DNA from: Clostridia bacterium
GTDB taxonomy: Bacteria; Bacillota; Clostridia; Oscillospirales; Acutalibacteraceae
DNA: 64,000 nucleotides
Direction of reading: 5' to 3'
Assembly: GCA_017631795.1 (NCBI GenBank)
Contig: JAGBSO010000052.1
Coordinates: 6,132-70,131 of the forward strand
Shown one piece after another: positions 1-64,000 of the stretch. How positions within the stretch are numbered: the stretch's first letter is position 1; each line of letters begins with the position of its first letter. The notes below the pieces were generated by a model. The model worked only from the letters and a program-made list of their open reading frames with translations. It was not told the origin of the DNA and made no database searches. Made by a program: the position numbers and the translations under genes.

Positions 1-1241
<1,241 letters not shown>

Positions 1242-1247
1242 AACTTA

Positions 1248-2738
1248 TCACACCTGCATTTCAGAGAGAACACGTCTGAGTTCTTCTTCGTCTTCTTTCT
1301 CATAGTAGCCGGCTTCGATTCTGCCGAGCCATGCACCGTTTTCGTTTTCAAGTTTTGCGAAAAGGCGCTTTTCATATTCGTGAACATCCTTTACGGCAAC
1401 TTTATCAAGGAAACCGTTGATAACTGCGTAAACAATTGCAACCTGACAGCCTACACGGATGGGTGTGTTCTTGCCCTGTTTGAGAACTTCAACGATTCTT
1501 TCACCCAGTGCAAGACGAGCTTTTGTGTCTGCGTCAAGGTCACTGCCGAACTGAGAGAATGCCTGAAGTTCACGGTACTGTGAATAGAGAAGTTTCAGTT
1601 CACCCGAAACTTTCTTCATACCCTTGAGCTGAGCTGAACCGCCTACTCGGCTGACTGAAATACCGGGGTTGATAGCGGGCATGATACCTGAATGGAAAAG
1701 CTCTGTTTCAAGGAAAATCTGACCGTCTGTGATTGAGATAACGTTTGTGGGAATGTAAGCAGAAACGTCACCTGCCTGAGTTTCGATGATGGGCAGAGCA
1801 GTGATTGAACCGCCGCCGTATTCCTTTGCAACGCATGCTGCACGTTCAAGAAGTCTTGAATGCAGATAGAAAACGTCACCGGGATAAGCTTCACGTCCGG
1901 GAGGACGACGGATAAGCAGTGACAATGCACGGTATGCAACCGCATGTTTACTCAGGTCATCGTAAATGATAAGAACGTCTTTGCCCTGCTCACGGAAGTA
2001 TTCAGCCATTGCACAGCCGCTGTAAGGAGCGATATACTGCAAAGGAGCACTTTCTGCGGCAGAAGCAGAAACGATGATTGTATATTCCATTGCACCGTTA
2101 CGCAGAAGTTCACTTGCAAGCTGTGCAACTGATGTACTCTTCTGACCGATTGCAACATAAATACAGATAACGCCTGTATTTTTCTGATTGATAATTGTAT
2201 CAACAGCGATTTCTGTTTTACCTGTCTGTCTGTCACCGATGATAAGCTCACGCTGACCTCTGCCTATGGGAATCATGCTGTCGATAGCCTTGATACCTGT
2301 CTGCAGGGGAACGCTTACGCTTTCTCTTTCGATGATTCCGGGAGCTTCGGACTCAATGGGTCTTCTGCCGGAATATTCAACGGGACCTTTGCCGTCGATG
2401 GGTTCACCGAGGGCATTGACAACTCTGCCGAGAAGATTTTCACCAACGGGAACAGAAAGAACATTGCCTGTTCTTCTTACAGCGGAACCTTCACGGATAT
2501 TGTCTTTATCTGAAAGAACGGCAACGGAAACAGTTTCTTCTTCAAGGTTCTGTGCAACACCGAAACTGCCGTCTTCAAATTCAAGCAGTTCGTTTGCCAT
2601 ACAGTTACGAAGACCGTAAACACGTGCGATACCGTCACCAACAAGGATGACCTTGCCTGTTTCTGTCATATCAATTTTAGCCTTGTAATTTTTGATCTGA
2701 CTTTTGATGATATTGCTTATTTCTTCAGGTCTGTTCAT
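1248..2738 (-). CDS. atpA: F0F1 ATP synthase subunit alpha
   Basis: 496-aa ORF with the Walker A motif GDRQTGKT and the conserved stretch [31 protein letters not shown]. Confidence 0.97.
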
Positions 2739-3271
2739 CCCATGATCACATCCTTTACTTCCTGCAGACGGTGTTTCACACTTCCGTCAAAGGTCTTTCC
2801 TTCAACTTCAATCTTCATACCGCCTATCAGGGTTTCATCTATAATATACTGAGCTTCAACCTGTTTTTTTGTGATTTTTTCAAGTTTTGCAACAACAGCT
2901 TTTTTCTGACTTTCAGAAAGCTCAACAGCTGAATAAATGACTGCGTTTGTTCTGTCCGAAACAGACATCGCAAGTGCTATGAATTCATCAATACAGCCGA
3001 AAACGGATTTCATTCTGCCGTTTTCACAAAGCACTTTGAGAAATGACAGCGCATATTCGGGAAAACCTTCGCCGAATGCTTCGTCAATTGATGCTGCTCT
3101 TTCTTCAACAGACACTGCCGGAGAAGAAAGGAATTCAACATATTCTTCGTTTTCACGGAGAATATCTCTTATTGTTTTCATGCAGTCAACATAAGCCTCT
3201 GTGGAGTTTTCTTCTGCCGTGAGAGTGAAAAGAGCTGTGGCATATTCTCTCTCAGTCTGCATCATCTTCAC
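2735..3271 (-). CDS. atpH: F0F1 ATP synthase subunit delta (OSCP)
   Basis: 178-aa ORF at the operon position between atpF and atpA, with a 4-nt ATGA overlap with atpA. The start could instead be one of the nearby internal ATGs (3265 or 3262). Confidence 0.85.
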
Positions 3272-3770
3272 CTATACTTTCAATAAAAGAGTCGATGAAA
3301 TTCTGATGGTCTGCAGCAGAAACTTCTCTGCCGAGCATTTTTTCTGTCAGAAGTGAAGAAACTTCAACAATTTCTTTCTTAATGCCGTCTTCTGCTTTCT
3401 TGCGTTCAAGGACAGCATCATTCTCAGCCTGACGGACAATACCGTCGGCTCTGACTTTTGCTTCTGCGATGATTTCTTTTTCTCTCTGTGATGCAACATT
3501 CACAGCTGACTTGATAACATCATCAGCTTCAGCCTTTGCACTGCGGAGCTTTTCTTCATAAGCATCCTTGTCTGCAAGAGCCTGATTCTTTGCATCCCGA
3601 GCTGCATCATAATCGCTCTGTATTGCATTCTGTCTTGTTTCAAGCATCTTTTTAACAGGCTTGTACAAGAACTTTTTTACCAGTAAAAATATGATCACAA
3701 GGTTGGCAAGAGATGCCAGCATCTGCCATATATTTACCGAAATAACATCTAAATTCTGCATTATTTTCAC
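3252..3770 (-). CDS. atpF: F0F1 ATP synthase subunit b
   Basis: 172-aa ORF with one N-terminal TM helix followed by a long charged coiled-coil (AKAEADDVIKSAVNVASQREKEIIAEAK). The operon position fits. Confidence 0.9.
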   Translation of the reverse strand: MKIMQNLDVISVNIWQMLASLANLVIIFLLVKKFLYKPVKKMLETRQNAIQSDYDAARDAKNQALADKDAYEEKLRSAKAEADDVIKSAVNVASQREKEIIAEAKVRADGIVRQAENDAVLERKKAEDGIKKEIVEVSSLLTEKMLGREVSAADHQNFIDSFIESIGEDDAD

Positions 3771-3788
3771 TCCGTAATCGGAAATGGA

Positions 3789-4100
<312 letters not shown>

Positions 4101-4103
4101 TTA

Positions 4104-5015
4104 TTATTCAACACCTGCGTGTTTTTTTACTTTTTTTGCTTTTTTCTTTTCCATGATTTTTCTGTATGTGTCCGCATCAAATGCACCTGCAACATACATC
4201 ATGGTCAGCATTGCGAAAATGAATGCCTGTAACAGTCCGCTGAAAATGTCGAAATAAAGCGAAAGCACAGCGGGAATACCCACCTGCAGAAGGGGAATGT
4301 CTGCAAGGAATCCGGGAAGCCAGCCCAGCAGTTTTGACGAAAGCGAACCGAGTGCTGTGGCAATAAGCACACCGATAACCGAGCCTGAAAGCACGTTTCC
4401 GTAATGACGGAATGCCATTGAAACGGGAGTTGCGATTTCACCGATAAGATTGATGGGTGTGAGCAATGCAACAGGCTGAGTAAAACTCTTAAGATAATTT
4501 ATCGGACCGCATTTCATCTTATAATATGTTATAAGAATGAAAACAAGCACAGCCCAACCGCCGACGATGTTTATGTCTGATGTGGGCGGATAAAGTCCGA
4601 AGAGTGTGATAAGGCTTGAAACACCTGAAAGAGCCATCATGCCGATGATGAAAGGTGAAAATGCCATGAAATATTCGCCCATGTTTTCGTTGACCATGCC
4701 GTCGACTTTTTCAACAATCAGCTCTGCAAAATGCTGTCTTTTAAGTTCGCATTTTTCTGTCAACCCGTGAGTCATGAAAAGACAGAAGAACAAAATCACA
4801 ACAGTCACAAGAAGTGAATTTATCTGCGACTCTGTCACGATAAAATCCTGCAGGGGCATCGGAATTGTGAAATAAATCTGTGCGCCTGTGATGTTTATGC
4901 CCTCAGATGCAGGTTTTGTAAGTACTTTTAGCACAATTCCCGCAATAAAAGGAATAATCATCATTGCGATGTAGAAAGCATCAACAATTCTGAATCGAAG
5001 AGATGTTTTTTTCAA
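4104..5015 (-). CDS. atpB: F0F1 ATP synthase subunit a
   Basis: 303-aa polytopic membrane protein containing AFRHYGNVLSGS, the conserved Arg region of a-subunits. The operon position fits. Confidence 0.92.
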   Translation of the reverse strand: MKKTSLRFRIVDAFYIAMMIIPFIAGIVLKVLTKPASEGINITGAQIYFTIPMPLQDFIVTESQINSLLVTVVILFFCLFMTHGLTEKCELKRQHFAELIVEKVDGMVNENMGEYFMAFSPFIIGMMALSGVSSLITLFGLYPPTSDINIVGGWAVLVFILITYYKMKCGPINYLKSFTQPVALLTPINLIGEIATPVSMAFRHYGNVLSGSVIGVLIATALGSLSSKLLGWLPGFLADIPLLQVGIPAVLSLYFDIFSGLLQAFIFAMLTMMYVAGAFDADTYRKIMEKKKAKKVKKHAGVE

Positions 5016-5407
5016 CTTTTTCCCTCCTTTTTCTTGATGAAGAAATATCTGAGTGCAACTGCGATACGGGGGAAAATGAAGGGTATCACAACTGCAACAA
5101 TTTCAATTGCAGGTACGAGATAACCGATGAGTGCCACAACAAAAAGCAGCAGCAAACGCAGCATCTGCGAGAGTTTCATTCTGTTTTTAGCTTCTTTTTC
5201 GTCTTTTCCGAGAGCTGACTGTACTGTAAGCCCCAGAAGGAAGAAGTTTCCGCCTGCCGCAAAAGCTCCCAGAAGATTACCCCACAGAATTGATAAATCC
5301 CATTTTCCGAGGATAAGATAGACAGCTTCCATAAGCACGCTGAAAATAAGAATAAATGCAAAAACAAAAATTGTTTCCTGCATAACTGTTTTGTCAACTT
5401 TTTTCAT
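5012..5407 (-). CDS. atpI: ATP synthase protein I-like small membrane protein
   Basis: 131-aa hydrophobic protein and the first gene of the atp operon, with a 4-nt overlap with atpB. Confidence 0.7.
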   Translation of the reverse strand: MKKVDKTVMQETIFVFAFILIFSVLMEAVYLILGKWDLSILWGNLLGAFAAGGNFFLLGLTVQSALGKDEKEAKNRMKLSQMLRLLLLFVVALIGYLVPAIEIVAVVIPFIFPRIAVALRYFFIKKKEGKS

Positions 5408-5487
5408 GCTGTATCCGAACCTTTTAAATATTTTTATACTATTTTATTATCATACCATGATTATTAATAAAAGGCAAGTTGTTTTTG

Positions 5488-7977
5488 TCAGATTTTTATG
5501 ACTTCTGTACCTTCGGGCAACACAAAATTCCAGTCATCAAGACTGCCCTCAACACATTTTACGGTGCATTTTCCGTTTTTAAATTTCACCGTTGCAATCG
5601 CGTCGCAAAGACACAATGGAAGAGTGATATCCTGTTTTACGGGATTGAGTTTTACGGTCTTTTCTGCTTTATTCACATAAAGACCGAGAGCTGCATTGAT
5701 TGTTGAAAAGCTTGAAAGAGGTCTTGTGTAATGATGACCGCATTCCCAATGGTCCCAGAATGCACCGAAACGCATCTGATTTTCATGGATTGATGCAACT
5801 TCCTTTTCTGCAATGTCCTGAAGACCCACAGACAGAGCCAATGCGGCGAATACATAGCCGATGCCTGTCCACATGGCTTCACCCTGACAGTTTTTGTATG
5901 TGTGGATTGAAGTTTTTCTGCCTTCGGGACATGATGCGTTTTTAAGACCTGATTCCTTGTCGAAATTCTTTTCAAAGATGAATTCTGTAACAGCCCTGAC
6001 TCTTTCGTCGGGAATATTTCCGCCGATGCCTATCATACGAAGGAACCATTCACCGTCAAGATGGTCGGTCATAAGTGCTTCGTCAGTTTCTGTTTCGTTG
6101 CACCAGAGATTGTAATATTCACCGTTCCAGAGTTTTTCGTCAAGTGACTTTTTGCCTTTTTCAAGAATTGCATTCCATTTTTCTGCACGTGAACTGTCGT
6201 TCATGATTTCTGCAATCATAACAGCAGCTTTGAGCGCTGCAAGCCACAGCACCGAAATATATGCGGGTGTGCCTGAGAAATTCCATGCGTCATATGTGTT
6301 GCGTGTTGTGTTGTAATCGGGCAGACCGTCACCGTTTCTGTCAAGAGTTTCTGTGGAATCCATTGCTCTTTCCACATTGTTCCACAGCGTTTCAATATAT
6401 TCTCTGTCACCTGTGAAAAGGTAGTCACGAAGCACCATGAGAACAAACTGCATGTTGATGTCAACACGTTCAAAACCGTTGTTTACGTTGTCAAGGTCAG
6501 TTAAGAAGCAGTGATGCACTCTGCCGTCTTCACGCTGAAACTCAGCGCCCATTTTTATCTGTTTTTTCTGCAGGTCGGGGAAAAGTGCCAGCAGACTGAA
6601 TGATGCGTGATATGTGATGTCGGTTGTGTGGAAACCACAGAAACCAAGACCTTCCCACAGACCGAATTTTCCGTTTTTACGGTACAGTGAGCTTTTGATG
6701 ATTGTTGCAAGATGTGAGCTCCATGATTCGGGGAAAACGGAGGGCATATCCGTATCGAAAAGTGCATCGGACAAAGCTTCTGCACGGTCTGCGACATCGG
6801 GATTTTCTGTCAGGAATCTGTTTGCTTCAAGAGAATCGGCATAAAGGTTTTCGTAGTAGTGACCTAAGTTTTTGCCGTCTTTTGTTATGTGATTGGGGAA
6901 ATACCATGTGAAAACAAATCTGATTTTTTTCTTTTCACCGGGCAGAAGTTTCACTTTCCCGCACAAAGCCGATGCACCGAAATCATATTTCATTCTGTCT
7001 TCCTGCTGACGACGGAAACCGTTTACAAGGTCAGCTTTTTCGTTTCTGTCTGCAGGCATTGAAGGTATAATCTGACGGATTCTCTGCACAAGAGACTGTG
7101 CAAAGGGATATTGCATATATTCGTCATAAAGTGCGTCAATTTCAGCATCCGACAATTCATCTGTATTTTCGGGGATTGCAGAAGGTTTTGTACCTGCTGT
7201 GCTGTTCGGAAGACTTCCGTTTTCTCTGAAACCGAAAAGGACAGATTCCTGAGAAACACCGTACTTGCGGAAATATGCAAAAAAGTCTTTCATGAATTTT
7301 ATATGCTCTGCAGCGATGAAAGATTTTTCACCGTCACCGTTTACGGAGAAAGAAAAGTTTCCGCAGTTTGGCGTACCTGTGTCCTTTGCAATGTCTGAAA
7401 AAATGCACACACCGTTTTCTGACTTGTGAACGGAATTCACTCTGCCTGAATCCTGGTCTGCGAAAGAGGGCACAAGAGTGCCCAGAAGACTTACGTCAAG
7501 CTCCTTTTCAGTGGGATTTTCAACAGTAAAATCAAGATAAAAACCGGGTGTTGAGGCAATATCAGAATTGTGCGGAACAAAAGGCGCAACAGCTTTCAGA
7601 GATAAATTACAGGGGAGAACGGAATCAATGTAATCAATGTCGCATACGGGGAATCTGCCGTCAAAATCAATGCGCTCAACGGGTTTGTTCCAGCCGAACA
7701 TACGGTATGTGAAATCATCGGGATCTGTTTTCATGCCGAGTTTTCTGACGATGATATCACCGTTTTCATCTTCACTTCTGACATAGAAAGACAGTGCGCC
7801 TGTGTGCTGTTCACCGTCGTCAGCTTTGTTTTCCCAGCATACTTTTGTGATACGGTCAACGTTTGCAATCTGCCAGAAATGGAATTCACCGTCGGGAAGA
7901 AGTTCAACAGTACCGCTGCCGATACCGCCCAACGCAATACCGCTGTTATGCGTCTTTGTTGTTGTTATTTTAGCCAT
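5488..7977 (-). CDS. GH116-type beta-glucosidase (GBA2/non-lysosomal glucosylceramidase-like)
   Basis: 829-aa ORF. The N-terminus GIALGGIGSGTVELLPDGEFHFWQIAN matches the GBA2-type N-terminal domain. The C-terminal half looks like an (alpha/alpha)6 catalytic region. Confidence 0.75.
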   Translation of the reverse strand: MAKITTTKTHNSGIALGGIGSGTVELLPDGEFHFWQIANVDRITKVCWENKADDGEQHTGALSFYVRSEDENGDIIVRKLGMKTDPDDFTYRMFGWNKPVERIDFDGRFPVCDIDYIDSVLPCNLSLKAVAPFVPHNSDIASTPGFYLDFTVENPTEKELDVSLLGTLVPSFADQDSGRVNSVHKSENGVCIFSDIAKDTGTPNCGNFSFSVNGDGEKSFIAAEHIKFMKDFFAYFRKYGVSQESVLFGFRENGSLPNSTAGTKPSAIPENTDELSDAEIDALYDEYMQYPFAQSLVQRIRQIIPSMPADRNEKADLVNGFRRQQEDRMKYDFGASALCGKVKLLPGEKKKIRFVFTWYFPNHITKDGKNLGHYYENLYADSLEANRFLTENPDVADRAEALSDALFDTDMPSVFPESWSSHLATIIKSSLYRKNGKFGLWEGLGFCGFHTTDITYHASFSLLALFPDLQKKQIKMGAEFQREDGRVHHCFLTDLDNVNNGFERVDINMQFVLMVLRDYLFTGDREYIETLWNNVERAMDSTETLDRNGDGLPDYNTTRNTYDAWNFSGTPAYISVLWLAALKAAVMIAEIMNDSSRAEKWNAILEKGKKSLDEKLWNGEYYNLWCNETETDEALMTDHLDGEWFLRMIGIGGNIPDERVRAVTEFIFEKNFDKESGLKNASCPEGRKTSIHTYKNCQGEAMWTGIGYVFAALALSVGLQDIAEKEVASIHENQMRFGAFWDHWECGHHYTRPLSSFSTINAALGLYVNKAEKTVKLNPVKQDITLPLCLCDAIATVKFKNGKCTVKCVEGSLDDWNFVLPEGTEVIKI

Positions 7978-8012
7978 AATGTCTCAGCTCCAATTATAAA
8001 TAATGATTTGTT

Positions 8013-8187
8013 GAACAATCCGATAATTTCGTGTAGGGGCGGTGTCCCTACCGCCCGATTGTGAGCATAGCGAACAATAACGGCATTGCCGTTTGTTTTC
8101 CTACGGAAAATGCACATTTGTGCCGGGCGTTGAGGACAACGCCCCTACGATATATCAATCAATTCCTGCTTTACTGATTATTGTTTA
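8013..8187 (-). repeat. Type-A miniature inverted-repeat element, copy A1 (REPIN-like core 8033-8148, inverted relative to A2/A3)
   Basis: The core is bounded by GTAGGGGCGGTGTCCCTACCGCCCG and CGGGCGTTGAGGACAACGCCCCTAC. The right terminus CTGATTATTGTTTA is canonical. The left terminus GAACAATCCGATAATTTCG is degenerate. Confidence 0.85.
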
Positions 8188-10560
8188 CAGTCTGAACATC
8201 ATTTCTATAATTCTCTTTACGCACAGTTCGAGTTCTGCACGTGTAAGGTCGCCTTTTTCAACTGCTGCTCTGAGTTCATCGGGGTAACCAACGGGCATTT
8301 TAAGGTCGTTACCTGCTTTTACTTCCTTTACGGGGTCATTCTTGACACCCCAGTCAGTTTCAACCATGCCTTTAAAGCCCCATTCATAGCGGAGAATACC
8401 TGTCAGAAGTTCCCAGCTTTCAGATGTGTGCTGACCGTTTATAAGGTTATATGAAGACATGACAGTGATGGGGTCTGATTCTTTTACAGCAATTTCAAAG
8501 CCTTTGAGATAAATTTCTCTGAGTGCTCTTTCGGAGAGTCTTGAATCGTTCTGATAACGGTTTGCTTCCTTGTTGTTACAGGCAAAATGCTTCATTGAAA
8601 CGGCAATCTTGCTTGACTGCATACCTCTGATGGCAGCAGCGGCAGATTTACCTGCAACAAGGGGATCTTCCGAGTAATATTCAAAGTTTCTTCCGCAAAG
8701 GGGATCACGGTGAATGTTGAGCGCAGGTGTGAGCCAGATGCCGATGTTGTTTTCTCTGACTTCTGCACCGCCTGCAGCACCTACTTCGTAAATCAGATCG
8801 GGATCCCATGAACATGCAAGAAGAGTTGCGCAGGGCCATGCTGTTGTGGGAATTCCTGTTTCGGTGTTAAGACGAAGACCTGCAGGACCGTCTGCTGTGG
8901 GAATAGCGGGAGTGTCGAGTCTGTGTTTTATAGGGCCGAAACAGCCTGTGTTTGCAACACCTGTGGGAGGCTGACCGCCTACGAAATCGCAGAGTTCTTC
9001 GATTGTGAACTGTTTGATAAATTCTTCGATAGTGCATTTTTTGCCGATGTCATCGAATTTTACTGCTTCAGCGGGAGCTTCTGCAACCATTTCGGGTACG
9101 GGTTCATAGTAATATGAAGCTTCACCCATGGGAAGTTCTTCATAAGTTCCGTCTGAAAGCATTCTCTTTGCAAGTTTTGTGGGTCTGCACCACTGTTTAA
9201 GCTGTTCGACAACAGTATCGTTTTTAACAACATATTCAAAGCCGAGTTTTTCTGTATCTCTTACAGAAGTACCCATGTGGAATGTATATGTGCCTTTTTC
9301 AAGGACGTAAGCAGTCTTCTGAATCTTGCCCAGGTCATCGAAACTTGCCATGTTGGTTATATCAAAGCTCATGACAATTGTTTCTGATTCACCGGGAGCG
9401 AGAAGTTTTGTCTTTTTGTATGCGGCAAGCTCTTTTGCAGGTTTGCCGAGTTTGCCCTGGGGAGCAGAATAGTAAAGCTGAACGATTTCTTTACCTGCAA
9501 CGTCGCCTGTGTTTTTAACTGTCACAACAGCAACAATTTTTCCTTCACTTTCAAGACAGGCCTTGCCGCTGAAACTGAATTCTGTATATGAAAGACCGAA
9601 ACCGAAGGGATATCTTACAAATTTATCTGCACCGGGGATTGTTTCAAAATAACGGTAGCCCACATAAATATCATCTGAATAATCGCAGTACCAGAAACTC
9701 TCCCGGAAATCGTCTTTACAGGGATAGCAGTCATAAGTTGTGGCAATTGTGTCAACCATTTTGCCTGAGGGATTCACGTCACCGCAAAGCACATCGGCGA
9801 TTGCAGCACCGCCTTCCATACCGCCCTGCCATGAGAAAAGCAGAGCCTGTACTTTGTCGTTTTCCGCAAAATATTCGCAGTCCATTGTTGCACCTGAATT
9901 TATGACGATAATGACCTTGCTGAAAGCCTGAGTTGCTCTGTCGATAAGATTCTTTTCAAGGTCAGAGAGATAGTAGTCACCGCCCTGAGGTCTTCTGTCA
10001 ACACCTTCTGCAGAGAAGCGGCTCAGAGTGATGATTGCTGTGTCTGCATTTTCTGATGCTGATTTTATAAGCTCATCGGGGACTTCTGCTTCAGTTACGT
10101 GCATAGCCGCAAAGGTATCGTAAGTCATGTCGTCACGCAACTGGCAGAATTCCATATTGTTTACAATGTCCCAACGGGCATTTATCTGCTCTTCGGTGAG
10201 CACATTCACGCTTTCACGCTTTACATATTCTTTGTAGAAATCAACAAGCGGCATGTAAATCTTTACTTTACCTTCTTTTTCTTTTTCTTCAAAGCCTTCA
10301 TAAATATTTCTGATGTAAGGGCAGTGCACATCACCGCTTCCGCCACCGCCTTTTATGTATTCAATTGAAGCTTTTCCGAAAAGAGCAATTCTTTCACCTT
10401 TTGCAAGGGGCAGTGCATTGTCGTTGTTTTTGAGCAATACCATACCTTCTGTTGCAGCTTTTCTTGAAAGTGCAATGTGTTTGTCGGATGCAGTCACACG
10501 TCTGCCGTCTTCTCCCAGAGGAAGACACGGCTGATATCTGAATCTTGCAAATCTATCCAT
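8185..10560 (-). CDS. GH3 beta-glucosidase with permuted domain order
   Basis: I trimmed the ORF to the ATG at 10560 (MDRFARFRYQ...). The N-terminus has GH3 alpha/beta-sandwich motifs (GMVLLKNNDNALPL). The middle has an Fn3-like region (GFGLSYTEFSFS, VTVKNTGDVAGKEIVQLYY). The C-terminus has TIM-barrel motifs (HRDPLCGRNFEYYSEDP, KHFACNN, GMVETDWG). Confidence 0.85.
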   Translation of the reverse strand: MDRFARFRYQPCLPLGEDGRRVTASDKHIALSRKAATEGMVLLKNNDNALPLAKGERIALFGKASIEYIKGGGGSGDVHCPYIRNIYEGFEEKEKEGKVKIYMPLVDFYKEYVKRESVNVLTEEQINARWDIVNNMEFCQLRDDMTYDTFAAMHVTEAEVPDELIKSASENADTAIITLSRFSAEGVDRRPQGGDYYLSDLEKNLIDRATQAFSKVIIVINSGATMDCEYFAENDKVQALLFSWQGGMEGGAAIADVLCGDVNPSGKMVDTIATTYDCYPCKDDFRESFWYCDYSDDIYVGYRYFETIPGADKFVRYPFGFGLSYTEFSFSGKACLESEGKIVAVVTVKNTGDVAGKEIVQLYYSAPQGKLGKPAKELAAYKKTKLLAPGESETIVMSFDITNMASFDDLGKIQKTAYVLEKGTYTFHMGTSVRDTEKLGFEYVVKNDTVVEQLKQWCRPTKLAKRMLSDGTYEELPMGEASYYYEPVPEMVAEAPAEAVKFDDIGKKCTIEEFIKQFTIEELCDFVGGQPPTGVANTGCFGPIKHRLDTPAIPTADGPAGLRLNTETGIPTTAWPCATLLACSWDPDLIYEVGAAGGAEVRENNIGIWLTPALNIHRDPLCGRNFEYYSEDPLVAGKSAAAAIRGMQSSKIAVSMKHFACNNKEANRYQNDSRLSERALREIYLKGFEIAVKESDPITVMSSYNLINGQHTSESWELLTGILRYEWGFKGMVETDWGVKNDPVKEVKAGNDLKMPVGYPDELRAAVEKGDLTRAELELCVKRIIEMMFRL

Positions 10561-10706
10561 AATTATCAGTCCAATCTTTAAAAATAATATAATCATTATA
10601 TACCCGCAGGAAAAAATCGTCAAGAAGAAATAGCATACTGCTCTTGCGTAATGAAAATATTTTTGCTATAATATAGTCATATATACAGACAGTCAGGTGA
10701 TGTCAG

Positions 10707-11906
10707 ATGGAATTTAACAAAGAAAACAGTAAAAAAATAGCAAAATGGATAATCGGTATTGCCACAACGTGTATACTTATCTATCTCGGTGTGCAGAATA
10801 TTGAGTATTTCAGCGGAGCGCTTTCAAAGGGTGTGCAACTTGTCCTTCCTCTGCTTATGGGTATATTTTTTGCACTTATTCTTGATGTTCCTGTTCGTTT
10901 TTTCGAAAGACATCTGTTCAAAAAAAGCAAAAAAGAATTTGTAAAAAAAATGAAAAGACCTCTTGCCCTTGTGCTGGCAATTGTTATGATTGTCGGTGTG
11001 CTGGCAGGTATTATAGGTCTTGTTATTCCCGAGCTTATCAATGCCGTTAAAATCATTGTTCAGGCGGCAGTTGACCTTTTCGGAAAAATCGGTGATACAG
11101 AAGCCGAAGCTCTTGTTTCAAAACTGCCCTTCGGTGAAATGCTTTATAACAATGTACTCGCAAATTACAATATCGACTGGGATAAAATCGGAAGCACACT
11201 GCAGAAATGGATTACAGAACAGGGCGGAAATATCATGAATACTGCAATGGGTACTGTCAGCACACTTGTCAGCGCTGTTGTAAATTTCATTATTGCCATA
11301 TTTTTCGCTATCTATGTGCTTATCAGCAAAGAAAAACTTGAAAAACAGGCTCAGCGTCTGATAAAGGCATGGATTCCCGAAAAAGTCGGAAATATGGTGA
11401 TTCATACATTTGAAGTCGGCGTGGGAATTTTCCGCAATTTCGTTTCGGGACAGACACTCGAAGCAGTCATTCTCGGAACATTGTGTATGGTTGGTATGCT
11501 TATTCTTAAAATACCCTATGCTCCCATGGTCGGTGCTCTTGTCGGTGTTACAGCATACATCCCCGTTGTCGGTGCATTTGTGGGCACTGCAATCGGTGCG
11601 TTCATGATTCTGACTGTTTCACCCACAAAAGCTCTTGTGTTCATTATCTATCTTCTTATATTACAGCAGATTGAAGGCAACGTAATTTATCCCAAAGTCA
11701 TGGGCGACAAAATCAATCTGCCTGCAATATGGGTACTTGCAGCGGTTACAATCGGCGGCGGGATTGCGGGTCCTCTCGGTATGATTCTCGGTGTGCCCAT
11801 TACATCAACAATTTATGTGCTCATCCGTGAGGAAACAGAAAAACGTGAAAAGAAACTGGCAGAAAAAGCAGCTGCCGAAGAAATCACGGAAGTTGAGACA
11901 GAATAA
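10707..11906 (+). CDS. AI-2E family transporter (PerM/UPF0118)
   Basis: 399-aa polytopic membrane protein carrying the family signature QQIEGNVIYPKVMG. Confidence 0.8.
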   Translation: MEFNKENSKKIAKWIIGIATTCILIYLGVQNIEYFSGALSKGVQLVLPLLMGIFFALILDVPVRFFERHLFKKSKKEFVKKMKRPLALVLAIVMIVGVLAGIIGLVIPELINAVKIIVQAAVDLFGKIGDTEAEALVSKLPFGEMLYNNVLANYNIDWDKIGSTLQKWITEQGGNIMNTAMGTVSTLVSAVVNFIIAIFFAIYVLISKEKLEKQAQRLIKAWIPEKVGNMVIHTFEVGVGIFRNFVSGQTLEAVILGTLCMVGMLILKIPYAPMVGALVGVTAYIPVVGAFVGTAIGAFMILTVSPTKALVFIIYLLILQQIEGNVIYPKVMGDKINLPAIWVLAAVTIGGGIAGPLGMILGVPITSTIYVLIREETEKREKKLAEKAAAEEITEVETE

Positions 11907-11916
11907 AAGATGTCAG

Positions 11917-11946
11917 GAAGCCGTAGAAATACGGCTTCTTTTTTTG
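11917..11946 (+). terminator. Rho-independent terminator
   Basis: GAAGCCGTA-GAAA-TACGGCTTC hairpin followed by a T-run. Confidence 0.75.
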
Positions 11947-12028
11947 CATTTTACTATTGTTTTATATAAAAATATTTGTTATAATGTAAAAAGTATATAA
12001 AAACTGCAAACCGAAAGGAGCTTTTAAT

Positions 12029-13693
12029 ATGAAAAAAACACAATGGTACAAAGATGCGGTGTGTTATCAGATCTGGCCCCGTTCATTCTGTGACGGTAAC
12101 GGCGACGGTATAGGCGACCTTGAGGGTGTTCTCTCAAAACTTGATTACCTTAAAGACCTTGGCATCAACTGTATCTGGTTCTCACCCCTTTATTGTTCAC
12201 CCAATGCAGATATGGGTTACGATATCTCAGACTACAGAAATATTTCTCCCGATTACGGTGATAATGAACTTTTCAAAAAGGTGCTTGACGAAGCTCACAA
12301 GCGCGGTATAAAAGTTATCATGGATCTTGTTGTCAACCATACATCAGACGAGCATGAATGGTTTGTAAAGGGTATCGACAAAGACAGCAAATATCACGAT
12401 TACTATCACTGGCGTTACGGAAAAGGCAAAAAACTCCCCAATAACTGGTCTTCACTTTTTGAAGGCAAGGCATGGGAATACAATAAAGATAACGGTCAGT
12501 ATTATCTTCACCTTTTTGCAAAGAAACAGCCTGACCTTAAAATGGAAAATCCCGAAGTCCGCAGAGAAGTAAAGGAAATTATGAAATTCTGGCTTGATAT
12601 GGGTGTTGACGGTTTCCGTGAAGACGTTATCACATTCACATCAAAGAGAGACGGTCTGCCCAACGGTTTCCCCATTCCCCAGGCTTGCGGTATGGAGCAT
12701 TATAAAGACGGTCCCCGTATCCATGAATTCCTTAAAGAATTCAGAGAAGTGCTTAACGAATATGACTGCTTCGTAGTCGGTGAAGCTCCTCTTATGACTC
12801 CCAAAAATGCTCTCAAATATATCGAAGAAAAGCCCGGTCAGGAGCTTGACATGATGTTCCATTTCCAGCACATGGAAGCTGACTGCATCTTCATGGACTG
12901 CCTTAACAAGCCTTTCAGCCTTAAACAGCTCAAGAAAGTCTTCACAAATTGGCAGGATGCACTTTACGGCAAGGCATGGAATGCACTTTACATGGAAAAC
13001 CATGACCATCCCCGTATCATCAACCGTTACGGCAGCGTAAAATACAGAAACGCATCAGCAAAGTCAATCGCAAACTCATATATGCTCCAGTGCGGTACAC
13101 CCTTTATCTATCAGGGTCAGGAAATCGGTATGACAAATATCGATCTTCCCAATGTTGAAGATTATCAGGACGTTTTTGCGGTAAACAACTCAAAGACACT
13201 CAAGCTTCTCGGTTTCTCTGATGAAAAAATCAAGCAGAGACTCAAGACATCAAGCCGTGGTAACGCAAGAACTCCCGTTCAGTGGGATGATACAGACAAC
13301 GCAGGTTTCACAACAGGTGATCCCTGGATGCCCGTAAACCCCAACTATAAAGACGGCATAAACGCAAAGGCAGAAATGGAAAATCCCGATTCTGTTTACA
13401 ATCATTATAAGGCTCTTATCAAATTCCGTAAGGAAAATCCCATTGCAGTTTACGGTGAATATAAAGAATATAATAAATCAAGCAAAGAACTTTATGTTTA
13501 CGAGCGTACATACGAAGGCAAAAAGCTTCTTGTTATCTGTTCATACTCAGAAGATGCAGTAGACTTCAAAGCTCCTGCAGGTTATGACCTTTCAAAGGGT
13601 AAGGCTATCCTTTGCAGCCATAACGACAACCCCGTAAAAGATAACGGATTTACAACAAGACCTTACGAAACAAGAGTTTACTTCTTTGAATAA
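12029..13693 (+). CDS. GH13 alpha-glucosidase (oligo-1,6-glucosidase / trehalose-6-P hydrolase type)
   Basis: 554-aa ORF with WYKDAVCYQIWPRSF, DLVVNHTSDEH, GVDGFREDV, GEAP and ENHDHPR, the conserved regions I-IV of GH13. Confidence 0.9.
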   Translation: MKKTQWYKDAVCYQIWPRSFCDGNGDGIGDLEGVLSKLDYLKDLGINCIWFSPLYCSPNADMGYDISDYRNISPDYGDNELFKKVLDEAHKRGIKVIMDLVVNHTSDEHEWFVKGIDKDSKYHDYYHWRYGKGKKLPNNWSSLFEGKAWEYNKDNGQYYLHLFAKKQPDLKMENPEVRREVKEIMKFWLDMGVDGFREDVITFTSKRDGLPNGFPIPQACGMEHYKDGPRIHEFLKEFREVLNEYDCFVVGEAPLMTPKNALKYIEEKPGQELDMMFHFQHMEADCIFMDCLNKPFSLKQLKKVFTNWQDALYGKAWNALYMENHDHPRIINRYGSVKYRNASAKSIANSYMLQCGTPFIYQGQEIGMTNIDLPNVEDYQDVFAVNNSKTLKLLGFSDEKIKQRLKTSSRGNARTPVQWDDTDNAGFTTGDPWMPVNPNYKDGINAKAEMENPDSVYNHYKALIKFRKENPIAVYGEYKEYNKSSKELYVYERTYEGKKLLVICSYSEDAVDFKAPAGYDLSKGKAILCSHNDNPVKDNGFTTRPYETRVYFFE

Positions 13694-13702
13694 TACTAAA
13701 AA

Positions 13703-13730
13703 AGCTCCATTGAAAAATGGGGCTTTTTCT
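13703..13730 (+). terminator. Rho-independent terminator
   Basis: AGCTCCATT-GAAA-AATGGGGCT hairpin followed by TTTTT. Confidence 0.65.
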
Positions 13731-13743
13731 TGAAAGGTAAAAT

Positions 13744-16008
13744 ATGAACTATCCGAAAAATTTTATCAGAGCAACAACTGAATATACTACTCTTGATAAG
13801 TATATTCCGGCCCCCTTTTTCCGCAGAAGCTTTATTTCAGATGCAGATACTACGGCTCATATCGTGATTACTGCCTGCGGATTTTATGAAATATATCTTA
13901 ACGGAGAGCACTGCACAAAGGGTGCCTTTGCTCCGTATATCAGCAACACAGACCATATTGTTTATTATGATGAATATTTTCTGCCGATAAATAAGGGTGA
14001 AAATGTAATCGGTATCTGGCTGGGCAACGGTTTTCAGAATAACCCCGGCGGATATATCTGGGATTTTGATAAAAACATTTTCAGAGATGCACCGCAGTTT
14101 GCAATGTCCGTAACATGGAAAAATGCAGACGGTGAAGATGTTTCTTTTGAATCAGACGAAAAATTCCTGACTGCACCGTCACCCATTGTCTTTGATGATT
14201 ACCGTTTCGGTGAGCATTACGACGCAAGGCTTGAAAAAACAGGCTGGAATGATGCAGGGTTTGATGATTCGGGCTGGAAAAATGCAATTCCCGCACCGAA
14301 TCCGCGTGGTGAAAAAAGACTCTGTGAAGCTGAGCCGATTGTTGTCACAAAGGAAATCAGACCCGTTTCAATCACAAAGGAAGACGACGGTTACCGCTAT
14401 GATTTCGGCGAAAACTGCGCAGGTGTGTGCAGACTGAATATAAACGGCACGGCAGGTCAGCAGATTGATATGATTCATGTTGAACGCCTTGTCAACGATA
14501 AAATTTCATTCGAAGGTCTGTGGTTTTTCAGGGATGAAGAGCAATATAACCATGACCTTGCAATAATCCACAGGGACATTTACACCTGTAAAGGTGACGG
14601 AAACGAAACATACACACCCCGTTTCACATATCACGGTTTCCGTTATGTACTTGTCAAAGGCATAACTGAAGCTCAGGCAACCGAAGACTTGCTCACTTAT
14701 GTTGTCATGAATTCTGATTTGAAGGAAGTGGGCGGTTTTTCATGCTCAGACGAAATTGCAAACAGACTTCAGGAAATGACAAGACGCAGTGACCTTGCGA
14801 ATTTCTATTATTTCCCCACAGATTGTCCTCAGCGTGAGAAAAACGGATGGACAGCCGATGCAGCACTTTCAGCAGAGCATGTGCTTCTTAATCTTTCCGC
14901 AGAAAAGAGCTACCGTGAATGGCAGAGAAATATCTGCAAAGCTCAGGATGACAAAGGCATGATTCCGGGTATTGTACCCACTGATACATGGGGTTACGGC
15001 AGAGGTCTGGGGCCTGCATGGGACAGTGTGCTTGTATATCTTCCGTATTTCGTGTATGTCTACCGCGGTGAAACGGAAATGATTTATGAATCCGCAAAAG
15101 CTATGACTGCATATCTTCATTTCCTGACCACAAAAAAAGACAAAAACGGACTTGTGAAATTCGGTCTCGGTGACTGGTGTCCCGTGGGCAGAAGAGCAGG
15201 TGATTTCATCGCACCGCTTGAATTCACATCATCCGTCATGGCTATGGATATTGCCGAAAAATCAGCATTTCTCTTTGATGCTGTGGGAATGATTCCTCAG
15301 CGTGATTTTGCAGCTGCAATTGCAAAACAGTTCAAAGCTGATATCCGTGAGAATCTCATTGACTTCGGCACAATGACAGCAATCGGAAACTGTCAGACAA
15401 CCCAGGCAATGGCTCTGTTTTACGGTATTTTTGAAAAAGGCGAATGTCCTGCTGCATTCAGTAAGCTGCTTGATTTTATTCATGCGAAAAATAATCATTT
15501 TGACACAGGTGTGCTTGGAGGAAGAGTTATTTTTCATATGTTGGCACAATACGGTTACAGTGACCTTGCATATAAGATGATCACAGGTCCCGGATATCCT
15601 TCTTACGGTGACTGGGTGATGCAGGGAAGCACAACTCTCTGGGAGCAGTTTGACAGCGACCTTTCACGTGTTTCATCAATGAATCATCATTTCTGGGGTG
15701 ATATCAGCAGCTGGTTCATTCAGTATCTTTCAGGTATCAGAATGAATCCCACACGCAAAAATGTAAACAATGTTGATATTGCACCGTGTTTTGTATCTTC
15801 ACTTGACCATGCCGAAGGTTTTCATATTGCTCCTGCAGGAAAAATCACTTCTTCATGGCACAGAGAAAACGATAAAATAATACTCAGTGTCGAAGTGCCC
15901 GAAAAAATGACAGGCAGAATAAAACTTCCCCAGGGTTTTGCATTTGAAGACGGACACACGGTGAAAATGCTCGCATCGGGTGAATATGCTGTTGTTTTAT
16001 TGTACTAA
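13744..16008 (+). CDS. GH78 alpha-L-rhamnosidase
   Basis: 754-aa ORF with HGFRYVLVKG and FPTDCPQREKNGWTADA motifs typical of bacterial rhamnosidases. Confidence 0.8.
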   Translation: MNYPKNFIRATTEYTTLDKYIPAPFFRRSFISDADTTAHIVITACGFYEIYLNGEHCTKGAFAPYISNTDHIVYYDEYFLPINKGENVIGIWLGNGFQNNPGGYIWDFDKNIFRDAPQFAMSVTWKNADGEDVSFESDEKFLTAPSPIVFDDYRFGEHYDARLEKTGWNDAGFDDSGWKNAIPAPNPRGEKRLCEAEPIVVTKEIRPVSITKEDDGYRYDFGENCAGVCRLNINGTAGQQIDMIHVERLVNDKISFEGLWFFRDEEQYNHDLAIIHRDIYTCKGDGNETYTPRFTYHGFRYVLVKGITEAQATEDLLTYVVMNSDLKEVGGFSCSDEIANRLQEMTRRSDLANFYYFPTDCPQREKNGWTADAALSAEHVLLNLSAEKSYREWQRNICKAQDDKGMIPGIVPTDTWGYGRGLGPAWDSVLVYLPYFVYVYRGETEMIYESAKAMTAYLHFLTTKKDKNGLVKFGLGDWCPVGRRAGDFIAPLEFTSSVMAMDIAEKSAFLFDAVGMIPQRDFAAAIAKQFKADIRENLIDFGTMTAIGNCQTTQAMALFYGIFEKGECPAAFSKLLDFIHAKNNHFDTGVLGGRVIFHMLAQYGYSDLAYKMITGPGYPSYGDWVMQGSTTLWEQFDSDLSRVSSMNHHFWGDISSWFIQYLSGIRMNPTRKNVNNVDIAPCFVSSLDHAEGFHIAPAGKITSSWHRENDKIILSVEVPEKMTGRIKLPQGFAFEDGHTVKMLASGEYAVVLLY

Positions 16009-16142
16009 TCTTAAATATGTCAACAGCTTAAAAATGTAAAATTAAACAAATGCAAAAAAAATTAAAAAAAAGTATGTACAAATTAAAAAAATGGTGTTAA
16101 AATAAATATGTTTTTATACTCAGACAAAGGAGTGCAACACTA

Positions 16143-16826
16143 ATGACAAAGATTTATGAAGGTAAAACAAAAGACGTTTATTCTCTTGAAAACGGCAACG
16201 TAATGCTCAAGTTCAAGGATGACTGCACAGGTAAAGACGGTGTGTTTGATCCCGGTGAAAACAGCGTTGGTCTCACAATCGAAGGTATCGGTAAGGCAAA
16301 CCTTGAAACATCAATCCACTACTTTGAACTTCTCAAGAAAGCCGGCATCAAGACTCACTATGTAAGTGCAAATCTTGACGATGCAACAATGGAAGTTCTC
16401 CCCGGTAAAGTTTTCGGACACGGTCTTGAAGTTATCTGCCGTCTTGTTGCTACAGGCAGCTTCATCAGAAGATACGGTGAATATATTGCAGACGGAACTG
16501 TTCTCGAAGGCGGCTATGTTGAATGCACATTCAAGAACGATGCTCTCGGTGATCCCCTTGTAACAGGTGAAGGTCTTGCAGCTCTCGGTGTAATGACTCC
16601 TGCTATGTTTGAAAACATGAAAGAGCAGACTCTCAAAATCACAAAGATCGTTGCTGATGATCTCAAGTCAATCGGTCTTGATCTCTGGGATATCAAGTTC
16701 GAATTCGGTTACAACAACGACGAAGTTATCCTTATCGACGAAATCGCATCAGGTAACATGCGTGTTTATAAGGACGGCACAATTGTTGATCCCGTTGAGC
16801 TTACAAAGCTTATCCTCAACAGATAA
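16143..16826 (+). CDS. purC: Phosphoribosylaminoimidazole-succinocarboxamide (SAICAR) synthase
   Basis: 227-aa ORF with an N-terminus ([15 protein letters not shown]...) typical of PurC. A good RBS (AAAGGAG) is present. Confidence 0.9.
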
Positions 16827-16839
16827 AATTGGTTATTCA

Positions 16840-16872
16840 AAGAAGATTGTCGCAAGGCAGTCTTCTTTTTTA
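16840..16872 (+). terminator. Rho-independent terminator of purC
   Basis: AAGAAGATTGTC-GCAA-GGCAGTCTTCTT hairpin followed by a T-run. Confidence 0.65.
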
Positions 16873-16896
16873 TACCTGAAATAAAAAAAGACCGAC

Positions 16897-16927
16897 GTAG
16901 GGCGGGATCTCGATAAATTATTGTTTG
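16897..16927. repeat. Remnant of a type-A element (partial REP arm fused to terminal repeat)
   Basis: CGTAGGGCGGGATCTCGATAAATTATTGTTTGAC. This is a GTAGGGCGG fragment followed directly by the canonical terminus CGATAAATTATTGTTT. Confidence 0.6.
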
Positions 16928-16980
16928 ACACAATTCTTTTCATTATGTTATAATATACTGAAAATAAAACCACGTGAGGT

Positions 16981-18270
16981 ATGAATATGTCTGTGAAATT
17001 TAAAATTACAAACCCTTATGAAAGCGTAACGGAGCTTATCTGTGAAAAGGAAAACCATTATAAAACAAATCTTCATACACACTCTACATACAGTGATGCA
17101 AACGACACAATGACAAAAATGATAGAAGGCTTCTATGATAATGATTTTGACATTCTTGCCATGACCGAACACGGTATTTTCGGCAAGGAATGGGACAAGG
17201 ATCCGTCAATTATTCCTCTTTATCTTTTTCAGAATCTCTGGCACGGTAAACGTGTTCACCCCACAACTGAGCAGTATAAAGCGATTCTTGCAGGTGCTCA
17301 CAAAACAGAGCAGAACAGCCGTACAAAGTCACGTGGTCTTATGTGTGTGCCGAATTGTATTGAAGCGAATATGTTCACTCTTATGAAAAACCATGTCAAC
17401 GGCTATTTTACCGATGATTCCTGCGAAGGCATCTGCGGTAAAGAGAACGATTTTGAAATCCCCATAAGAAAAATCGAAAAAAGCGGCGGTGTTTCACACA
17501 TCAATCATCCCACAGACTGGCTTCAGTGCAGACTTTTCCCCGATTGTCTTGAAGTGCCCGAAAATGTTGAATTTTTTGCAGACCTTCTCAGAAGATACAA
17601 GTCATGCCTGGGTATCGAAGTGCTTAATATGTTTGACAGACCCAATTATCAGGACAGAATGCTCTGGGATAAGCTGCTGAGAACTCTCATTCCCGAAGGC
17701 AACCGTACAGTATGGGGCTTTGCAAACAGCGATGCACACGAAGTAAGTCAGATAGACACTGCTTTCATGGATTTCATTCTGCCCGGATATTCAGAAAAGA
17801 ATCTTCGCACAGCTATGGAAAACGGCACATTCTTTGCAATTGCACGTTATGCTAAAAACGAGCTGGGTGCAGATTTCGTCGGCAAAGGTGCAGTGCCTCA
17901 GGTCACAAAAATTGCTGTTGACCATGAAAACGGAACAATCACTCTTGCAGGTAAAAACTGCAAGGCAATTGAATGGATTGCAGACGGTGCAGTTATAAAG
18001 GCAGAAACAATTGAAGCAGACGGTGAAATCACATCTGTTATCAATCTCGGTGAATATTCAGAAAAAATCAGCTGTTATGTCCGTGCACAGCTCAAAGGTG
18101 ACGGCGGTATCTGCATGACACAGCCCTTTATCTGCGACAAGGGTGATTTCGACGCAATCAGACGTCCCGTTCCCGTTAAAAAACCTCTTTCAAAGTCCGA
18201 AAAATTCGTAAAAGATTTCTTTGACACAAGACTTGGTGTTATCGTCAATAAATTCAGAGGAAAATGGTAA
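16981..18270 (+). CDS. PHP-domain metallophosphoesterase family protein
   Basis: 429-aa ORF with the motifs NLHTHSTYSDA and NSDAHE. The start may instead be the ATG at 16987, which has better RBS spacing. Confidence 0.6.
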   Translation: MNMSVKFKITNPYESVTELICEKENHYKTNLHTHSTYSDANDTMTKMIEGFYDNDFDILAMTEHGIFGKEWDKDPSIIPLYLFQNLWHGKRVHPTTEQYKAILAGAHKTEQNSRTKSRGLMCVPNCIEANMFTLMKNHVNGYFTDDSCEGICGKENDFEIPIRKIEKSGGVSHINHPTDWLQCRLFPDCLEVPENVEFFADLLRRYKSCLGIEVLNMFDRPNYQDRMLWDKLLRTLIPEGNRTVWGFANSDAHEVSQIDTAFMDFILPGYSEKNLRTAMENGTFFAIARYAKNELGADFVGKGAVPQVTKIAVDHENGTITLAGKNCKAIEWIADGAVIKAETIEADGEITSVINLGEYSEKISCYVRAQLKGDGGICMTQPFICDKGDFDAIRRPVPVKKPLSKSEKFVKDFFDTRLGVIVNKFRGKW

Positions 18271-18271
18271 A

Positions 18272-19231
18272 ATGATGAATCTGACTTTTGATGAATTCTG
18301 CAAAGCAGAGTTCACTCTGTATGAAAATAATCCCGTGCTGAAAAATCCCTTTAACAGTTTTGTGGTTGCAGACCCCAGTCTTCTCACTCCCGATAAGTCC
18401 CATGACGGAAAATATCATCTGTTCTGTCACACCTTTTACGGGGTTTACCGTTACGACAGTGAAAACGGTATTGATTTCAGAAGAGTAAAAAGAATTCTTC
18501 CCAGAGCTATGCGACCGAATATTAATTATATTAACGGTAAGTATTATCTCTTTTATGAAAGAACACAAACTCTTCTGAAAAATGCACTTTCTGTTGTAGG
18601 CGGTAAATGGAAATCAGAAATATTTGTGACCGAATCCGATGACCTTGAAAATTGGAGCAAGCCGAAGCTTGTTATCGGTAAAACAAGACCATTTGAAGCG
18701 GATGAACACGGTCAGTCAATCTCAAATCCCTTTCTTCTTGAAAAAGAAGACGGTTACAGACTTTACTATTCCTGCGGTCAGACTTTTATCAAAGACTGCG
18801 GTTTCTGTGAGCCGACTCATATCAGTTTTGCAGAAAGCAGAAATGCCGATAACGGCTATGTTTCAAGAACTGAGCCTATAATCAGTCCCGATAAGGATAT
18901 CGAATATCTGAACCTTTGCTCTGGCTGTCTGAAAGTTTACAAGCTTGCCGATTGCTACATAGGTCTTCAGAACGGAATCTATATGAAAGACGGCAAAAGC
19001 CACTCTGCAATCATGCTTCTGAAGTCCGATGACGGAGAAAACTTCGAGTTTGTAAAGCCCTTTCTTGAGCCTCAGATGTGCGGTGACAATGAGTGGATGG
19101 CACAGTTTGTCTATGCTTCACATCTCGTTTTTTATAACGGTGCTCTGCGTCTTTATTTCAATGCACGAAATGTTGCAGATATGCTCCGTGGCAGAGAATG
19201 CATCGGTTTTTACGAAGCAAAGATACGTTAA
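18272..19231 (+). CDS. Hypothetical protein, beta-propeller glycosidase-like (GH43/GH32/GH130 superfamily guess)
   Basis: I trimmed the ORF to the ATG at 18272, just after the stop of the previous gene. Repeated YHLF / YYLFYE / YRLYYS / LRLYFN blade-like strands are visible. There is no signal peptide. Confidence 0.35.
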   Translation: MMNLTFDEFCKAEFTLYENNPVLKNPFNSFVVADPSLLTPDKSHDGKYHLFCHTFYGVYRYDSENGIDFRRVKRILPRAMRPNINYINGKYYLFYERTQTLLKNALSVVGGKWKSEIFVTESDDLENWSKPKLVIGKTRPFEADEHGQSISNPFLLEKEDGYRLYYSCGQTFIKDCGFCEPTHISFAESRNADNGYVSRTEPIISPDKDIEYLNLCSGCLKVYKLADCYIGLQNGIYMKDGKSHSAIMLLKSDDGENFEFVKPFLEPQMCGDNEWMAQFVYASHLVFYNGALRLYFNARNVADMLRGRECIGFYEAKIR

Positions 19232-19345
19232 AAATAAGAAAACAATGTTTGTTTTTTTTGAATAATTATATTCCTTTAAGTTTTTAATCTTTATTCGAAT
19301 TTATAATATAATTATAATTGATTAATTAGTATAGGAGATTGTTTT

Positions 19346-20254
19346 ATGAAAAATGAAATATCAATTGGTAAGGATAAATTTTATTATGAAAACAACGGAA
19401 ATTATATTCGAATAACGAAATATAATTATGAGGACGGAACACTTATATTTACAAAAGAAAAAGACGGAAAAAGTTATTTTCATATACACATTCCCGAAAT
19501 CATTGAGGGGCTTCCCGTTCTGGTGGTTGATAAACTTTTTCTGAATGTGGATTACATGCATCACTACAGACACAATGGATACGATGTTGTAAAGTTTCAT
19601 CTTCCGGAAAATACAGCATTTTTGGGATTGAAAAAGGTTCCAACAGGTATGAATAGCGTGTTTGTGCCTAATTTTATAAAAGAGTATTATCCAAGAGAAA
19701 ATCAATTGTTAAGAGCGGATAAGGGCGCTTTTCACTTTTTTGCAAAGAAGATAAACGATACTGTGTGTCAAATTTATGCAATAATAAACGATAATAACAT
19801 AAAAAAAGAGTGGGTGTGGTCAAGGTGGGAGCAAGTGCTTCCACCTGTAGAAAAACTTGTGGTGCCATCTCAAATTGAAGAGTATAACGTATCAGAAATT
19901 TGTGCTGATAGCACCCGTACATTGTCGGAACGAATAAAAGAAGTGCATATCGAAGATGGTATTGAAGTTATAGGAGAAAACTGCTTCTCACACCTTCCGT
20001 TTATTATTGATGTATATCTTCCTGAAAGCATTAAATATATTGGAGCGGGAGCGTTTGGCTATTATATAAAATCTGAATTTTTGGCAGATGTGCCGACATT
20101 GAATGTGCATTATTACAATGAGATGCCAACAGTTGGGGAAAATGCGTTTCTTCGTCATGCGGATAAGGATGAATATGAGGAGTATGCCGATTGGGGCTAT
20201 ATGCATGTAGGAACCACTCATTATGATTATAAAGTAGTTTATAAGAAAAACTAA
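19346..20254 (+). CDS. BspA-type leucine-rich-repeat (LRR_5) protein
   Basis: 302-aa ORF containing IEDGIEVIGENCFSHLPFIIDVYLPESIKYIGAGAFG repeats. The gene is AT-rich. No signal peptide is present. Confidence 0.6.
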   Translation: MKNEISIGKDKFYYENNGNYIRITKYNYEDGTLIFTKEKDGKSYFHIHIPEIIEGLPVLVVDKLFLNVDYMHHYRHNGYDVVKFHLPENTAFLGLKKVPTGMNSVFVPNFIKEYYPRENQLLRADKGAFHFFAKKINDTVCQIYAIINDNNIKKEWVWSRWEQVLPPVEKLVVPSQIEEYNVSEICADSTRTLSERIKEVHIEDGIEVIGENCFSHLPFIIDVYLPESIKYIGAGAFGYYIKSEFLADVPTLNVHYYNEMPTVGENAFLRHADKDEYEEYADWGYMHVGTTHYDYKVVYKKN

Positions 20255-20341
20255 TAACGAAGGCAAACAATAAAAAATAAGACATGGAAAAGAGATATGC
20301 ACCCCATGAGTTGGACACTTTAGGGGTGCATATCAATTTTT

Positions 20342-21505
20342 TTACATCTGTTCAAGTATATAGTTCTTTATATCTTCAAGTCTGCTTTTCTGCCATTCAT
20401 TTTCTTCTGCTTTTTGAGCAAGGGGACAGATTATATAGAAATCGAGTGTTTCGCCCGGTACTCTGCCTGTTCTGAGTGGCTCTGCAAAATGCTCTGCCCA
20501 TTCTTCTTCTGTTGCGTCCTTGAATCTTGCGGGATTCAGATATGTCATCTGACGTTTTGTTGCGGCAATGAGCATCTTTGCGGAAAGCGGTGCAAGAAGG
20601 TTGTATTCTTCCTCCTGAACGTCAACAAAAATTCTCGGAAGATCGCCTTTTACAACATGCTCGGGACCACGCAGAATTTTAAGTCCCATGGGTTCATATG
20701 TGAATTCATCTTCTGTGAAGTTGAGTTTTATAAGAAGACCTATATCTGTGTTGAACTGTGAACGCTGATAATCAGTATCAAAAATAAAATTACCAAGCGA
20801 ATAGAAAATGATTTTGTCGCCGACGGTTTCATAATTCATCGGCACATGAGGATGATGTGCCACAACGATATCAGCACCCATTTCAAGATATTTATGATAT
20901 CTTTCCCTTGTGTAAGGTGATGGCAGGGGAGTGAATTCTTCACCTGCGTGGGCAACAACAATGCACCAACGGCAGGTCTTTTTTATGTCGTCAATTGTCT
21001 GCTGAATTGCATCAAGGTCACTCCAGCTGTAACATCCGGGTTTGTCTGTGTCAGCTTTTCTGCAGGCTCTCTGATAACCCACGCCGAACATACCTATTCC
21101 GCCGGCTTCACGGAGAATTACAGGTTTTCTTGCTTCATCAATATTCATTCCCGCACCGATTGTCTGTGCGCCGAAGTTTTTGGCTTCTCGGAGTGTACAT
21201 CTGATGCCGTATTCACCTGCATCCATGATGTGATTGTTGCAGATGTTCCAGATGTCGGCATTCATTTTCCTTAAAACCTTTGTAGCTGCGGGGTCAATTG
21301 TGTGCAGTAACTGCTGAACACCGCTCTGAGTTGTATTCTGCTCAGCTTCGGCAACAGGCCCTTCCACATTTGCAATAACGTGGTCTGCACTGTGCAGAAA
21401 ATCAAGCACTTCCGAAGACAGAAGCTCTTCATCATCCCACTTGCCGTACATATATCTGTCAAAACCGATGTCACCGGTAAAAACCAACGAAGTCTTATCT
21501 TTCAT
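20342..21505 (-). CDS. CapA/PGA_cap family metallophosphatase-like protein
   Basis: 387-aa ORF with the motifs FTGDIGFDRY, NVEGP, CNNH and VVAHHPHV. Confidence 0.75.
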   Translation of the reverse strand: MKDKTSLVFTGDIGFDRYMYGKWDDEELLSSEVLDFLHSADHVIANVEGPVAEAEQNTTQSGVQQLLHTIDPAATKVLRKMNADIWNICNNHIMDAGEYGIRCTLREAKNFGAQTIGAGMNIDEARKPVILREAGGIGMFGVGYQRACRKADTDKPGCYSWSDLDAIQQTIDDIKKTCRWCIVVAHAGEEFTPLPSPYTRERYHKYLEMGADIVVAHHPHVPMNYETVGDKIIFYSLGNFIFDTDYQRSQFNTDIGLLIKLNFTEDEFTYEPMGLKILRGPEHVVKGDLPRIFVDVQEEEYNLLAPLSAKMLIAATKRQMTYLNPARFKDATEEEWAEHFAEPLRTGRVPGETLDFYIICPLAQKAEENEWQKSRLEDIKNYILEQM

Positions 21506-21627
21506 AATAAAATCCTTTCGGAAAATAAGTTTCTGAAAATATTATATCACTTTCTGAAAATCAATTCAAGCCGGAAAAAACCTCCCGTTGTAATGTAAAC
21601 GGAAGGTTTTGTGTTGGCAGACTATTT

Positions 21628-23646
21628 TTAATCTATAGCAAGATATCCGTCTCTTGCGCTTGCAGACGAGAATGGAATTTCATCAGGAGTATCGGGAAAA
21701 TAACCAACATAATCTGTAGGAATGTCCATGGTTATAACCAATTGATTGTTTCCCACAGTCATTATACCTCTGCCGTAATATCCACCACCGAGAAAATAGT
21801 GTACATATAAGCCAGTGCCATCCTCTTTATGTGTCAATTTTATATCTTGCCCATCGATTTTATCCAGATAAATAACTTTATCGTTGTATGTATAAATATG
21901 ATAATACGTAGGCTTAGATTCAAAGTTGAATTTTTTGTTGAAAGATTTATCAATTTCTTTGACAATAAGTTCTTTTACAGAATCCGAATTCAGATCAAAA
22001 AGATAATACTCTATGGTGTCATCACTGTCACAATACGGAACAGAAATGTATTCACCGTAATAATTCAGATATTTGTTTTTATAAATTTCCATCCAGGTTA
22101 AGTCTTCCGTCACATTTGGATCCATACCGACTAAAACAATTTTGCAGTTTTCAATTCTATTCAGCAATTCTGCTGTTTCCTTGTTCATTACCTTCATTTC
22201 TTCTGCATAACTTTTTTCAACAAATTCAGATTTTATCAGGTACTCTCTTGTTGTTAATGTCGACTTGAGTTGCAGAATCAAGGAGTTTTTTATTTCAAGA
22301 AGATGTTCATATTGCGAACCGGGATCAAATTGCATAAAATTGGCATTGTCTAAGTCTGCACCTGCGTCGCTCAGCAATTCGTTTGCAATTATCTGAATTA
22401 TCGAACACAGATATGCATTATATAATTGAGTTTTTTTGTCAATCATATTTGAAGTATAAGGAATTAACTTGTTGATAAAAATAGCACCTTTCCATGCTAA
22501 TGTGACAGGATTGCCAATACTTGCTGATCCTTCAAGCAAATCGTATGCAGTGCTTGTAACTGCTTTTTGTCCTGTCTCAAAACCATTGGTAAATGCATCT
22601 TTTGCTCGGTTGTTGACATTTTTTGCAGCATCTTGCAGTCTTGCCCATTCACCGCAAAGAAGATCAGAATTTTCCGGATGTCCCAAAATAGTTTTTTCCA
22701 GGAGTGTTCTCTGTGTTTCAGTAATTGCATCAAACTGTTTCATTGTTGCAAAAGCATTCATGTAATTAACAACAGTGTCTACAGTGATTGCAGATGCAGT
22801 TGAAAAATCATCAATAAATTCACCAAGACTTGCAGTTGCATCAGATTTATAGGTTTTGACTATGAATCCTGCTATATCTGCAGTAAGTCCTAACGCATCG
22901 TTTGCTAAATTCAGTGAATCAAGGCTTGCGTCATTTTCATCAAAGTATGATGAACCCTCGTTTGTTAATATTGAAATCAATGCATCTTCTAATGCTTCCC
23001 GTTCAATACCTTTTGCATCAAACATCATTCTGAAAATATTGGAATCTCTGTTAATTAACGCAACAACGCCTGCATTTACAAGTTTATCATCTAAATTTTC
23101 TCCTTCAGGGCATTCAACCTCATCCCACCAGAAGGCATTACCGTTGTTTTTTTCTTTGTATTCTCCTATAGCATCAAAGATGTTGTAATGTACAAATATT
23201 TTCAATTGAGTTTGAGCATCTTTTTCTAAGGAAACGCTGATACCCAGATATCTCAGAAAATGAAGTAATGAATAATATTTCGTATTTTTATATTCAATGA
23301 CAGGCATTGTAATCAAACGTTTGGATTTAGCATCTTCAGTATCTTCAGTCAGATTTTCAGTTGTATGATCAATTGTTATTTTTCTGATTCCGTAATTACA
23401 TGAAATAACTATGCTGTCTTCAGATTGTTTTTCAATTTTTCCGTTTGTAATGTCACATAAATCTTCTGCTTTTATATAAAAAGTGTTTTCGCTGTATATA
23501 CCGGAAATTCTTGTTTTGTTTGAAAGATTGCAATACATTGAAAGAGTTACTTCATTGAAAGTCTTTTGTGTTTCTGCATAAGATCCAAAAGCACAGGAGC
23601 AGAGTAAAATTAACACGAGAATTAAAGAAAGAAGCTTGTTATTCAT
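21628..23646 (-). CDS. Secreted hypothetical protein (672 aa)
   Basis: It has an N-terminal signal peptide (MNNKLLSLILVLILLCSCAFGSYA) and is AT-rich. I recognise no catalytic motif. Its ATGA start/stop overlap with the upstream lipoprotein gene indicates translational coupling. Confidence 0.6.
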   Translation of the reverse strand: MNNKLLSLILVLILLCSCAFGSYAETQKTFNEVTLSMYCNLSNKTRISGIYSENTFYIKAEDLCDITNGKIEKQSEDSIVISCNYGIRKITIDHTTENLTEDTEDAKSKRLITMPVIEYKNTKYYSLLHFLRYLGISVSLEKDAQTQLKIFVHYNIFDAIGEYKEKNNGNAFWWDEVECPEGENLDDKLVNAGVVALINRDSNIFRMMFDAKGIEREALEDALISILTNEGSSYFDENDASLDSLNLANDALGLTADIAGFIVKTYKSDATASLGEFIDDFSTASAITVDTVVNYMNAFATMKQFDAITETQRTLLEKTILGHPENSDLLCGEWARLQDAAKNVNNRAKDAFTNGFETGQKAVTSTAYDLLEGSASIGNPVTLAWKGAIFINKLIPYTSNMIDKKTQLYNAYLCSIIQIIANELLSDAGADLDNANFMQFDPGSQYEHLLEIKNSLILQLKSTLTTREYLIKSEFVEKSYAEEMKVMNKETAELLNRIENCKIVLVGMDPNVTEDLTWMEIYKNKYLNYYGEYISVPYCDSDDTIEYYLFDLNSDSVKELIVKEIDKSFNKKFNFESKPTYYHIYTYNDKVIYLDKIDGQDIKLTHKEDGTGLYVHYFLGGGYYGRGIMTVGNNQLVITMDIPTDYVGYFPDTPDEIPFSSASARDGYLAID

Positions 23647-24221
23647 TGATTTTCACCTCCGGTTAATTCTTCAACTGTATTTTTACCGAGATTTGCGTAA
23701 TACTCATAAAGATTTCCTGAAAGTATATTGGATAATTCATTGTTTGTTATAAGATACCAATGTTCATTTTTATATTCCATATTGCAGGTAACCGTTTTTT
23801 CTATTGGCTGATATTGGCTGTTAAGTTGTAATGAAAGTTCTTTTAATAAAGAGTCAGCATCGTTGATATTTTTATCTCTGACAATCTGACAAAGCATCTG
23901 GTAAATATCAGGTGCTTTGATTGTGATATCAACTGTGGCTTTTTCTTGGCTTATTTCTATATTATCAATCTGATATTCAATCAGTTCACCAATTCGTTTG
24001 CCGGTATCATTATCCATCAATACTTGGTATGATGTTTTATCATGAGAATTTATACCTGATATATAAGCCTCATCTGATTCATTTGTGCCTAACATAGATT
24101 TTAATGTTGCAGTCAGATCAGCATGAAGTTGATCTTTGTCTTGTTTTCCGCATCCTGACACGAAAAATATCATAATAAGTACAAGAAAAATACACACGGA
24201 TTTTTTTATTGCAGTTTTCAT
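23643..24221 (-). CDS. Hypothetical lipoprotein (192 aa)
   Basis: Signal peptide with a lipobox (FFVSGC). It is the first gene of a two-gene operon with the 672-aa protein. Confidence 0.6.
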   Translation of the reverse strand: MKTAIKKSVCIFLVLIMIFFVSGCGKQDKDQLHADLTATLKSMLGTNESDEAYISGINSHDKTSYQVLMDNDTGKRIGELIEYQIDNIEISQEKATVDITIKAPDIYQMLCQIVRDKNINDADSLLKELSLQLNSQYQPIEKTVTCNMEYKNEHWYLITNNELSNILSGNLYEYYANLGKNTVEELTGGENQ

Positions 24222-24254
24222 ATCTTTTCTCCTTAATGTTTTTTATAAACGACT

Positions 24255-25301
24255 TTACTCAATGCACCATTTCTGCTGCATGATGACTGCGGGTAAATCT
24301 TCACGGTCTTTTGAGTAAAACGCAGTCAGAAGTGAGCCGTCTGCAAGCTCGGTTGTGGACGGATACCCCAGGTCATCATCCGTATCACGGTTTTCGTATA
24401 TGATGAATTCATTGCTCCAGCTTTCACCGTTGTCACTGCTTAAAACAGCACGGATTCCGCAGGGGAAACTTCTTCTTGAAAATGCAGAAATCAGAATTCC
24501 CGATGAATGACGGAAAAGATGTGCAGGTGCACCGCTGTCGTCTCCGATTATCTGCAAAGGCTTGCTCCAGCTTCTGCCGTTGTCGTCGGAAACAGCCTGA
24601 TAAAGTGTAAAAATCCCTGCATTTTCATCTTCAATTCTGAAATGGCAGATTATCTTTCCGTCAGGCAGCTGAATCGCATTCGGTTCGTCAAGCATAAGTC
24701 CGTCTGTATCAAGGCTTGACAGAAAAGTAGTTTTTCCGCTTTCGGGGTCAATTGTGTGGACTTCGATTTTTTCATTTTCACCGTAAACAGTGCCTATCCA
24801 CATGATTGTGCCGTCATGAAGCACAATCGGACCGTGGGGAGAAGTCACACGGGACTTGAAAATTTCGCCGAAAGTCTCACCGTTATCGTGACTTATGCGG
24901 AAAGTGCATCCCAGAGCTTCTGATTCATCTTCTGCGGAAACGGAATCGATATAATCAAAACATTCTTTTGTCTGCGGCATATTTTCACGCTGAAAAGCAA
25001 GAGTGTTGTTGAATGAAGTGACAATCAGACCGCTTTCACCGAAAACAGTCAGCCCTGCATCCCTGTCATCAAGCACAGTGTCAATAACGGCTTTCGGCTG
25101 TGTGTAACTTTCGCCTTCATCATCGCTGAATGCAATAACAGCCTTTCCGAAAGGGCAGATATGCTCAATTCTGTAGCCTGATGCACCCACAGCAATGCGT
25201 CCGTTTCTGAGCCTTGCAATTGTCGGCCATCCGAAATACCTGTGAGCACCCTCGGGATCGGACATGATTGTTTTAACATTTCCGATAAGTCTGATGTTCA
25301 T
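24255..25301 (-). CDS. BNR/Asp-box repeat sialidase-like glycosidase (GH33-like fold)
   Basis: Four Asp-box motifs are present: SDDEGESYT, SHDNGETF, SDDNGRSWS and SSDNGESWS. There is no signal peptide. Confidence 0.75.
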   Translation of the reverse strand: MNIRLIGNVKTIMSDPEGAHRYFGWPTIARLRNGRIAVGASGYRIEHICPFGKAVIAFSDDEGESYTQPKAVIDTVLDDRDAGLTVFGESGLIVTSFNNTLAFQRENMPQTKECFDYIDSVSAEDESEALGCTFRISHDNGETFGEIFKSRVTSPHGPIVLHDGTIMWIGTVYGENEKIEVHTIDPESGKTTFLSSLDTDGLMLDEPNAIQLPDGKIICHFRIEDENAGIFTLYQAVSDDNGRSWSKPLQIIGDDSGAPAHLFRHSSGILISAFSRRSFPCGIRAVLSSDNGESWSNEFIIYENRDTDDDLGYPSTTELADGSLLTAFYSKDREDLPAVIMQQKWCIE

Positions 25302-25412
25302 TTTCAGTCACCACCGTAAAATATACTATAAAATATATTAGCATATGAAATGCCTTTTTTCAATAATAAGATGAAAACAAAAAGACTGAGCGGTTGCTCA
25401 GCCTTTTTTATC

Positions 25413-26372
25413 TTACCAGCTATGAATAATTTCAGGATTCTCAAAAACTTCGTCCATTTTTCTGATAAACGGCATGATGTCTGTCGCACCGCCGATTTTA
25501 TGGTCAAAAATCAACGTCAGCGGAAGCACCTTTTTTGTGCCGATATCAACTTTGCCGTCATCGTCCTTGAATGCGTATGTTTCATCTTTTACCCTGCCTG
25601 CTGCAAGCAGAAAAACGGACGGATACATCGGTGTTATATAAGTGACATTCACATCAAGACGGTCATACAAAGTGCCCCAGTTTGTGAAACAGACTGTGCC
25701 TTCCGTGAAGTCATCCGCACGAAGACCTTCGTATTTTTTCTTTTGTCCGCCTGAATGTTTTTTCTTTCTGAACAGCTTTGAGAATTTGGATATCTTGTTT
25801 TTGCCGAAATAAGCACTTATGAACTGTGCGAATGTGGTTGACACCTTTCTTTTTGCTACGTAGCCTGCCATTCTTTGTGCCGCAACGTCGAAATAGGCAT
25901 GGTCTGTGCCTGTTTTGCTTAAACGGTATTTCAGTTCTTCAAGCTGTGCCGAAATTTCAGCAAGATTTTTGTCTTCAAGATGCTGTGCCTTGACCTGAAT
26001 AGTCGTGCCGTCTTCTGTGCAGAAGGGTACTGTAACATTGATGTGCTTCTTGATTATAAGTCTTCCGCTTGTGGAATGATGATCGTATTCAATATGTGCG
26101 TTCAGTCGCGGAGCAATTTTCAGCCCTTCAACCAGCAATTTTATCATCAGTGTGTTGAACGGCAATGAGTAACCGCAGGACTTTTTCAGCTTTTCGTATT
26201 CCTGCCAGAAAGCTGTTATATCAGCATTGTATGTGCAACAGACAGAGGGAATCTCCCTTTGTGCATTCACAAGAGCATTGCTGAAAACGCGGCTTCGCAC
26301 ATCCATTATTTCTATGATATCTCCCTCTTCGGGAGCAAGTTTTGCACGGTTAATGTATTCTTTGAAACTCAT
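25413..26372 (-). CDS. Stand-alone 2-oxoacid-dehydrogenase/CAT-like acyltransferase catalytic-domain protein
   Basis: The C-terminal LTLIFDHKIGGATD resembles the DHRxxDG catalytic motif. No lipoyl domain is present. There is a lysine-rich internal insertion. Confidence 0.5.
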   Translation of the reverse strand: MSFKEYINRAKLAPEEGDIIEIMDVRSRVFSNALVNAQREIPSVCCTYNADITAFWQEYEKLKKSCGYSLPFNTLMIKLLVEGLKIAPRLNAHIEYDHHSTSGRLIIKKHINVTVPFCTEDGTTIQVKAQHLEDKNLAEISAQLEELKYRLSKTGTDHAYFDVAAQRMAGYVAKRKVSTTFAQFISAYFGKNKISKFSKLFRKKKHSGGQKKKYEGLRADDFTEGTVCFTNWGTLYDRLDVNVTYITPMYPSVFLLAAGRVKDETYAFKDDDGKVDIGTKKVLPLTLIFDHKIGGATDIMPFIRKMDEVFENPEIIHSW

Positions 26373-26481
26373 AACACCATCCCCTTACGTTTTCTATTAT
26401 ATAGATGAGTTTACTTACAGTCAAGCTGTTGCAACAAAAGTGTAAGTAATCAAAATCTGAATTGTACAAAGCTGAATCATA

Positions 26482-27168
26482 TTACACTTGTTTATTATTG
26501 CCGGTAAATCTGTAAAGCAGTCTGTCAATGCCCATAAATATAAAACCGACACCGACAAATACTGCACCGAGACCGAGTAACCATAAGCATACACCGCCTG
26601 CACCGTAGGTTTCAATATTGAGAAAAAAGTAAGGATAAATAAACGGTCCTGTACCGAAATAATTGAGCACGGATGAGTCAAATTTATAGATTGCCGCATG
26701 GATGAAAATAAAAATTCCGTAGCACAGAGGAAAGAGTACAGAAATCAGAGGGTAGCTGATTCTGACCTTTTTCTTTTCGTAGAAGAGCACCCAATCGGCT
26801 ATGTACATAAGCGGCAGAATTACATGAAAGGTTACACTGTTGATTTTAAAGTTGAGCGCAGGGTCACGGGTTGACTCCCATGCAATAACAAAATTGAAAA
26901 TTATGAATGTCAGCAGTATTGAAAGTACACCGATAAATTTGAGCAAAGGCAGGACGGTAACAAAACTGTCGTCCGTCTTTTTCGCTGTCTGCCAAAGCTC
27001 TGCAAACATAATCGCAATGCAGAAATAGTTGCTCAGATTTGTAAACTGAATATAAAAATCCCAACGCCATACCATATCGAAAAAGCCGAAGCTTGCGACA
27101 ATGCCTATAATGCCTATGGCACAGAAAGCTGACTGAAACATCAGTTGTAATGTTCTGTTTTTTGTCAT
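26482..27168 (-). CDS. Pr6Pr/FAR-17a-AIG1-like integral membrane protein
   Basis: I trimmed the ORF to the ATG at 27168, which has AAGGAGA 7 nt upstream. Six predicted TM helices are present, along with the FTNLSNYF motif. Confidence 0.55.
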   Translation of the reverse strand: MTKNRTLQLMFQSAFCAIGIIGIVASFGFFDMVWRWDFYIQFTNLSNYFCIAIMFAELWQTAKKTDDSFVTVLPLLKFIGVLSILLTFIIFNFVIAWESTRDPALNFKINSVTFHVILPLMYIADWVLFYEKKKVRISYPLISVLFPLCYGIFIFIHAAIYKFDSSVLNYFGTGPFIYPYFFLNIETYGAGGVCLWLLGLGAVFVGVGFIFMGIDRLLYRFTGNNKQV

Positions 27169-27323
27169 TTTACCGTCTCCTTGAATCTTTATCATATTTT
27201 TTAAATTATAGCATTTCCGGGGATTTTGTGCAAGATGTAAGATATCTTAATGGGATAAACATTATTACTTCCGGGGGATATTTTGATTTCAGCATAAAAA
27301 AAGACTGAGCGGTTGCTCAGCCT

Positions 27324-27341
27324 TGGTGCGGATGACGGGAC
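27324..27341 (-). pseudogene. Duplicated 3' fragment of tRNA-Leu (last 18 nt incl. CCA)
   Basis: TGGTGCGGATGACGGGAC is identical to 27474-27491. It sits within a ~65-bp direct repeat (27277-27341 versus 27421-27491) that also copies the terminator. Confidence 0.8.
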
Positions 27342-27443
27342 CTGACGGCTGTCGCTTCGCTTTGCCGTCACGGCAACAATTATGTTCGGCTTCGCCGAGA
27401 GTGGGTTCAAGTCCCTGTCTGATATTTTATTTTAATTTCAGCA

Positions 27444-27472
27444 TAAAAAAAAGACTGAGCTTTTGCTCAGTC
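27444..27472 (-). terminator. Rho-independent terminator of tRNA-Leu
   Basis: On the minus strand: GACTGAGC-AAAA-GCTCAGTC followed by T8. Confidence 0.8.
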
Positions 27473-27473
27473 C

Positions 27474-27561
27474 TGGTGCGGATGACGGGACTTGAACCCA
27501 CATGAACTTAGCGTTCACTAGAACCTGAATCTAGCGCGTCTGCCAATTCCGCCACATCCGC
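27474..27561 (-). tRNA. tRNA-Leu (anticodon CAG), type II, CCA encoded
   Basis: Hand-folded. The acceptor stem is GCGGATG/CATCCGC. The D arm is GCG-GAATTGGCAGA-CGC. The anticodon arm is CTAGA-TTCAGGT-TCTAG. The long variable arm is GAAC-GCTAA-GTTC. The T loop is TTCAAGT. Confidence 0.9.
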
Positions 27562-27710
27562 ATATTAACTTGATTACTTCACCAATCATGGTGAGCGCGT
27601 GACTCTTGCGGTGCCCAAAATTCTTTGCTCGCTGTTCGCGTCGCAGAATTTTGACCGCTGCGCCATCTCATTCTCCTTTCATCTCCCACCGGGAGCAGTC
27701 GAATTCGATG

Positions 27711-27732
27711 CTGCCAATTCCGCCACATCCGC
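27711..27732 (-). pseudogene. Duplicated 5' fragment of tRNA-Leu (first 22 nt) directly downstream of the promoter
   Basis: 33 bp (27711-27743) are identical to 27540-27572. This covers tRNA positions 1-22 plus 11 nt of upstream leader. Confidence 0.8.
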
Positions 27733-27763
27733 ATATTAACTTGTGTTACAAGAATGCCTAAAT

Positions 27764-27792
27764 ATAATACCATCAAACCGTGTTTTTGTCAA
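27764..27792 (-). promoter_or_regulatory. Sigma-70/SigA-type promoter driving the tRNA-Leu transcription unit
   Basis: On the minus strand: TTGACA, a 17-nt spacer, then TATTAT. Confidence 0.7.
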
Positions 27793-27876
27793 GTGTATAA
27801 ATGAAAAAATAGACCTTGTTTTGGTAAAAAAACTGTGGTAAAATTATTTTTATCAGAAGCGACAGGAGGCTTTTTT

Positions 27877-28785
27877 ATGATCAGACAATCAGCTTTTACA
27901 GGCGGAAAAAAGATGCTCAAAGGTGCTCTTCATTGCCACACAACCCGTTCAGACGGCAAGTGTACACCCGAAGAAACAATGCAGATTCATGCAGACAACG
28001 GTTATGATTTCCTTGCAATAACAGACCATCGTCAGTATAACTATAAAACATATTTACCCGAATCAGGCATTACAATCATTCCCGGAATGGAGATTGATGC
28101 CACATTTGACAGAGAAATCGGATTCCGTACATATCACACTGTCTGTCTCGGACCTGATAATGATACAAACGGTTTTGCTCAGGATGAAAAATTTGTCTGT
28201 GAAAATGTAAAGACACAGGAAGACTTTCAGAAATACCTTGATATAGTTCATTCAAAGAACAATCTTACATTCTATTGCCATCCCGAATGGAGTGGTACTC
28301 CTCCCAGATATTTTGACAAGCTTCAGGGCAACTTTGCAATGGAAATCTGGAATTCAGGCGGTGCGGATGAAAATTTCATGGATACAAACGCACTTTACTG
28401 GGACGATATGCTCGGCATGGGTCACAAACTCTGGGGCGTTGCGGTTGACGACGGTCATCAGGCACATCACCACGGTAAAGGCTGGGTTATGGTAAATGCA
28501 GACAATGACGTTGAGTCAATTCTCAAAGCTCTCAGCGACGGTGCTTTCTATTCTTCATGCGGTCCTGTTATCAAGGATTTTTATGTTGAAGACGGTAAGG
28601 TTTTCATTGATACAGAGGGCGAGTGTGAAAAAATCTGGTTCAGCGCAGATGCACATCCCAACAAGCAGTTTGAAAATACAGACCACGCAGAAGCAGATCT
28701 TAAAGACGATTATGTCTATGTAAGAGCTGTCGTTATGGATAAAGAAGGCAGAAGAGCCTGGACAAACCCCATATTCATAAAATAA
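27877..28785 (+). CDS. PHP-domain metallophosphoesterase (CehA/McbA-like)
   Basis: I trimmed the ORF to the ATG at 27877 (GGAGG 7 nt upstream). The motifs are ALHCHTTRSDG, AITDH and DDGH. Confidence 0.65.
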   Translation: MIRQSAFTGGKKMLKGALHCHTTRSDGKCTPEETMQIHADNGYDFLAITDHRQYNYKTYLPESGITIIPGMEIDATFDREIGFRTYHTVCLGPDNDTNGFAQDEKFVCENVKTQEDFQKYLDIVHSKNNLTFYCHPEWSGTPPRYFDKLQGNFAMEIWNSGGADENFMDTNALYWDDMLGMGHKLWGVAVDDGHQAHHHGKGWVMVNADNDVESILKALSDGAFYSSCGPVIKDFYVEDGKVFIDTEGECEKIWFSADAHPNKQFENTDHAEADLKDDYVYVRAVVMDKEGRRAWTNPIFIK

Positions 28786-28792
28786 AAAAGCA

Positions 28793-28832
28793 ATAAAAAA
28801 AGGCGGTACTTCGTTGGAAGTATCGCCTTTGT
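28793..28832. terminator. Bidirectional terminator between convergent genes
   Basis: AGGCGGTACTTC-GTTG-GAAGTATCGCCT hairpin flanked by an A-run and a T-rich run. Confidence 0.7.
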
Positions 28833-28845
28833 GTTTCTGGCTGAA

Positions 28846-30351
28846 TTATTCTTCGATGCTGATACCGCTGGTCTTTCTCTTTTCTGCAAGTTCAGCGATG
28901 ATATTTTCCTTTTCTTTACCTGCGATTTTGTAGAAGAACATGGGAATTGAGCAGAGAAGCAGGCTGATGCCGGGGATGATTGAAACGAGTGTGAACATCG
29001 CAAATCTGAGTTCGGGAGCCATTTCAGTTGCGGCAACAACAGCTGTTGATGAAAGCATTTCTTCGGGTTTGAGACCGATTACCATGTACATGATAACGAT
29101 ACCTGATGTTGCAAATGCATTACCGATTTTGTTGATGAAGCCCTGACATGCAGCACCCAGAGCGTTGTCACGGAAGCCTGTTTTGAGTTCCATGTAGTCA
29201 AGACAGTCGCAGATCATTGCGAAGCATACTGTGTTGATAACACCGAGAGGGATACATGAAATGATGATGAAGGGGATACATGCGTAAAGATTCATTGTGA
29301 ACCAGCCGACTACAGTTGTCACGATACTTGCAACAAAACCTGCAAGACATGAAACGATAACAAGCTTTTTGTAGTCAAACTTCTTCATAAGCTTGGGCAT
29401 GAAGAGTGTTGCGCCGAAAAGACCTACGATTGAGCTTATCTGGAAAACAGTCTTGACTGTTGAGATACTTGCTTCAACAGCGGCAATTCTTTCTGCTTCT
29501 GTAAGAAGTGTTGAAAGGTCGGGACCTATGTAGAATGAGTAACGTGCAACGTGGATTGCAGCTGCACCGATAAGATAACGTCCGCAGGAAAGAACACCCA
29601 TGAGAAGAACAAGCACAAGGGGTTTGCATGTGAAAATACGTTTGAGCTGAGAAGGTTCACCGGGCTGACGCACACGTGTGGGCATCTTCACTCTTTCTTT
29701 AACGCCAAAGCAGGAAACAGCATAAAGAATTGATCCGATACCGACTGTCACGATAGCCATGATGAGATATTTTCTCTTCTGGACAGTAAGAGCATCCATG
29801 GGTTCGGGAGATTTTTCAACGATTGCAGCCATGATAAGACCAACAACAAGGAAAAGAACTTCAGGAACTGCAGAGCCGATACTGTTGAAAATCTTGCTGA
29901 CGGAGATAACGGAGCTTCTTTCCTCCGAATCGGGAGTCATAACGTTGGGAAGACCCCAGAAAGAAACGTCACCGACGGTGTAAAGCATACCCCACGCAAC
30001 ATAAATGATTGCTGAATAGATCATCATCTGAGTTTTGTCGAGATTGGGACTCAGATACATGAGTATTGTCACAATTGCGACGGGGATGAGGGCAAAACGA
30101 ATGAACGGAATCATTTTTCCGCTTTTGAGATTGCTTCTGTCAACTATCATACCCATAAGAGGGTCATTGATAGCATCCCATACTCGTGCAAGAAGCATGA
30201 GAAGAAGAACAAACATCGGTGTAAGCTGCAGGACATTGAGATAATAGTCGCTGATGTAGCTTGACATGAGTGCATAGATCATACCCTGACCGAGACCTGC
30301 AATGCAGAATGCGGTCAGTTCGTTTTTCTGAACAAATTTTTTTCCGTTCAT
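28846..30351 (-). CDS. GPH-family (MelB/XynP-like) glycoside:cation symporter, MFS superfamily
   Basis: 501-aa protein with 12 TM helices. The N-terminus GLGQGMIYALMSSYISDYY...ARVWDAINDPLMG is typical of the GPH family. Confidence 0.85.
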   Translation of the reverse strand: MNGKKFVQKNELTAFCIAGLGQGMIYALMSSYISDYYLNVLQLTPMFVLLLMLLARVWDAINDPLMGMIVDRSNLKSGKMIPFIRFALIPVAIVTILMYLSPNLDKTQMMIYSAIIYVAWGMLYTVGDVSFWGLPNVMTPDSEERSSVISVSKIFNSIGSAVPEVLFLVVGLIMAAIVEKSPEPMDALTVQKRKYLIMAIVTVGIGSILYAVSCFGVKERVKMPTRVRQPGEPSQLKRIFTCKPLVLVLLMGVLSCGRYLIGAAAIHVARYSFYIGPDLSTLLTEAERIAAVEASISTVKTVFQISSIVGLFGATLFMPKLMKKFDYKKLVIVSCLAGFVASIVTTVVGWFTMNLYACIPFIIISCIPLGVINTVCFAMICDCLDYMELKTGFRDNALGAACQGFINKIGNAFATSGIVIMYMVIGLKPEEMLSSTAVVAATEMAPELRFAMFTLVSIIPGISLLLCSIPMFFYKIAGKEKENIIAELAEKRKTSGISIEE

Positions 30352-30423
30352 GGTCTACCTCCGGAATTTTATAATATAGAATATAATAACATACATTTTT
30401 TTGTTTTTCAATCGATTTTTTAT

Positions 30424-30497
30424 AAACAATAATTTATCGCTTCGCTCTATTCATTTTCAACTTTCAATTTTCAATTTTCCACTACAATAATTTAAAA
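30424..30497 (-). repeat. Type-B element, internally deleted copy (B3)
   Basis: AAACAATAATTTATCGCTTCGCTCTATTCATTTTCAACTTTCAATTTTCAATTTTCCACTACAATAATTTA. This equals the reverse complement of the left half of B1, joined to the right terminus at the GAGCGAAGC repeat. Confidence 0.8.
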
Positions 30498-31027
30498 TCC
30501 AGATAAACTTCCCCTGTTTCGATGTTTTTCCACTCGAATTTTTCATTTTCGTATATGACATAGCTGTGTGGGCTGTTTTCTTTCGGGATTGAAACAGAGC
30601 CTGTATTCATATAAGTATATTTTTCGTGTCTGTTGATTTTCGGCACATGAGTATGACCGCAGAAGAGAATGTCACCGTCAGCCAGAGGCGGTAAGTTTTC
30701 TTCGTTGTATTTGTGACCGTGTGTTGCATAAATCAGCTTGTCACCGAGTGCAATAACGGCATAATCCGCAAGCACGGGGAAATCCAGCACCATCTGGTCA
30801 ACTTCCGTGTCGCAATTGCCTCTTACGCAGAAAAGTCTGTCTTTCAGCGGGTTGAGCATTGCAATAACTTCTTTCGGTGCATAATCTTTCGGCAGGTCAT
30901 TTCTCGGTCCGTGATAGAGAATATCACCCAGAAGAAGAATTCTGTCTGCTTTTTCTTTTTCAAAGGCTTCAAGGAGCTTTCTGCAATAAAAAGCCGAGCC
31001 GTGAATATCTGATGCAATAAGCAGTTT
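30482..31027 (-). CDS. YfcE/MJ0936-family metallophosphoesterase
   Basis: I trimmed the ORF to MKLLIASDIHGS. The motifs are DIHG, GDILYHGPRN, GNCD and GHTH. Confidence 0.85.
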   Translation of the reverse strand, partial: KLLIASDIHGSAFYCRKLLEAFEKEKADRILLLGDILYHGPRNDLPKDYAPKEVIAMLNPLKDRLFCVRGNCDTEVDQMVLDFPVLADYAVIALGDKLIYATHGHKYNEENLPPLADGDILFCGHTHVPKINRHEKYTYMNTGSVSIPKENSPHSYVIYENEKFEWKNIETGEVYLDFKLL

Positions 31028-31155
31028 CATGTTATCATTCCTTGTTTTTTCTATGATTGTAACATATCTGCTCATCAAGGTCAAATAATAATTTATCTCT
31101 TGCATTTTGTTTTTTTATATCGTACAATGAAAAAAAACGCAAAGGAATGATTTTT

Positions 31156-33015
31156 ATGAAAATGAGAATGCCTGCAATACCTCTTATTACGGTTGACCCG
31201 TATTTTTCGGTATGGACAGATAATATAAATGACCACACCCCCTATCATTGGACAGGAAGTGACAATACAATTGTCGGCACAGTCAATGTTGACGGAAATG
31301 TTTACCGTTTTCTCGGTGACAGTGAAGATGACAAACTGAAAGTTGTGTCTCTTGATGCCGATACATTTTCAACAACAGTTGTCTATGAAGGTGCAGGAAT
31401 CAGACTCACTGCAAAATTCACTTCTCCCATGCTTGTCACAGACCTTTATTATGCGTCAAGACCTGTTTCTTATCTGAAACTTTCTTACGAAGCAACTGAC
31501 GGTAAGGAGCATCTTGTTTCTGCTAAAATTTCTGTAAGTGAAGAGCTTGTGCTCAACAAAGCAGGAGAGGGCAGAGCATGGTCAGAAAGTGTTGATACTG
31601 ATGAGCTCACATGGGTCAGAATGGGTAAAGGCAATCAGAAAGTGCTCTGGAGAAGCGGTGACGATGTGCGCATAGACTGGGGTTATTTCTACCTTGCAGT
31701 CAAAGGTGAAGCACAGACAGGCAACGAAGTGCTTGAAGAAGACCTTTATGCTGTTTTCGCAGAAACTGAGCTTGATAACGAAAAGCTTTTCCTTTTTGCT
31801 TATGACGATATCGAAAGCATGGTATATTTCGGTGAGCATCTGAAAGCATACTGGAATAATGACGGTAAAACAATCGAAGAAGCAATCCTTGAAGCTGCGG
31901 AAGATTATGACAGACTGGTGGCAGAATGTGAAGAATTCTCTCAGAAGCTTGTTGCGGAAGCAACTGAAAAAGGCGGAGAGAAATATGCCGAAATGCTTCA
32001 GCTTGCATACCGTCAGGTCATGGCTGCACACAAACTTGTTGTTGATAAAGAGGGTAATAATCTTTACATTTCAAAGGAATGTTTCTCAAACGGCTGTGCA
32101 GCAACAGTAGACGTTACATATCCCAGTGCTCCCATGTATCTTCTTTATAACACAGAGCTTCTCAAAGGTATGCTCAGACCTGTTTTCCGTTATGCTGCAA
32201 CAGAAGAATGGCAGTTTGACTTCGCACCTCACGATGTCGGTCAGTATCCGCTTGTAAACGGTCAGGTTTACGGTCAGAATAAGCTTAAATATCAGATGCC
32301 CGTTGAAGAATGCGGAAATATGATTGTGCTCGTTTCTGCAATCTGCGAAAAAGATAACGACTATTCATTTGCAGCAGAAAACATGGAAGTCCTTGATAAG
32401 TGGAGCAGATATCTTGTCAAATACGGCAAAGACCCCGAAAATCAGCTCTGTACAGACGACTTTGCAGGACATCTTTCTCATAACTGCAACCTTTCACTCA
32501 AAGCAATCATGGGGATGACAGGTTTTGCAAGAATCCTCAATCATTTCGGCAGAAATGAAGAAGCTGATGAGCTTTTCGCAAAGGCTAAGGAATATGCAGA
32601 CTCATTTATCGCAAATGCAAAAAATGCAGACGGCAGCTATCGTCTTGCTTATGACAGAGAAGGCACATTCAGCCTTAAATATAACTCAGTGTGGGATAAA
32701 ATCTGGAAAACTGAGCTTCTGCCTGACAGTTTCTATAAGGGTGAAATCGAGAGATACAAAAAAGAGGCACTGCCTTACGGTGTACCCCTTGATACAAGAG
32801 AAAAATATACAAAGTCCGACTGGCTTATCTGGGCTGCCTGTCTTGCAGATAACAAGGAAGATTTTGAATTCTTCGCAGAGCTTCTCTGGAATGCGTACAA
32901 TACAATGCGTACAAGAGTGCCCATGACAGACTGGTATTATGCAGATACATCAGAAATGGTCGGCTTCAGACACAGAACCGTTCAGGGCGGACTGTTTATT
33001 AAATTAATGATGTAA
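31156..33015 (+). CDS. DUF4965/DUF1793 glutaminase-A-like putative glycoside hydrolase
   Basis: The N-terminus PAIPLITVDPYFSVW and the overall size are typical of this family. The start is ambiguous among 31147, 31156 and 31162. Confidence 0.6.
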   Translation: MKMRMPAIPLITVDPYFSVWTDNINDHTPYHWTGSDNTIVGTVNVDGNVYRFLGDSEDDKLKVVSLDADTFSTTVVYEGAGIRLTAKFTSPMLVTDLYYASRPVSYLKLSYEATDGKEHLVSAKISVSEELVLNKAGEGRAWSESVDTDELTWVRMGKGNQKVLWRSGDDVRIDWGYFYLAVKGEAQTGNEVLEEDLYAVFAETELDNEKLFLFAYDDIESMVYFGEHLKAYWNNDGKTIEEAILEAAEDYDRLVAECEEFSQKLVAEATEKGGEKYAEMLQLAYRQVMAAHKLVVDKEGNNLYISKECFSNGCAATVDVTYPSAPMYLLYNTELLKGMLRPVFRYAATEEWQFDFAPHDVGQYPLVNGQVYGQNKLKYQMPVEECGNMIVLVSAICEKDNDYSFAAENMEVLDKWSRYLVKYGKDPENQLCTDDFAGHLSHNCNLSLKAIMGMTGFARILNHFGRNEEADELFAKAKEYADSFIANAKNADGSYRLAYDREGTFSLKYNSVWDKIWKTELLPDSFYKGEIERYKKEALPYGVPLDTREKYTKSDWLIWAACLADNKEDFEFFAELLWNAYNTMRTRVPMTDWYYADTSEMVGFRHRTVQGGLFIKLMM

Positions 33016-33211
33016 ACAATAATTTAGCGGAATGTTTGAAGAAATTAAAATCGAGCCAGTAGGGGCGATGTCCTCATCGCCCGGCACGAATGTGCATTTT
33101 TCGTAGGAAAATTTAACGGCATAGCCGTTATTGTTCGCTTTGCTCACAATCGGGCGGTGAGGACACCGCCCCTACATGAACATATCAGATTATTCGCTAA
33201 ATCATTGTTTA
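33014..33211 (+). repeat. Type-A miniature inverted-repeat element, copy A2 (REPIN-like core 33059-33175)
   Basis: The termini are AAACAATAATTTAGCGG and CGCTAAATCATTGTTTA. The core arms are GTAGGGGCGATGTCCTCATCGCCCG and CGGGCGGTGAGGACACCGCCCCTAC. Confidence 0.9.
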
Positions 33212-33213
33212 AC

Positions 33214-33247
33214 AAAAATGCCGTCGGTTTTCCGACGGCATTTTTTG
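33214..33247. terminator. Bidirectional rho-independent terminator
   Basis: TGCCGTCGG-TTTT-CCGACGGCA hairpin flanked by A5 and T6. Confidence 0.8.
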
Positions 33248-33256
33248 TTGTATTGA

Positions 33257-33550
33257 TTATTTGTCTTCTTTTTCTTTCCTGGGTTTTGAAGTCATGTTGT
33301 TAAGAAGTGAAACAATAAGAATGATAACACCTGTAACACCGAAAATACCGAGCATACCCATGCCCATAACTTCAAGAACGTTAAGAATGCTGTCAGGATC
33401 GGGAGAAGTGATTTTGTTTGCGAAATCAACAGCACCCTGTGCAAAATCTGTGAAGAAAGTTCCGATGAATCCGCCTGCTTCTGCTGAAACTTCGGATACG
33501 ATTTCTGTGCTGATTTCTTCAGCAGATGTGATAACTGAATTGATATCCAT
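33257..33550 (-). CDS. Small membrane protein, OadG-like motif with C-terminal TM anchor
   Basis: 97-aa ORF with an acidic N-terminal half and a C-terminal helix VMGMGMLGIFGVTGVIILIV. It lies immediately downstream of the decarboxylase beta-subunit gene. Confidence 0.45.
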   Translation of the reverse strand: MDINSVITSAEEISTEIVSEVSAEAGGFIGTFFTDFAQGAVDFANKITSPDPDSILNVLEVMGMGMLGIFGVTGVIILIVSLLNNMTSKPRKEKEDK

Positions 33551-33564
33551 TGTCTGTAACCTCC

Positions 33565-34668
33565 TTAACCCTGAACAAATGCAAGAATCAGACCGCCTGC
33601 GATAACTGATGCAACCTGACCTGAAACGTTAACACCAACAGCCTGCATAAGAAGGAAGTTTGTCTTGTCTTCTTCAAGGCCCATCTTGTTAACAACACGT
33701 GATGCCATGGGGAATGCAGAGATACCTGCAGCACCGATCATGGGGTTGATTTTGTTGCCTTCCTTAAGGAAGAGGTTCATGAATTTAGCGAGCATAACAC
33801 CGCCGAATGTATCGAATACGAATGCAACAAGACCGAGAAGCATGATGATGATTGTTTCAACCTGAAGGAATTCAGCAGCTGTCATTCTTGATGCGATTGT
33901 GATGCCGAGGAAGATTGTGATAAGGTTTGCAAGAACTTTCTGAGCTGTTTCTGAAAGAGAATTGAGAACACCGCATTCTCTGATAAGGTTACCGAACATA
34001 AGGAAACCGATAAGAGCAACTGCATCGGGAGCTACAAGACCAACAAGAACTGTAACGATGATGGGGAAGAGAATCTTTGTAGTCTTTGAAACCTTCTTGT
34101 TTGTGTTCTTCATTTTGATAAGACGCTCTTTCTTTGTTGTGCAGAGCTTGATGATGGGAGGCTGAACAATGGGTACGAGAGCCATATATGAATATGCTGC
34201 AACCATGATAGCCGCTGTGTAGCTTGAATTGAGTGTCTGAGCAACGAAAATTGATGTGGGGCCGTCTGCAGCACCGATGATAGCAACAGATGCAGCATCA
34301 TAGATGTCGAAGCCGAGAAGTGTTGCAAGGAACATTGTGAAGAAAATACCGAACTGTGCAGCAGCACCGAAAAGCATAAGCTTCGGATTTGTAAGCAGCG
34401 GTTCAAAGTCGATCATTGCACCGATACCGATGAAAAGAACAAGGGGCATGAGCTCGTGGCTGTTGATACCGATTTCAAAAATGTGATCGATAACTGCCTG
34501 AGCACCTGAGAAGGGCAGGTTTACAAGAATTGCACCAAAGCCCATGGGGAGAAGAAGTGAGGGTTCCATATCTTTCTTGATTGCAAGATAAATAAGGAGA
34601 CCGCCGATTGCCCACATGATGATGTGACCGATCTGAACACCCATGATGGTTTGTAAGAGAATGTTCAT
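33565..34668 (-). CDS. Na+-translocating decarboxylase beta subunit (OadB/GcdB/MmdB family)
   Basis: 367-aa polytopic membrane protein containing IGGLLIYLAIKKDMEPSLLLPMGFGAILVNLP and IGAADGPT, both conserved in this family. Confidence 0.88.
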   Translation of the reverse strand: MNILLQTIMGVQIGHIIMWAIGGLLIYLAIKKDMEPSLLLPMGFGAILVNLPFSGAQAVIDHIFEIGINSHELMPLVLFIGIGAMIDFEPLLTNPKLMLFGAAAQFGIFFTMFLATLLGFDIYDAASVAIIGAADGPTSIFVAQTLNSSYTAAIMVAAYSYMALVPIVQPPIIKLCTTKKERLIKMKNTNKKVSKTTKILFPIIVTVLVGLVAPDAVALIGFLMFGNLIRECGVLNSLSETAQKVLANLITIFLGITIASRMTAAEFLQVETIIIMLLGLVAFVFDTFGGVMLAKFMNLFLKEGNKINPMIGAAGISAFPMASRVVNKMGLEEDKTNFLLMQAVGVNVSGQVASVIAGGLILAFVQG

Positions 34669-34807
34669 ATGTTACCTCCGTAAAATAAAAATGTCCTGAA
34701 TATTCTATCATAAATAAAATAAAATTTCATCAGTTTATTACAAAAAAACTAATATTTATGCAGATTATCCTATTATGAATATTTTTTTGACTTATTATTT
34801 GTCTGTA

Positions 34808-35914
34808 TTATTTGAATGCAAGTGAGTTATTCAGGAGAATTGTGCTGTAAATGAATAATACATCGCAGTTTTCTGCATTTATGAAAGAGCCGAGCATCTG
34901 AGAGCTGACGTATCTTATGTCAACAAGTGTGATTTTTTTGTAACCCTGCACAAGGAGCGGTGCCAGACTTCCTGAGAAAGAATCTCTGAAAATTATCAGT
35001 TCTTTTTCTGTTTGAGCATCGGGATTTTCGATAGTCAGCAGAGCAACAGTACCTTCCGTAAACATTTCATAAGGGTCTTTGCCGAAAGCCTTTTCCATGT
35101 TGTAAATACTCTTTTTTTCGGGTTTTCCCGTGTCATAGCTTGTAACGATGCAGTTGTCAAGCACATCGTTTGTCAGATATTTTATTGTGTCAGCCCTGAA
35201 AGGAAGTGCTGCCTGACCGTAATAAACACCGTAAAAGGGATTTTCAAGGGTGTTTACTTTGTATTCCGCTTTTACATCAACACCCATACATTCACCGATA
35301 TACTCTGCCACATCGGTAATGTTTTCCTGTTTCCAGTGTGTGTCCGTGGTGTAATAATCATCAGAAGAAAGCTTGTCAAAGATGTCGATATATGTCATAT
35401 ATGATGTTTTTTCTTTCATATACGAAACGAGATTTTCATAATCAAGGGAAAGATAACCGTTTTTCTCTGCAAGAAAATAGTTCTTGTCGGGAACAATTGA
35501 AAAATATACATCAGCATTTTTGTCTTCAAGATATTTTTCATAAATGAAGCTGAATTTGTCGGCGGCATTGTCAAGCATTGAGATATTCAGCGGATATTCA
35601 AGCTTTGAAAGATGACCGTCAGCAGAGTAGATATCGTTGTTGTCCTTTTTGACAAAAATATATTTTTCGCTCAGAGCCTTGATACTGCGGAAAAAGTCAC
35701 GCATGGGGAAACGTTCAACGCTGTAATCTTCAAAATCAGCCATGAATTCGGCAGAGAGTATATTTTCCCATGTGATTTCGGGAAATGATGCAAGCACACG
35801 TCTTTCCGAGTCTGAATAATCATCACCGGGTTTTGCAATGCACCATACAGAGAGTGTCAGGAGCATGACTGCAGACAAAACAGTCAGCACAATGCTTTTG
35901 ATTTTATCATTCAT
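34808..35914 (-). CDS. DHHW/AlgJ-AlgX-like SGNH protein (extracytoplasmic O-acyltransferase partner)
   Basis: It has an N-terminal TM anchor and the TDTHW motif. It lies immediately downstream of the MBOAT gene. Confidence 0.7.
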   Translation of the reverse strand: MNDKIKSIVLTVLSAVMLLTLSVWCIAKPGDDYSDSERRVLASFPEITWENILSAEFMADFEDYSVERFPMRDFFRSIKALSEKYIFVKKDNNDIYSADGHLSKLEYPLNISMLDNAADKFSFIYEKYLEDKNADVYFSIVPDKNYFLAEKNGYLSLDYENLVSYMKEKTSYMTYIDIFDKLSSDDYYTTDTHWKQENITDVAEYIGECMGVDVKAEYKVNTLENPFYGVYYGQAALPFRADTIKYLTNDVLDNCIVTSYDTGKPEKKSIYNMEKAFGKDPYEMFTEGTVALLTIENPDAQTEKELIIFRDSFSGSLAPLLVQGYKKITLVDIRYVSSQMLGSFINAENCDVLFIYSTILLNNSLAFK

Positions 35915-35929
35915 ACCGTGTCACCCTCC

Positions 35930-37330
35930 TTAAAATCTGAAATAAAGGAACGGATTGAAAGAACCGTCCACGAGATAAGCCGTAATCAGGATAAAAAGAC
36001 CTATGCAAACTACAGGCTCAATAATATTGATGACTTTATTGCCCATGGTCTTTTCTCTGATTTTTTCAATGATTTTCTTCGGCAGGGGAGTTGCACCGAT
36101 AAGAGCAAATATTATCACGGGAAGATAACTTCTCAGATAATATACAAATTCTGCTGATGATACGGGAACACCTGCAAAACCGAACATTCCCGACAGATCA
36201 GAAACTGCACCGCCCATACCGTCTGCATTGAAAATTACAAAACTGATAATTACAAGGAACATTACATAAATATGAGAAATGACCTTTGATTTTTTCAGTT
36301 TTTCAAGAAGGAAAGACTTTTCAATCAGCAGCAGTATTGCGAAGTAAAGTCCCCACACGGGGAAGTTCCATTCCGCACCGTGCCAGAAGCCTGTCAGCAG
36401 CCACACAACAAGAATGTTGAAAAACTGTCTCGGTTTTGAACACCTGTTTCCGCCAAGAGGAATATAAACATAATCTCTGAACCATGAACCCAGTGAAATA
36501 TGCCATCTTCTCCAGAATTCTGTCACACTCTTTGAAATATAGGGATAGTTGAAGTTTTCCATGAACTCAAAGCCCATGATTTTTCCGAGACCGATTGCCA
36601 TATCACTGTAGCCTGAGAAGTCAAAATAGATGTGAAGAGTGAATGCCACTGCATACAGCCAGAAAAACAAAACTGATTTGTCTTCGGATGCACGGAAAAT
36701 ATCGCAGAGTTCACCCAATGCGTTTGCAATGAGTATTTTTTTTGAAAGACCGAGAATAAAGCGTCTTATTCCGTCTGATGTTTTGCTGAAAGAATGTGTT
36801 CTGTTTTCAAGCTGAAGTGCCACATCGGAATAACGCACAATCGGACCTGCAATAAGTTGCGGGAAAAGAGAAATATACGCCGCAAGAGTTATCGGGTTTT
36901 TCTGTGCAGGTGTGTCACCGCGGTAAACATCAATGGTATAGCTCAGAAGCTGGAATGTGTAGAATGAAATTCCTATGGGCAGAGCAATTCTCAGCAGGGA
37001 TACGGAAAGACCCGTAACGGCATTGAAATTGCTTATAAAGAAGTCTGCGTATTTGAAATACCCGAGAGCACCTACGCTGAAAATTACGGATATTGCAAGA
37101 AAAATCTTTGAGGCAGTTTTTTCTCTGAATTTTTCAATCAGCAGACCGAGAATATATCCGATTGTGATTGACACCGCCATCAGAATGACATATTTAGGCT
37201 CACCCCAGGCATAGAAAAACAGGCTGGAGAGAAGAATTACTGCATTCCTGAGCTTTTTCGGCGCAATGAAATAAAGCAGAAGCACCGCAGGAAGAAAGTA
37301 GTATAAGAAAGGAATGCTTGAAAAAAGCAA
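35930..37330 (-). CDS. MBOAT-family O-acyltransferase (AlgI/DltB-like)
   Basis: 466-aa polytopic protein with the motifs FWRRWHISL and FWHG. It has a TTG start with GGAGGTG upstream. Confidence 0.88.
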   Translation of the reverse strand: MLFSSIPFLYYFLPAVLLLYFIAPKKLRNAVILLSSLFFYAWGEPKYVILMAVSITIGYILGLLIEKFREKTASKIFLAISVIFSVGALGYFKYADFFISNFNAVTGLSVSLLRIALPIGISFYTFQLLSYTIDVYRGDTPAQKNPITLAAYISLFPQLIAGPIVRYSDVALQLENRTHSFSKTSDGIRRFILGLSKKILIANALGELCDIFRASEDKSVLFFWLYAVAFTLHIYFDFSGYSDMAIGLGKIMGFEFMENFNYPYISKSVTEFWRRWHISLGSWFRDYVYIPLGGNRCSKPRQFFNILVVWLLTGFWHGAEWNFPVWGLYFAILLLIEKSFLLEKLKKSKVISHIYVMFLVIISFVIFNADGMGGAVSDLSGMFGFAGVPVSSAEFVYYLRSYLPVIIFALIGATPLPKKIIEKIREKTMGNKVINIIEPVVCIGLFILITAYLVDGSFNPFLYFRF

Positions 37331-37345
37331 AGAAACACCTCCGAT

Positions 37346-37510
37346 AACAATAATTTTGAGGAGCTAAATTATTGTAGTGGCAAATTGAAAATTGAAAATT
37401 GAAAGTTGAAAATGTATAGAGCGAAGCAGAATCAAGTGCGAAGCACTTCCGAAACTTTCCATTTTCCATTCTCAACTTTCCATTTGAGCGAAGCGATAAA
37501 TTATTGTTTA
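37346..37510 (+). repeat. Type-B miniature inverted-repeat element, full copy B1
   Basis: The left terminus AACAATAATTTTGAGGAGCTAAATTATTGTA forms a small hairpin. It is followed by TTGAAAA-type tandem repeats, a central GAAGCACTTC region, and an imperfect mirror arm. The right terminus is GCGATAAATTATTGTTTA. Confidence 0.88.
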
Positions 37511-37581
37511 TTGTTCCCTAAAGAAAAAATCATAATCCACCCTAAGATGAATTATGATTTTTATTAATTCAAATTATGCAA

Positions 37582-38133
37582 TTAAGCTTCGAATGATGCG
37601 GGAGCCATTACGAAGAAAACAAGGTTTCCTTCTGCAGCTGCTGCCATTTCGTCAGCCTGTGTGCAGATGTTCCATCTGAGGTTTGCATTGTCTTCAAGAC
37701 CCTTAACGAATGCGTCTGCATCTGTGCCTTCAGAAAGTGTGAAAACGTAGCTGATGAAAGGAATTGTGCCCATCATGGGAGCAACCATGATGCACTTGTC
37801 AAAACCGAGAACTTCGTAGTTGTCAAAACCTGAAAGATAGTTTTCTTCAAGTTCCATTTCCATTGCTGCGGGGCCGATAGCTGCAACTGCTGTGCTCTGA
37901 GCGAGTTTTTCTGCAACTGCAAGAGCGTCTGTTTCTGTAGCTGCAAGAGCCTTGAATTCAGCAACGAGTGTCTGAGCAACTGATTCACCGCTTACAGCAG
38001 CTTCTGATGTTTCTTCAACTGTTTCCTGAACGTCTGCTTCTGTTGTGATTTCTTCTGTAACGGGAGCCTTTGAGCATGCTGCAAGAGCAAGAACCATTAC
38101 GAGAGCCATGAGGATTGCGAGTACTTTTTTCAT
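37582..38133 (-). CDS. Hypothetical lipoprotein
   Basis: Signal peptide with a lipobox (LALAAC), followed by an acidic low-complexity linker. Confidence 0.6.
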   Translation of the reverse strand: MKKVLAILMALVMVLALAACSKAPVTEEITTEADVQETVEETSEAAVSGESVAQTLVAEFKALAATETDALAVAEKLAQSTAVAAIGPAAMEMELEENYLSGFDNYEVLGFDKCIMVAPMMGTIPFISYVFTLSEGTDADAFVKGLEDNANLRWNICTQADEMAAAAEGNLVFFVMAPASFEA

Positions 38134-38185
38134 TTTTCTGTCTCCTTTAGAGTTTTTTTTATTTTAATGGTTTACATTAACAAGA

Positions 38186-39655
38186 TTATTTGAGCTTCCA
38201 TGCAAGATCTTTAAGGAAAAGTTCTTCTTCAAGCTTTTCGGGTGTGGAATCCTTTGTGATGTGAACAAATTCGATATCCATCATTCTTGCCCAGTCACGC
38301 ATCTGCTCAGCAGAAACGTCATAACTAAGAACTGTGTGATGTGCACCGCCTGCTGTTATCCAGCATTCAACACCTGTTGCAAGGTCGGGCATAGCTTTCC
38401 ACATAACTCTTGCCACGGGAAGATTGGGCATGGGCATGATGGGTTTCACACATTCGATGTCCTGACAGATAAGACGGAGTCTGCCGCCCATGTCGATAAG
38501 GCTTACAACGATAGCCTGACCTGCTTTGCCTTCAAAAACAAGTCTTGCAGGGTCTTTTTCGTTCATGCCGATACCGAGATGATGTGTCTCGATTCTGGGT
38601 TTACCCTCTGCAAGAGAAGGACATACTTCGAGCATATGAGCACCGAGAGAATATTCCTGACCTTCTGCAAGGTGATATGTGTAGTCTTCCATGAATGCGG
38701 AAGCACCGTTGCCGTTTTCACCCATAGCCTTGAGAATTGCTGTCATTGCGGCAACTTTCCAGTCGCCCTCACCGCCGTAGCCGTAACCCTGAGCCATAAG
38801 ATGCTGGCTTGCAAGACCGGGAAGCTGTTCCATTCCGTAAAGATCCTGGAATGTGTTTGAGAAAGCCATTGCACCTTCCGCATCGAGCATTTTCTTCATT
38901 GCAATTTCTTCTCTTGCCTGATAACGGATTGCATCTGTGTTATCTGTTGCAATATCGTATTTGTCTGTGTATACAGCCATAAGTGCGTCGATTTCAGCTT
39001 CTGTTACTTCGTTCATAACCTTAACAAGATCGCCCACAGCCCATGTATTGACCTGCCAGCCGAGCTTTGTCTGAACTTCAACCTTATCGCCCTCTGTAAC
39101 GGCAACTTCACGCATGTTGTCACCGAAACGCATGACTTTCATGTTCTTTGAAACTGCAACACCGACACATGCTTTCATCCAGTCGCCGAGTCTCTTATGC
39201 ACTTTTTCACTCTGCCAGTAACCTGCAACAACCTTACGGGGCATACGCAGTCTTGCGGCAATGAAACCGTGTTCACGGTCACCGTGAGCAGCCTGATTAA
39301 GGTTCATGAAATCCATGTCAATTTCTTCATTGGGGATTTCTTTGTTATACTGTGTAGCAAGGTGGCAGTAAGGCTTCTGGAGTGAAGCGAGACCGTTTAT
39401 CCACATCTTGCTGGGTGAGAATGTGTGGCACCATGTGATGATACCTGCACAAGTGTCATCATAATTTGCTTCTTTAACGATATCTGTTATCTCTTTGTTT
39501 GTTTTTGCAGTAACTTTGTAAACAAGAGGGAATGGAAGATACTTGCTCATCTCATGAGCCATTTCCTTTGCTCTTTCTTCAACGGTTTCGAGAACTTCGG
39601 GACCGTAAAGAAACTGCGAACCTACAACAAACCAGAAATTATAATTTGTATTCAT
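38186..39655 (-). CDS. araA: L-arabinose isomerase
   Basis: 489-aa ORF with an N-terminus (FWFVVGSQFLYGPE) and a length typical of AraA. Confidence 0.9.
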   Translation of the reverse strand: MNTNYNFWFVVGSQFLYGPEVLETVEERAKEMAHEMSKYLPFPLVYKVTAKTNKEITDIVKEANYDDTCAGIITWCHTFSPSKMWINGLASLQKPYCHLATQYNKEIPNEEIDMDFMNLNQAAHGDREHGFIAARLRMPRKVVAGYWQSEKVHKRLGDWMKACVGVAVSKNMKVMRFGDNMREVAVTEGDKVEVQTKLGWQVNTWAVGDLVKVMNEVTEAEIDALMAVYTDKYDIATDNTDAIRYQAREEIAMKKMLDAEGAMAFSNTFQDLYGMEQLPGLASQHLMAQGYGYGGEGDWKVAAMTAILKAMGENGNGASAFMEDYTYHLAEGQEYSLGAHMLEVCPSLAEGKPRIETHHLGIGMNEKDPARLVFEGKAGQAIVVSLIDMGGRLRLICQDIECVKPIMPMPNLPVARVMWKAMPDLATGVECWITAGGAHHTVLSYDVSAEQMRDWARMMDIEFVHITKDSTPEKLEEELFLKDLAWKLK

Positions 39656-39730
39656 ATGTATTCCTCCGTATCAAGAATCACAATCAAATCAAGTATACAA
39701 TATTTGCAGATATTTTTCAATAGCAAAAAT

Positions 39731-39918
39731 AAACAATAATTTATCAAATAAATTAAATGGCATCTTGTAGGGGCGTTGTCCTCAACGCCCGGCACGACAG
39801 TGCATTTTCCACAGGAAAATTTAACGGCAAAGCCGTTCTGCTTCGCAGCGGGCGTTGGGGACAACGCCCCTACTGGCTTGATTGTAATTCCTGCAATTAT
39901 ACCAATAAATTCTTGTTT
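39731..39918 (+). repeat. Type-A miniature inverted-repeat element, copy A3 (REPIN-like core 39767-39873)
   Basis: The left terminus is AAACAATAATTTATC. The core arms are GTAGGGGCGTTGTCCTCAACGCCCG and CGGGCGTTGGGGACAACGCCCCTAC. The right terminus CCAATAAATTCTTGTTT is degenerate. The element lies in the divergent araA/GH2 promoter region. Confidence 0.85.
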
Positions 39919-39981
39919 TTTCTTGATTTAATTTCTGTTTTATGATAATATCCAATTATCATAAACAAAGCAGGTGTTAAA

Positions 39982-42981
39982 ATGAAAATACCATCATATC
40001 ACAAAAGTCTTGATGTTCTGCATTTCGGTACACTGAAACCCAGAGCATATTTTATTCCTTACGAATGCCTTGACGATGCACTCTCAGGCAATCGTGAAAA
40101 CAGCGCATATTTCACTTCACTCTGCGGTGAGTGGAATTATAAATTCTATGAAAGCTTTGAAGACATTGACTGCGAATTCTGGTCAGAAAGTTTTGATTAT
40201 TCATCACTTCCCGAAGTACCCGTTCCCGGCAATGTTCAGTTGTATAAAAATGTAGAACACGACAAACCCCTTTACTCAAACCTCTACTATCCGTTCCCAA
40301 CAGACCCACCCCATGTTCCCGACGAAAACCCCTGTTCAGTTTTCATCAAGGAGTTTTTTGTCAACGACGAAATGGCAGAGAGAGACAATATTCTCACTTT
40401 CGAGGGTGTTGCATCATGTTTCTATCTGTGGATAAACGGTCAGTTTGTGGGTTACAGTCAGATAAGCCACGCAACAAGCGAATTCGACATCACAAAGTTC
40501 GTCCACAAGGGCGTGAATAAGATTGCCGTTCTTGTTGTGAAATGGTGTGACGGTTCATATCTTGAAGATCAGGATTTCTTCCGTCTTTCAGGTATTTTCA
40601 GAGAAGTTTACATTCTTTCAAGAAGCAAAGTCCGTCTTGAAGATGTATATATAAAACAGAGTTTCAACGATGATTTTTCCGTTGCAACTCTTGATGTTGA
40701 CTGTGTTCTGAACACAAAAGCAGACATCAGTTACGGTCTTATTTCACCCGCAGGTTATGTTATCAATAACGGTGATTCATCAAAAGCTCACTTTGAAATA
40801 AAAATCGATGAGCCTATGATGTGGAATGACGAAAAACCCCATCTCTACACTCTTTTCCTGACAGTTGAAGATGAAATCATTCCGTTCCCCATTGCACTTT
40901 GCAAAAAGGAAATCAGGGACAAGAAGCTCCTTATCAACGGCAAGGCTGCAAAGCTTCGCGGTATCAACCGTCATGATTCAACAGAAAACGGTTATGTTGT
41001 GACTGTTGACGATATGAAGAAAGATCTTCTTATGATGAAGAGAGCAAATGTCAACTGCATCAGAACATCACATTATCCCAATGATCCCCGTTTTGTTGAA
41101 CTTGCTCAGGCACTCGGTTTCTATCTTGTGAATGAAGCAGACATCGAAACTCACGGTATGGGCTGGAATACAGACGAAGACTGGGACTGGTTCCGCTGGT
41201 CAATGCTTTCAACCGTTGACGAATGGGAAGCAGCATATGTTGACAGAGCAGAACATCTCTTTGAACGTGACAAGAATCAGGGCTGCGTTGTTATGTGGTC
41301 ACTGGGTAACGAAAGCGGTTGCGGCAAGAATCACCGTGCAATGAGAAATTACATCAAATCACGTGACAACACAGCAATCGTTCACTACGAAAATGCACAT
41401 CTTGAATTCAAGGCTGTTCCCGAAGGTGAAAATTTCGCAGAGATTTCTGATGTGGAAAGCCGTATGTATTCAGGCTATAACTACACAGAGGGTTATCTTA
41501 ACAATCCCGATTATGACAAGCCTTTCTACTGGTGCGAATACGTCTGTTCAATGTCAACAGGTGACGTTCACGAATACTGGAAACTTGTTGATAAATATGA
41601 AAACCACACCGGCGGATGTATCTGGGAATGGAGTGACCATGCAGTCAGAATCGACGACGAAAACGGCAACGCACGTTATTATTACGGCGGTGACTTCGGT
41701 GAATATCCCCACAACGGCATCTGCTGTATCGACGGTCTTGTTTTCCCCGACAGAACACCCCGTCCCGGTTACTACGATATGAAAAAGGTTTATGAACCTT
41801 TCAGAACTGAATACAAAGACGGCAATCTTACAATTAAAAATGTCCGTTATTTCACACCTTTGTCAGACCTTTATGCAGACTGGAAAGTTGAAAGCAACGG
41901 TGTAACAATTGTTTCGGGAAGAATCGAATCACTTGATATTGCTCCGCAGGATAAGAAAGAATTCCGTCTTACAGGCATTGATGAATTCAACTACACAGGC
42001 GATACATTCCTGACTGTTTCAGTAAAACAGAAGAATGACACTCTCTGGGCAGATGCAGGCTATGAAGTCGGTTTCGGTCAGTTTGAAATCGAAAGCGCAA
42101 AGGCTCAGGTGCAGAAAGAAACAAAACTTCTTGTCTGTGAAGAAGGCGACAGATTTGTAAGAATCACAAACGGTGCAAATGAATATACATTTGATAAGTC
42201 ATACGGCAGAATTGCTTCAATTGAAGTTGACGGTGAGGAAATCCTTGAAGCTCCTTCATCATTCAAGCTCTGGAGAGCACCCAGCTATAACGTAGGCTCA
42301 TCACCTGCATGGTATGCAAACAATCTTCACCATGTAAAGCAGAAGACATACTCCGCAGAAGTTGAAAAAACAGAAAACGCAATTGTCATCAAGACAAAAA
42401 TTGCTCTTGGCGGACCTGCAAATCCTCCTGTTATCAAGGCTGATGTTGATTATGTTTTCAGCAACGACGGCACATTCACAGCCGAGATTGACGGTATAAT
42501 CAAAAAAGAAGCTCCCGTGCTTCCGAGAATCGGAATGGAGCTTCGTCTGAAAGAAGAGTTTGAAAATCTCAGCTATTTCGGTCTTGGTGAAACCGAAACT
42601 TATGTTGACAGACACAAGGCTGCAAGATTCGGTGAATATTCACTCACAGTCACAGAGAATTACGTGCCTTACATCAGACCGCAGGAGAATTCATCGCATT
42701 TCATGACAAGACGTGTCACACTGAGTAATGAAAAGGGCACATCTGTTACTGCAACTGGTTACGGAATCCCCGATTTCAGCTTCTGTGCATCACATTTCTC
42801 AGCTGAACAGCTCACAGAGAAAAAGCATCATTTCGAGCTTGAAAAAGAGCCTTACACAATCCTGAATCTTGACGGCAGATTCACAGCACACAGCGAAAAT
42901 CCCGAATTCAATAACGACGAAAATAACCGTCTTATTGACGAAAAAGAATTCAGATTCGGATTTAAATTTGACATCGGATAA
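39982..42981 (+). CDS. lacZ: GH2 beta-galactosidase
   Basis: 999-aa ORF with RTSHYPNDPRF, WSLGNESG (acid/base Glu) and WCEYVCSM (nucleophile Glu region). A C-terminal small-chain domain is present. Confidence 0.9.
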   Translation: MKIPSYHKSLDVLHFGTLKPRAYFIPYECLDDALSGNRENSAYFTSLCGEWNYKFYESFEDIDCEFWSESFDYSSLPEVPVPGNVQLYKNVEHDKPLYSNLYYPFPTDPPHVPDENPCSVFIKEFFVNDEMAERDNILTFEGVASCFYLWINGQFVGYSQISHATSEFDITKFVHKGVNKIAVLVVKWCDGSYLEDQDFFRLSGIFREVYILSRSKVRLEDVYIKQSFNDDFSVATLDVDCVLNTKADISYGLISPAGYVINNGDSSKAHFEIKIDEPMMWNDEKPHLYTLFLTVEDEIIPFPIALCKKEIRDKKLLINGKAAKLRGINRHDSTENGYVVTVDDMKKDLLMMKRANVNCIRTSHYPNDPRFVELAQALGFYLVNEADIETHGMGWNTDEDWDWFRWSMLSTVDEWEAAYVDRAEHLFERDKNQGCVVMWSLGNESGCGKNHRAMRNYIKSRDNTAIVHYENAHLEFKAVPEGENFAEISDVESRMYSGYNYTEGYLNNPDYDKPFYWCEYVCSMSTGDVHEYWKLVDKYENHTGGCIWEWSDHAVRIDDENGNARYYYGGDFGEYPHNGICCIDGLVFPDRTPRPGYYDMKKVYEPFRTEYKDGNLTIKNVRYFTPLSDLYADWKVESNGVTIVSGRIESLDIAPQDKKEFRLTGIDEFNYTGDTFLTVSVKQKNDTLWADAGYEVGFGQFEIESAKAQVQKETKLLVCEEGDRFVRITNGANEYTFDKSYGRIASIEVDGEEILEAPSSFKLWRAPSYNVGSSPAWYANNLHHVKQKTYSAEVEKTENAIVIKTKIALGGPANPPVIKADVDYVFSNDGTFTAEIDGIIKKEAPVLPRIGMELRLKEEFENLSYFGLGETETYVDRHKAARFGEYSLTVTENYVPYIRPQENSSHFMTRRVTLSNEKGTSVTATGYGIPDFSFCASHFSAEQLTEKKHHFELEKEPYTILNLDGRFTAHSENPEFNNDENNRLIDEKEFRFGFKFDIG

Positions 42982-42998
42982 ACATGAAAAATCAAAGA

Positions 42999-43029
42999 AG
43001 TGCAGAAGCCTTTTTCTGCACTTTTTTAT
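42999..43029 (+). terminator. Rho-independent terminator of the GH2 gene
   Basis: AAGTGCAGAA ... TTCTGCACTT hairpin followed by a T-run. Confidence 0.7.
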
Positions 43030-43054
43030 ACTTGAAAAATTCATCAAACACATA

Positions 43055-43083
43055 TTGACATTAAAAGTTCGGTGTGATATAAA
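43055..43083 (+). promoter_or_regulatory. SigA-type promoter for the lipoprotein gene
   Basis: TTGACA, a 17-nt spacer, then TATAAA. Confidence 0.5.
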
Positions 43084-43114
43084 ATAAACATAAATTAAAA
43101 GGAGGAATGCTCGT

Positions 43115-43828
43115 ATGAAAAAGTTTTTAAGTATTTTTGTAGTGGTAATGATGATCTGCCTTACTGCTTGCGGCAGCAATGTAACAGAGCCTGCAACAGA
43201 CGCAGACAACAACAATGTTGTTACAGAACAGCAGTCAGCTACTGACAAAAACGAAAACGACACAGCTGCGGCAACAACTGAAACAAGTACAAAAAAAGAT
43301 GACACTGTAAACGAAGATGAAAAAGTAACTGTTCTGCCTCTGGCTGATGCAAGTGCAGATTTTTCATTCCTTTCAGGTGCAGGCGGTTGGAGCACCGAAA
43401 TGACACTTAACAAGGACGGCTCATTCACAGGAACATACCATGATTCAGAAATGGGTTCTGTAGGTGAAGGTTATCCCAACGGCAGCATGTACATCTGTGA
43501 ATTCTCAGGTAAATTCGGCAACTTCGAAAAGATCAATGATTATTCATACAAAATGACTCTTACAGAAATCAAGACAGAAAAAGCAGCAGGCGAAGAATGG
43601 ATTGAAGACGAAATCCTTTACATCGCAAGCAATCCCAACGGTCTGACAGATGCTGAAGGTGAGAATAATGCTACTGAATTTATTCTTTATCTTCCCGAAA
43701 CTCCTGTTAATGAGTTGACTGAAGATTTCCTTTCATGGTGGCCTTACAGATTTGATGCAAAGACAACTCTTTCATGCTTCGGTATCCGGAATGTTGCTAC
43801 TGACAATGGTTTCTTCACAGCAGAATAA
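43115..43828 (+). CDS. Hypothetical lipoprotein
   Basis: Lipobox LTAC, followed by an Asn/Thr/Asp-rich linker and a globular C-terminal domain of unknown function. Confidence 0.6.
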   Translation: MKKFLSIFVVVMMICLTACGSNVTEPATDADNNNVVTEQQSATDKNENDTAAATTETSTKKDDTVNEDEKVTVLPLADASADFSFLSGAGGWSTEMTLNKDGSFTGTYHDSEMGSVGEGYPNGSMYICEFSGKFGNFEKINDYSYKMTLTEIKTEKAAGEEWIEDEILYIASNPNGLTDAEGENNATEFILYLPETPVNELTEDFLSWWPYRFDAKTTLSCFGIRNVATDNGFFTAE

Positions 43829-43873
43829 AATTCAAGAAAAAGACCTGACCGGATAGTCGGGTCTTTTTTAGTG

Positions 43874-44311
43874 CTACATAAAACAGTAATATATCACTCC
43901 GAAAACGGAAGCAGCACCGCAGCCGTAAACGATTACAGGTCCTGCGATGGTGAACATTTTTGCACCCGTACCGTATATTTTTCCGTCTGTGGTGTATTCA
44001 AGACCCGATGAAACAACAGCATTCGCAAAGCCTGTTATGGGCACAAGTGTACCTGCACCTGCGTATTTTGCAATCTTGTCAAAAACACCTATTCCCGTAA
44101 GGATTGCTGCGATTACAATCAGCGAAACGGGAATGAGAATTTTTACGATATCTTCTTTTATCCCGATTTTTGTGTAAAGCATTCCGAATGCTTCACCCAG
44201 TGTGCAGATTGCACCGCCGATAAGAAATGCAAAAAGCATATTTTTAAATTTCGGTGACGACGGTGAAGCTTTTTTTGTCATCAGGTCATATTCTCTGTCT
44301 TTTGAAGGCAT
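43874..44311 (-). CDS. spoVAC: Stage V sporulation protein AC
   Basis: I trimmed the ORF to MPSKDREY. FAFLIGGAICTLGE and GAGTLVPITGFANA are conserved in SpoVAC. Confidence 0.85.
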   Translation of the reverse strand: MPSKDREYDLMTKKASPSSPKFKNMLFAFLIGGAICTLGEAFGMLYTKIGIKEDIVKILIPVSLIVIAAILTGIGVFDKIAKYAGAGTLVPITGFANAVVSSGLEYTTDGKIYGTGAKMFTIAGPVIVYGCGAASVFGVIYYCFM

Positions 44312-44409
44312 AATAAACCACTCCTTTTTAATAAATTTACCCGTTTTGCATATTGATATGTATCGGTAACAAAAAATTCGCATATTATTTGAACAGGGGA
44401 GTGGATTTT

Positions 44410-44646
44410 ATGAAATGTTCAGTAAACAGTCTTTGCAATAAGGATGTTATAACGGTCAATGACGGAATGAAAATCGGTACCGTGAGTGATGCTGAGTTTG
44501 ATACGGAAACAGGATGCATCACAGCACTGATTATCAGCGGAAAACAGGGATTTTTCGGCATAGTCGGCAAAACCGAAGATATCAGGATAAACTGGTGTGA
44601 CATCGAAGTGATAGGCGATGATACGATTCTTATAAAAAAATGCTGA
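44410..44646 (+). CDS. ylmC: YlmC/YmxH-family PRC-barrel sporulation protein
   Basis: I trimmed the ORF to MKCSVNSLCNKDVITVNDGMKIGTVSDAEFD (GGGGAG RBS). It is 78 aa. Confidence 0.8.
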   Translation: MKCSVNSLCNKDVITVNDGMKIGTVSDAEFDTETGCITALIISGKQGFFGIVGKTEDIRINWCDIEVIGDDTILIKKC

Positions 44647-44679
44647 GTCATTTTCAGGCTCAGCATTTTGTGTTTATTA

Positions 44680-45333
44680 TTATTTTTTTCTGTACTTTAT
44701 AACGATTGCAACGAGACCGCCGATGAATACGACTGCCGCAATGACTGCCGCAACAATGATTTTTGTGATACCTTCTTTATTTCCTGATTCTGCACCGTCA
44801 AAGCTGAAGCTGTCGCTTGTTGCTTTTTGGATACTGCCTTCATTGAGAGGGATTTTGAGTGTTGCTCTGTCAAGATTTACTTCTGCGGAATCGGGGTCCA
44901 TTGCACAGCTGTCTGCTGTTGAAATAAAGACTGTTTCTGTGGCAGAAGTGTCTTTTACCTTGAAAGTAAGAGTTGCAACGGTTGCACTTCCGTCAGCTTC
45001 GCAGTCACTTTCTTTGACATGGTAAAGGTCAACAAACTGAATTGCAACTATTTCAGATTCGGGATTATCACCGACTTCAACAAAAGTATCTTTTATGTCT
45101 GTTACATCATATTCTGTAAGCTCAACTGCCGAGCTGTTATATCTGAGTCTGAAATCAGCACTTTCAGTACCTGCGAAATCAAGCACTCTGTAATAAACGG
45201 TAACTGTCTGATTTTCCGAATCATAGTCTGCCGCAAGCATGAGTTCCGGAGTTTTCCATGCAAATGCTGTGAGCGAAAACAGTGATACTGCGAGTATTAC
45301 TGCTGTCAGGATTGAAGCGATAATTTTTTTCAT
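44680..45333 (-). CDS. Cohesin-like domain cell-surface protein with C-terminal TM anchor
   Basis: I trimmed the ORF to MKKIIAS, which carries a signal peptide. A beta-sandwich-like domain follows (VTVYYRVLDFAGTESADFRLRYNSSAVEL). The C-terminal helix is IIVAAVIAAVVFIGGLVAIVI, followed by KYRKK. Confidence 0.5.
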   Translation of the reverse strand: MKKIIASILTAVILAVSLFSLTAFAWKTPELMLAADYDSENQTVTVYYRVLDFAGTESADFRLRYNSSAVELTEYDVTDIKDTFVEVGDNPESEIVAIQFVDLYHVKESDCEADGSATVATLTFKVKDTSATETVFISTADSCAMDPDSAEVNLDRATLKIPLNEGSIQKATSDSFSFDGAESGNKEGITKIIVAAVIAAVVFIGGLVAIVIKYRKK

Positions 45334-45347
45334 TTTTATTTGTCCTT

Positions 45348-46382
45348 TCATATGAAATAAAACTGTGTATCCCATGCGGGGATATAGGGATTGTGTCTGA
45401 TAAAAACTTTGTAATCATCACGTATAGACATAATCTGCAAGGGAATTGCAAAGATATCCTCCGACCTGTGATAACATGAAACAAGCATTTTCGGTCTGCA
45501 TCGTTTTATGGTCTCAGCCGCACCGTCTATGGCTTCTTTTTCAAGACCTTCCACATCAAATTTGATGTATGTCACATCTTTTTCTCCGAGAATACTGTCA
45601 ACCGTCACGCATTTTACGGTGTTGCCGTTTTTGTCTGCGTTACCGTTTCTGCCACCGTGTTTTGAAAAAGTGACTTCACCGCAGTTGTCTGAAATGCAGA
45701 TATTCAGACATTCAATATTTTCAAGATGCTCTGTGTTGTTTTTAAGCTTTGTGAAATTTTTTATATCAGGCTCAGCCGCATAGATTTTTCTGTACGACTT
45801 CACATTACTGAGAAATTCTGCAATCGTGTCACCGTTGAATGCACCAAGGTCCATATAAATTTCATCATCACCGAGTTTCAGAATGTTTTCATATGCTTCA
45901 TCTCTTGATGTTTCGCATTCAAGCAGATAATTTATGTCACCGGTCAGCTTGAAATTTATTATATTGTCAAAAACTGCCTTTGATTTTTCTTCACAGAGCA
46001 TATTTCTGACCTGCACGATCAGAGCCTTGTGTTTTTCATAAAAATCACGGCTGAAGATGTTGTCACCGTAAACGGGCACATCAACGGAATAAGTTTCTCT
46101 TTCCCTGCTGACTTTTATAAAATTCCCAATAACTTCTTCACGCTGAGAGCCGAAAGAAATCAGCGTCAGAAAATCACCGAATTGCTCTTTAGCCTGAGTG
46201 TAGCTGATAACAGGGAAGCCTCTGAATGTGCGGCTTCTGACAAATCCGTCCGATGCAAAAATCCCTGAAACGGGAATGCCAAGTCTTTGCAGCTCATCAA
46301 GAATTCTGTCAGCTCCGTTACCCGTGCCGTAAATGAGTACGGGTTTTTCTGTTTCTTTTGCTCTTTCCCAGACTGTTTTCAT
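45348..46382 (-). CDS. FkbM-family methyltransferase
   Basis: 344-aa ORF with a MDLGAFNGDT SAM-binding motif and a C-terminal region typical of FkbM. Confidence 0.7.
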   Translation of the reverse strand: MKTVWERAKETEKPVLIYGTGNGADRILDELQRLGIPVSGIFASDGFVRSRTFRGFPVISYTQAKEQFGDFLTLISFGSQREEVIGNFIKVSRERETYSVDVPVYGDNIFSRDFYEKHKALIVQVRNMLCEEKSKAVFDNIINFKLTGDINYLLECETSRDEAYENILKLGDDEIYMDLGAFNGDTIAEFLSNVKSYRKIYAAEPDIKNFTKLKNNTEHLENIECLNICISDNCGEVTFSKHGGRNGNADKNGNTVKCVTVDSILGEKDVTYIKFDVEGLEKEAIDGAAETIKRCRPKMLVSCYHRSEDIFAIPLQIMSIRDDYKVFIRHNPYIPAWDTQFYFI

Positions 46383-47098
46383 TCGAGTATGTTTGATGTG
46401 ATGAACTCAATGCCCAATGAAGCAAGATTTTCACCTGCTGCGGGGTCATCACATGTCCAGCAGTTTACTTTTATTCCTGCATCGTGAAGCTCTTTCATGT
46501 TGTCTGCATTGAGAGAAGTGTATTTTATGTCAAGGTCAAGATTATGCTCTTTAAGAGTATCAAGAAGCCATGGCTCATAGTTGTCAATAAGGAACTGTGC
46601 TTCCTGTTCGGGATATTTCTTTCTGAGGAAAACGAGATTTTCAAGGCAGAATGAAATAAAAACAACATTCGGGAGATAGCCGAGATCTTTTATGATGTCA
46701 ACGATTTCATAGACTTCATCTTCTGTGAAAGCATTTTTAAGTTCAAGCACAGCCACTTTTTCATATTTTTTGCAGATGGAAATATACTCCTGCAATGTGG
46801 GGATTCTGATGTCTGACCTGCCCTTTTTGCCGTCAATATCTGTGAGCAGAAGATTTCTCAGACAGTCAAAAGTTGTCTTTTCAACTTCCATGTCGTCAAT
46901 GGCAACTCTGCCTGTTGTGTCGTCATGGAAAACAACATATTTTCCGTCAAGAGTCTTGTGCACGTCTGTTTCAATGCCGTAATAGCTTCTGTTGCCTGCC
47001 GCAACAAAAGCTGCATTTGTGTTTTCTTTTTCGATACCGCTCAGACCTCTGTGGGCGATGATTTTTGTTTCTTTTTTGTCAAATTTAACAGTGTTCAT
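46379..47098 (-). CDS. Glycerophosphodiester phosphodiesterase (GDPD)
   Basis: IIAHRGLSG...ENT...GIETDVH motifs are present. It has an ATGA overlap with the FkbM gene. Confidence 0.85.
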   Translation of the reverse strand: MNTVKFDKKETKIIAHRGLSGIEKENTNAAFVAAGNRSYYGIETDVHKTLDGKYVVFHDDTTGRVAIDDMEVEKTTFDCLRNLLLTDIDGKKGRSDIRIPTLQEYISICKKYEKVAVLELKNAFTEDEVYEIVDIIKDLGYLPNVVFISFCLENLVFLRKKYPEQEAQFLIDNYEPWLLDTLKEHNLDLDIKYTSLNADNMKELHDAGIKVNCWTCDDPAAGENLASLGIEFITSNILE

Positions 47099-47229
47099 AA
47101 AAACACCTCCGATGACAGAAGTATAACATTTACAGTCCGAAACTTCAATATTAAATTAATAAATATATTGCAAAATAAATGAAGATGTGATATCATTTAT
47201 AGTGATTGAATATCGAAAGGACGTTTTTT

Positions 47230-48117
47230 ATGGAAATCGCAGAGCAGTTATATAAAGATTTTACCGATGAACAGAAAGCGAAGCTTCATGAAATACAGGA
47301 AATCGAGCTTAAATTGTTAAGAGAAGTGGACAGAATCTGCAAAAAGCACGGTCTGCACTATTCTCTCAGCGGCGGTACTCTTCTGGGTGCAATCCGTCAT
47401 AAGGATTTCATTCCCTGGGATGACGACATTGACCTTGACCTCAAGAGAGATGATTTCAATAAGCTTATCTCAATTCTTCCCGATGAGCTCGGTGATGAAT
47501 TTGAATTTATAAATTACAATGAGTACGGTGAATATCACTGTGACTTCATTCCCAGAATTTTTTACAGAAACAGCAAGGCTGTCAATTCTTTCAGCACAGA
47601 CGGCGGTAAAAACAATTTCGCAAATGACGAAAGAATGAACAGAATCTTCATAGAGCTTTATTGTCTGCATGACACAGATACAAAATGCGTCAAGAGTCAG
47701 ATTTTTAAGGTCAAGATGATTTACGGACTTGCTATGGGACACAGACTTATTCCCACAGACAGCTCAAATTATTCATTCATCCAGAAAATGCAGGTTAAAG
47801 TGCTTTCAACTGCAGGTAAACTCATGCCCATGGCAAAAATCTACAAGATGTATGAAGACTGCGTAAACAGTGTGAAGACAGGTGACGGTGACCTTTATTT
47901 CAAACCCAGTGTACCCCTGCCTGTTCAGCACAGAAATGTATTCCCCAAGAATTTCTTTGAATCTTACACAGAAGTACCCATCAGAAACGATATGGCTATG
48001 GCACCTGCAGAATATATAAAGGTGCTTGAATATCTTTACACAAACTGGCAGGATCTTCCCAAAGAAAAGGACAGACATCCCGGTCACTTTGAACTTCTCA
48101 GGACAGAGATTTTTTAA
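47230..48117 (+). CDS. LicD-family phosphotransferase
   Basis: The LicD signature GGTLLGAIRHKDFIPWDDDIDL is present. I chose the ATG at 47230 (AAAGGA RBS) rather than the TTG at 47206. Confidence 0.8.
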   Translation: MEIAEQLYKDFTDEQKAKLHEIQEIELKLLREVDRICKKHGLHYSLSGGTLLGAIRHKDFIPWDDDIDLDLKRDDFNKLISILPDELGDEFEFINYNEYGEYHCDFIPRIFYRNSKAVNSFSTDGGKNNFANDERMNRIFIELYCLHDTDTKCVKSQIFKVKMIYGLAMGHRLIPTDSSNYSFIQKMQVKVLSTAGKLMPMAKIYKMYEDCVNSVKTGDGDLYFKPSVPLPVQHRNVFPKNFFESYTEVPIRNDMAMAPAEYIKVLEYLYTNWQDLPKEKDRHPGHFELLRTEIF

Positions 48118-48135
48118 AACACAAGGAGTAAATTT

Positions 48136-48786
48136 ATGAATATTATCATTATTATGTCAGGCGGTGTGGGCAACAGATTCGGTGCAAATATCCCGAAACA
48201 GTATTGCCTTCTCAACGGCAGACCTGTTATTGATTATGTTATAGATGCCGCAAAAGGCTCGAAAGTTGCAGATAAAGTTGTTGTTGTCTGCGATCCTTCA
48301 TGTGTTGATTATTCCGAATATCTCAAAAATTCAGGCTTTGACTTTGCCGTAAACGGTAAAGAACGTCTTGATTCTCTCAAGAGTGCTTTTGACCACATTC
48401 AGGCAAATTATCCCGAGTGTGAAAGAATCATTATTCTTGATGCTGTTGCACCTTTTGTCACATCAGAGCTTATTGACGATTATCTCACAAAGCTTGATGA
48501 TAACGACGCAGTTATCACCTGCCAGAAGATAACAGGAGCTCTCGGCAACTATAATTACGATCCTCTTGACCGTGAAGAGTATTACATGACACAGTCTCCC
48601 GAAGCATTCCGTTTCAGGACTCTCATTCCTCACTTCACAACAACATTCCCCAGTCAGGAACTTGCATGGCAGATGCCCAGAGAAACAAAGAAGTATCTCA
48701 ACTTTGAATTTAAGAATAATCTCAAGCTCACATATGACTTTGACCTTAAATATGCTTCATATATGCTTGAAGAATTCAAAAAATAA
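48136..48786 (+). CDS. IspD/TarI-family cytidylyltransferase (CDP-alcohol forming)
   Basis: N-terminal SGGVGNRFG nucleotide-binding motif. The ORF is 216 aa. Confidence 0.75.
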   Translation: MNIIIIMSGGVGNRFGANIPKQYCLLNGRPVIDYVIDAAKGSKVADKVVVVCDPSCVDYSEYLKNSGFDFAVNGKERLDSLKSAFDHIQANYPECERIIILDAVAPFVTSELIDDYLTKLDDNDAVITCQKITGALGNYNYDPLDREEYYMTQSPEAFRFRTLIPHFTTTFPSQELAWQMPRETKKYLNFEFKNNLKLTYDFDLKYASYMLEEFKK

Positions 48787-48803
48787 TTTCACGGAAGTGT
48801 TTT

Positions 48804-50015
48804 ATGGCAACCGATAAGAAGAAAATTTTCAATATAGCGTCAGACCTGGTGTTCAGCATCGCAGGTCTTATGCTTATGAACGGTATGATCCAGTTGCTTA
48901 TCAATCCGATGCTCAATGAGTGGATGGGTGAGGCAGCATTCGGTAATTACCAGTCGATATTTGCAGTCGTATCTATTATGGGTACGACTTTCGGTGTTGC
49001 CGCAAACTATTCGAGAATGGTACGTTCAAGAGATAAAAAGGACACAAACGGTGACTATAACATCTTCCTTGTTGTCATCGCAGTGCTGTGTGTTGCTGTC
49101 GCAGCAGGAACGCTGATTGTCTATAAATCATTCAACGCAGTGCATTTTGTTCTTCTTTCCGTGCTGACGGTTGCAACCGTTCTCAGGTATTACGGTGATG
49201 TAAATTACCGTATGAAGCTCAATTATAAAGGCTTTTTCGTTTATTATGCGATTATAACAGCAGGCTATTGCCTCGGTCTGTTACTCTTTAAATTTGTTTC
49301 ACCCGTATGGATGCTGACAATTCTTGCAGGTGAAGTTGCAGCGGTTGTTTTTGTTCTGTTCAACGGAGACATTTTCAAAGGCAAAAAGATGCTGACACGT
49401 TCAGAACATTTCGGCGGAACAATGAAATCCGTGGGTGTTCTTTCAACCACAAATCTTCTTTCTGCCGTTGCACAGCAGTCCGATAAGATAATTCTCGGTC
49501 TTGCAATGGGCGGTGAAGCAGTAACAACATTCTATGTTGCAACACTTCTGGGCAAAGTCATTTCTCTTCTGACAACCCCCCTCAACGGTGTGCTTATCGG
49601 ATATCTCACAAAATATGAGGGTAAATTCACAAAGAAAATGGTGGTTGTCTTCACTGCAGTGCTTCTCGGACTGGGAATCGTTGCAGTTGCAGGATGTTAT
49701 ATCGCATCGGAAATTTTTGTAAAACTCTTTTACCCCGATGTTTTTGCTGATGCAGAAAAGTATTTTCTTCTTGCAAGTGCAGGTCAGGTATTCTATTTTA
49801 TTTCAAATTGTCTTATGACTGTTATTCTCCGTGTTGCAAGTGAAAAATATCAGATGTACATAAATATTGTGTATATCATTATATATGCGGCAACGGTTAT
49901 TCCGCTTACAATGTCTTTCGGCATCTGGGGTATGACAATTGCCCTGCTTATCACAAACGGTGCAAAGTTTGCGATAACAAGCATGGTGGGAATGGTTAAA
50001 ACCGGTAAACAATAA
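48804..50015 (+). CDS. Wzx-like polysaccharide/teichoic-acid flippase (MOP superfamily)
   Basis: 403-aa protein with about 12 TM helices, in a glycopolymer gene context. Confidence 0.6.
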   Translation: MATDKKKIFNIASDLVFSIAGLMLMNGMIQLLINPMLNEWMGEAAFGNYQSIFAVVSIMGTTFGVAANYSRMVRSRDKKDTNGDYNIFLVVIAVLCVAVAAGTLIVYKSFNAVHFVLLSVLTVATVLRYYGDVNYRMKLNYKGFFVYYAIITAGYCLGLLLFKFVSPVWMLTILAGEVAAVVFVLFNGDIFKGKKMLTRSEHFGGTMKSVGVLSTTNLLSAVAQQSDKIILGLAMGGEAVTTFYVATLLGKVISLLTTPLNGVLIGYLTKYEGKFTKKMVVVFTAVLLGLGIVAVAGCYIASEIFVKLFYPDVFADAEKYFLLASAGQVFYFISNCLMTVILRVASEKYQMYINIVYIIIYAATVIPLTMSFGIWGMTIALLITNGAKFAITSMVGMVKTGKQ

Positions 50016-50165
50016 TTTAGCTGTGCTGAATTATTGTAATTGAAAATTGAAAGTTGAAAATTGAAAATGTATAGAGCGAAGCGGAAGTAAGTGCGTAGCA
50101 CTTCCGAAACTTTCCATTTTCCATTCTCAATTTTCCATTAAGCATAGCGATAAATCATAATTCTG
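50007..50165 (+). repeat. Type-B miniature inverted-repeat element, full copy B2
   Basis: Collinear with B1: AAACAATAATTTAGCTGTGCTGAATTATTGTA, TTGAAAA repeats, a central GCACTTCC region and a mirror arm. The right terminus GCGATAAATCATAATTC is degenerate. Confidence 0.85.
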
Positions 50166-50213
50166 CAGTCATTTCCGTGGCTGCATTTTTAATAAGAAAA
50201 GGAGGTCGGCAGT

Positions 50214-51974
50214 GTGGAAAATTTCATAGTTGATATCTATGGCGATATATATAAACTCGGCAGCGGATATAAAAAAGCTTTTTGTGCTGTCGGCAGATTT
50301 TTCGCAAAATGTTTTAAGGCGGTATGGCAGTTTATATGCCGTATCTGTATTGCTGTATTCAGTTTTTTCAGAAATACGGTAAAAAGATATTTCAATGCAG
50401 TAATGTATGAATTCAGAAAATTCAGGGCAGAAGTAAAAAGGGCAGTGCCTGTGCTTAAGACTGATTTTAAAGAAAAACCCGTAAAAGCATTCATTCATTT
50501 TCTGAAATATGTATTCCATGCTTTTTCTGTTCATAAAAGATTCAACAGGGCAGTCATCAGCACTGTTATTCCGGTGATAGCAGTTTCGGTTCTGTTTTCG
50601 TTTTCGGTTGCTCTCAGAAGTATGACATTCGGTCTGGAGGTTTTTGTCAACGGCGACAGCGTAGGAATTGTAAAGGATGAGAGTGCATATAAAGAAGCAG
50701 AAAAACAGGCAAAACAGCGTTTTGTTTCCATGGGAAGCGAAATGAATGCGTCACTTCCTGAATATTCTGTAACGCTCACAACTGTAAACCGTCTTGATGA
50801 CACTGAAACCGTGTGCAACAACATAATTGCGGCTGTGAGTGAAAAAACTGTCAATGCCTGCGGAATTTATGTAAACGGTGAATTCGTGGGTGCAGTCGGA
50901 AGTGAAGATACATTCATGCGTATCCGTGACAGAGTGTTTGAAGAGTTTGCTGAAAGTTACGGTTTTGTGGCAGATGATTGCAGAATTGATTTTGCAGATG
51001 AAGTCACAACCGTTTCCGGTGTATATCCCGATAACGATAAAATCATGACCGCAGACGGATTGTATAAATTCCTGTCAGGCAATAAGGTCGACGGTATTGA
51101 GCATACTGTCGGTGAAGATGAAAATATATCAGATATCCTCACAAAGTATTCAATCACCGAGCAGGAACTTCTTGAAAATAACCGTGACCTTGATGTTGAC
51201 CGTATTCCCGAAGGCTCTGTTCTTCTTATAAAAAAAGCAGAAAAAAATATGAGCATAAAGGTCACAAGAACCTATATGCAGATTGAAAATATACCTTTTG
51301 AAACCATATCGCAGTATGACAATAATCTTTATGTCGGCAAAACAATGACAGTTGTTGCAGGTGTCAACGGACAGGATATTGTTTCTTATACAGATACTTA
51401 TATAGACGGTATAAAAACAGAAACATCAAAGGAAATTCTGCGTTACAACGCAAACAAGCCTGTCAATCAGCTTATAAAAATCGGCACAATGGGTATTCCC
51501 GTTGATAATAACGGTGTTGCAGTTTCTCCCAGACTTACAAGAGATCAGGGCGGTACATTTGTATGGCCTGCACCCGATAACTGCTTCTGGCTTTCTCAGG
51601 GATATAATCCCTATAACTCACATTACGGACTTGACATCGTTTCTTCCGATGACGGCTCATGCCGAGGCAGAAGAATTGTTGCTGTTGCAGACGGTGTTGT
51701 TGTTATGGCAACATATCATTGGAGCTGGGGTTATTATATAAGAGTTGACCACGGCAACGGCGTTGTCACAGGTTATGCTCATGCTCTTGAAGGCTCATTC
51801 AGGGTAAATGTGGGCGATTTTGTAAGAGCAGGTCAGCACCTTTCATCAATCGGTACAACAGGACGCTCAACAGGTTATCATCTGCATTTTGAAGTCTGGC
51901 TTGACGGTGTGCGTGTCAATCCGCTTCCGTATGTTTACAGCCAGTATACAGGTGTAGCTATCAAATATTATTAA
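50214..51974 (+). CDS. M23-family peptidoglycan metalloendopeptidase with LysM and G5-like domains
   Basis: GTG start with AAAGGAGG upstream. There is an N-terminal TM region and a LysM-like segment (ISDILTKYSITEQELLENN). The M23 motifs are HYGLDI and GYHLHFEV. Confidence 0.85.
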   Translation: MENFIVDIYGDIYKLGSGYKKAFCAVGRFFAKCFKAVWQFICRICIAVFSFFRNTVKRYFNAVMYEFRKFRAEVKRAVPVLKTDFKEKPVKAFIHFLKYVFHAFSVHKRFNRAVISTVIPVIAVSVLFSFSVALRSMTFGLEVFVNGDSVGIVKDESAYKEAEKQAKQRFVSMGSEMNASLPEYSVTLTTVNRLDDTETVCNNIIAAVSEKTVNACGIYVNGEFVGAVGSEDTFMRIRDRVFEEFAESYGFVADDCRIDFADEVTTVSGVYPDNDKIMTADGLYKFLSGNKVDGIEHTVGEDENISDILTKYSITEQELLENNRDLDVDRIPEGSVLLIKKAEKNMSIKVTRTYMQIENIPFETISQYDNNLYVGKTMTVVAGVNGQDIVSYTDTYIDGIKTETSKEILRYNANKPVNQLIKIGTMGIPVDNNGVAVSPRLTRDQGGTFVWPAPDNCFWLSQGYNPYNSHYGLDIVSSDDGSCRGRRIVAVADGVVVMATYHWSWGYYIRVDHGNGVVTGYAHALEGSFRVNVGDFVRAGQHLSSIGTTGRSTGYHLHFEVWLDGVRVNPLPYVYSQYTGVAIKYY

Positions 51975-51984
51975 AGGTGATTTT

Positions 51985-52371
51985 ATGACAGAAGTTGCAG
52001 CCGCACTTATATGGGACGGCGATAAATTCATGATATGTCAGAGACCTGCACACAAATCCAATGCACTTCTGTGGGAGTTTGTGGGCGGTAAACTTGAAAA
52101 AGGCGAAACAAAAGAAGAAGCTCTTGTGCGTGAATGCATGGAAGAGCTTGGTGTTACTGTTTCGGTCGGAAGTGAGTTTTTCGATATCGTACACACATAT
52201 CCCGATATAACTGTCCATCTCACTCTTTTCCATGCAACCATTTCTGAGGGTACACCGGAACTCATTGAACACAATGATATCAGATGGATAACTCCTGAAG
52301 AAATACCGCAATACTCTTTCTGCAAGGCTGATGATGAAATTCTGAAAAGAATTATGCAAAAGGAGAATTGA
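51985..52371 (+). CDS. NUDIX hydrolase (MutT-like)
   Basis: Nudix box GGKLEKGETKEEALVRECMEELG. Confidence 0.85.
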   Translation: MTEVAAALIWDGDKFMICQRPAHKSNALLWEFVGGKLEKGETKEEALVRECMEELGVTVSVGSEFFDIVHTYPDITVHLTLFHATISEGTPELIEHNDIRWITPEEIPQYSFCKADDEILKRIMQKEN

Positions 52372-52372
52372 T

Positions 52373-53236
52373 ATGAAAATTTCCACTGAAATAGGTTCTG
52401 CTGCAAAACTGATAGGTGAGGAGAGAGCCGTACAGTATGTCGCAGAAGCAGGTTTTGATGCATGGGATCTGTCGATGTTTGCAATGTGTAAATATGACAA
52501 AGGCAGACAAATGCTGTCTGAAAACAGTCATCCTTTTGCATCGGATAATTATTTATCATTTGTTCGTAAGCTGAAACAGATAGGTCTTGACAACGGAATT
52601 GTGTGCAATCAGTCTCATGCGCCCTTTCCCACATCATGTCCCGAAATCCGTTCATATTTCAAACGTGCCATTGAATGTACTGCTGAAGCAGGCGGTCAGA
52701 TATGCATAATTCATCCCGATAATAATAAATCGGCACAGGAAAATGCCGAAATGTATAATGAACTGTTACCTTTTGCAAAGGAGCACGGTGTGAAAATCGC
52801 AACTGAAAATATGTGGAACTGGAATGACGAGAAAGATGAAAGCTCTTTTGCAGCATGTTCAACTTCCGAAAGCTTCATTGAGCATATAGATATTGTGAAT
52901 GACGATTTTCTTGTAGCCTGTCTTGATCTCGGTCATGCAGAAATGCGTGGCTCAGGCTCAGGTGCTGTAAATATGATTCATGCACTCGGAAACCGTCTTC
53001 AGGCTCTGCATATTCATGACAACGACAAATGGCATGACTCACATCAGCTTCCTTTCTCAATGTCAATTGATTTTGAGGCAGTTGTAAAAGCATTGAGAGA
53101 TATCAATTATCAGGGTTATTTCACTCTTGAAGCAGACAGATATCTTCAGATGTTCAGCGAAGAAAACATTTCCGCAGGATTAATAAATATGGCTGTCTGT
53201 GCAAGAAAACTTGCAGACATGTTTGAAAATAAATAA
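52373..53236 (+). CDS. Sugar-phosphate isomerase/epimerase (xylose-isomerase-like TIM barrel)
   Basis: 287-aa ORF with the pattern IATENM...LDLGHA...HIHDN. Confidence 0.7.
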   Translation: MKISTEIGSAAKLIGEERAVQYVAEAGFDAWDLSMFAMCKYDKGRQMLSENSHPFASDNYLSFVRKLKQIGLDNGIVCNQSHAPFPTSCPEIRSYFKRAIECTAEAGGQICIIHPDNNKSAQENAEMYNELLPFAKEHGVKIATENMWNWNDEKDESSFAACSTSESFIEHIDIVNDDFLVACLDLGHAEMRGSGSGAVNMIHALGNRLQALHIHDNDKWHDSHQLPFSMSIDFEAVVKALRDINYQGYFTLEADRYLQMFSEENISAGLINMAVCARKLADMFENK

Positions 53237-53281
53237 AATCAGATAAAATAAAAAGAGAGGTGGCAATCACCTCTCTTAATT

Positions 53282-53608
53282 TTATATTGTTCTTACATGA
53301 TTTTTCTTTGCAAAAGTTTCATCTGACTGAAGCAGATATATAAAACCTGAAATAACCGAAAGAACTATGGGGATAAGTATAAACGGCGGGTCAAACAAAA
53401 CATTGAGCACAACGAATATGGCGGAAAACAGGATTTTGAGAATACCGCGGAAGATATTTCTCAGATAAAACTGATTTGCACCGATGATTCCCAGAAGCAT
53501 AGCCAGCGCTGCAGCCATATATCTGCTCTTTACAGGGTGATTGCTTCGCATACCCTTGAACCTGAGCTTTGTGCCGTAAGCAGTTTCGACAGCAGTTTTG
53601 TTTGCCAT
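53282..53608 (-). CDS. TM2-domain small membrane protein
   Basis: 108-aa ORF with the TM2-like motif LGIIGANQFYL and two TM helices. Confidence 0.5.
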   Translation of the reverse strand: MANKTAVETAYGTKLRFKGMRSNHPVKSRYMAAALAMLLGIIGANQFYLRNIFRGILKILFSAIFVVLNVLFDPPFILIPIVLSVISGFIYLLQSDETFAKKNHVRTI

Positions 53609-53626
53609 GTTTACACCTCTTTTAAA

Positions 53627-55117
<1,491 letters not shown>

Positions 55118-55167
55118 TCAGAACTCCTCTCACATATATTTTTTATATACTATATATATTAAAAGCC

Positions 55168-55196
55168 ATTATACAACAATAATTTTCATTGTTCAA
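55168..55196 (-). promoter_or_regulatory. SigA-type promoter of guaB
   Basis: On the minus strand: TTGAAC, a 17-nt spacer, then TATAAT, about 55 nt upstream of the start codon. Confidence 0.55.
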
Positions 55197-55247
55197 CATC
55201 TTTTTATAAAAAAATTAAAAATTTATTAAAAAATTTTTAAAAGGGTC

Positions 55248-55276
55248 TTGACATCTTGAATAATGTCGTGTAAAAT
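55248..55276 (+). promoter_or_regulatory. SigA-type promoter upstream of rpoB
   Basis: TTGACA, a 17-nt spacer, then TAAAAT, about 170 nt upstream of the rpoB ATG. Confidence 0.55.
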
Positions 55277-55444
55277 AATAAGCTGTACTATAATGGATAG
55301 GTATACGGTTGACGAAAAAGCCTTTATATAATTATAGCACAAAATCCAGAAAAATCAACTGAAATTTTGAGTAATTTTTTTGGTTTATTTATGTATTTAG
55401 GATCTCCTGAAATCGGGACAAATAAAAGAACGGAGTGATGATTC

Positions 55445-58400
55445 ATGGTCAACGTGAAACCCGTAAAGCAGGGAAGCAGAGAAAGAATGAGCTTCTCCAA
55501 AATCAATGAGGTTATGGAAATGCCCAACCTTATTGAGGTGCAGAAGGATTCTTATCAGTGGTTCCTTGACAAGGGCCTGAGGGAAGTATTCAGAGATATT
55601 GATGAAATCACAGATTATTCGGGTAATCTGTCACTTGTGTTTGTCAATTACAGAATGGACGACAAACCCAAGTACACTGTCAAAGAATGCAAAGAGCGTG
55701 ATGCAACATACGCTGCTCCTCTCAGAGTAACGGCAAGACTTATCAACAAGGAAACCGGCGAAGTCAAAGAGAATGAAGTTTACATGGGTGACTTCCCTCA
55801 GATGACAGAAAGCGGAACATTCGTTATCAACGGTGCAGAACGAGTTATTATTTCACAGCTTGTTCGTTCACCCGGTGTATATTACGATATGTCCAGAGAC
55901 AAGACCGGTAAAAAGCTTTTTGCAACAACTGTTATTCCCAACAGAGGTGCATGGCTTGAATATGAAACAGATCAGAACGACGTTTTCTATGTAAGAATTG
56001 ATAAGACAAGGAAGATCTGCATCACAACATTCATCAGAGCGTTGGGTTGCTTCCTTGAAGATAATATCATTAATACAAACAGTCAGCTCGACGAGTTCTT
56101 CGGTTATGATGACAGAATCAAAGCAACATTTGAGAAAGACAATACCAAGAACACAGAAGAGGCTCTTCTCGAAGTTTACAAAAAGCTTCGTCCCGGCGAG
56201 CCACCCACAATCGACACTGCAAAGTCTTATCTTGCAAGTCTGTTCTTTGATGAACACCGTTATGACATTTCAAGAGTAGGCAGATACAAATATAATAAGA
56301 AGCTCGGCATGGCTGACAGACTTAAATTCCAGGTTCTTGCCGAAGCAATCGTTGATCCTTCAACAGGTGAAATCCTTGCTGATGCAGGCGAAAAGATTTC
56401 AAAAGCAAAGGCATTTGAAATTGAGCAGGCAGGTGTTGACACAGCATATGTCAAGACAGACAGCGAAAAAGTTGTAAAGATCATTTCAACAGGCATGGTT
56501 GATATCCTTCCTTATCTTCCCGAAGGTATCACAACAGAAATGCTTGAAGAAATCGGTATAAATGAAAAGGTAAGCTTCAAGGCTCTCAGAGCTGTTCTTG
56601 ATTCATGCGGTGACGACAAGGCTTCAGTTATGGAAGCTCTTGAAAAGAACTGCGACCTTCTTATTCCCAAACATATCGTTATTGAAGATATCCTTGCATC
56701 AGTCAACTATCTTAACTGTCTCGGCAACGATATCGGTACACTTGACGATATTGACCATCTCGGAAACAGAAGAATCCGTTCTGTAGGCGAACTTCTTCAG
56801 AATCAGGTAAGAATCGGTTTCACAAGAATGGAAAGAGTTGTAAAGGAAAGAATGTCACTCCAGACACAGGAAAGTGACAAGCTCACTCCTCAGGCTCTTA
56901 TCAATATCCGTCCTGTTGTTGCAGCAATCAAGGAGTTCTTTGGTTCATCACCCCTTTCACAGTTCATGGATCAGAACAACCCCCTTGCTGAACTTACACA
57001 TAAGAGAAGACTCTCAGCTCTCGGCCCCGGCGGTCTTTCACGTGACCGTGCAGGTTTCGAAGTTCGAGACGTTCACTATTCACACTACGGCCGTATGTGT
57101 CCCATTGAGACTCCCGAAGGTCCCAACATCGGTCTTATTTCATCACTTGCTACATTCGCAAGAATCAACAAATACGGCTTCATTGAGGCTCCTTTCCGCC
57201 GTGTTGATAAAGCAACAGGCAGAGTTCTTGAAGAAGTTGACTATATGACAGCTGACGTGGAAGATGAATTCATGGTAGCTCAGGCAAACGAACCTCTTGA
57301 TGCTGAAGGCCACTTCATCAACGACAGAGTAACAGTTCGTTTCCGTGACGAATTCCGTGAAATTCCCGCTGCAGAAGCAGACTACATGGACGTTTCTCCC
57401 AAGATGGTTGTTTCTGTTGCAACAGCTATGATTCCTTTCCTTGAAAACGACGACGCAAACCGTGCATTGATGGGATCAAACATGCAGAAGCAGGCAGTGC
57501 CCCTTCTCAAGACAGATTCTCCCATTGTCGGTACAGGTATGGAATACAAGGCTGCGGTTGACTCAGGTGTTGCAGTTATCGCAAAGCGTGCAGGTACTGT
57601 TACAAAGGTCAGTGCAGACGTAATTGAAATCACAGCTGACGACAAGACAATTGACGTTTATGAACTCATCAAGTTCATGCGTTCAAACCAGGGTACATGT
57701 ATCAACCAGAAGCCCATTGTCAAAGTCGGTCAGAGAGTTGAGAAGAAAGACGTTATTGCAGACGGTCCTTCAACATGTGACGGTGAAATTTCACTCGGTA
57801 AGAATGCCCTCATCGGCTTCATGACATGGGAAGGTTACAACTACGAAGACGCTGTTCTCCTTAACGAAAAACTCGTTCGCGAAGATGTTTATACATCTAT
57901 CCATATTGAAGAATATGAAATCGAAGCACGTGATACAAAACTCGGTGCTGAAGAAATCACAAGAGATATTCCCAATGTAGGTGAAGATGCTCTTAAAGAC
58001 CTTGATGAAAACGGTATTATCCGTGTAGGTGCAGAGGTTCATTCAGGCGATATCCTTGTAGGTAAGGTTACACCCAAGGGTGAAACAGAGCTCACAAGTG
58101 AAGAAAGACTTCTCCGTGCAATCTTCGGTGAAAAGGCAAGAGAAGTAAGAGATACATCTCTTAAAGTTCCTCACGGTGAATACGGTATCGTTGTCAATGT
58201 TGAAGTTTTCACAAGAGAAAACTGCGACGAAATGAGTCCCGGCGTAAACAAGGTTGTCCGTTGCTACATCGCACAGAAGAGAAAGATTTCTGTCGGTGAC
58301 AAGATGGCCGGCCGTCACGGTAACAAGGGTGTTGTTTCAAGAATTCTTCCCCAGGAAGATATGCCCTTCCTTCCCGACGGTACTCCTCTTGATATCGTTC

Positions 58401-59236
58401 TTAACCCCCTCGGTGTTCCTTCCCGAATGAACATCGGTCAGGTTCTTGAAGTTACTCTCGGTTATGCTTGTAAGAAGCTTGACTGGAAGATCATGACTCC
58501 CGTATTTGACGGTGCTCATGAAGAAGATATTGTTGAATGTCTCAAAGAGGCAGGCATGGCTGAAGACGGTAAGACAGAACTTTACGACGGCCGTACAGGT
58601 CAGAAGTTCGACAACAGAGTCACAGTCGGTATCATGTACTACCTTAAGCTCCATCACCTTGTTGATGATAAGATCCATGCACGTTCAACAGGTCCGTACT
58701 CAATGGTTACACAGCAGCCCCTCGGTGGTAAGGCACAGTTCGGCGGACAGCGTTTCGGTGAAATGGAAGTCTGGGCACTTGAAGCTTACGGTGCAGCATA
58801 TACTCTTCAGGAAATTCTTACAATCAAGTCTGACGACGTTGTAGGTCGTGTAAAGACATACGAAGCAATTGTTAAAGGCCAGAATGTTCCCAAGCCCGGT
58901 ATTCCCGAGTCATTCAAGGTTCTTATCAAAGAACTTCAGTCATTGTGTCTTGATGTCAAGGTGCTTGATGAACATGATGAAGAAATTGATCTTAAACAGG
59001 ACTTTGACGATGACGGTTCAGAATACATTCCTGCAGATACCGGTGAAATCGTAAATGATGTGGAGGGTGCAGAAGGCTTTGGCATTGAAGATGTACCTGA
59101 AGATGAGTTCGGTTCATTTGACAGTGATGATGAGGATTTCGGTGCAGCAGCACTTGATTCGGAAGATGACGATTTTGATATGTCTGATGATTTCGGATCA
59201 TACCTCAGCGGAAACACAGACGGTGACGAATATTAA
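55445..59236 (+). CDS. rpoB: DNA-directed RNA polymerase subunit beta
   Basis: 1263-aa ORF with unmistakable conserved blocks ([56 protein letters not shown]). Confidence 0.98.
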
Positions 59237-59280
59237 AGATCTGCATTTTTCATATACTATAAAGGAAGAAGGAATCTGTT

Positions 59281-62200
59281 GTGCTTAATGAAAGCAACTA
59301 TAATGAATTGAACTTCGAATCCATTCAGATAGGGCTTGCTTCTCCCGATACCATCAGAGAGTGGTCATACGGTGAGGTTAAAAAGCCTGAAACAATAAAT
59401 TACAGAACACTCAAACCCGAAGCAGGCGGTCTTTACTGTGAACGCATCTTCGGACCCCAGAAGGACTGGGAATGTCACTGCGGACGATACAAGAGAATCC
59501 GTTATAAGGGTAAAGTCTGTGAACGCTGCGGTGTTAAAATCACAAAATCAAAAGTCAGAAGAGAGAGAATGGGACATATCGAACTTGCATGTCCCGTATC
59601 TCACATCTGGTATTTCAAAGGTATCCCCTCAAGAATGGGACTTATCCTTGACATTTCTCCCCGTGACCTTGAAAATGTACTTTACTTTGCAAAGTATGTT
59701 GTTCTTGAAGTTATGGAAGAAGGTCTTCCCGTTACTGTAGGTCAGGTTATCGGTGATAAAGAATATGACGATATCGTCGAAAAATACGGTGCAGATTCAT
59801 TCCGTGCTGCAATGGGTGCTGAAGCAATCAAAGAACTTCTTGCATCTATTGACGTTGAAAAGCTCAGTGATGAACTCAAGGCAGAACTTGAAGATGCATC
59901 AGGACAGAAAAAGGCAAAAGTTCTCAAGAGACTTGAAGTTGCTGAATCATTCAGAGCTTCAGGTAACCGTCCCGAATGGATGATTCTTGATGTGCTTCCG
60001 GTTATTCCCCCCGATATCAGACCCATGGTTCAGCTTGACGGCGGACGTTTTGCAACATCCGACCTTAACGACCTTTACAGACGTGTTATCAACAGAAATA
60101 ACCGTCTTGCAAAGCTTCTTGATCTCGGTGCTCCCGAAATCATCGTAAGAAACGAAAAGAGAATGCTTCAGGAAGCTGTTGACGCTCTTATCGATAACGG
60201 CAGACGTGGCAGACCTGTTACAGGTGCAAACAACCGTCCTCTCAAGTCTCTTTCAGACATGCTTAAAGGTAAGCAGGGTCGTTTCCGTCAGAACCTTCTC
60301 GGTAAGCGAGTTGACTACTCAGGCCGTTCAGTTATCGTTGTCGGTCCCGAACTCAAGATCTATCAGTGCGGTCTTCCCAAGGAAATGGCACTTGAACTCT
60401 TCAAGCCCTTCGTAATGAAGAGACTTGTTGAACAGGATATAGCTAAAAACATAAAGAGCGCAAGAAAGATGGTTGACAGAGCAGGTGCAGAAGTATGGGA
60501 TGCTCTTGAAATTGCTATCAAGGATCACCCTGTTATGCTTAACCGTGCTCCTACACTTCACAGACTCGGTATTCAGGCTTTTGAACCCGTTCTTGTTGAA
60601 GGCAGAGCTATCAAGCTTCATCCTCTTGCATGTACAGCTTTCAACGCCGACTTCGACGGTGACCAGATGGCTGTTCACGTACCTCTTTCAGCAGAAGCTC
60701 AGGCAGAAGCAAGATTCCTCATGCTTGCTGCAAACAACCTTCTCAAACCCTCAGACGGTAAACCCGTTGCTGTTCCTTCACAGGACATGGTTCTCGGTTC
60801 ATACTATCTTACACTTGCAATTCCCGGTGCTCCCGGCGAAGGCAAAGTGTTCCGTGATGTAAACGAAGCAATCATGGCTTATGACGAAGGCGATCTTGAT
60901 CTTCATGCAATGTGTAAGATCAAAATGACCAAAGAACTTGACGGTGTTGAAGTTTCAAGACTTGTTGAAACAACACTCGGCCGTGTTATCTTCAATGAAC
61001 CCATTCCTCAGGATCTCGGTATCGTTGACAGAAGTAACCCCGAAAACATGTTTGCTCTCGAGGTTGACTTCCTTGTCAAGAAGAAAGAGCTCGGAAAGAT
61101 CATTGATAAGGCTATCAAGGTCAAGGGTATCCACGAAGCTTCAGAGATCCTTGATAACATCAAGTCTCAGGGCTACAAATATTCAACAAAGAGTGGTATT
61201 ACAGTATCAGTATTCGATGCTATAATCCCTGAAAATAAGAAAAAGTATCTTGCAGAAGCTCAGGAACAGGTTGATAAAATCAATGCTCTTCACAGAAGAG
61301 GTCTTGCTTCTGACAAGGATCGTTCAAAGCTTACAATCAGTGCATGGGAAAAATGTACAGCAAAGGTTCAGAGCGAAATCACAGTCGGCCTTGACCAGAG
61401 CAACCCCATCTTCATGATGGTTGACTCAGGTGCTCGAGGCAGTACCAACCAGCTCGGTCAGCTTGCAGGTATGCGTGGTCTTATCGCTAACACAGCAGGT
61501 AAAACTATCGAAATCCCCATCAGAGCTAACTACCGTGAAGGTCTTAACGTTCTCGAATACTTCATTTCATCACGTGGTGCTCGTAAAGGTCTTGCCGATA
61601 CAGCTCTTCGTACTGCTGACTCAGGTTACCTTACAAGACGTCTTGTTGACGTTTCACAGGATGTCATCATCCGTGAATATGATTGTGGCTGCCACGAAGG
61701 TCTTACTGTTTCTGCTATCAGAAACGAAGACAACGGTATCATCGAGCCTCTTGAAGAGAGACTTGAGGGCAGATACCTTCTCAAGCCTTTCTATCATCCC
61801 GAAACAGGCGACCTGCTTGTTGACGATGATCATATGATGACAGATGACGATGCAAAACTTATTGCATCAACAGGTGTTGAAAGTGTTGATATCAGATCAC
61901 TTCTTACATGCCGTTCAAAGGAAGGCGTATGTATCAAGTGTTACGGTAAGAACCTTGCAACAGGTAACACTGTTCAGGTCGGTGAAGCAGTCGGTATCAT
62001 TGCTGCTCAGTCAATCGGTGAACCCGGTACTCAGCTTACAATGAGAACCTTCCATACCGGTGGTGTTACATCATCAGCAGATATCACACAGGGTCTTCCC
62101 AGAGTTGAAGAACTCTTTGAAGCAAGAAAGCCCAAGATTCTTGCAATGCTTTCAGAAATCGAAGGTACAGTATCTTTCGAAGAAATCAAAAAGAATCAGA

Positions 62201-62859
62201 GCACAATCACAAACGTTGTTGTTACAAACAAAGAAGACCAGAGAAAATATCTTATTCCTTATGATTCAAGAATCTGCGTAATCGAAGGTCAGGAAATCGC
62301 AAAGGGTCAGCCTATCACAGACGGTTCAATCAATCCCCACGATGTTCTCGATGTTCTCGGTGTAAATGCTGTTCATAACTACCTCATCAGAGAAGTTCAG
62401 CTCGTATACCGTTCACAGGGTGTTGAAATCAACGATAAGCATATCGAAGTTATCGTTCGTCAGATGATGCGTAAGATGAGAATTGTTGATCCCGGTGATA
62501 CAGCTCTTCTTCCCGGCGCATCAGTTGAAAAGGGCGATTTCATTGCAGCAAACGAAGAAATCGCAGCAAGAGTTGCAGCAGGTGAAGAACTTGTTGAAGC
62601 AACAGGTGAATCAGTACTTCTCGGTATCACAAAGGCTTCTCTTGCAACAGATTCATTCCTTTCAGCAGCATCATTCCAGGAAACAACAAGAGTTCTTACT
62701 GATGCAGCTATCAAGGGTAAGAAAGATCCTCTCCACGGTCTTAAGGAAAATGTTATTATCGGTAAACTTCTTCCCTCAGGTACAGGTATGAAGTGCTACA
62801 ACGATGTTGATATCGATGTGGAAGACGACGATAATACAGGTTCAGTTTACGCATTATAA
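59281..62859 (+). CDS. rpoC: DNA-directed RNA polymerase subunit beta'
   Basis: GTG start. It has a zinc ribbon ([20 protein letters not shown]), the [12 protein letters not shown] active site and the trigger-loop region. Confidence 0.98.
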
Positions 62860-62873
62860 TAAAAGATTATCTT

Positions 62874-62915
62874 CGGCTCTGTTCAGAATAACGGGCAGAG
62901 CCGGAATTTTCTTTT
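62874..62915 (+). terminator. Rho-independent terminator after rpoC
   Basis: CGGCTCTG ... CAGAGCCG hairpin followed by a T-rich tract. Confidence 0.6.
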
Positions 62916-62958
62916 AGGTATTTTAAACGAATATTTTATAAAAAATTTGTAAAAAGTG

Positions 62959-62987
62959 TTGACAGAAAGCGCAATTTGATGTAGAAT
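62959..62987 (+). promoter_or_regulatory. SigA-type promoter of the rpsL-rpsG (str) operon
   Basis: TTGACA, a 17-nt spacer, then TAGAAT. Confidence 0.65.
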
Positions 62988-63121
62988 ATTAAATTGCGGG
63001 CATTATTAATGCCATATGTCGACATTTTTGTTTTATGTCACAAAAATCGCTGTTTTCAGGGGTTTGTAATTGTACAAAATTCCCTTTGAATAGAAAACTG
63101 AATAAGATAGGAGGAAAAAAC

Positions 63122-63544
63122 TTGCCAACCTTTAATCAGCTCGTTCGTAACGGAAGAAAGGCAGTAGAGAAGAAGTCAAAGTCACCCGCTCTCGGTAAGG
63201 GTCTCAACTCAAACCGTAACATCATGACTGACCACAACTCTCCTCAGAAGAGAGGCGTTTGTACTGTTGTTAAGACAGATACACCCAAAAAGCCCAACTC
63301 AGCTCTGAGAAAACTTGCCAGAGTTCGTCTGACAAACGGAATCGAAGTTTCAGCTTACATTCCCGGCGTTGGTCACAATCTTCAGGAACACAGCGTAGTT
63401 CTTATTCGTGGCGGCCGTGTTAAGGACCTTCCCGGTGTGCGTTATCACATCATCAGAGGCGTTCTCGATACACAGGGCGTTAACGGCAGAATGCAGTCTC
63501 GTTCCAAGTACGGAGCAAAAGTTCCGAAAGCAGCTAAGAAGTAA
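63122..63544 (+). CDS. rpsL: 30S ribosomal protein S12
   Basis: TTG start (AGGAGGAAAAAAC upstream). The translation is [12 protein letters not shown]...[10 protein letters not shown]...[13 protein letters not shown]. The longer ORF in the track includes non-coding leader. Confidence 0.95.
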
Positions 63545-63712
63545 TCTTTAACTCAACTTAGCAAAAACCTTGAAGCAGACAAATCTTCTTGCAGGCGAAA
63601 GAAAAACTTTCACCAATAAGAGTTTATATATATTATAACCTCATTATTGGCGCCACGGGAATTTTGTCACTCGAGTACCTATGATATCATTAATATGAAG
63701 GAGGGAAGCGAA

Positions 63713-64000
63713 GTGCCAAGAAGAGGCAATGTAGCAAAACGTGATGTTTTGCCCGATCCGCTTTACAACTCAAAACTCGTAACACGTCTTATCAACAGTG
63801 TTATGTACGACGGTAAAAAAGGTGTTGCTCAGAAGATCGTTTACGACGCTTTTGACATCATCAGAGAAAAAACAGGTGAAGAACCCCTTGATGTATTTGC
63901 AGCAGCAATGGAAAATGTAATGCCCTTGCTCGAAGTTAAAGCTCGCCGTGTAGGTGGCTCAACTTACCAGGTACCCATGGACGTTCGTCCCGAAAGAAGA
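63713..64000 (+). CDS. rpsG: 30S ribosomal protein S7, N-terminal 96 codons (continues past right edge)
   Basis: GTG start after GAAGGAGGGAAG. The translation is [27 protein letters not shown]...[15 protein letters not shown]. Confidence 0.93.

Follow-up and report, generated by a model that had tools for sequence, protein, structure and literature searches.

Among the short repeats known from bacterial genomes, the BIMEs of enterobacteria mix REP and other short motifs in a mosaic, and the STRR sequences of cyanobacteria are heptamer repeats. Intergenic heptamer repeats of the TAACTGA type occur in Beggiatoaceae, cyanobacteria and Bacteroidetes (PMC4679880), and REP dimers embedded in longer palindromes have been described as GTAG-15 of Anabaena variabilis, GTAG-23 of Thermomicrobium roseum and CGTC-1 of Halothiobacillus neapolitanus (PMC3733652). 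The repeats analyzed here, in a 64-kb stretch of DNA (the window), are real and belong to this known REP/BIME/MITE class, within which their modularity is unusual; they are not a new kind of system. Seven features of the window are probably copies belonging to one family of mosaic repeats of uncultured ruminant-gut Clostridia, non-coding and non-autonomous sequences that form hairpins; the family would have originated by nesting of REPs in terminal palindromes ('shells'), spread as a unit and diversified in place.

The likeness to REP and REPIN sequences and their RAYTs (PMC2817692; PMC3333891; PMC3733652) extends to a GC-rich imperfect palindrome headed by a 5′ GTAG, a stem with compensatory changes, the head-to-head inversion of two such units about a structured spacer in the elements that we call type A, an extragenic position in several copies within the window, and the occurrence of the hairpin as singlets and dimers elsewhere. 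Unlike those systems, every REP dimer seen in this lineage lies within a longer AT-rich palindrome plus homologous linkers, and no RAYT was found in the window; a literature search found no REP families in Clostridia. The embedded GTAG and CGTC dimers also place a REP dimer at the center of a longer conserved palindrome, which in T. roseum, as here, is found free of REP as well, but in this family the palindrome bounds two or more classes of REP and, in addition, an unrelated second cargo, the heptamer-armed hairpins, and close strains differ in the composite.

Enterobacterial BIMEs (PMC2817692) are similarly mosaics of short hairpin modules at strain-polymorphic loci, although the modules here are an AT-rich terminal palindrome, heptamer arrays and triloop mini-hairpins, which form single long hairpins and not tandem REP arrays in alternating orientation. 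MITEs and other modular repeats, such as Correia/NEMIS, RUP, ERIC and pneumococcal BOX (PMC3733652), resemble the family in being non-coding and 160-200 bp long, in their TIRs and long hairpins, in lying next to genes and supplying stop codons, and in a modular build like BOX A-B(n)-C; they differ in that the termini here form hairpins by themselves and the second kind of element, type B, has three terminus copies. Finally, the PATEs derived from IS200/IS605 (IS200/IS605 end structure in PMC3333891 and PMC6006769) recall the family in its wealth of hairpins, which in some related-strain and metagenome copies stand at both ends, but the termini here are true, mutually pairing inverted repeats, which IS200/IS605 ends are not, and no TnpA was found.

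A terminal palindrome common to both element types

The original prediction that two different cores share the same termini is borne out by the 13-mer AAACAATAATTTA, which has six exact matches in the window compared with 0.01 expected, each of them marking the border of a repeat of type A or type B (16914, 37497 on the - strand; 30424, 33014, 39731 and 50007 on the + strand). When up to two mismatches are allowed, the window contains 19 matches versus 5.3 expected, and those added include the partner ends at 33198(-) and 39906(-), as well as 37345(+), 37365(-) and 30482(+). The common ends make up a palindrome of 33-35 bp, TAAACAATAATTTAGC-nnn-GCTAAATTATTGTTTA, with the layout of a hairpin composed of an A-tract, a GC apex and a T-rich tract, and the conserved AT-rich palindrome (T)AAACAATAATTTAGC...GCTAAATTATTGTTT(A) is the basal stem of the whole family. 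All seven predicted copies were recovered, but not all are intact, since the ends of A1 are degenerate, B3 is truncated and without an inverted partner, and the right end of B2 matches the terminus at 11/15 positions. Both inverted termini are present in A2, A3, the element at L168:3215-3385 and the L165 element at the B3 site.

That this shell is real, as had been proposed, and separable is supported by its occurrence as a solo 33-35 bp hairpin where two related strains (L033 and L168) have the site orthologous to A3, at the left ends of both B1 and B2, and in further metagenomes, including contigs L050, L055, L125 and L135, where it stands alone or is followed by heptamer arrays. The conservation of inverted termini across unrelated cores and across metagenomes, along with the solo terminus pairs, fits a classical MITE superfamily, in which a DDE transposase encoded elsewhere (e.g. 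of the TA-targeting IS630/Tc1-mariner type) recognizes the 15-16 bp TIRs TAAACAATAATTTAGC and moves any DNA between them by cut and paste, with the 33-bp shell as the minimal element and the cores as fillers. We regard this as a possible but rather doubtful account. The size of 160-200 bp and the intergenic, stop-adjacent position are typical of bacterial MITEs (PMC3733652), and TA is found at the outer edge of ~70% of element ends; this TA, however, may be a mere part of the palindrome, and the shell's apical stem covaries (score 0.117 versus 0.047; 1/500 shuffles), which together with triloop hairpins packed throughout suggests that structure counts beyond end sequence.

REP dimers and heptamer-armed hairpins as cargo

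The one shell holds two kinds of cargo, a REPIN-like dimer in type A and heptamer-armed hairpins in type B. The type-A core is REPIN-like, in keeping with one of the two models of the original prediction: two GTAG-type REP hairpins face each other head to head, and three mini-hairpins occupy the spacer. The REP motif GTAGGGGCGnTGTCCnnAnCGCCCG, a GT[A/G]G head plus an imperfect GC-rich palindrome, was found in 6/6 type-A arms, and the n positions complement each other in the arms from the window and, with the single exception of L006, in the matches from other genomes. Within each dimer the two arms are inverted and pair in folds with GTAG pointing outward, an arrangement defined as a head-to-head (HH) dimer (PMC3733652). 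The same hairpin occurs without the shell, as singlets and inverted dimers, at 19 loci in Clostridia, Acidobacteriota and Chthoniobacter.

Two of the type-A elements are complete. A2 (33014..33211, + strand) has REP arms at 33059-33083 and 33151-33175 and mini-hairpins at 33084-33095, 33097-33111 and 33115-33129, and folds as a single long hairpin (DNA, -52 kcal/mol; z -9.45). A3 (39731..39918, + strand), located in the divergent araA-lacZ spacer, has its arms at 39767-39791 and 39849-39873 and its mini-hairpins at 39792-39803, 39805-39819 and 39823-39837. In A1 (8013..8187, - strand, A2-like orientation), the termini are the degenerate GAACAATCCGATAATTTCG and TGATTATTGTTTA, with arms at 8033-8057 and 8124-8148 and mini-hairpins at 8079-8093, 8096-8110 and 8112-8123. 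The three are 80-83% alike in pairwise comparison, linkers included. A remnant between the SAICAR synthase and PHP genes (16897..16927, + strand), consisting of a partial REP head, GTAGGGCGGG, followed by the exact right terminus CGATAAATTATTGTTT, completes the REP content of the window at three dimers and one remnant, all extragenic.

In the type-B core, triloop mini-hairpins closed by C-G are flanked by two arrays of 7-nt repeats that complement each other. B1 (37346..37510, + strand) begins with a shell hairpin (37346-37375), followed by heptamer arms at 37380-37413 and 37456-37485 on either side of a central triloop hairpin (37434-37448), two copies of GAGCGAAGC (37419-37427 and 37486-37494) and a right terminus (37497-37509). 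B2 (50007..50165, + strand), which is 87% like B1, has its shell hairpin at 50008-50037, arms at 50038-50068 and 50111-50139, GAGCGAAGC at 50074-50082 and a central hairpin at 50089-50103; its degenerate right end, CGATAAATCATAATT, is about as close to the native sequence of the empty site as to the terminus. B1 and B2 thus each have three terminus copies, a left L-loop-R hairpin and a further R at the right, so type B was not the plain TIR-bounded element that had been envisaged. Its layouts, in which an L-R hairpin precedes the core and either R or another hairpin comes after it, offer no plain TIR pair to a transposase of the MITE kind.

B3 (30424..30484, - strand) consists of the outer terminus at 30424-30436, GCTTCGCTC at 30439-30447 and a single heptamer arm at 30453-30483, and is without a central hairpin, second arm or partner terminus. 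Because its second motif (30482-30494) has the same, direct orientation as the first, B3 is not bounded by inverted termini, and part of this motif is native flank, since ATAATTTAAAATCC is also present in strains L165 and L030. Of two snippets proposed to link elements, CTGCTTCGC, shared by A3 and B1, is at chance level (three matches versus 0.51 expected, one within a gene), and CGCTTCGCT, shared by B elements and a tRNA-adjacent spacer, is significant (four versus 0.28 expected), with the spacer copy at 27353-27361, one base from where it had been placed.

Within each element, arms 1 and 2 are 79-90% complementary, and arms of differing heptamer types are 50-78% alike. Like the TAACTGA and STRR repeats, these arrays consist of 3-5 tandem 7-nt units, are intergenic, come in several types per genome and have no known function; unlike them, they form complementary inverted pairs that build a hairpin stem, co-vary between arms and are joined to a terminal palindrome. 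There are 42 triloop hairpins compared with 7.1 +/- 2.6 expected, 33 of them C..G-closed and 11 with GAA or TTC loops, and these match the d(C-GNA-G) mini-hairpins known to be stable in DNA (PMC13037366; PMC3201870). This pattern, along with the similar folding of both strands, may be a hint that the hairpins act at the DNA level.

Flanking genes and transcription signals

The placement of all copies between genes, as originally described, is nearly correct, except that termini or motifs coincide with or contain the stop codons of four genes. For three of these genes the stop coincides with, or is provided by, the terminal TAA: at 8185-8187, where the GH3 gene ends in A1's terminal TTA, at 33013-33015, and at 50013-50015, where a 403-aa gene stops inside the left terminus of B2; the TAG stop of the fourth gene (30482-30484) lies inside the second motif of B3. 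A probable side effect of the elements is to give stop codons and strong 3′-UTR hairpins to flanking genes.

Such positions, next to stop codons and Shine-Dalgarno sequences, along with the A-tract/GC apex/T-rich-tract design of the shell, could also be read as selected cis-RNA or DNA structures (bidirectional terminators, mRNA-stabilizing 3′ hairpins or promoter modules) that are not mobile and whose copies reflect convergence or ancient duplication. The B1 and gidA sites are filled in every lineage examined, and sites persistently filled across lineages could indicate selection for function instead of mobility. As an account of the family, however, this is very unlikely. A terminator scan (GC-rich stem plus direct U-tract) called none of the element ends, and the four calls that fall inside elements are all mini-hairpins, of which A2 has one, A3 has two and B1 has its central hairpin; a canonical bidirectional terminator at 33214-33245 lies outside A2, beside it, and is kept in strain L030, which is empty at this site. 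B1 and B3 have promoter-like hexamers in their terminus and heptamer arm, but promoter-like sites are not enriched (26 versus 22 expected). In an Rfam 15 search, no family matched the repeats; tRNA-Leu was the only match at the gathering threshold, and this did not change at E<=1. Folding strength is about equal on both strands, orientation relative to transcription is inconsistent (B1 antisense, B2 and B3 sense), and the elements show presence/absence polymorphism and 80-93% identity between copies at unrelated loci.

Related strains and the mode of spread

In L030, A2 is cleanly missing together with both termini, so the termini are part of the gained or lost unit, as the original prediction required of its empty sites. 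This is the sole clean filled/empty pair, and it can be read as a TA duplication with a 1-nt indel or, with no indel, as insertion 3′ of TAAAC without duplication; the B2 site is also empty in L030, in a pair that is ambiguous on target duplication. The MITE label has in its favor the paired termini, the presence or absence of whole units and, for A2, absence at a TA; in the strict sense it is tentative, and no target-site duplication was established from these pairs. The indel-free reading of the A2 pair would be compatible with PATEs, for which insertion 3′ of a specific 4-5 nt target is expected.

In L033 and L168, the site orthologous to A3 has the 33-bp shell alone, with the right flank unchanged. 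Core insertion into the shell or core loss may account for this, and the differing shell subtypes hint at a possible whole-element replacement. The solo shell also suits a scenario in which the shell is an attC-like or REP-target-like hotspot outside any mobile unit, with cargos inserting in or next to it independently, so that types A and B share only a landing site. The B1 anchored site has five different contents among six lineages, the empty sites themselves are terminus-like (TAAACAA for A2, ATAAAT for B2, and likewise the native flank of B3, TTAAATTAT), and T. roseum REP dimers lie inside target palindromes that are also found unoccupied (PMC3733652). We nevertheless consider this scenario unlikely: there is no shell at the empty A2 site of L030, so the shell was gained or lost jointly with the core; the terminus-REP linkers of A1, A2 and A3 are homologous and the shell of B1 and B2 is shared, which indicates that whole units were copied; and L162 has three type-D copies within 19 kb, each with its own end hairpins. 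Similar hairpins at both element ends are seen in L050, L162 and L163.

As predicted, the shell also accommodates another core, a class-2 REP dimer that lies between exact L and R termini in L168 (3215-3385); a class-2 dimer is present at the B1 site of L168 too, and L125 has a heptamer-type element holding a REP dimer. Much of the variation that had been read as interchangeable cores is due to heptamer arms that turn over rapidly while the central hairpins between them are conserved, and not to an exchange of unrelated cores. At orthologous sites the anchors and central hairpins are kept and the heptamer type changed, other contents being other heptamer types, the second REP class or nothing, and in L165 a (TTCTCAC)3 array grows from the core's own GCTCAC.

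Two models had been offered, a REPIN inserted into an older MITE or one trans-acting enzyme recognizing common ends, and the reading that we favor combines them, although no transposase with matching ends was found. REP dimers, being modules in their own right such as Y1/HUH REP-associated transposases (RAYTs) act on, would have nested in pre-existing shell-type palindromes, and the composite, termini included, would then have multiplied as one unit, as follows from the homologous linkers of A1, A2 and A3. In-place diversification would involve heptamer arrays that arise and turn over by slippage, a complementarity of the two arms that either template switching or selection maintains, and recombination between element copies. 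Mobilization is attributed to a putative trans-acting enzyme encoded outside the window, preferably a single-strand, hairpin-recognizing (HUH-type) activity, with a TA-targeting DDE transposase as the main alternative.

In agreement with the prediction that no transposase is encoded in the 64 kb, a Pfam search found no transposase or recombinase domain in the window's genes, seven ORFs being without a Pfam hit. A tblastn search for Y1_Tnp/RAYT, with approximate queries, returned none in the window or the related-strain loci, and no IS or transposase with matching terminal repeats, such as the parent IS expected of a MITE, was found in either; the only IS found nearby, of the IS30 family in L030, has unrelated ends (TGTTGCACTTA...). 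A Terriglobia MAG, of another phylum than the host, does contain a Y1_Tnp gene (PF01797, E 3.4e-10) ~2 kb from a REP dimer of the same class, which it does not directly flank. Contigs of other assemblies end inside A2, A3, B1 and B2.

Shared termini in the window

The terminus common to the repeats of the window, AAACAATAATTTA, occurs there in six exact copies against 0.01 expected, and with up to two mismatches in 19 matches against 5.3 expected. Element edges account for all six exact copies and for five of those with mismatches; the other eight are scattered, at chance level. The shared-terminus repeats of the original prediction are therefore real, and its modular picture of the family is largely right. 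The type-A elements A1 (8013-8187), A2 (33014-33211) and A3 (39731-39918) are 80-83% identical to one another and the type-B elements B1 (37346-37510) and B2 (50007-50165) are 87% identical; global identity between different core types is uninformative, since the unrelated pair A2/B1 already reaches 75%. Period-7 arrays in the window are restricted to B1, B2 and B3 (30424-30484), the last a truncated copy.

Several details of that picture need adjustment. Termini described as paired and inverted are degenerate at the ends of A1, ambiguous at the right end of B2 and, in B3, accompanied by a second motif that is direct and partly native flank. The termini said to bound type B as well are indeed present, but B1 and B2 have three copies each. 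As for the internal snippets reported to be shared, sharing of CGCTTCGCT is enriched and that of CTGCTTCGC is at chance level. The window has no transposase domain, as had been noted; the placement of all copies between genes is only approximate, since a terminus coincides with or contains the stop codon of three genes (8185-8187, 33013-33015, 50013-50015), and that of a fourth (30482-30484) is inside the second motif of B3.

REP dimers and heptamer arms

Each type-A core is edged by GTAGGGGCGnTGTCCnnAnCGCCCG and its reverse complement. This sequence has the form that defines a REP, with GTAG as its 5' head and then an imperfect, GC-rich palindrome (REPs of the family include GTAGGGGCG... and GTAGGGAsCGATG...), and the two arms are inverted with GTAG outward, as in the head-to-head dimers described by Di Nocera et al. 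(PMC3733652). The cargo of type A is a REP dimer, with a spacer containing three conserved mini-hairpins (GCAC-n4-GTGC, TTTTCC-n3-GGAAAA and AACGGC-n3-GCCGTT). The REP-to-terminus linkers are themselves inverted and show homology across A1, A2 and A3. The whole element is predicted to form one long hairpin with the termini as its basal stem; A2 folded as DNA gives -52 kcal/mol (z -9.45).

When one genome per species was scanned, this REP hairpin turned up at 19 loci, in several Clostridia MAGs, Pseudoflavonifractor, Intestinimonas, Acidobacteriota/Terriglobia and Chthoniobacter, as singlets or inverted dimers. AT-rich termini accompany none of the 19; the REP dimer is therefore an independent, widespread module. 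A Y1_Tnp gene lies ~2 kb from a dimer of the same REP in one Terriglobia locus, and a tblastn search with approximate IS200 and RayT queries found a Y1 gene nowhere else. Scans of viral contigs for the REP arm, the B core and the A spacer gave no matches. Copies of the hairpin GTAGGGGCGnTGTCCnnAnCGCCCG from Acidobacteriota/Terriglobia, Chthoniobacter and Clostridia (L009, L011, L013, L021, L022) differ very little, suggesting either horizontal spread of a pair of REP and REP-associated transposase (RAYT) or very strong constraint. In other Clostridia genomes (L006, L015, L019) a hairpin GCCTTCCCC-nnn-GGGGAAGGTGGC recurs beside REPs; in RUG11088 (L015) the REP and these hairpins are flanked by (AATGGGA)4 and (TCCCATT)n arms, so heptamer-armed mosaics also occur in other rumen Clostridiales. 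In HRGM_Genome_1970 (L020), tandem ~50-nt units (...GGAAATCCGGCGGTTTCTGAGAACGGCGATATCCCCGTTGCCCGTCC...) lie between two REP arms, the REP spacer being expanded to a minisatellite.

Type-B elements begin with a small hairpin of both termini (AACAATAATT, 11 nt, AATTATTGT), followed by AATTGAA-type heptamers, GAGCGAAGC, the triloop hairpin AAGTGC-GNA-GCACTT, a roughly complementary array, GAGCGAAGC again and a further right terminus. Complementarity between arm 1 and arm 2 is 79-90% within each element, compared with a likeness of 50-78% between arms of different heptamer types; the heptamer arms change type yet stay complementary. The B core had no match in a scan of metagenomes, and in BLAST against plasmids A2 had no match and B1 low-complexity heptamer matches only. 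B1 and B3 contain promoter-like hexamers no more often than chance predicts, and the idea that these elements are promoters was rejected. Beside B1, a 24-nt tandem repeat (2.2 copies, 82% matches; 37899-37950) lies within a 183-aa ORF that has no Pfam hit.

Across 20 family elements (4.1 kb), hairpins that combine a perfectly paired stem of 5 bp or more with a 3-nt loop number 42, against 7.1 +/- 2.6 in shuffles; 33 of them are closed by C..G, and 11 of the 42 loops are GAA or TTC. This excess, together with the exceptional stability of C-GNA-G triloops such as d(GCGAAGC) as DNA mini-hairpins (PMC13037366, PMC3201870), hints that the structures may matter at the DNA level. Folding energies of the two strands are nearly equal and so carry no RNA-versus-DNA signal, and no Rfam family matched at either threshold.

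Strain-variable sites and the solitary shell

Syntenic loci were found through AraA homologues in strains at 94-99% AraA identity; look-ups of identical proteins matched solely the same strain (100% identity) and thus gave no polymorphism data. Units are gained or lost together with their termini. At the A2 site, filled in the window, locus L030 shows a clean absence (GATGTAAAC directly followed by AAAAAG) with the neighbouring terminator retained, and L165 has the left terminus, one REP and the mini-hairpins, its right REP and terminus being replaced by (TTCTCAC)3, an array extending out of the GCTCAC that belongs to the core itself. B2, complete in the window, is absent from L030; the gene C-terminus at this site changes from ...KTNK* to ...KTGKQ*, its stop being supplied by the element. 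At the B3 site, where the window has a truncated B, L165 has a complete L-(AATGCAC)n-hairpin-(GTGCATT)n-R element and L030 a decayed stub.

Other sites stay occupied as their contents change. The B1 site, with AATTGAA arms in the window, is filled between the same flanks in all five other lineages that have a spanning contig: by AATTGAA in L165, AATTCTC/AATTCGC with the centre inverted in L030, the window's type inverted in L163, AATGAGT in L162, and in L168 a dimer of a second REP class (class 2), distinct from that of the A1-A3 cores. At the gidA site, outside the window, L162 and L167 have common end hairpins and a homologous central hairpin, with arms of AATGAGT versus AAAGAAT. L168 also contains a perfect type-A element (L168:3215-3385) with exact termini and a class-2 REP dimer, and L162 has three copies of the AATGAGT type within 19 kb. 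Contigs of other assemblies, from the same or related strains, end exactly inside A2, A3, B1 and B2 (L026, L027, L004, L167), as expected of multicopy repeats, and MAG contiguity in this lineage is limited by them.

The shell, the palindrome formed by the two termini, exists alone. The A3-orthologous site of L033 (AraA 94%) has AAACAATAATTCAGCTTAGTTAAATTATTGTTT alone and then the window's right flank, and that of L168 (AraA 99%) a decayed version of AAACAATAATTCAGCTTAGTTAAATTATTGTTT. A metagenome scan for the shell pattern matched at least 120 loci; among the matches listed, the clear relatives are L050, L055, L125 and L135 only, most others being chance AT-rich palindromes, and six viral matches were also attributed to chance. 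L125 comprises the shell, (AATTCGT)4, a triloop hairpin, a different GTAG REP dimer, the second arm and CGATAAATTATTGTTTA; L050 has shell, heptamers and shell, and L055 a shell followed by AATGAGT-type heptamers. In L135, two solo shells stand either side of one gene, 7412-7446 overlapping its stop codon and 8626-8660 that of the gene upstream; the palindrome contains TAA in several frames on both strands. The gene between them was rejected as a parent element, as it encodes a Na+/H+ exchanger and not a transposase. The outer stem of the shell is conserved in sequence, and variation in the apical stem is compensatory (AGC/GCT, ATC/GAT, ACC/GGT, GTCGGGC/GCCCGAC). The covariation score is 0.117 versus 0.047, a value that 1 of 500 shuffles attained; the outer nine pairs, set by the search pattern itself, are given no weight.

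The contents of the araA-lacZ spacer (window 39656-39981; L030:9240-10001; L165:7483-10001; L033:5591-5781) vary between strains and make it a hotspot, with A3 in the window, the shell alone in L033 and L168, a 172-aa membrane ORF and a terminator in L030, and in L165 a TIR-domain gene (CAP12-PCTIR_TIR, 464 aa) and a nucleoside hydrolase gene, likely a defence pair. At the B1-orthologous site of L030 (12240-13211), an IS30-family IS with a 323-aa transposase (HTH_38 + rve), ends TGTTGCACTTA... and an apparent 10-bp duplication TAAATCTAAA stands next to the resident repeat, at 1 bp from its right terminus. IS insertion may be favoured at these repeats; this IS, whose ends are unrelated, was discarded as a parent element.

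Origin, mobilisation and place among known repeats

The family consists of non-coding mosaic hairpin repeats with a common terminal palindrome. Two REP classes in the same shell, a REP dimer inside a heptamer element and the same REP elsewhere free of the shell suggest that REP dimers became nested in shell-type repeats, for which Anabaena, Thermomicrobium and Halothiobacillus, with REP dimers enclosed in longer palindromes, provide a precedent (PMC3733652, section 7). The linkers common to A1-A3 point to spread of the nested composite as a unit. Heptamer arrays would arise by local amplification, as in the L165 variant of A2, with arm complementarity presumably kept by template switching or selection, and recombination between copies would explain the mosaic shell apices.

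At the A2 junction, the single clean filled/empty comparison, insertion 3' of TAAAC without duplication fits with no indel, and we lean towards a single-strand, hairpin-recognising mobilising activity. Mobilisation by a TA-targeting DDE transposase is a serious rival: the outer edge of ~70% of ends is TA, which may simply be part of the palindrome, but a TA duplication fits the A2 junction only with a 1-nt indel. Beyond the single-strand activity favoured here, a bolder and rather unlikely proposal is that the AT-rich terminal hairpin is the recognition and recombination site of a recombinase acting on single strands (HUH-type or other). At fixed chromosomal anchors such an enzyme would load, exchange or invert hairpin cargos, giving a cassette-like system of non-coding hairpins whose complementary heptamer arms would be written or rewritten by a templated 7-nt-periodic process and not by ordinary mutation.

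In structure the A core fits REP/REPIN, the whole elements have the TIRs, size and polymorphism of MITEs, and the mosaic build is like that of BIMEs and pneumococcal BOX elements. The family belongs within the REP/BIME/MITE class and is not a new kind of system. It is unusual in its use of one terminal palindrome for both REP dimers and heptamer-armed hairpins, its content turnover at anchored sites between close strains, its co-varying heptamer arms and its very dense C-G-closed triloops. Beggiatoaceae, cyanobacteria and Bacteroidetes also have intergenic heptamer arrays (PMC4679880), though these are not known as complementary hairpin arms joined to a conserved terminus. Literature searches for REPINs with RAYT in Firmicutes found no paper, for MITEs in Ruminococcus nothing relevant and for the terminus sequence unrelated papers only, and no description of this family was found.

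The window (~41% GC, GGAGG ribosome-binding sites) encodes the atp operon, many glycoside hydrolases, araA, lacZ, rpoB and rpoC; the product of a neighbouring gene has a cohesin domain, and dockerin-domain genes occur in related loci. Contigs identical to it come from ruminant gastrointestinal metagenomes, and the nearest named AraA relatives are from a 'Clostridia bacterium' MAG (98%) and an 'Acutalibacteraceae bacterium' (89%); the host is taken to be an uncultured ruminant-gut Clostridia lineage. The family would extend to such Clostridia a REP/REPIN biology studied mostly in Proteobacteria, and offers a worked example of how two layers of non-autonomous DNA can combine, REP dimers being lodged in a palindromic repeat before that repeat spreads. 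With its co-varying arms and dense C-GNA-G triloops it is well suited, as a clean natural case, to the questions of whether repeats of this kind work as DNA hairpins and why 7-nt periodic arrays arise, the latter a question shared with the heptamer repeats of cyanobacteria and Beggiatoa. Practical effects include broken metagenome assemblies, altered gene 3' ends and markers of strain-variable hotspots.

Parts of tRNA-Leu(CAG) (27474-27561, minus strand) are duplicated nearby (27296-27742): its 3' end and downstream hairpin (27446-27495) are repeated at 27296-27345 with 90% identity, and a second copy of its 5' end lies near 27713-27742. The surrounding spacers are hairpin-rich and include CGCTTCGCT (27353-27361) and an inverted T-arm copy, and the region may represent a tRNA array that has decayed, or footprints left by an integrative element.

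Follow-up and report, generated by a model that had tools for sequence, protein, structure and literature searches.

The window, a stretch of 64,000 nucleotides, corresponds to the reverse strand of a 96,971-bp ENA metagenome contig. Its host is an uncultured spore-forming gut or rumen Clostridium, in keeping with the sporulating low-GC Firmicute of the original prediction: the GC content is about 41%, a SpoVAC/SpoVAEB sporulation gene lies at 43874-44383, and the nearest named proteins belong to Clostridia or Acutalibacteraceae MAGs. The window also encodes glycoside hydrolases, a cohesin-domain protein, rpoB/rpoC and rpsL. The non-coding palindromic elements considered here are the following:

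About 7998-8187, minus strand: composite 1; one end takes in the TAA stop of GH3 (8185-8187, minus strand), and the other lies some 20 nt upstream of the start codon of GH116 (7977)
8033-8148, minus strand in the alignment orientation: core of unit 1, with arms at 8033-8057 (plus) and 8124-8148 (minus) and a spacer of 66 nt
16897-16926, minus strand: remnant, a degenerate arm end GTAGGGCGGGAT (16897-16908) abutting a copy of the outer motif (16911-16926)
33014-33210, plus strand: composite 2, outer repeat AAACAATAATTTAGCG ... CGCTAAATCATTGTTT with linker inverted repeats; outer-motif matches at 33014-33029 (plus) and 33195-33210 (minus)
33059-33175, plus strand: core of unit 2, with arms at 33059-33083 (plus) and 33151-33175 (minus) and a spacer of 67 nt
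33084-33095, 33096-33112 and 33114-33130: small spacer hairpins of unit 2
33214-33245: intrinsic-terminator-like hairpin directly after composite 2, common to the convergent genes
39731-39918, plus strand: composite 3, with degenerate outer-motif matches at 39731-39746 (plus) and 39903-39918 (minus)
39767-39873, plus strand: core of unit 3, with arms at 39767-39791 (plus) and 39849-39873 (minus) and a spacer of 57 nt

Three full units and a fragment at 16897-16908 had been predicted from the sequence, and all are present: the three cores contribute six arms against none expected by chance, and the fragment is the degenerate arm end of the remnant, beside its outer-motif copy. The arm, GTAGGGGCGnTGTCCnCAn'CGCCCG (also written GTAGGGGCGnTGTCCTCAn'CGCCCG), occurs six times in the window, always in head-to-head doublets. 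These three doublets, with spacers of 57-67 nt, agree with the proposed REPIN arrangement of inverted REPs about 60 nt apart. The pattern GTAGGGGCGNTGTCCNCANCGCCCG returns six window matches at up to three mismatches, with 0.00 expected from 100 dinucleotide-preserving shuffles; the match is perfect for five arms and one base off for the arm at 8033. In all three units GTAG lies on the outer side of both arms, it is 0 nt from the stem in all six arms, and the first four stem pairs are all G/C. The stem-loop consensus is GGGCGnTG-TCCy-CAn'CGCCC. A hairpin with an 8-bp stem had been proposed for each arm, which holds for five of the six (stem GGGCGnTG, loop of 4 nt) but not for the arm at 8033, where the stem has 7 bp and the loop 6 nt. 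The published search rule for REPs (Quentin et al., PMC6006769) requires GTAG or GTGG within 0-2 nt of a fully paired stem; the stem must measure 7-20 nt and the loop 2-5 nt, and three or more of the first four stem bases must be G/C. The window arms satisfy this rule, the arm at 8033 being slightly outside the loop range with its 6 nt, and the REP layout first ascribed to them, GTAG followed by a GC-rich hairpin, fits the published GTAG-tagged class. Dimers with GTAG outside and spacers of 20-100 bp are the commonest REP arrangement (PMC3733652).

The spacers hold three hairpins: GCAC-nnnn-GTGC, AACGGC-nnn-GCCGTT and ATTTTyC-nnn-GGAAAAT. The first two had been anticipated as conserved elements, in the forms GCAC-GAAT-GTGC and AACGGC-ATA-GCCGTT, and were both found; the third adds to them. 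In the three-unit alignment the stems of these hairpins are kept and changes fall mostly in the loops, and the spacer of unit 3 is 10 nt shorter than in the other units. Behind the AACGGC-nnn-GCCGTT hairpin, the third along the spacer (33114-33130, minus strand; 8079-8093, plus strand; 39823-39837, minus strand), the strand opposite to that of the neighbouring genes has a short run rich in T, and a weak terminator-like site is therefore called in all three units. Aligned with their flanks, the units have a mean column identity of 86%, with pairwise identities of 81% (D2) and 92% (I5); recent copying is therefore not evident. A profile made from the units found no additional copy within the 64-kb window, and the further 11 kb of the contig (L048, L055) likewise contained no additional unit. 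All six arms are intergenic and lie in about 75 kb of one contig; with the remnant and a singlet derivative in strain L043, the tally is three doublets, one remnant and one singlet.

Similarity between the copies does not end at the arms. Together with inverted symmetry it extends about 45 nt past each of them, up to an AT-rich outer inverted repeat, AAACAATAATTTAnCG ... CGnTAAATnATTGTTT, which delimits a palindrome of about 190-200 bp; inverted matches between the copies are 77-114 nt long (I1-I3). The unit size of 107-117 bp given at first is thus correct for the core, but the core is not free-standing and sits in a composite of 190-200 bp. In the host species the doublet is nested in this outer repeat, which usually starts at or over a stop codon. 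It covers the TAA stop of the upstream gene in unit 1 (GH3) and unit 2 (a DUF4965/glutaminase-A-like gene, whose stop at 33013-33015 is overlapped by composite 2), and composite 3 is located in the divergent araA/lacZ-like intergenic region. TA dinucleotides flank units 1 and 2 at their outer ends, as they do an L043 cassette at the metallophosphatase site, and are absent from unit 3 and L046. The outer motif AAACAATAATTTAnCG has 13 copies in the window against 1.2 expected, and it bounds unrelated cores as well, at 30422-30494, 37344-37515 and 50008-50150. Since all three units lie inside a repeat common to other cassettes, the outer repeat, and not the REPs, could define the mobile or recombining entity. 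The unrelated cores form a second family in which GAAAATT-like heptad runs face CTTTCCA-type runs, with a recurring T-C mismatch and an arrangement around GAGCGAAGC motifs; the copy at 37344 is kept in strain L043 (16142-16300).

We compared the unit sites with those of strains that are 96-97% identical in the flanking DNA and were recovered via near-identical proteins. Polymorphism of individual copies between close relatives had been named as a check on mobility, and all three sites differ, so the copies are neither syntenic nor invariant, and the refuting outcome named with that check does not apply. Three further assemblies of the same strain (L048-L050) have unit 1 in unaltered form. At its site, downstream of the GH3 gene, L051 carries an outer-repeat hairpin and then a GCAATTA-run sequence, and L052 an ACAATTT-run cassette. 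At the unit 2 site, downstream of the DUF4965 gene, L043 and L044 possess the spacer and the left arm, whose loop has 3 nt, but in place of the right arm they have the right end of another cassette; this cassette, unrelated and of GTTAGAA type, is present in full in L046, L047 and L040. The L043 allele is a chimera, in which the left arm and spacer of the type described here (type A) are joined to the right end of an L046-like GTTAGAA-type cassette at a common CTCAC. Its spacer differs from that of the window at about 6 of 64 positions (about 9%), whereas the flanks are about 96% identical (about 4% different). The unit 3 site (window 39727-39971) lacks the unit in L043 (18524-20959) and L044 (14335-16770), which contain 2.4 kb instead. 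This insert encodes a CAP12-PCTIR TIR-domain protein of 464 aa and an inosine-uridine nucleoside hydrolase and looks like a small defence-type island.

The variation is not restricted to sites with REP doublets: the outer-repeat site at 30424-30494 contains a different cassette in every strain compared (L043 9165-9330, L046 9145-9330, L040 1-30). The cassettes at this site have a common layout of a low-complexity arm, a GC hairpin, CCCrTTTATAAA, a second hairpin and a complementary arm; the L040 contig, which starts inside the site, displays only a bare-looking hairpin, (AAC)AATAATTTAGC-TCC-GCTAAATTATTGTT. An integron attC reading of the cassettes was dropped, their end motifs misfitting RYYYAAC/GTTRRRY and their context being one of housekeeping genes. 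Contig L040 breaks off in the repeat-rich stretch 54 nt beyond the stop codon of the DUF4965 gene, and L051 likewise 77 nt beyond that of the GH3 gene, as expected where multi-copy sequence interrupts assembly. No clean empty site was found among these relatives: those at about 85% identity have rearranged synteny, and those at 96-97% have other cassettes at the same sites.

We scanned one genome per GTDB species with a pattern of 20 fixed bases. The scan returned 35 loci, the window's own genome not being among them, where about one match is expected by chance (2 x 596e9 / 4^20 at equal base frequencies; somewhat higher in GC-rich genomes). The hosts include Clostridiales, Oscillospiraceae and other Clostridia MAGs together with Pseudoflavonifractor capillosus An827 and Acetanaerobacterium elongatum CGMCC 1.5012, and, outside Clostridia, Acidobacteriota, Verrucomicrobiota and Hydrogenedentota MAGs. 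At several loci a window arm recurs as an identical 25-mer. Clostridiales HRGM_1970, Oscillospiraceae SIG436 and two Terriglobia contigs contain doublets in the head-to-head arrangement, 58-80 bp long, whose spacers are unrelated. A metagenome scan with an arm-plus-GGCAC pattern gave a single locus, L042, a doublet with the same arm and the first spacer hairpin. The outer repeat is missing from the doublets of L042, HRGM_1970 and Terriglobia. Some loci have architectures of their own: in Clostridiales HRGM_Genome_1970 the doublets are nested in a longer inverted repeat, TTCGTGAAACGCC ... GGCGTTTCATGAA (L024 1300-1440, L021 3340-3480, L035 1290-1530), and L032 and L008 have tandem arrays of spacer-like units between two arms. 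Searches of mobile DNA were negative: blastn of the unit against plasmid and phage collections gave no match, and the arm pattern had 0 matches in viral contigs.

The arms from these genomes show which structure is maintained. Across 32 distinct arms from many genomes, 98% of stem cells are paired compared with 87% in shuffles, and none of 500 shuffles reaches the observed score. Pair 10:19 (n/n'), which was left free in the search pattern, occurs in all four Watson-Crick forms (AU 11, GC 7, CG 6, UA 2), and four of the eight stem pairs have changes on both sides. The two arms of one unit also differ at the covarying pair, A/T against G/C in unit 2 and G/C against T/A in unit 1. The constrained element is therefore the single REP hairpin, not the pairing of arm with arm.

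The kind of element is thus already known, as a GTAG-tagged REP in REPIN layout, and it is the phylum that is barely documented for it. The closest likeness is with the head-to-head dimers of GTAG-tagged REPs (Di Nocera, De Gregorio & Rocco 2013, PMC3733652), which have a terminal unpaired GTAG, a GC-rich stem of 6-9 bp with a short loop, sub-families arising by complementary stem changes, spacers of 20-100 bp, and positions on the downstream side of coding regions, with co-directional or convergent genes as neighbours. The window units depart from these families in their host of 41% GC and in the nesting of the dimers in an AT-rich outer repeat, and the likeness is one of description, the 24 family consensus sequences being given in a figure. 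That survey covers eight phyla; its main text does not contain 'Firmicutes', 'Clostridi' or 'Gram-positive', and names Bacillus for the Bcr1 MITE only. The REPIN-RAYT systems of Pseudomonas and Enterobacteria (Bertels & Rainey 2011, PMC3116915; E. coli TnpA-REP) likewise consist of an inverted REP pair forming a long hairpin and are non-coding, intergenic and polymorphic between related genomes. They differ from the window units, where the long spacer has three conserved hairpins, the individual hairpin is conserved at the covarying pair in place of arm-to-arm pairing, and no cognate RAYT was found in about 75 kb of contig. BIMEs of E. coli and BOX elements of pneumococcus resemble the window mosaic as intergenic repeats at gene ends that combine a few module types in varying ways, but the modules here are unrelated in sequence and vary at one and the same locus among strains 96-97% identical. 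In the literature searched we found no account of GTAG REPs or REPINs in Firmicutes, which agrees with the earlier view that the architecture is unusual in this phylum; the sequence data do not bear that view out, which is overstated, as identical arms occur in many Clostridia MAGs and two cultured Oscillospirales.

Group 1 RAYTs have been reported in Clostridia (PMC5581495). We looked for a Y1/RAYT gene by four independent searches: tblastn, an HUH...Y regular expression, an HMM built from 40/120 Firmicute RayT-like proteins, and phmmer. None was found in the window and the 11 kb beyond it (about 75 kb of contig), in accordance with the original prediction for the window, nor in any REP-bearing Clostridial locus. 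In all retrieved DNA, matches were confined to L013, a Terriglobia locus, and to the loci of protein P0358. The L013 protein scores 113 bits against the NCBIfam REP_Tyr_transpos cut-off of 80 and lies 2.1 kb from a doublet of the window-arm class; it was rejected as the cognate RAYT, the flanks of its gene being devoid of the window REP class. In viral contigs, a search pattern derived by aligning the L013 protein with an E. coli RayT sequence produced 64 matches, none of which was confirmed.

P0358 belongs to an abundant Firmicute RayT-like family, whose members are real PF01797 proteins with about 75% identity to the RayT-like query sequence that retrieved them. This Y1 protein of 248 aa scores 71 bits, under the 80-bit cut-off of REP_Tyr_transpos, and is identical on at least 23 contigs, two of them from samples that also gave window relatives. 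Many of its contigs are shorter than 2 kb, which suggests an active element in multiple copies. The gene is bracketed by the hairpin GGAGACAAGGGGACGGTTCTCTTGTCTCC and an inverted partner, with extra tandem partial copies upstream (L063-L072, e.g. L064 5800-6800). A Y1/HUH gene between inverted hairpin repeats is the layout of a TIRYT or REPtron, and some of its copies were obtained in samples or sequencing projects that also supplied window relatives. The element is unlike the window units in that its hairpin has no GTAG tag and its host contigs have 33-40% GC. The hairpin GGAGACAAGGGGACGGTTCTCTTGTCTCC was not found in the window, and the family was rejected as the mobiliser of the units since its bracketing hairpin is a different one.

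The units might also act as RNA. Folded as RNA, unit 2 forms one long hairpin closing a multi-branch loop (-67.9 kcal/mol, z = -9.4), and the opposite strand folds equally well (z = -10.6); as single-stranded DNA, the 200 nt at 33014-33213 that hold composite 2 fold with the outer ends paired (z = -10.9). In the minimum-free-energy fold each arm pairs with the other arm of the same doublet. With the terminator-like hairpin at 33214-33245 directly past composite 2, unit 2 falls within the 3' untranslated region of its upstream gene; the terminator-like hairpin is kept in strain L043, and L046 and L047 retain its 5' half only. Two of the three units are probably transcribed with their neighbour genes, as 3'-UTR or intercistronic RNA, and would then be expected to fold very stably. 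A scan of the window against Rfam 15, proposed earlier as a means to exclude a known ncRNA, matched only the tRNA at 27477-27561, both at the gathering score and at E<=1, and the units had no match even at the latter threshold.

Taken together, the observations support a REP/REPIN architecture: the units are non-coding, non-autonomous palindromic elements of the GTAG-tagged REP superfamily, in a REPIN layout around a structured spacer. For their spread we favor a reading in which a RAYT-type enzyme mobilises the single-stranded hairpins in trans and recombination then reshuffles the copies, and we assign it a probability of about 0.5, no higher because such an enzyme was not observed. Each arm, when exposed as single-stranded DNA, would fold into its GC-rich hairpin with the unpaired GTAG at the foot. 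The enzyme acting on that hairpin in trans would be a REP-associated tyrosine transposase of the Y1 (HUH) type, with its gene at another place in the genome; it would cut and rejoin the DNA at the arm, whereby copies could be both spread and removed. The contents of the sites would then be reshuffled by recombination, either among the copies or with the other cassette families bounded by the outer repeat. The RAYT-type transposase, the single-stranded DNA mechanism and any effect at the RNA level are the parts that we infer.

Several other explanations deserve consideration. One dispenses with a dedicated transposase: the outer-repeat palindromes would be resident gene-end structures whose interiors are swapped by recombination, gene conversion or hairpin template switching, the REP doublet being one variant spread in this way. 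The chimeric L043 allele joined at CTCAC is what such exchange would produce, as is a spacer that differs by about 9% between flanks that differ by about 4%, and every compared cassette site differs in its contents while the flanking genes remain 96-97% identical. An outer repeat of 12-16 nt is short for RecA-type exchange, however, and swapping of interiors accounts for reshuffling but not for origin or spread, leaving unexplained both the invariance of GTAG and the identity of the arms with REPs of distant phyla; we regard it as unlikely. Alternatively, the whole composite of 190-200 bp could be an inverted-repeat MITE with AAACAATAATTTAnCG ends, moved by a DDE-type transposase and inserting at TA, with the REP doublet as interchangeable cargo. 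MITE families with common ends but different cores are well known, and the outer motif, at 13 copies against 1.2 expected, brackets both the type-A cores and the unrelated ones at 30422-30494, 37344-37515 and 50008-50150. The TA flanks described above point the same way, but in AT-rich spacers such flanks are weak evidence, and unit 3 and L046 do not have them. Different cores at the same position and with the same left anchor across strains would require repeated independent insertion at one dinucleotide, the doublets of L042, HRGM_1970 and Terriglobia do without the outer repeat, and no retrieved locus contains a transposase or parent element with outer-repeat ends. We regard a MITE, too, as unlikely.

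A conserved structured RNA under host selection (a small RNA, a 3'-UTR stabiliser or an attenuator), as opposed to mobile DNA, would agree with the very stable fold (z of about -9 to -11), with spacer hairpins whose stems are kept and whose variation lies mainly in the loops, and with the position of unit 2 between a stop codon and an intrinsic terminator. All three units also have the same orientation relative to the co-directional neighbour, but three copies are too few to carry an orientation bias. The equal folding of both strands, the lack of any Rfam match at E<=1, the combination of the arms with unrelated spacers in other genomes and the presence or absence of units between near-identical strains, with unrelated cassettes in their place, make this the most improbable of the readings considered. 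A more speculative possibility, which we hold to be doubtful, is that the AT-rich palindromes at stop codons (TAAACAATAATTT...AAATTATTGTTT) serve as fixed docking sites at which structured cassettes are exchanged at high frequency between copies and strains, so that REP doublets could persist without a classical single-copy RAYT. The exchanged cassettes would, on the same doubtful footing, include the GTAG-REP doublets along with the types with heptad-run arms, GAAAATT-, GTTAGAA-, GCAATTA- and ACAATTT-.

To our knowledge, what is understood of REP/REPIN elements and of their domesticated RAYT transposases comes almost wholly from Proteobacteria. The GTAG-REP class is here seen to be common to low- and high-GC Clostridia, Acidobacteriota, Verrucomicrobiota and Hydrogenedentota, down to identical 25-mers, which points to a strongly conserved protein-recognition element. 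Such an element either moves between phyla or is very old, and the Clostridia data offer a test. The part most worth attention is the fast turnover of cassettes at outer-repeat sites: every comparable site differs among strains that are 96-97% identical, which points to an unusually fast process at the gene ends of this lineage. The resulting strain-specific intergenic variation lies beside carbohydrate-utilisation genes and could serve as a source of strain markers; the same repeats break short-read assemblies, as at the ends of L040 and L051. One further variable site lies beside the sole tRNA of the window (27477-27561, minus strand), the 3' part of which is overlapped by a 50-nt direct repeat (27296-27345 and 27446-27495, 90% identical) resembling an integration site; next to this tRNA, L043 and L044 have a serine-recombinase island and L046 has different cargo.
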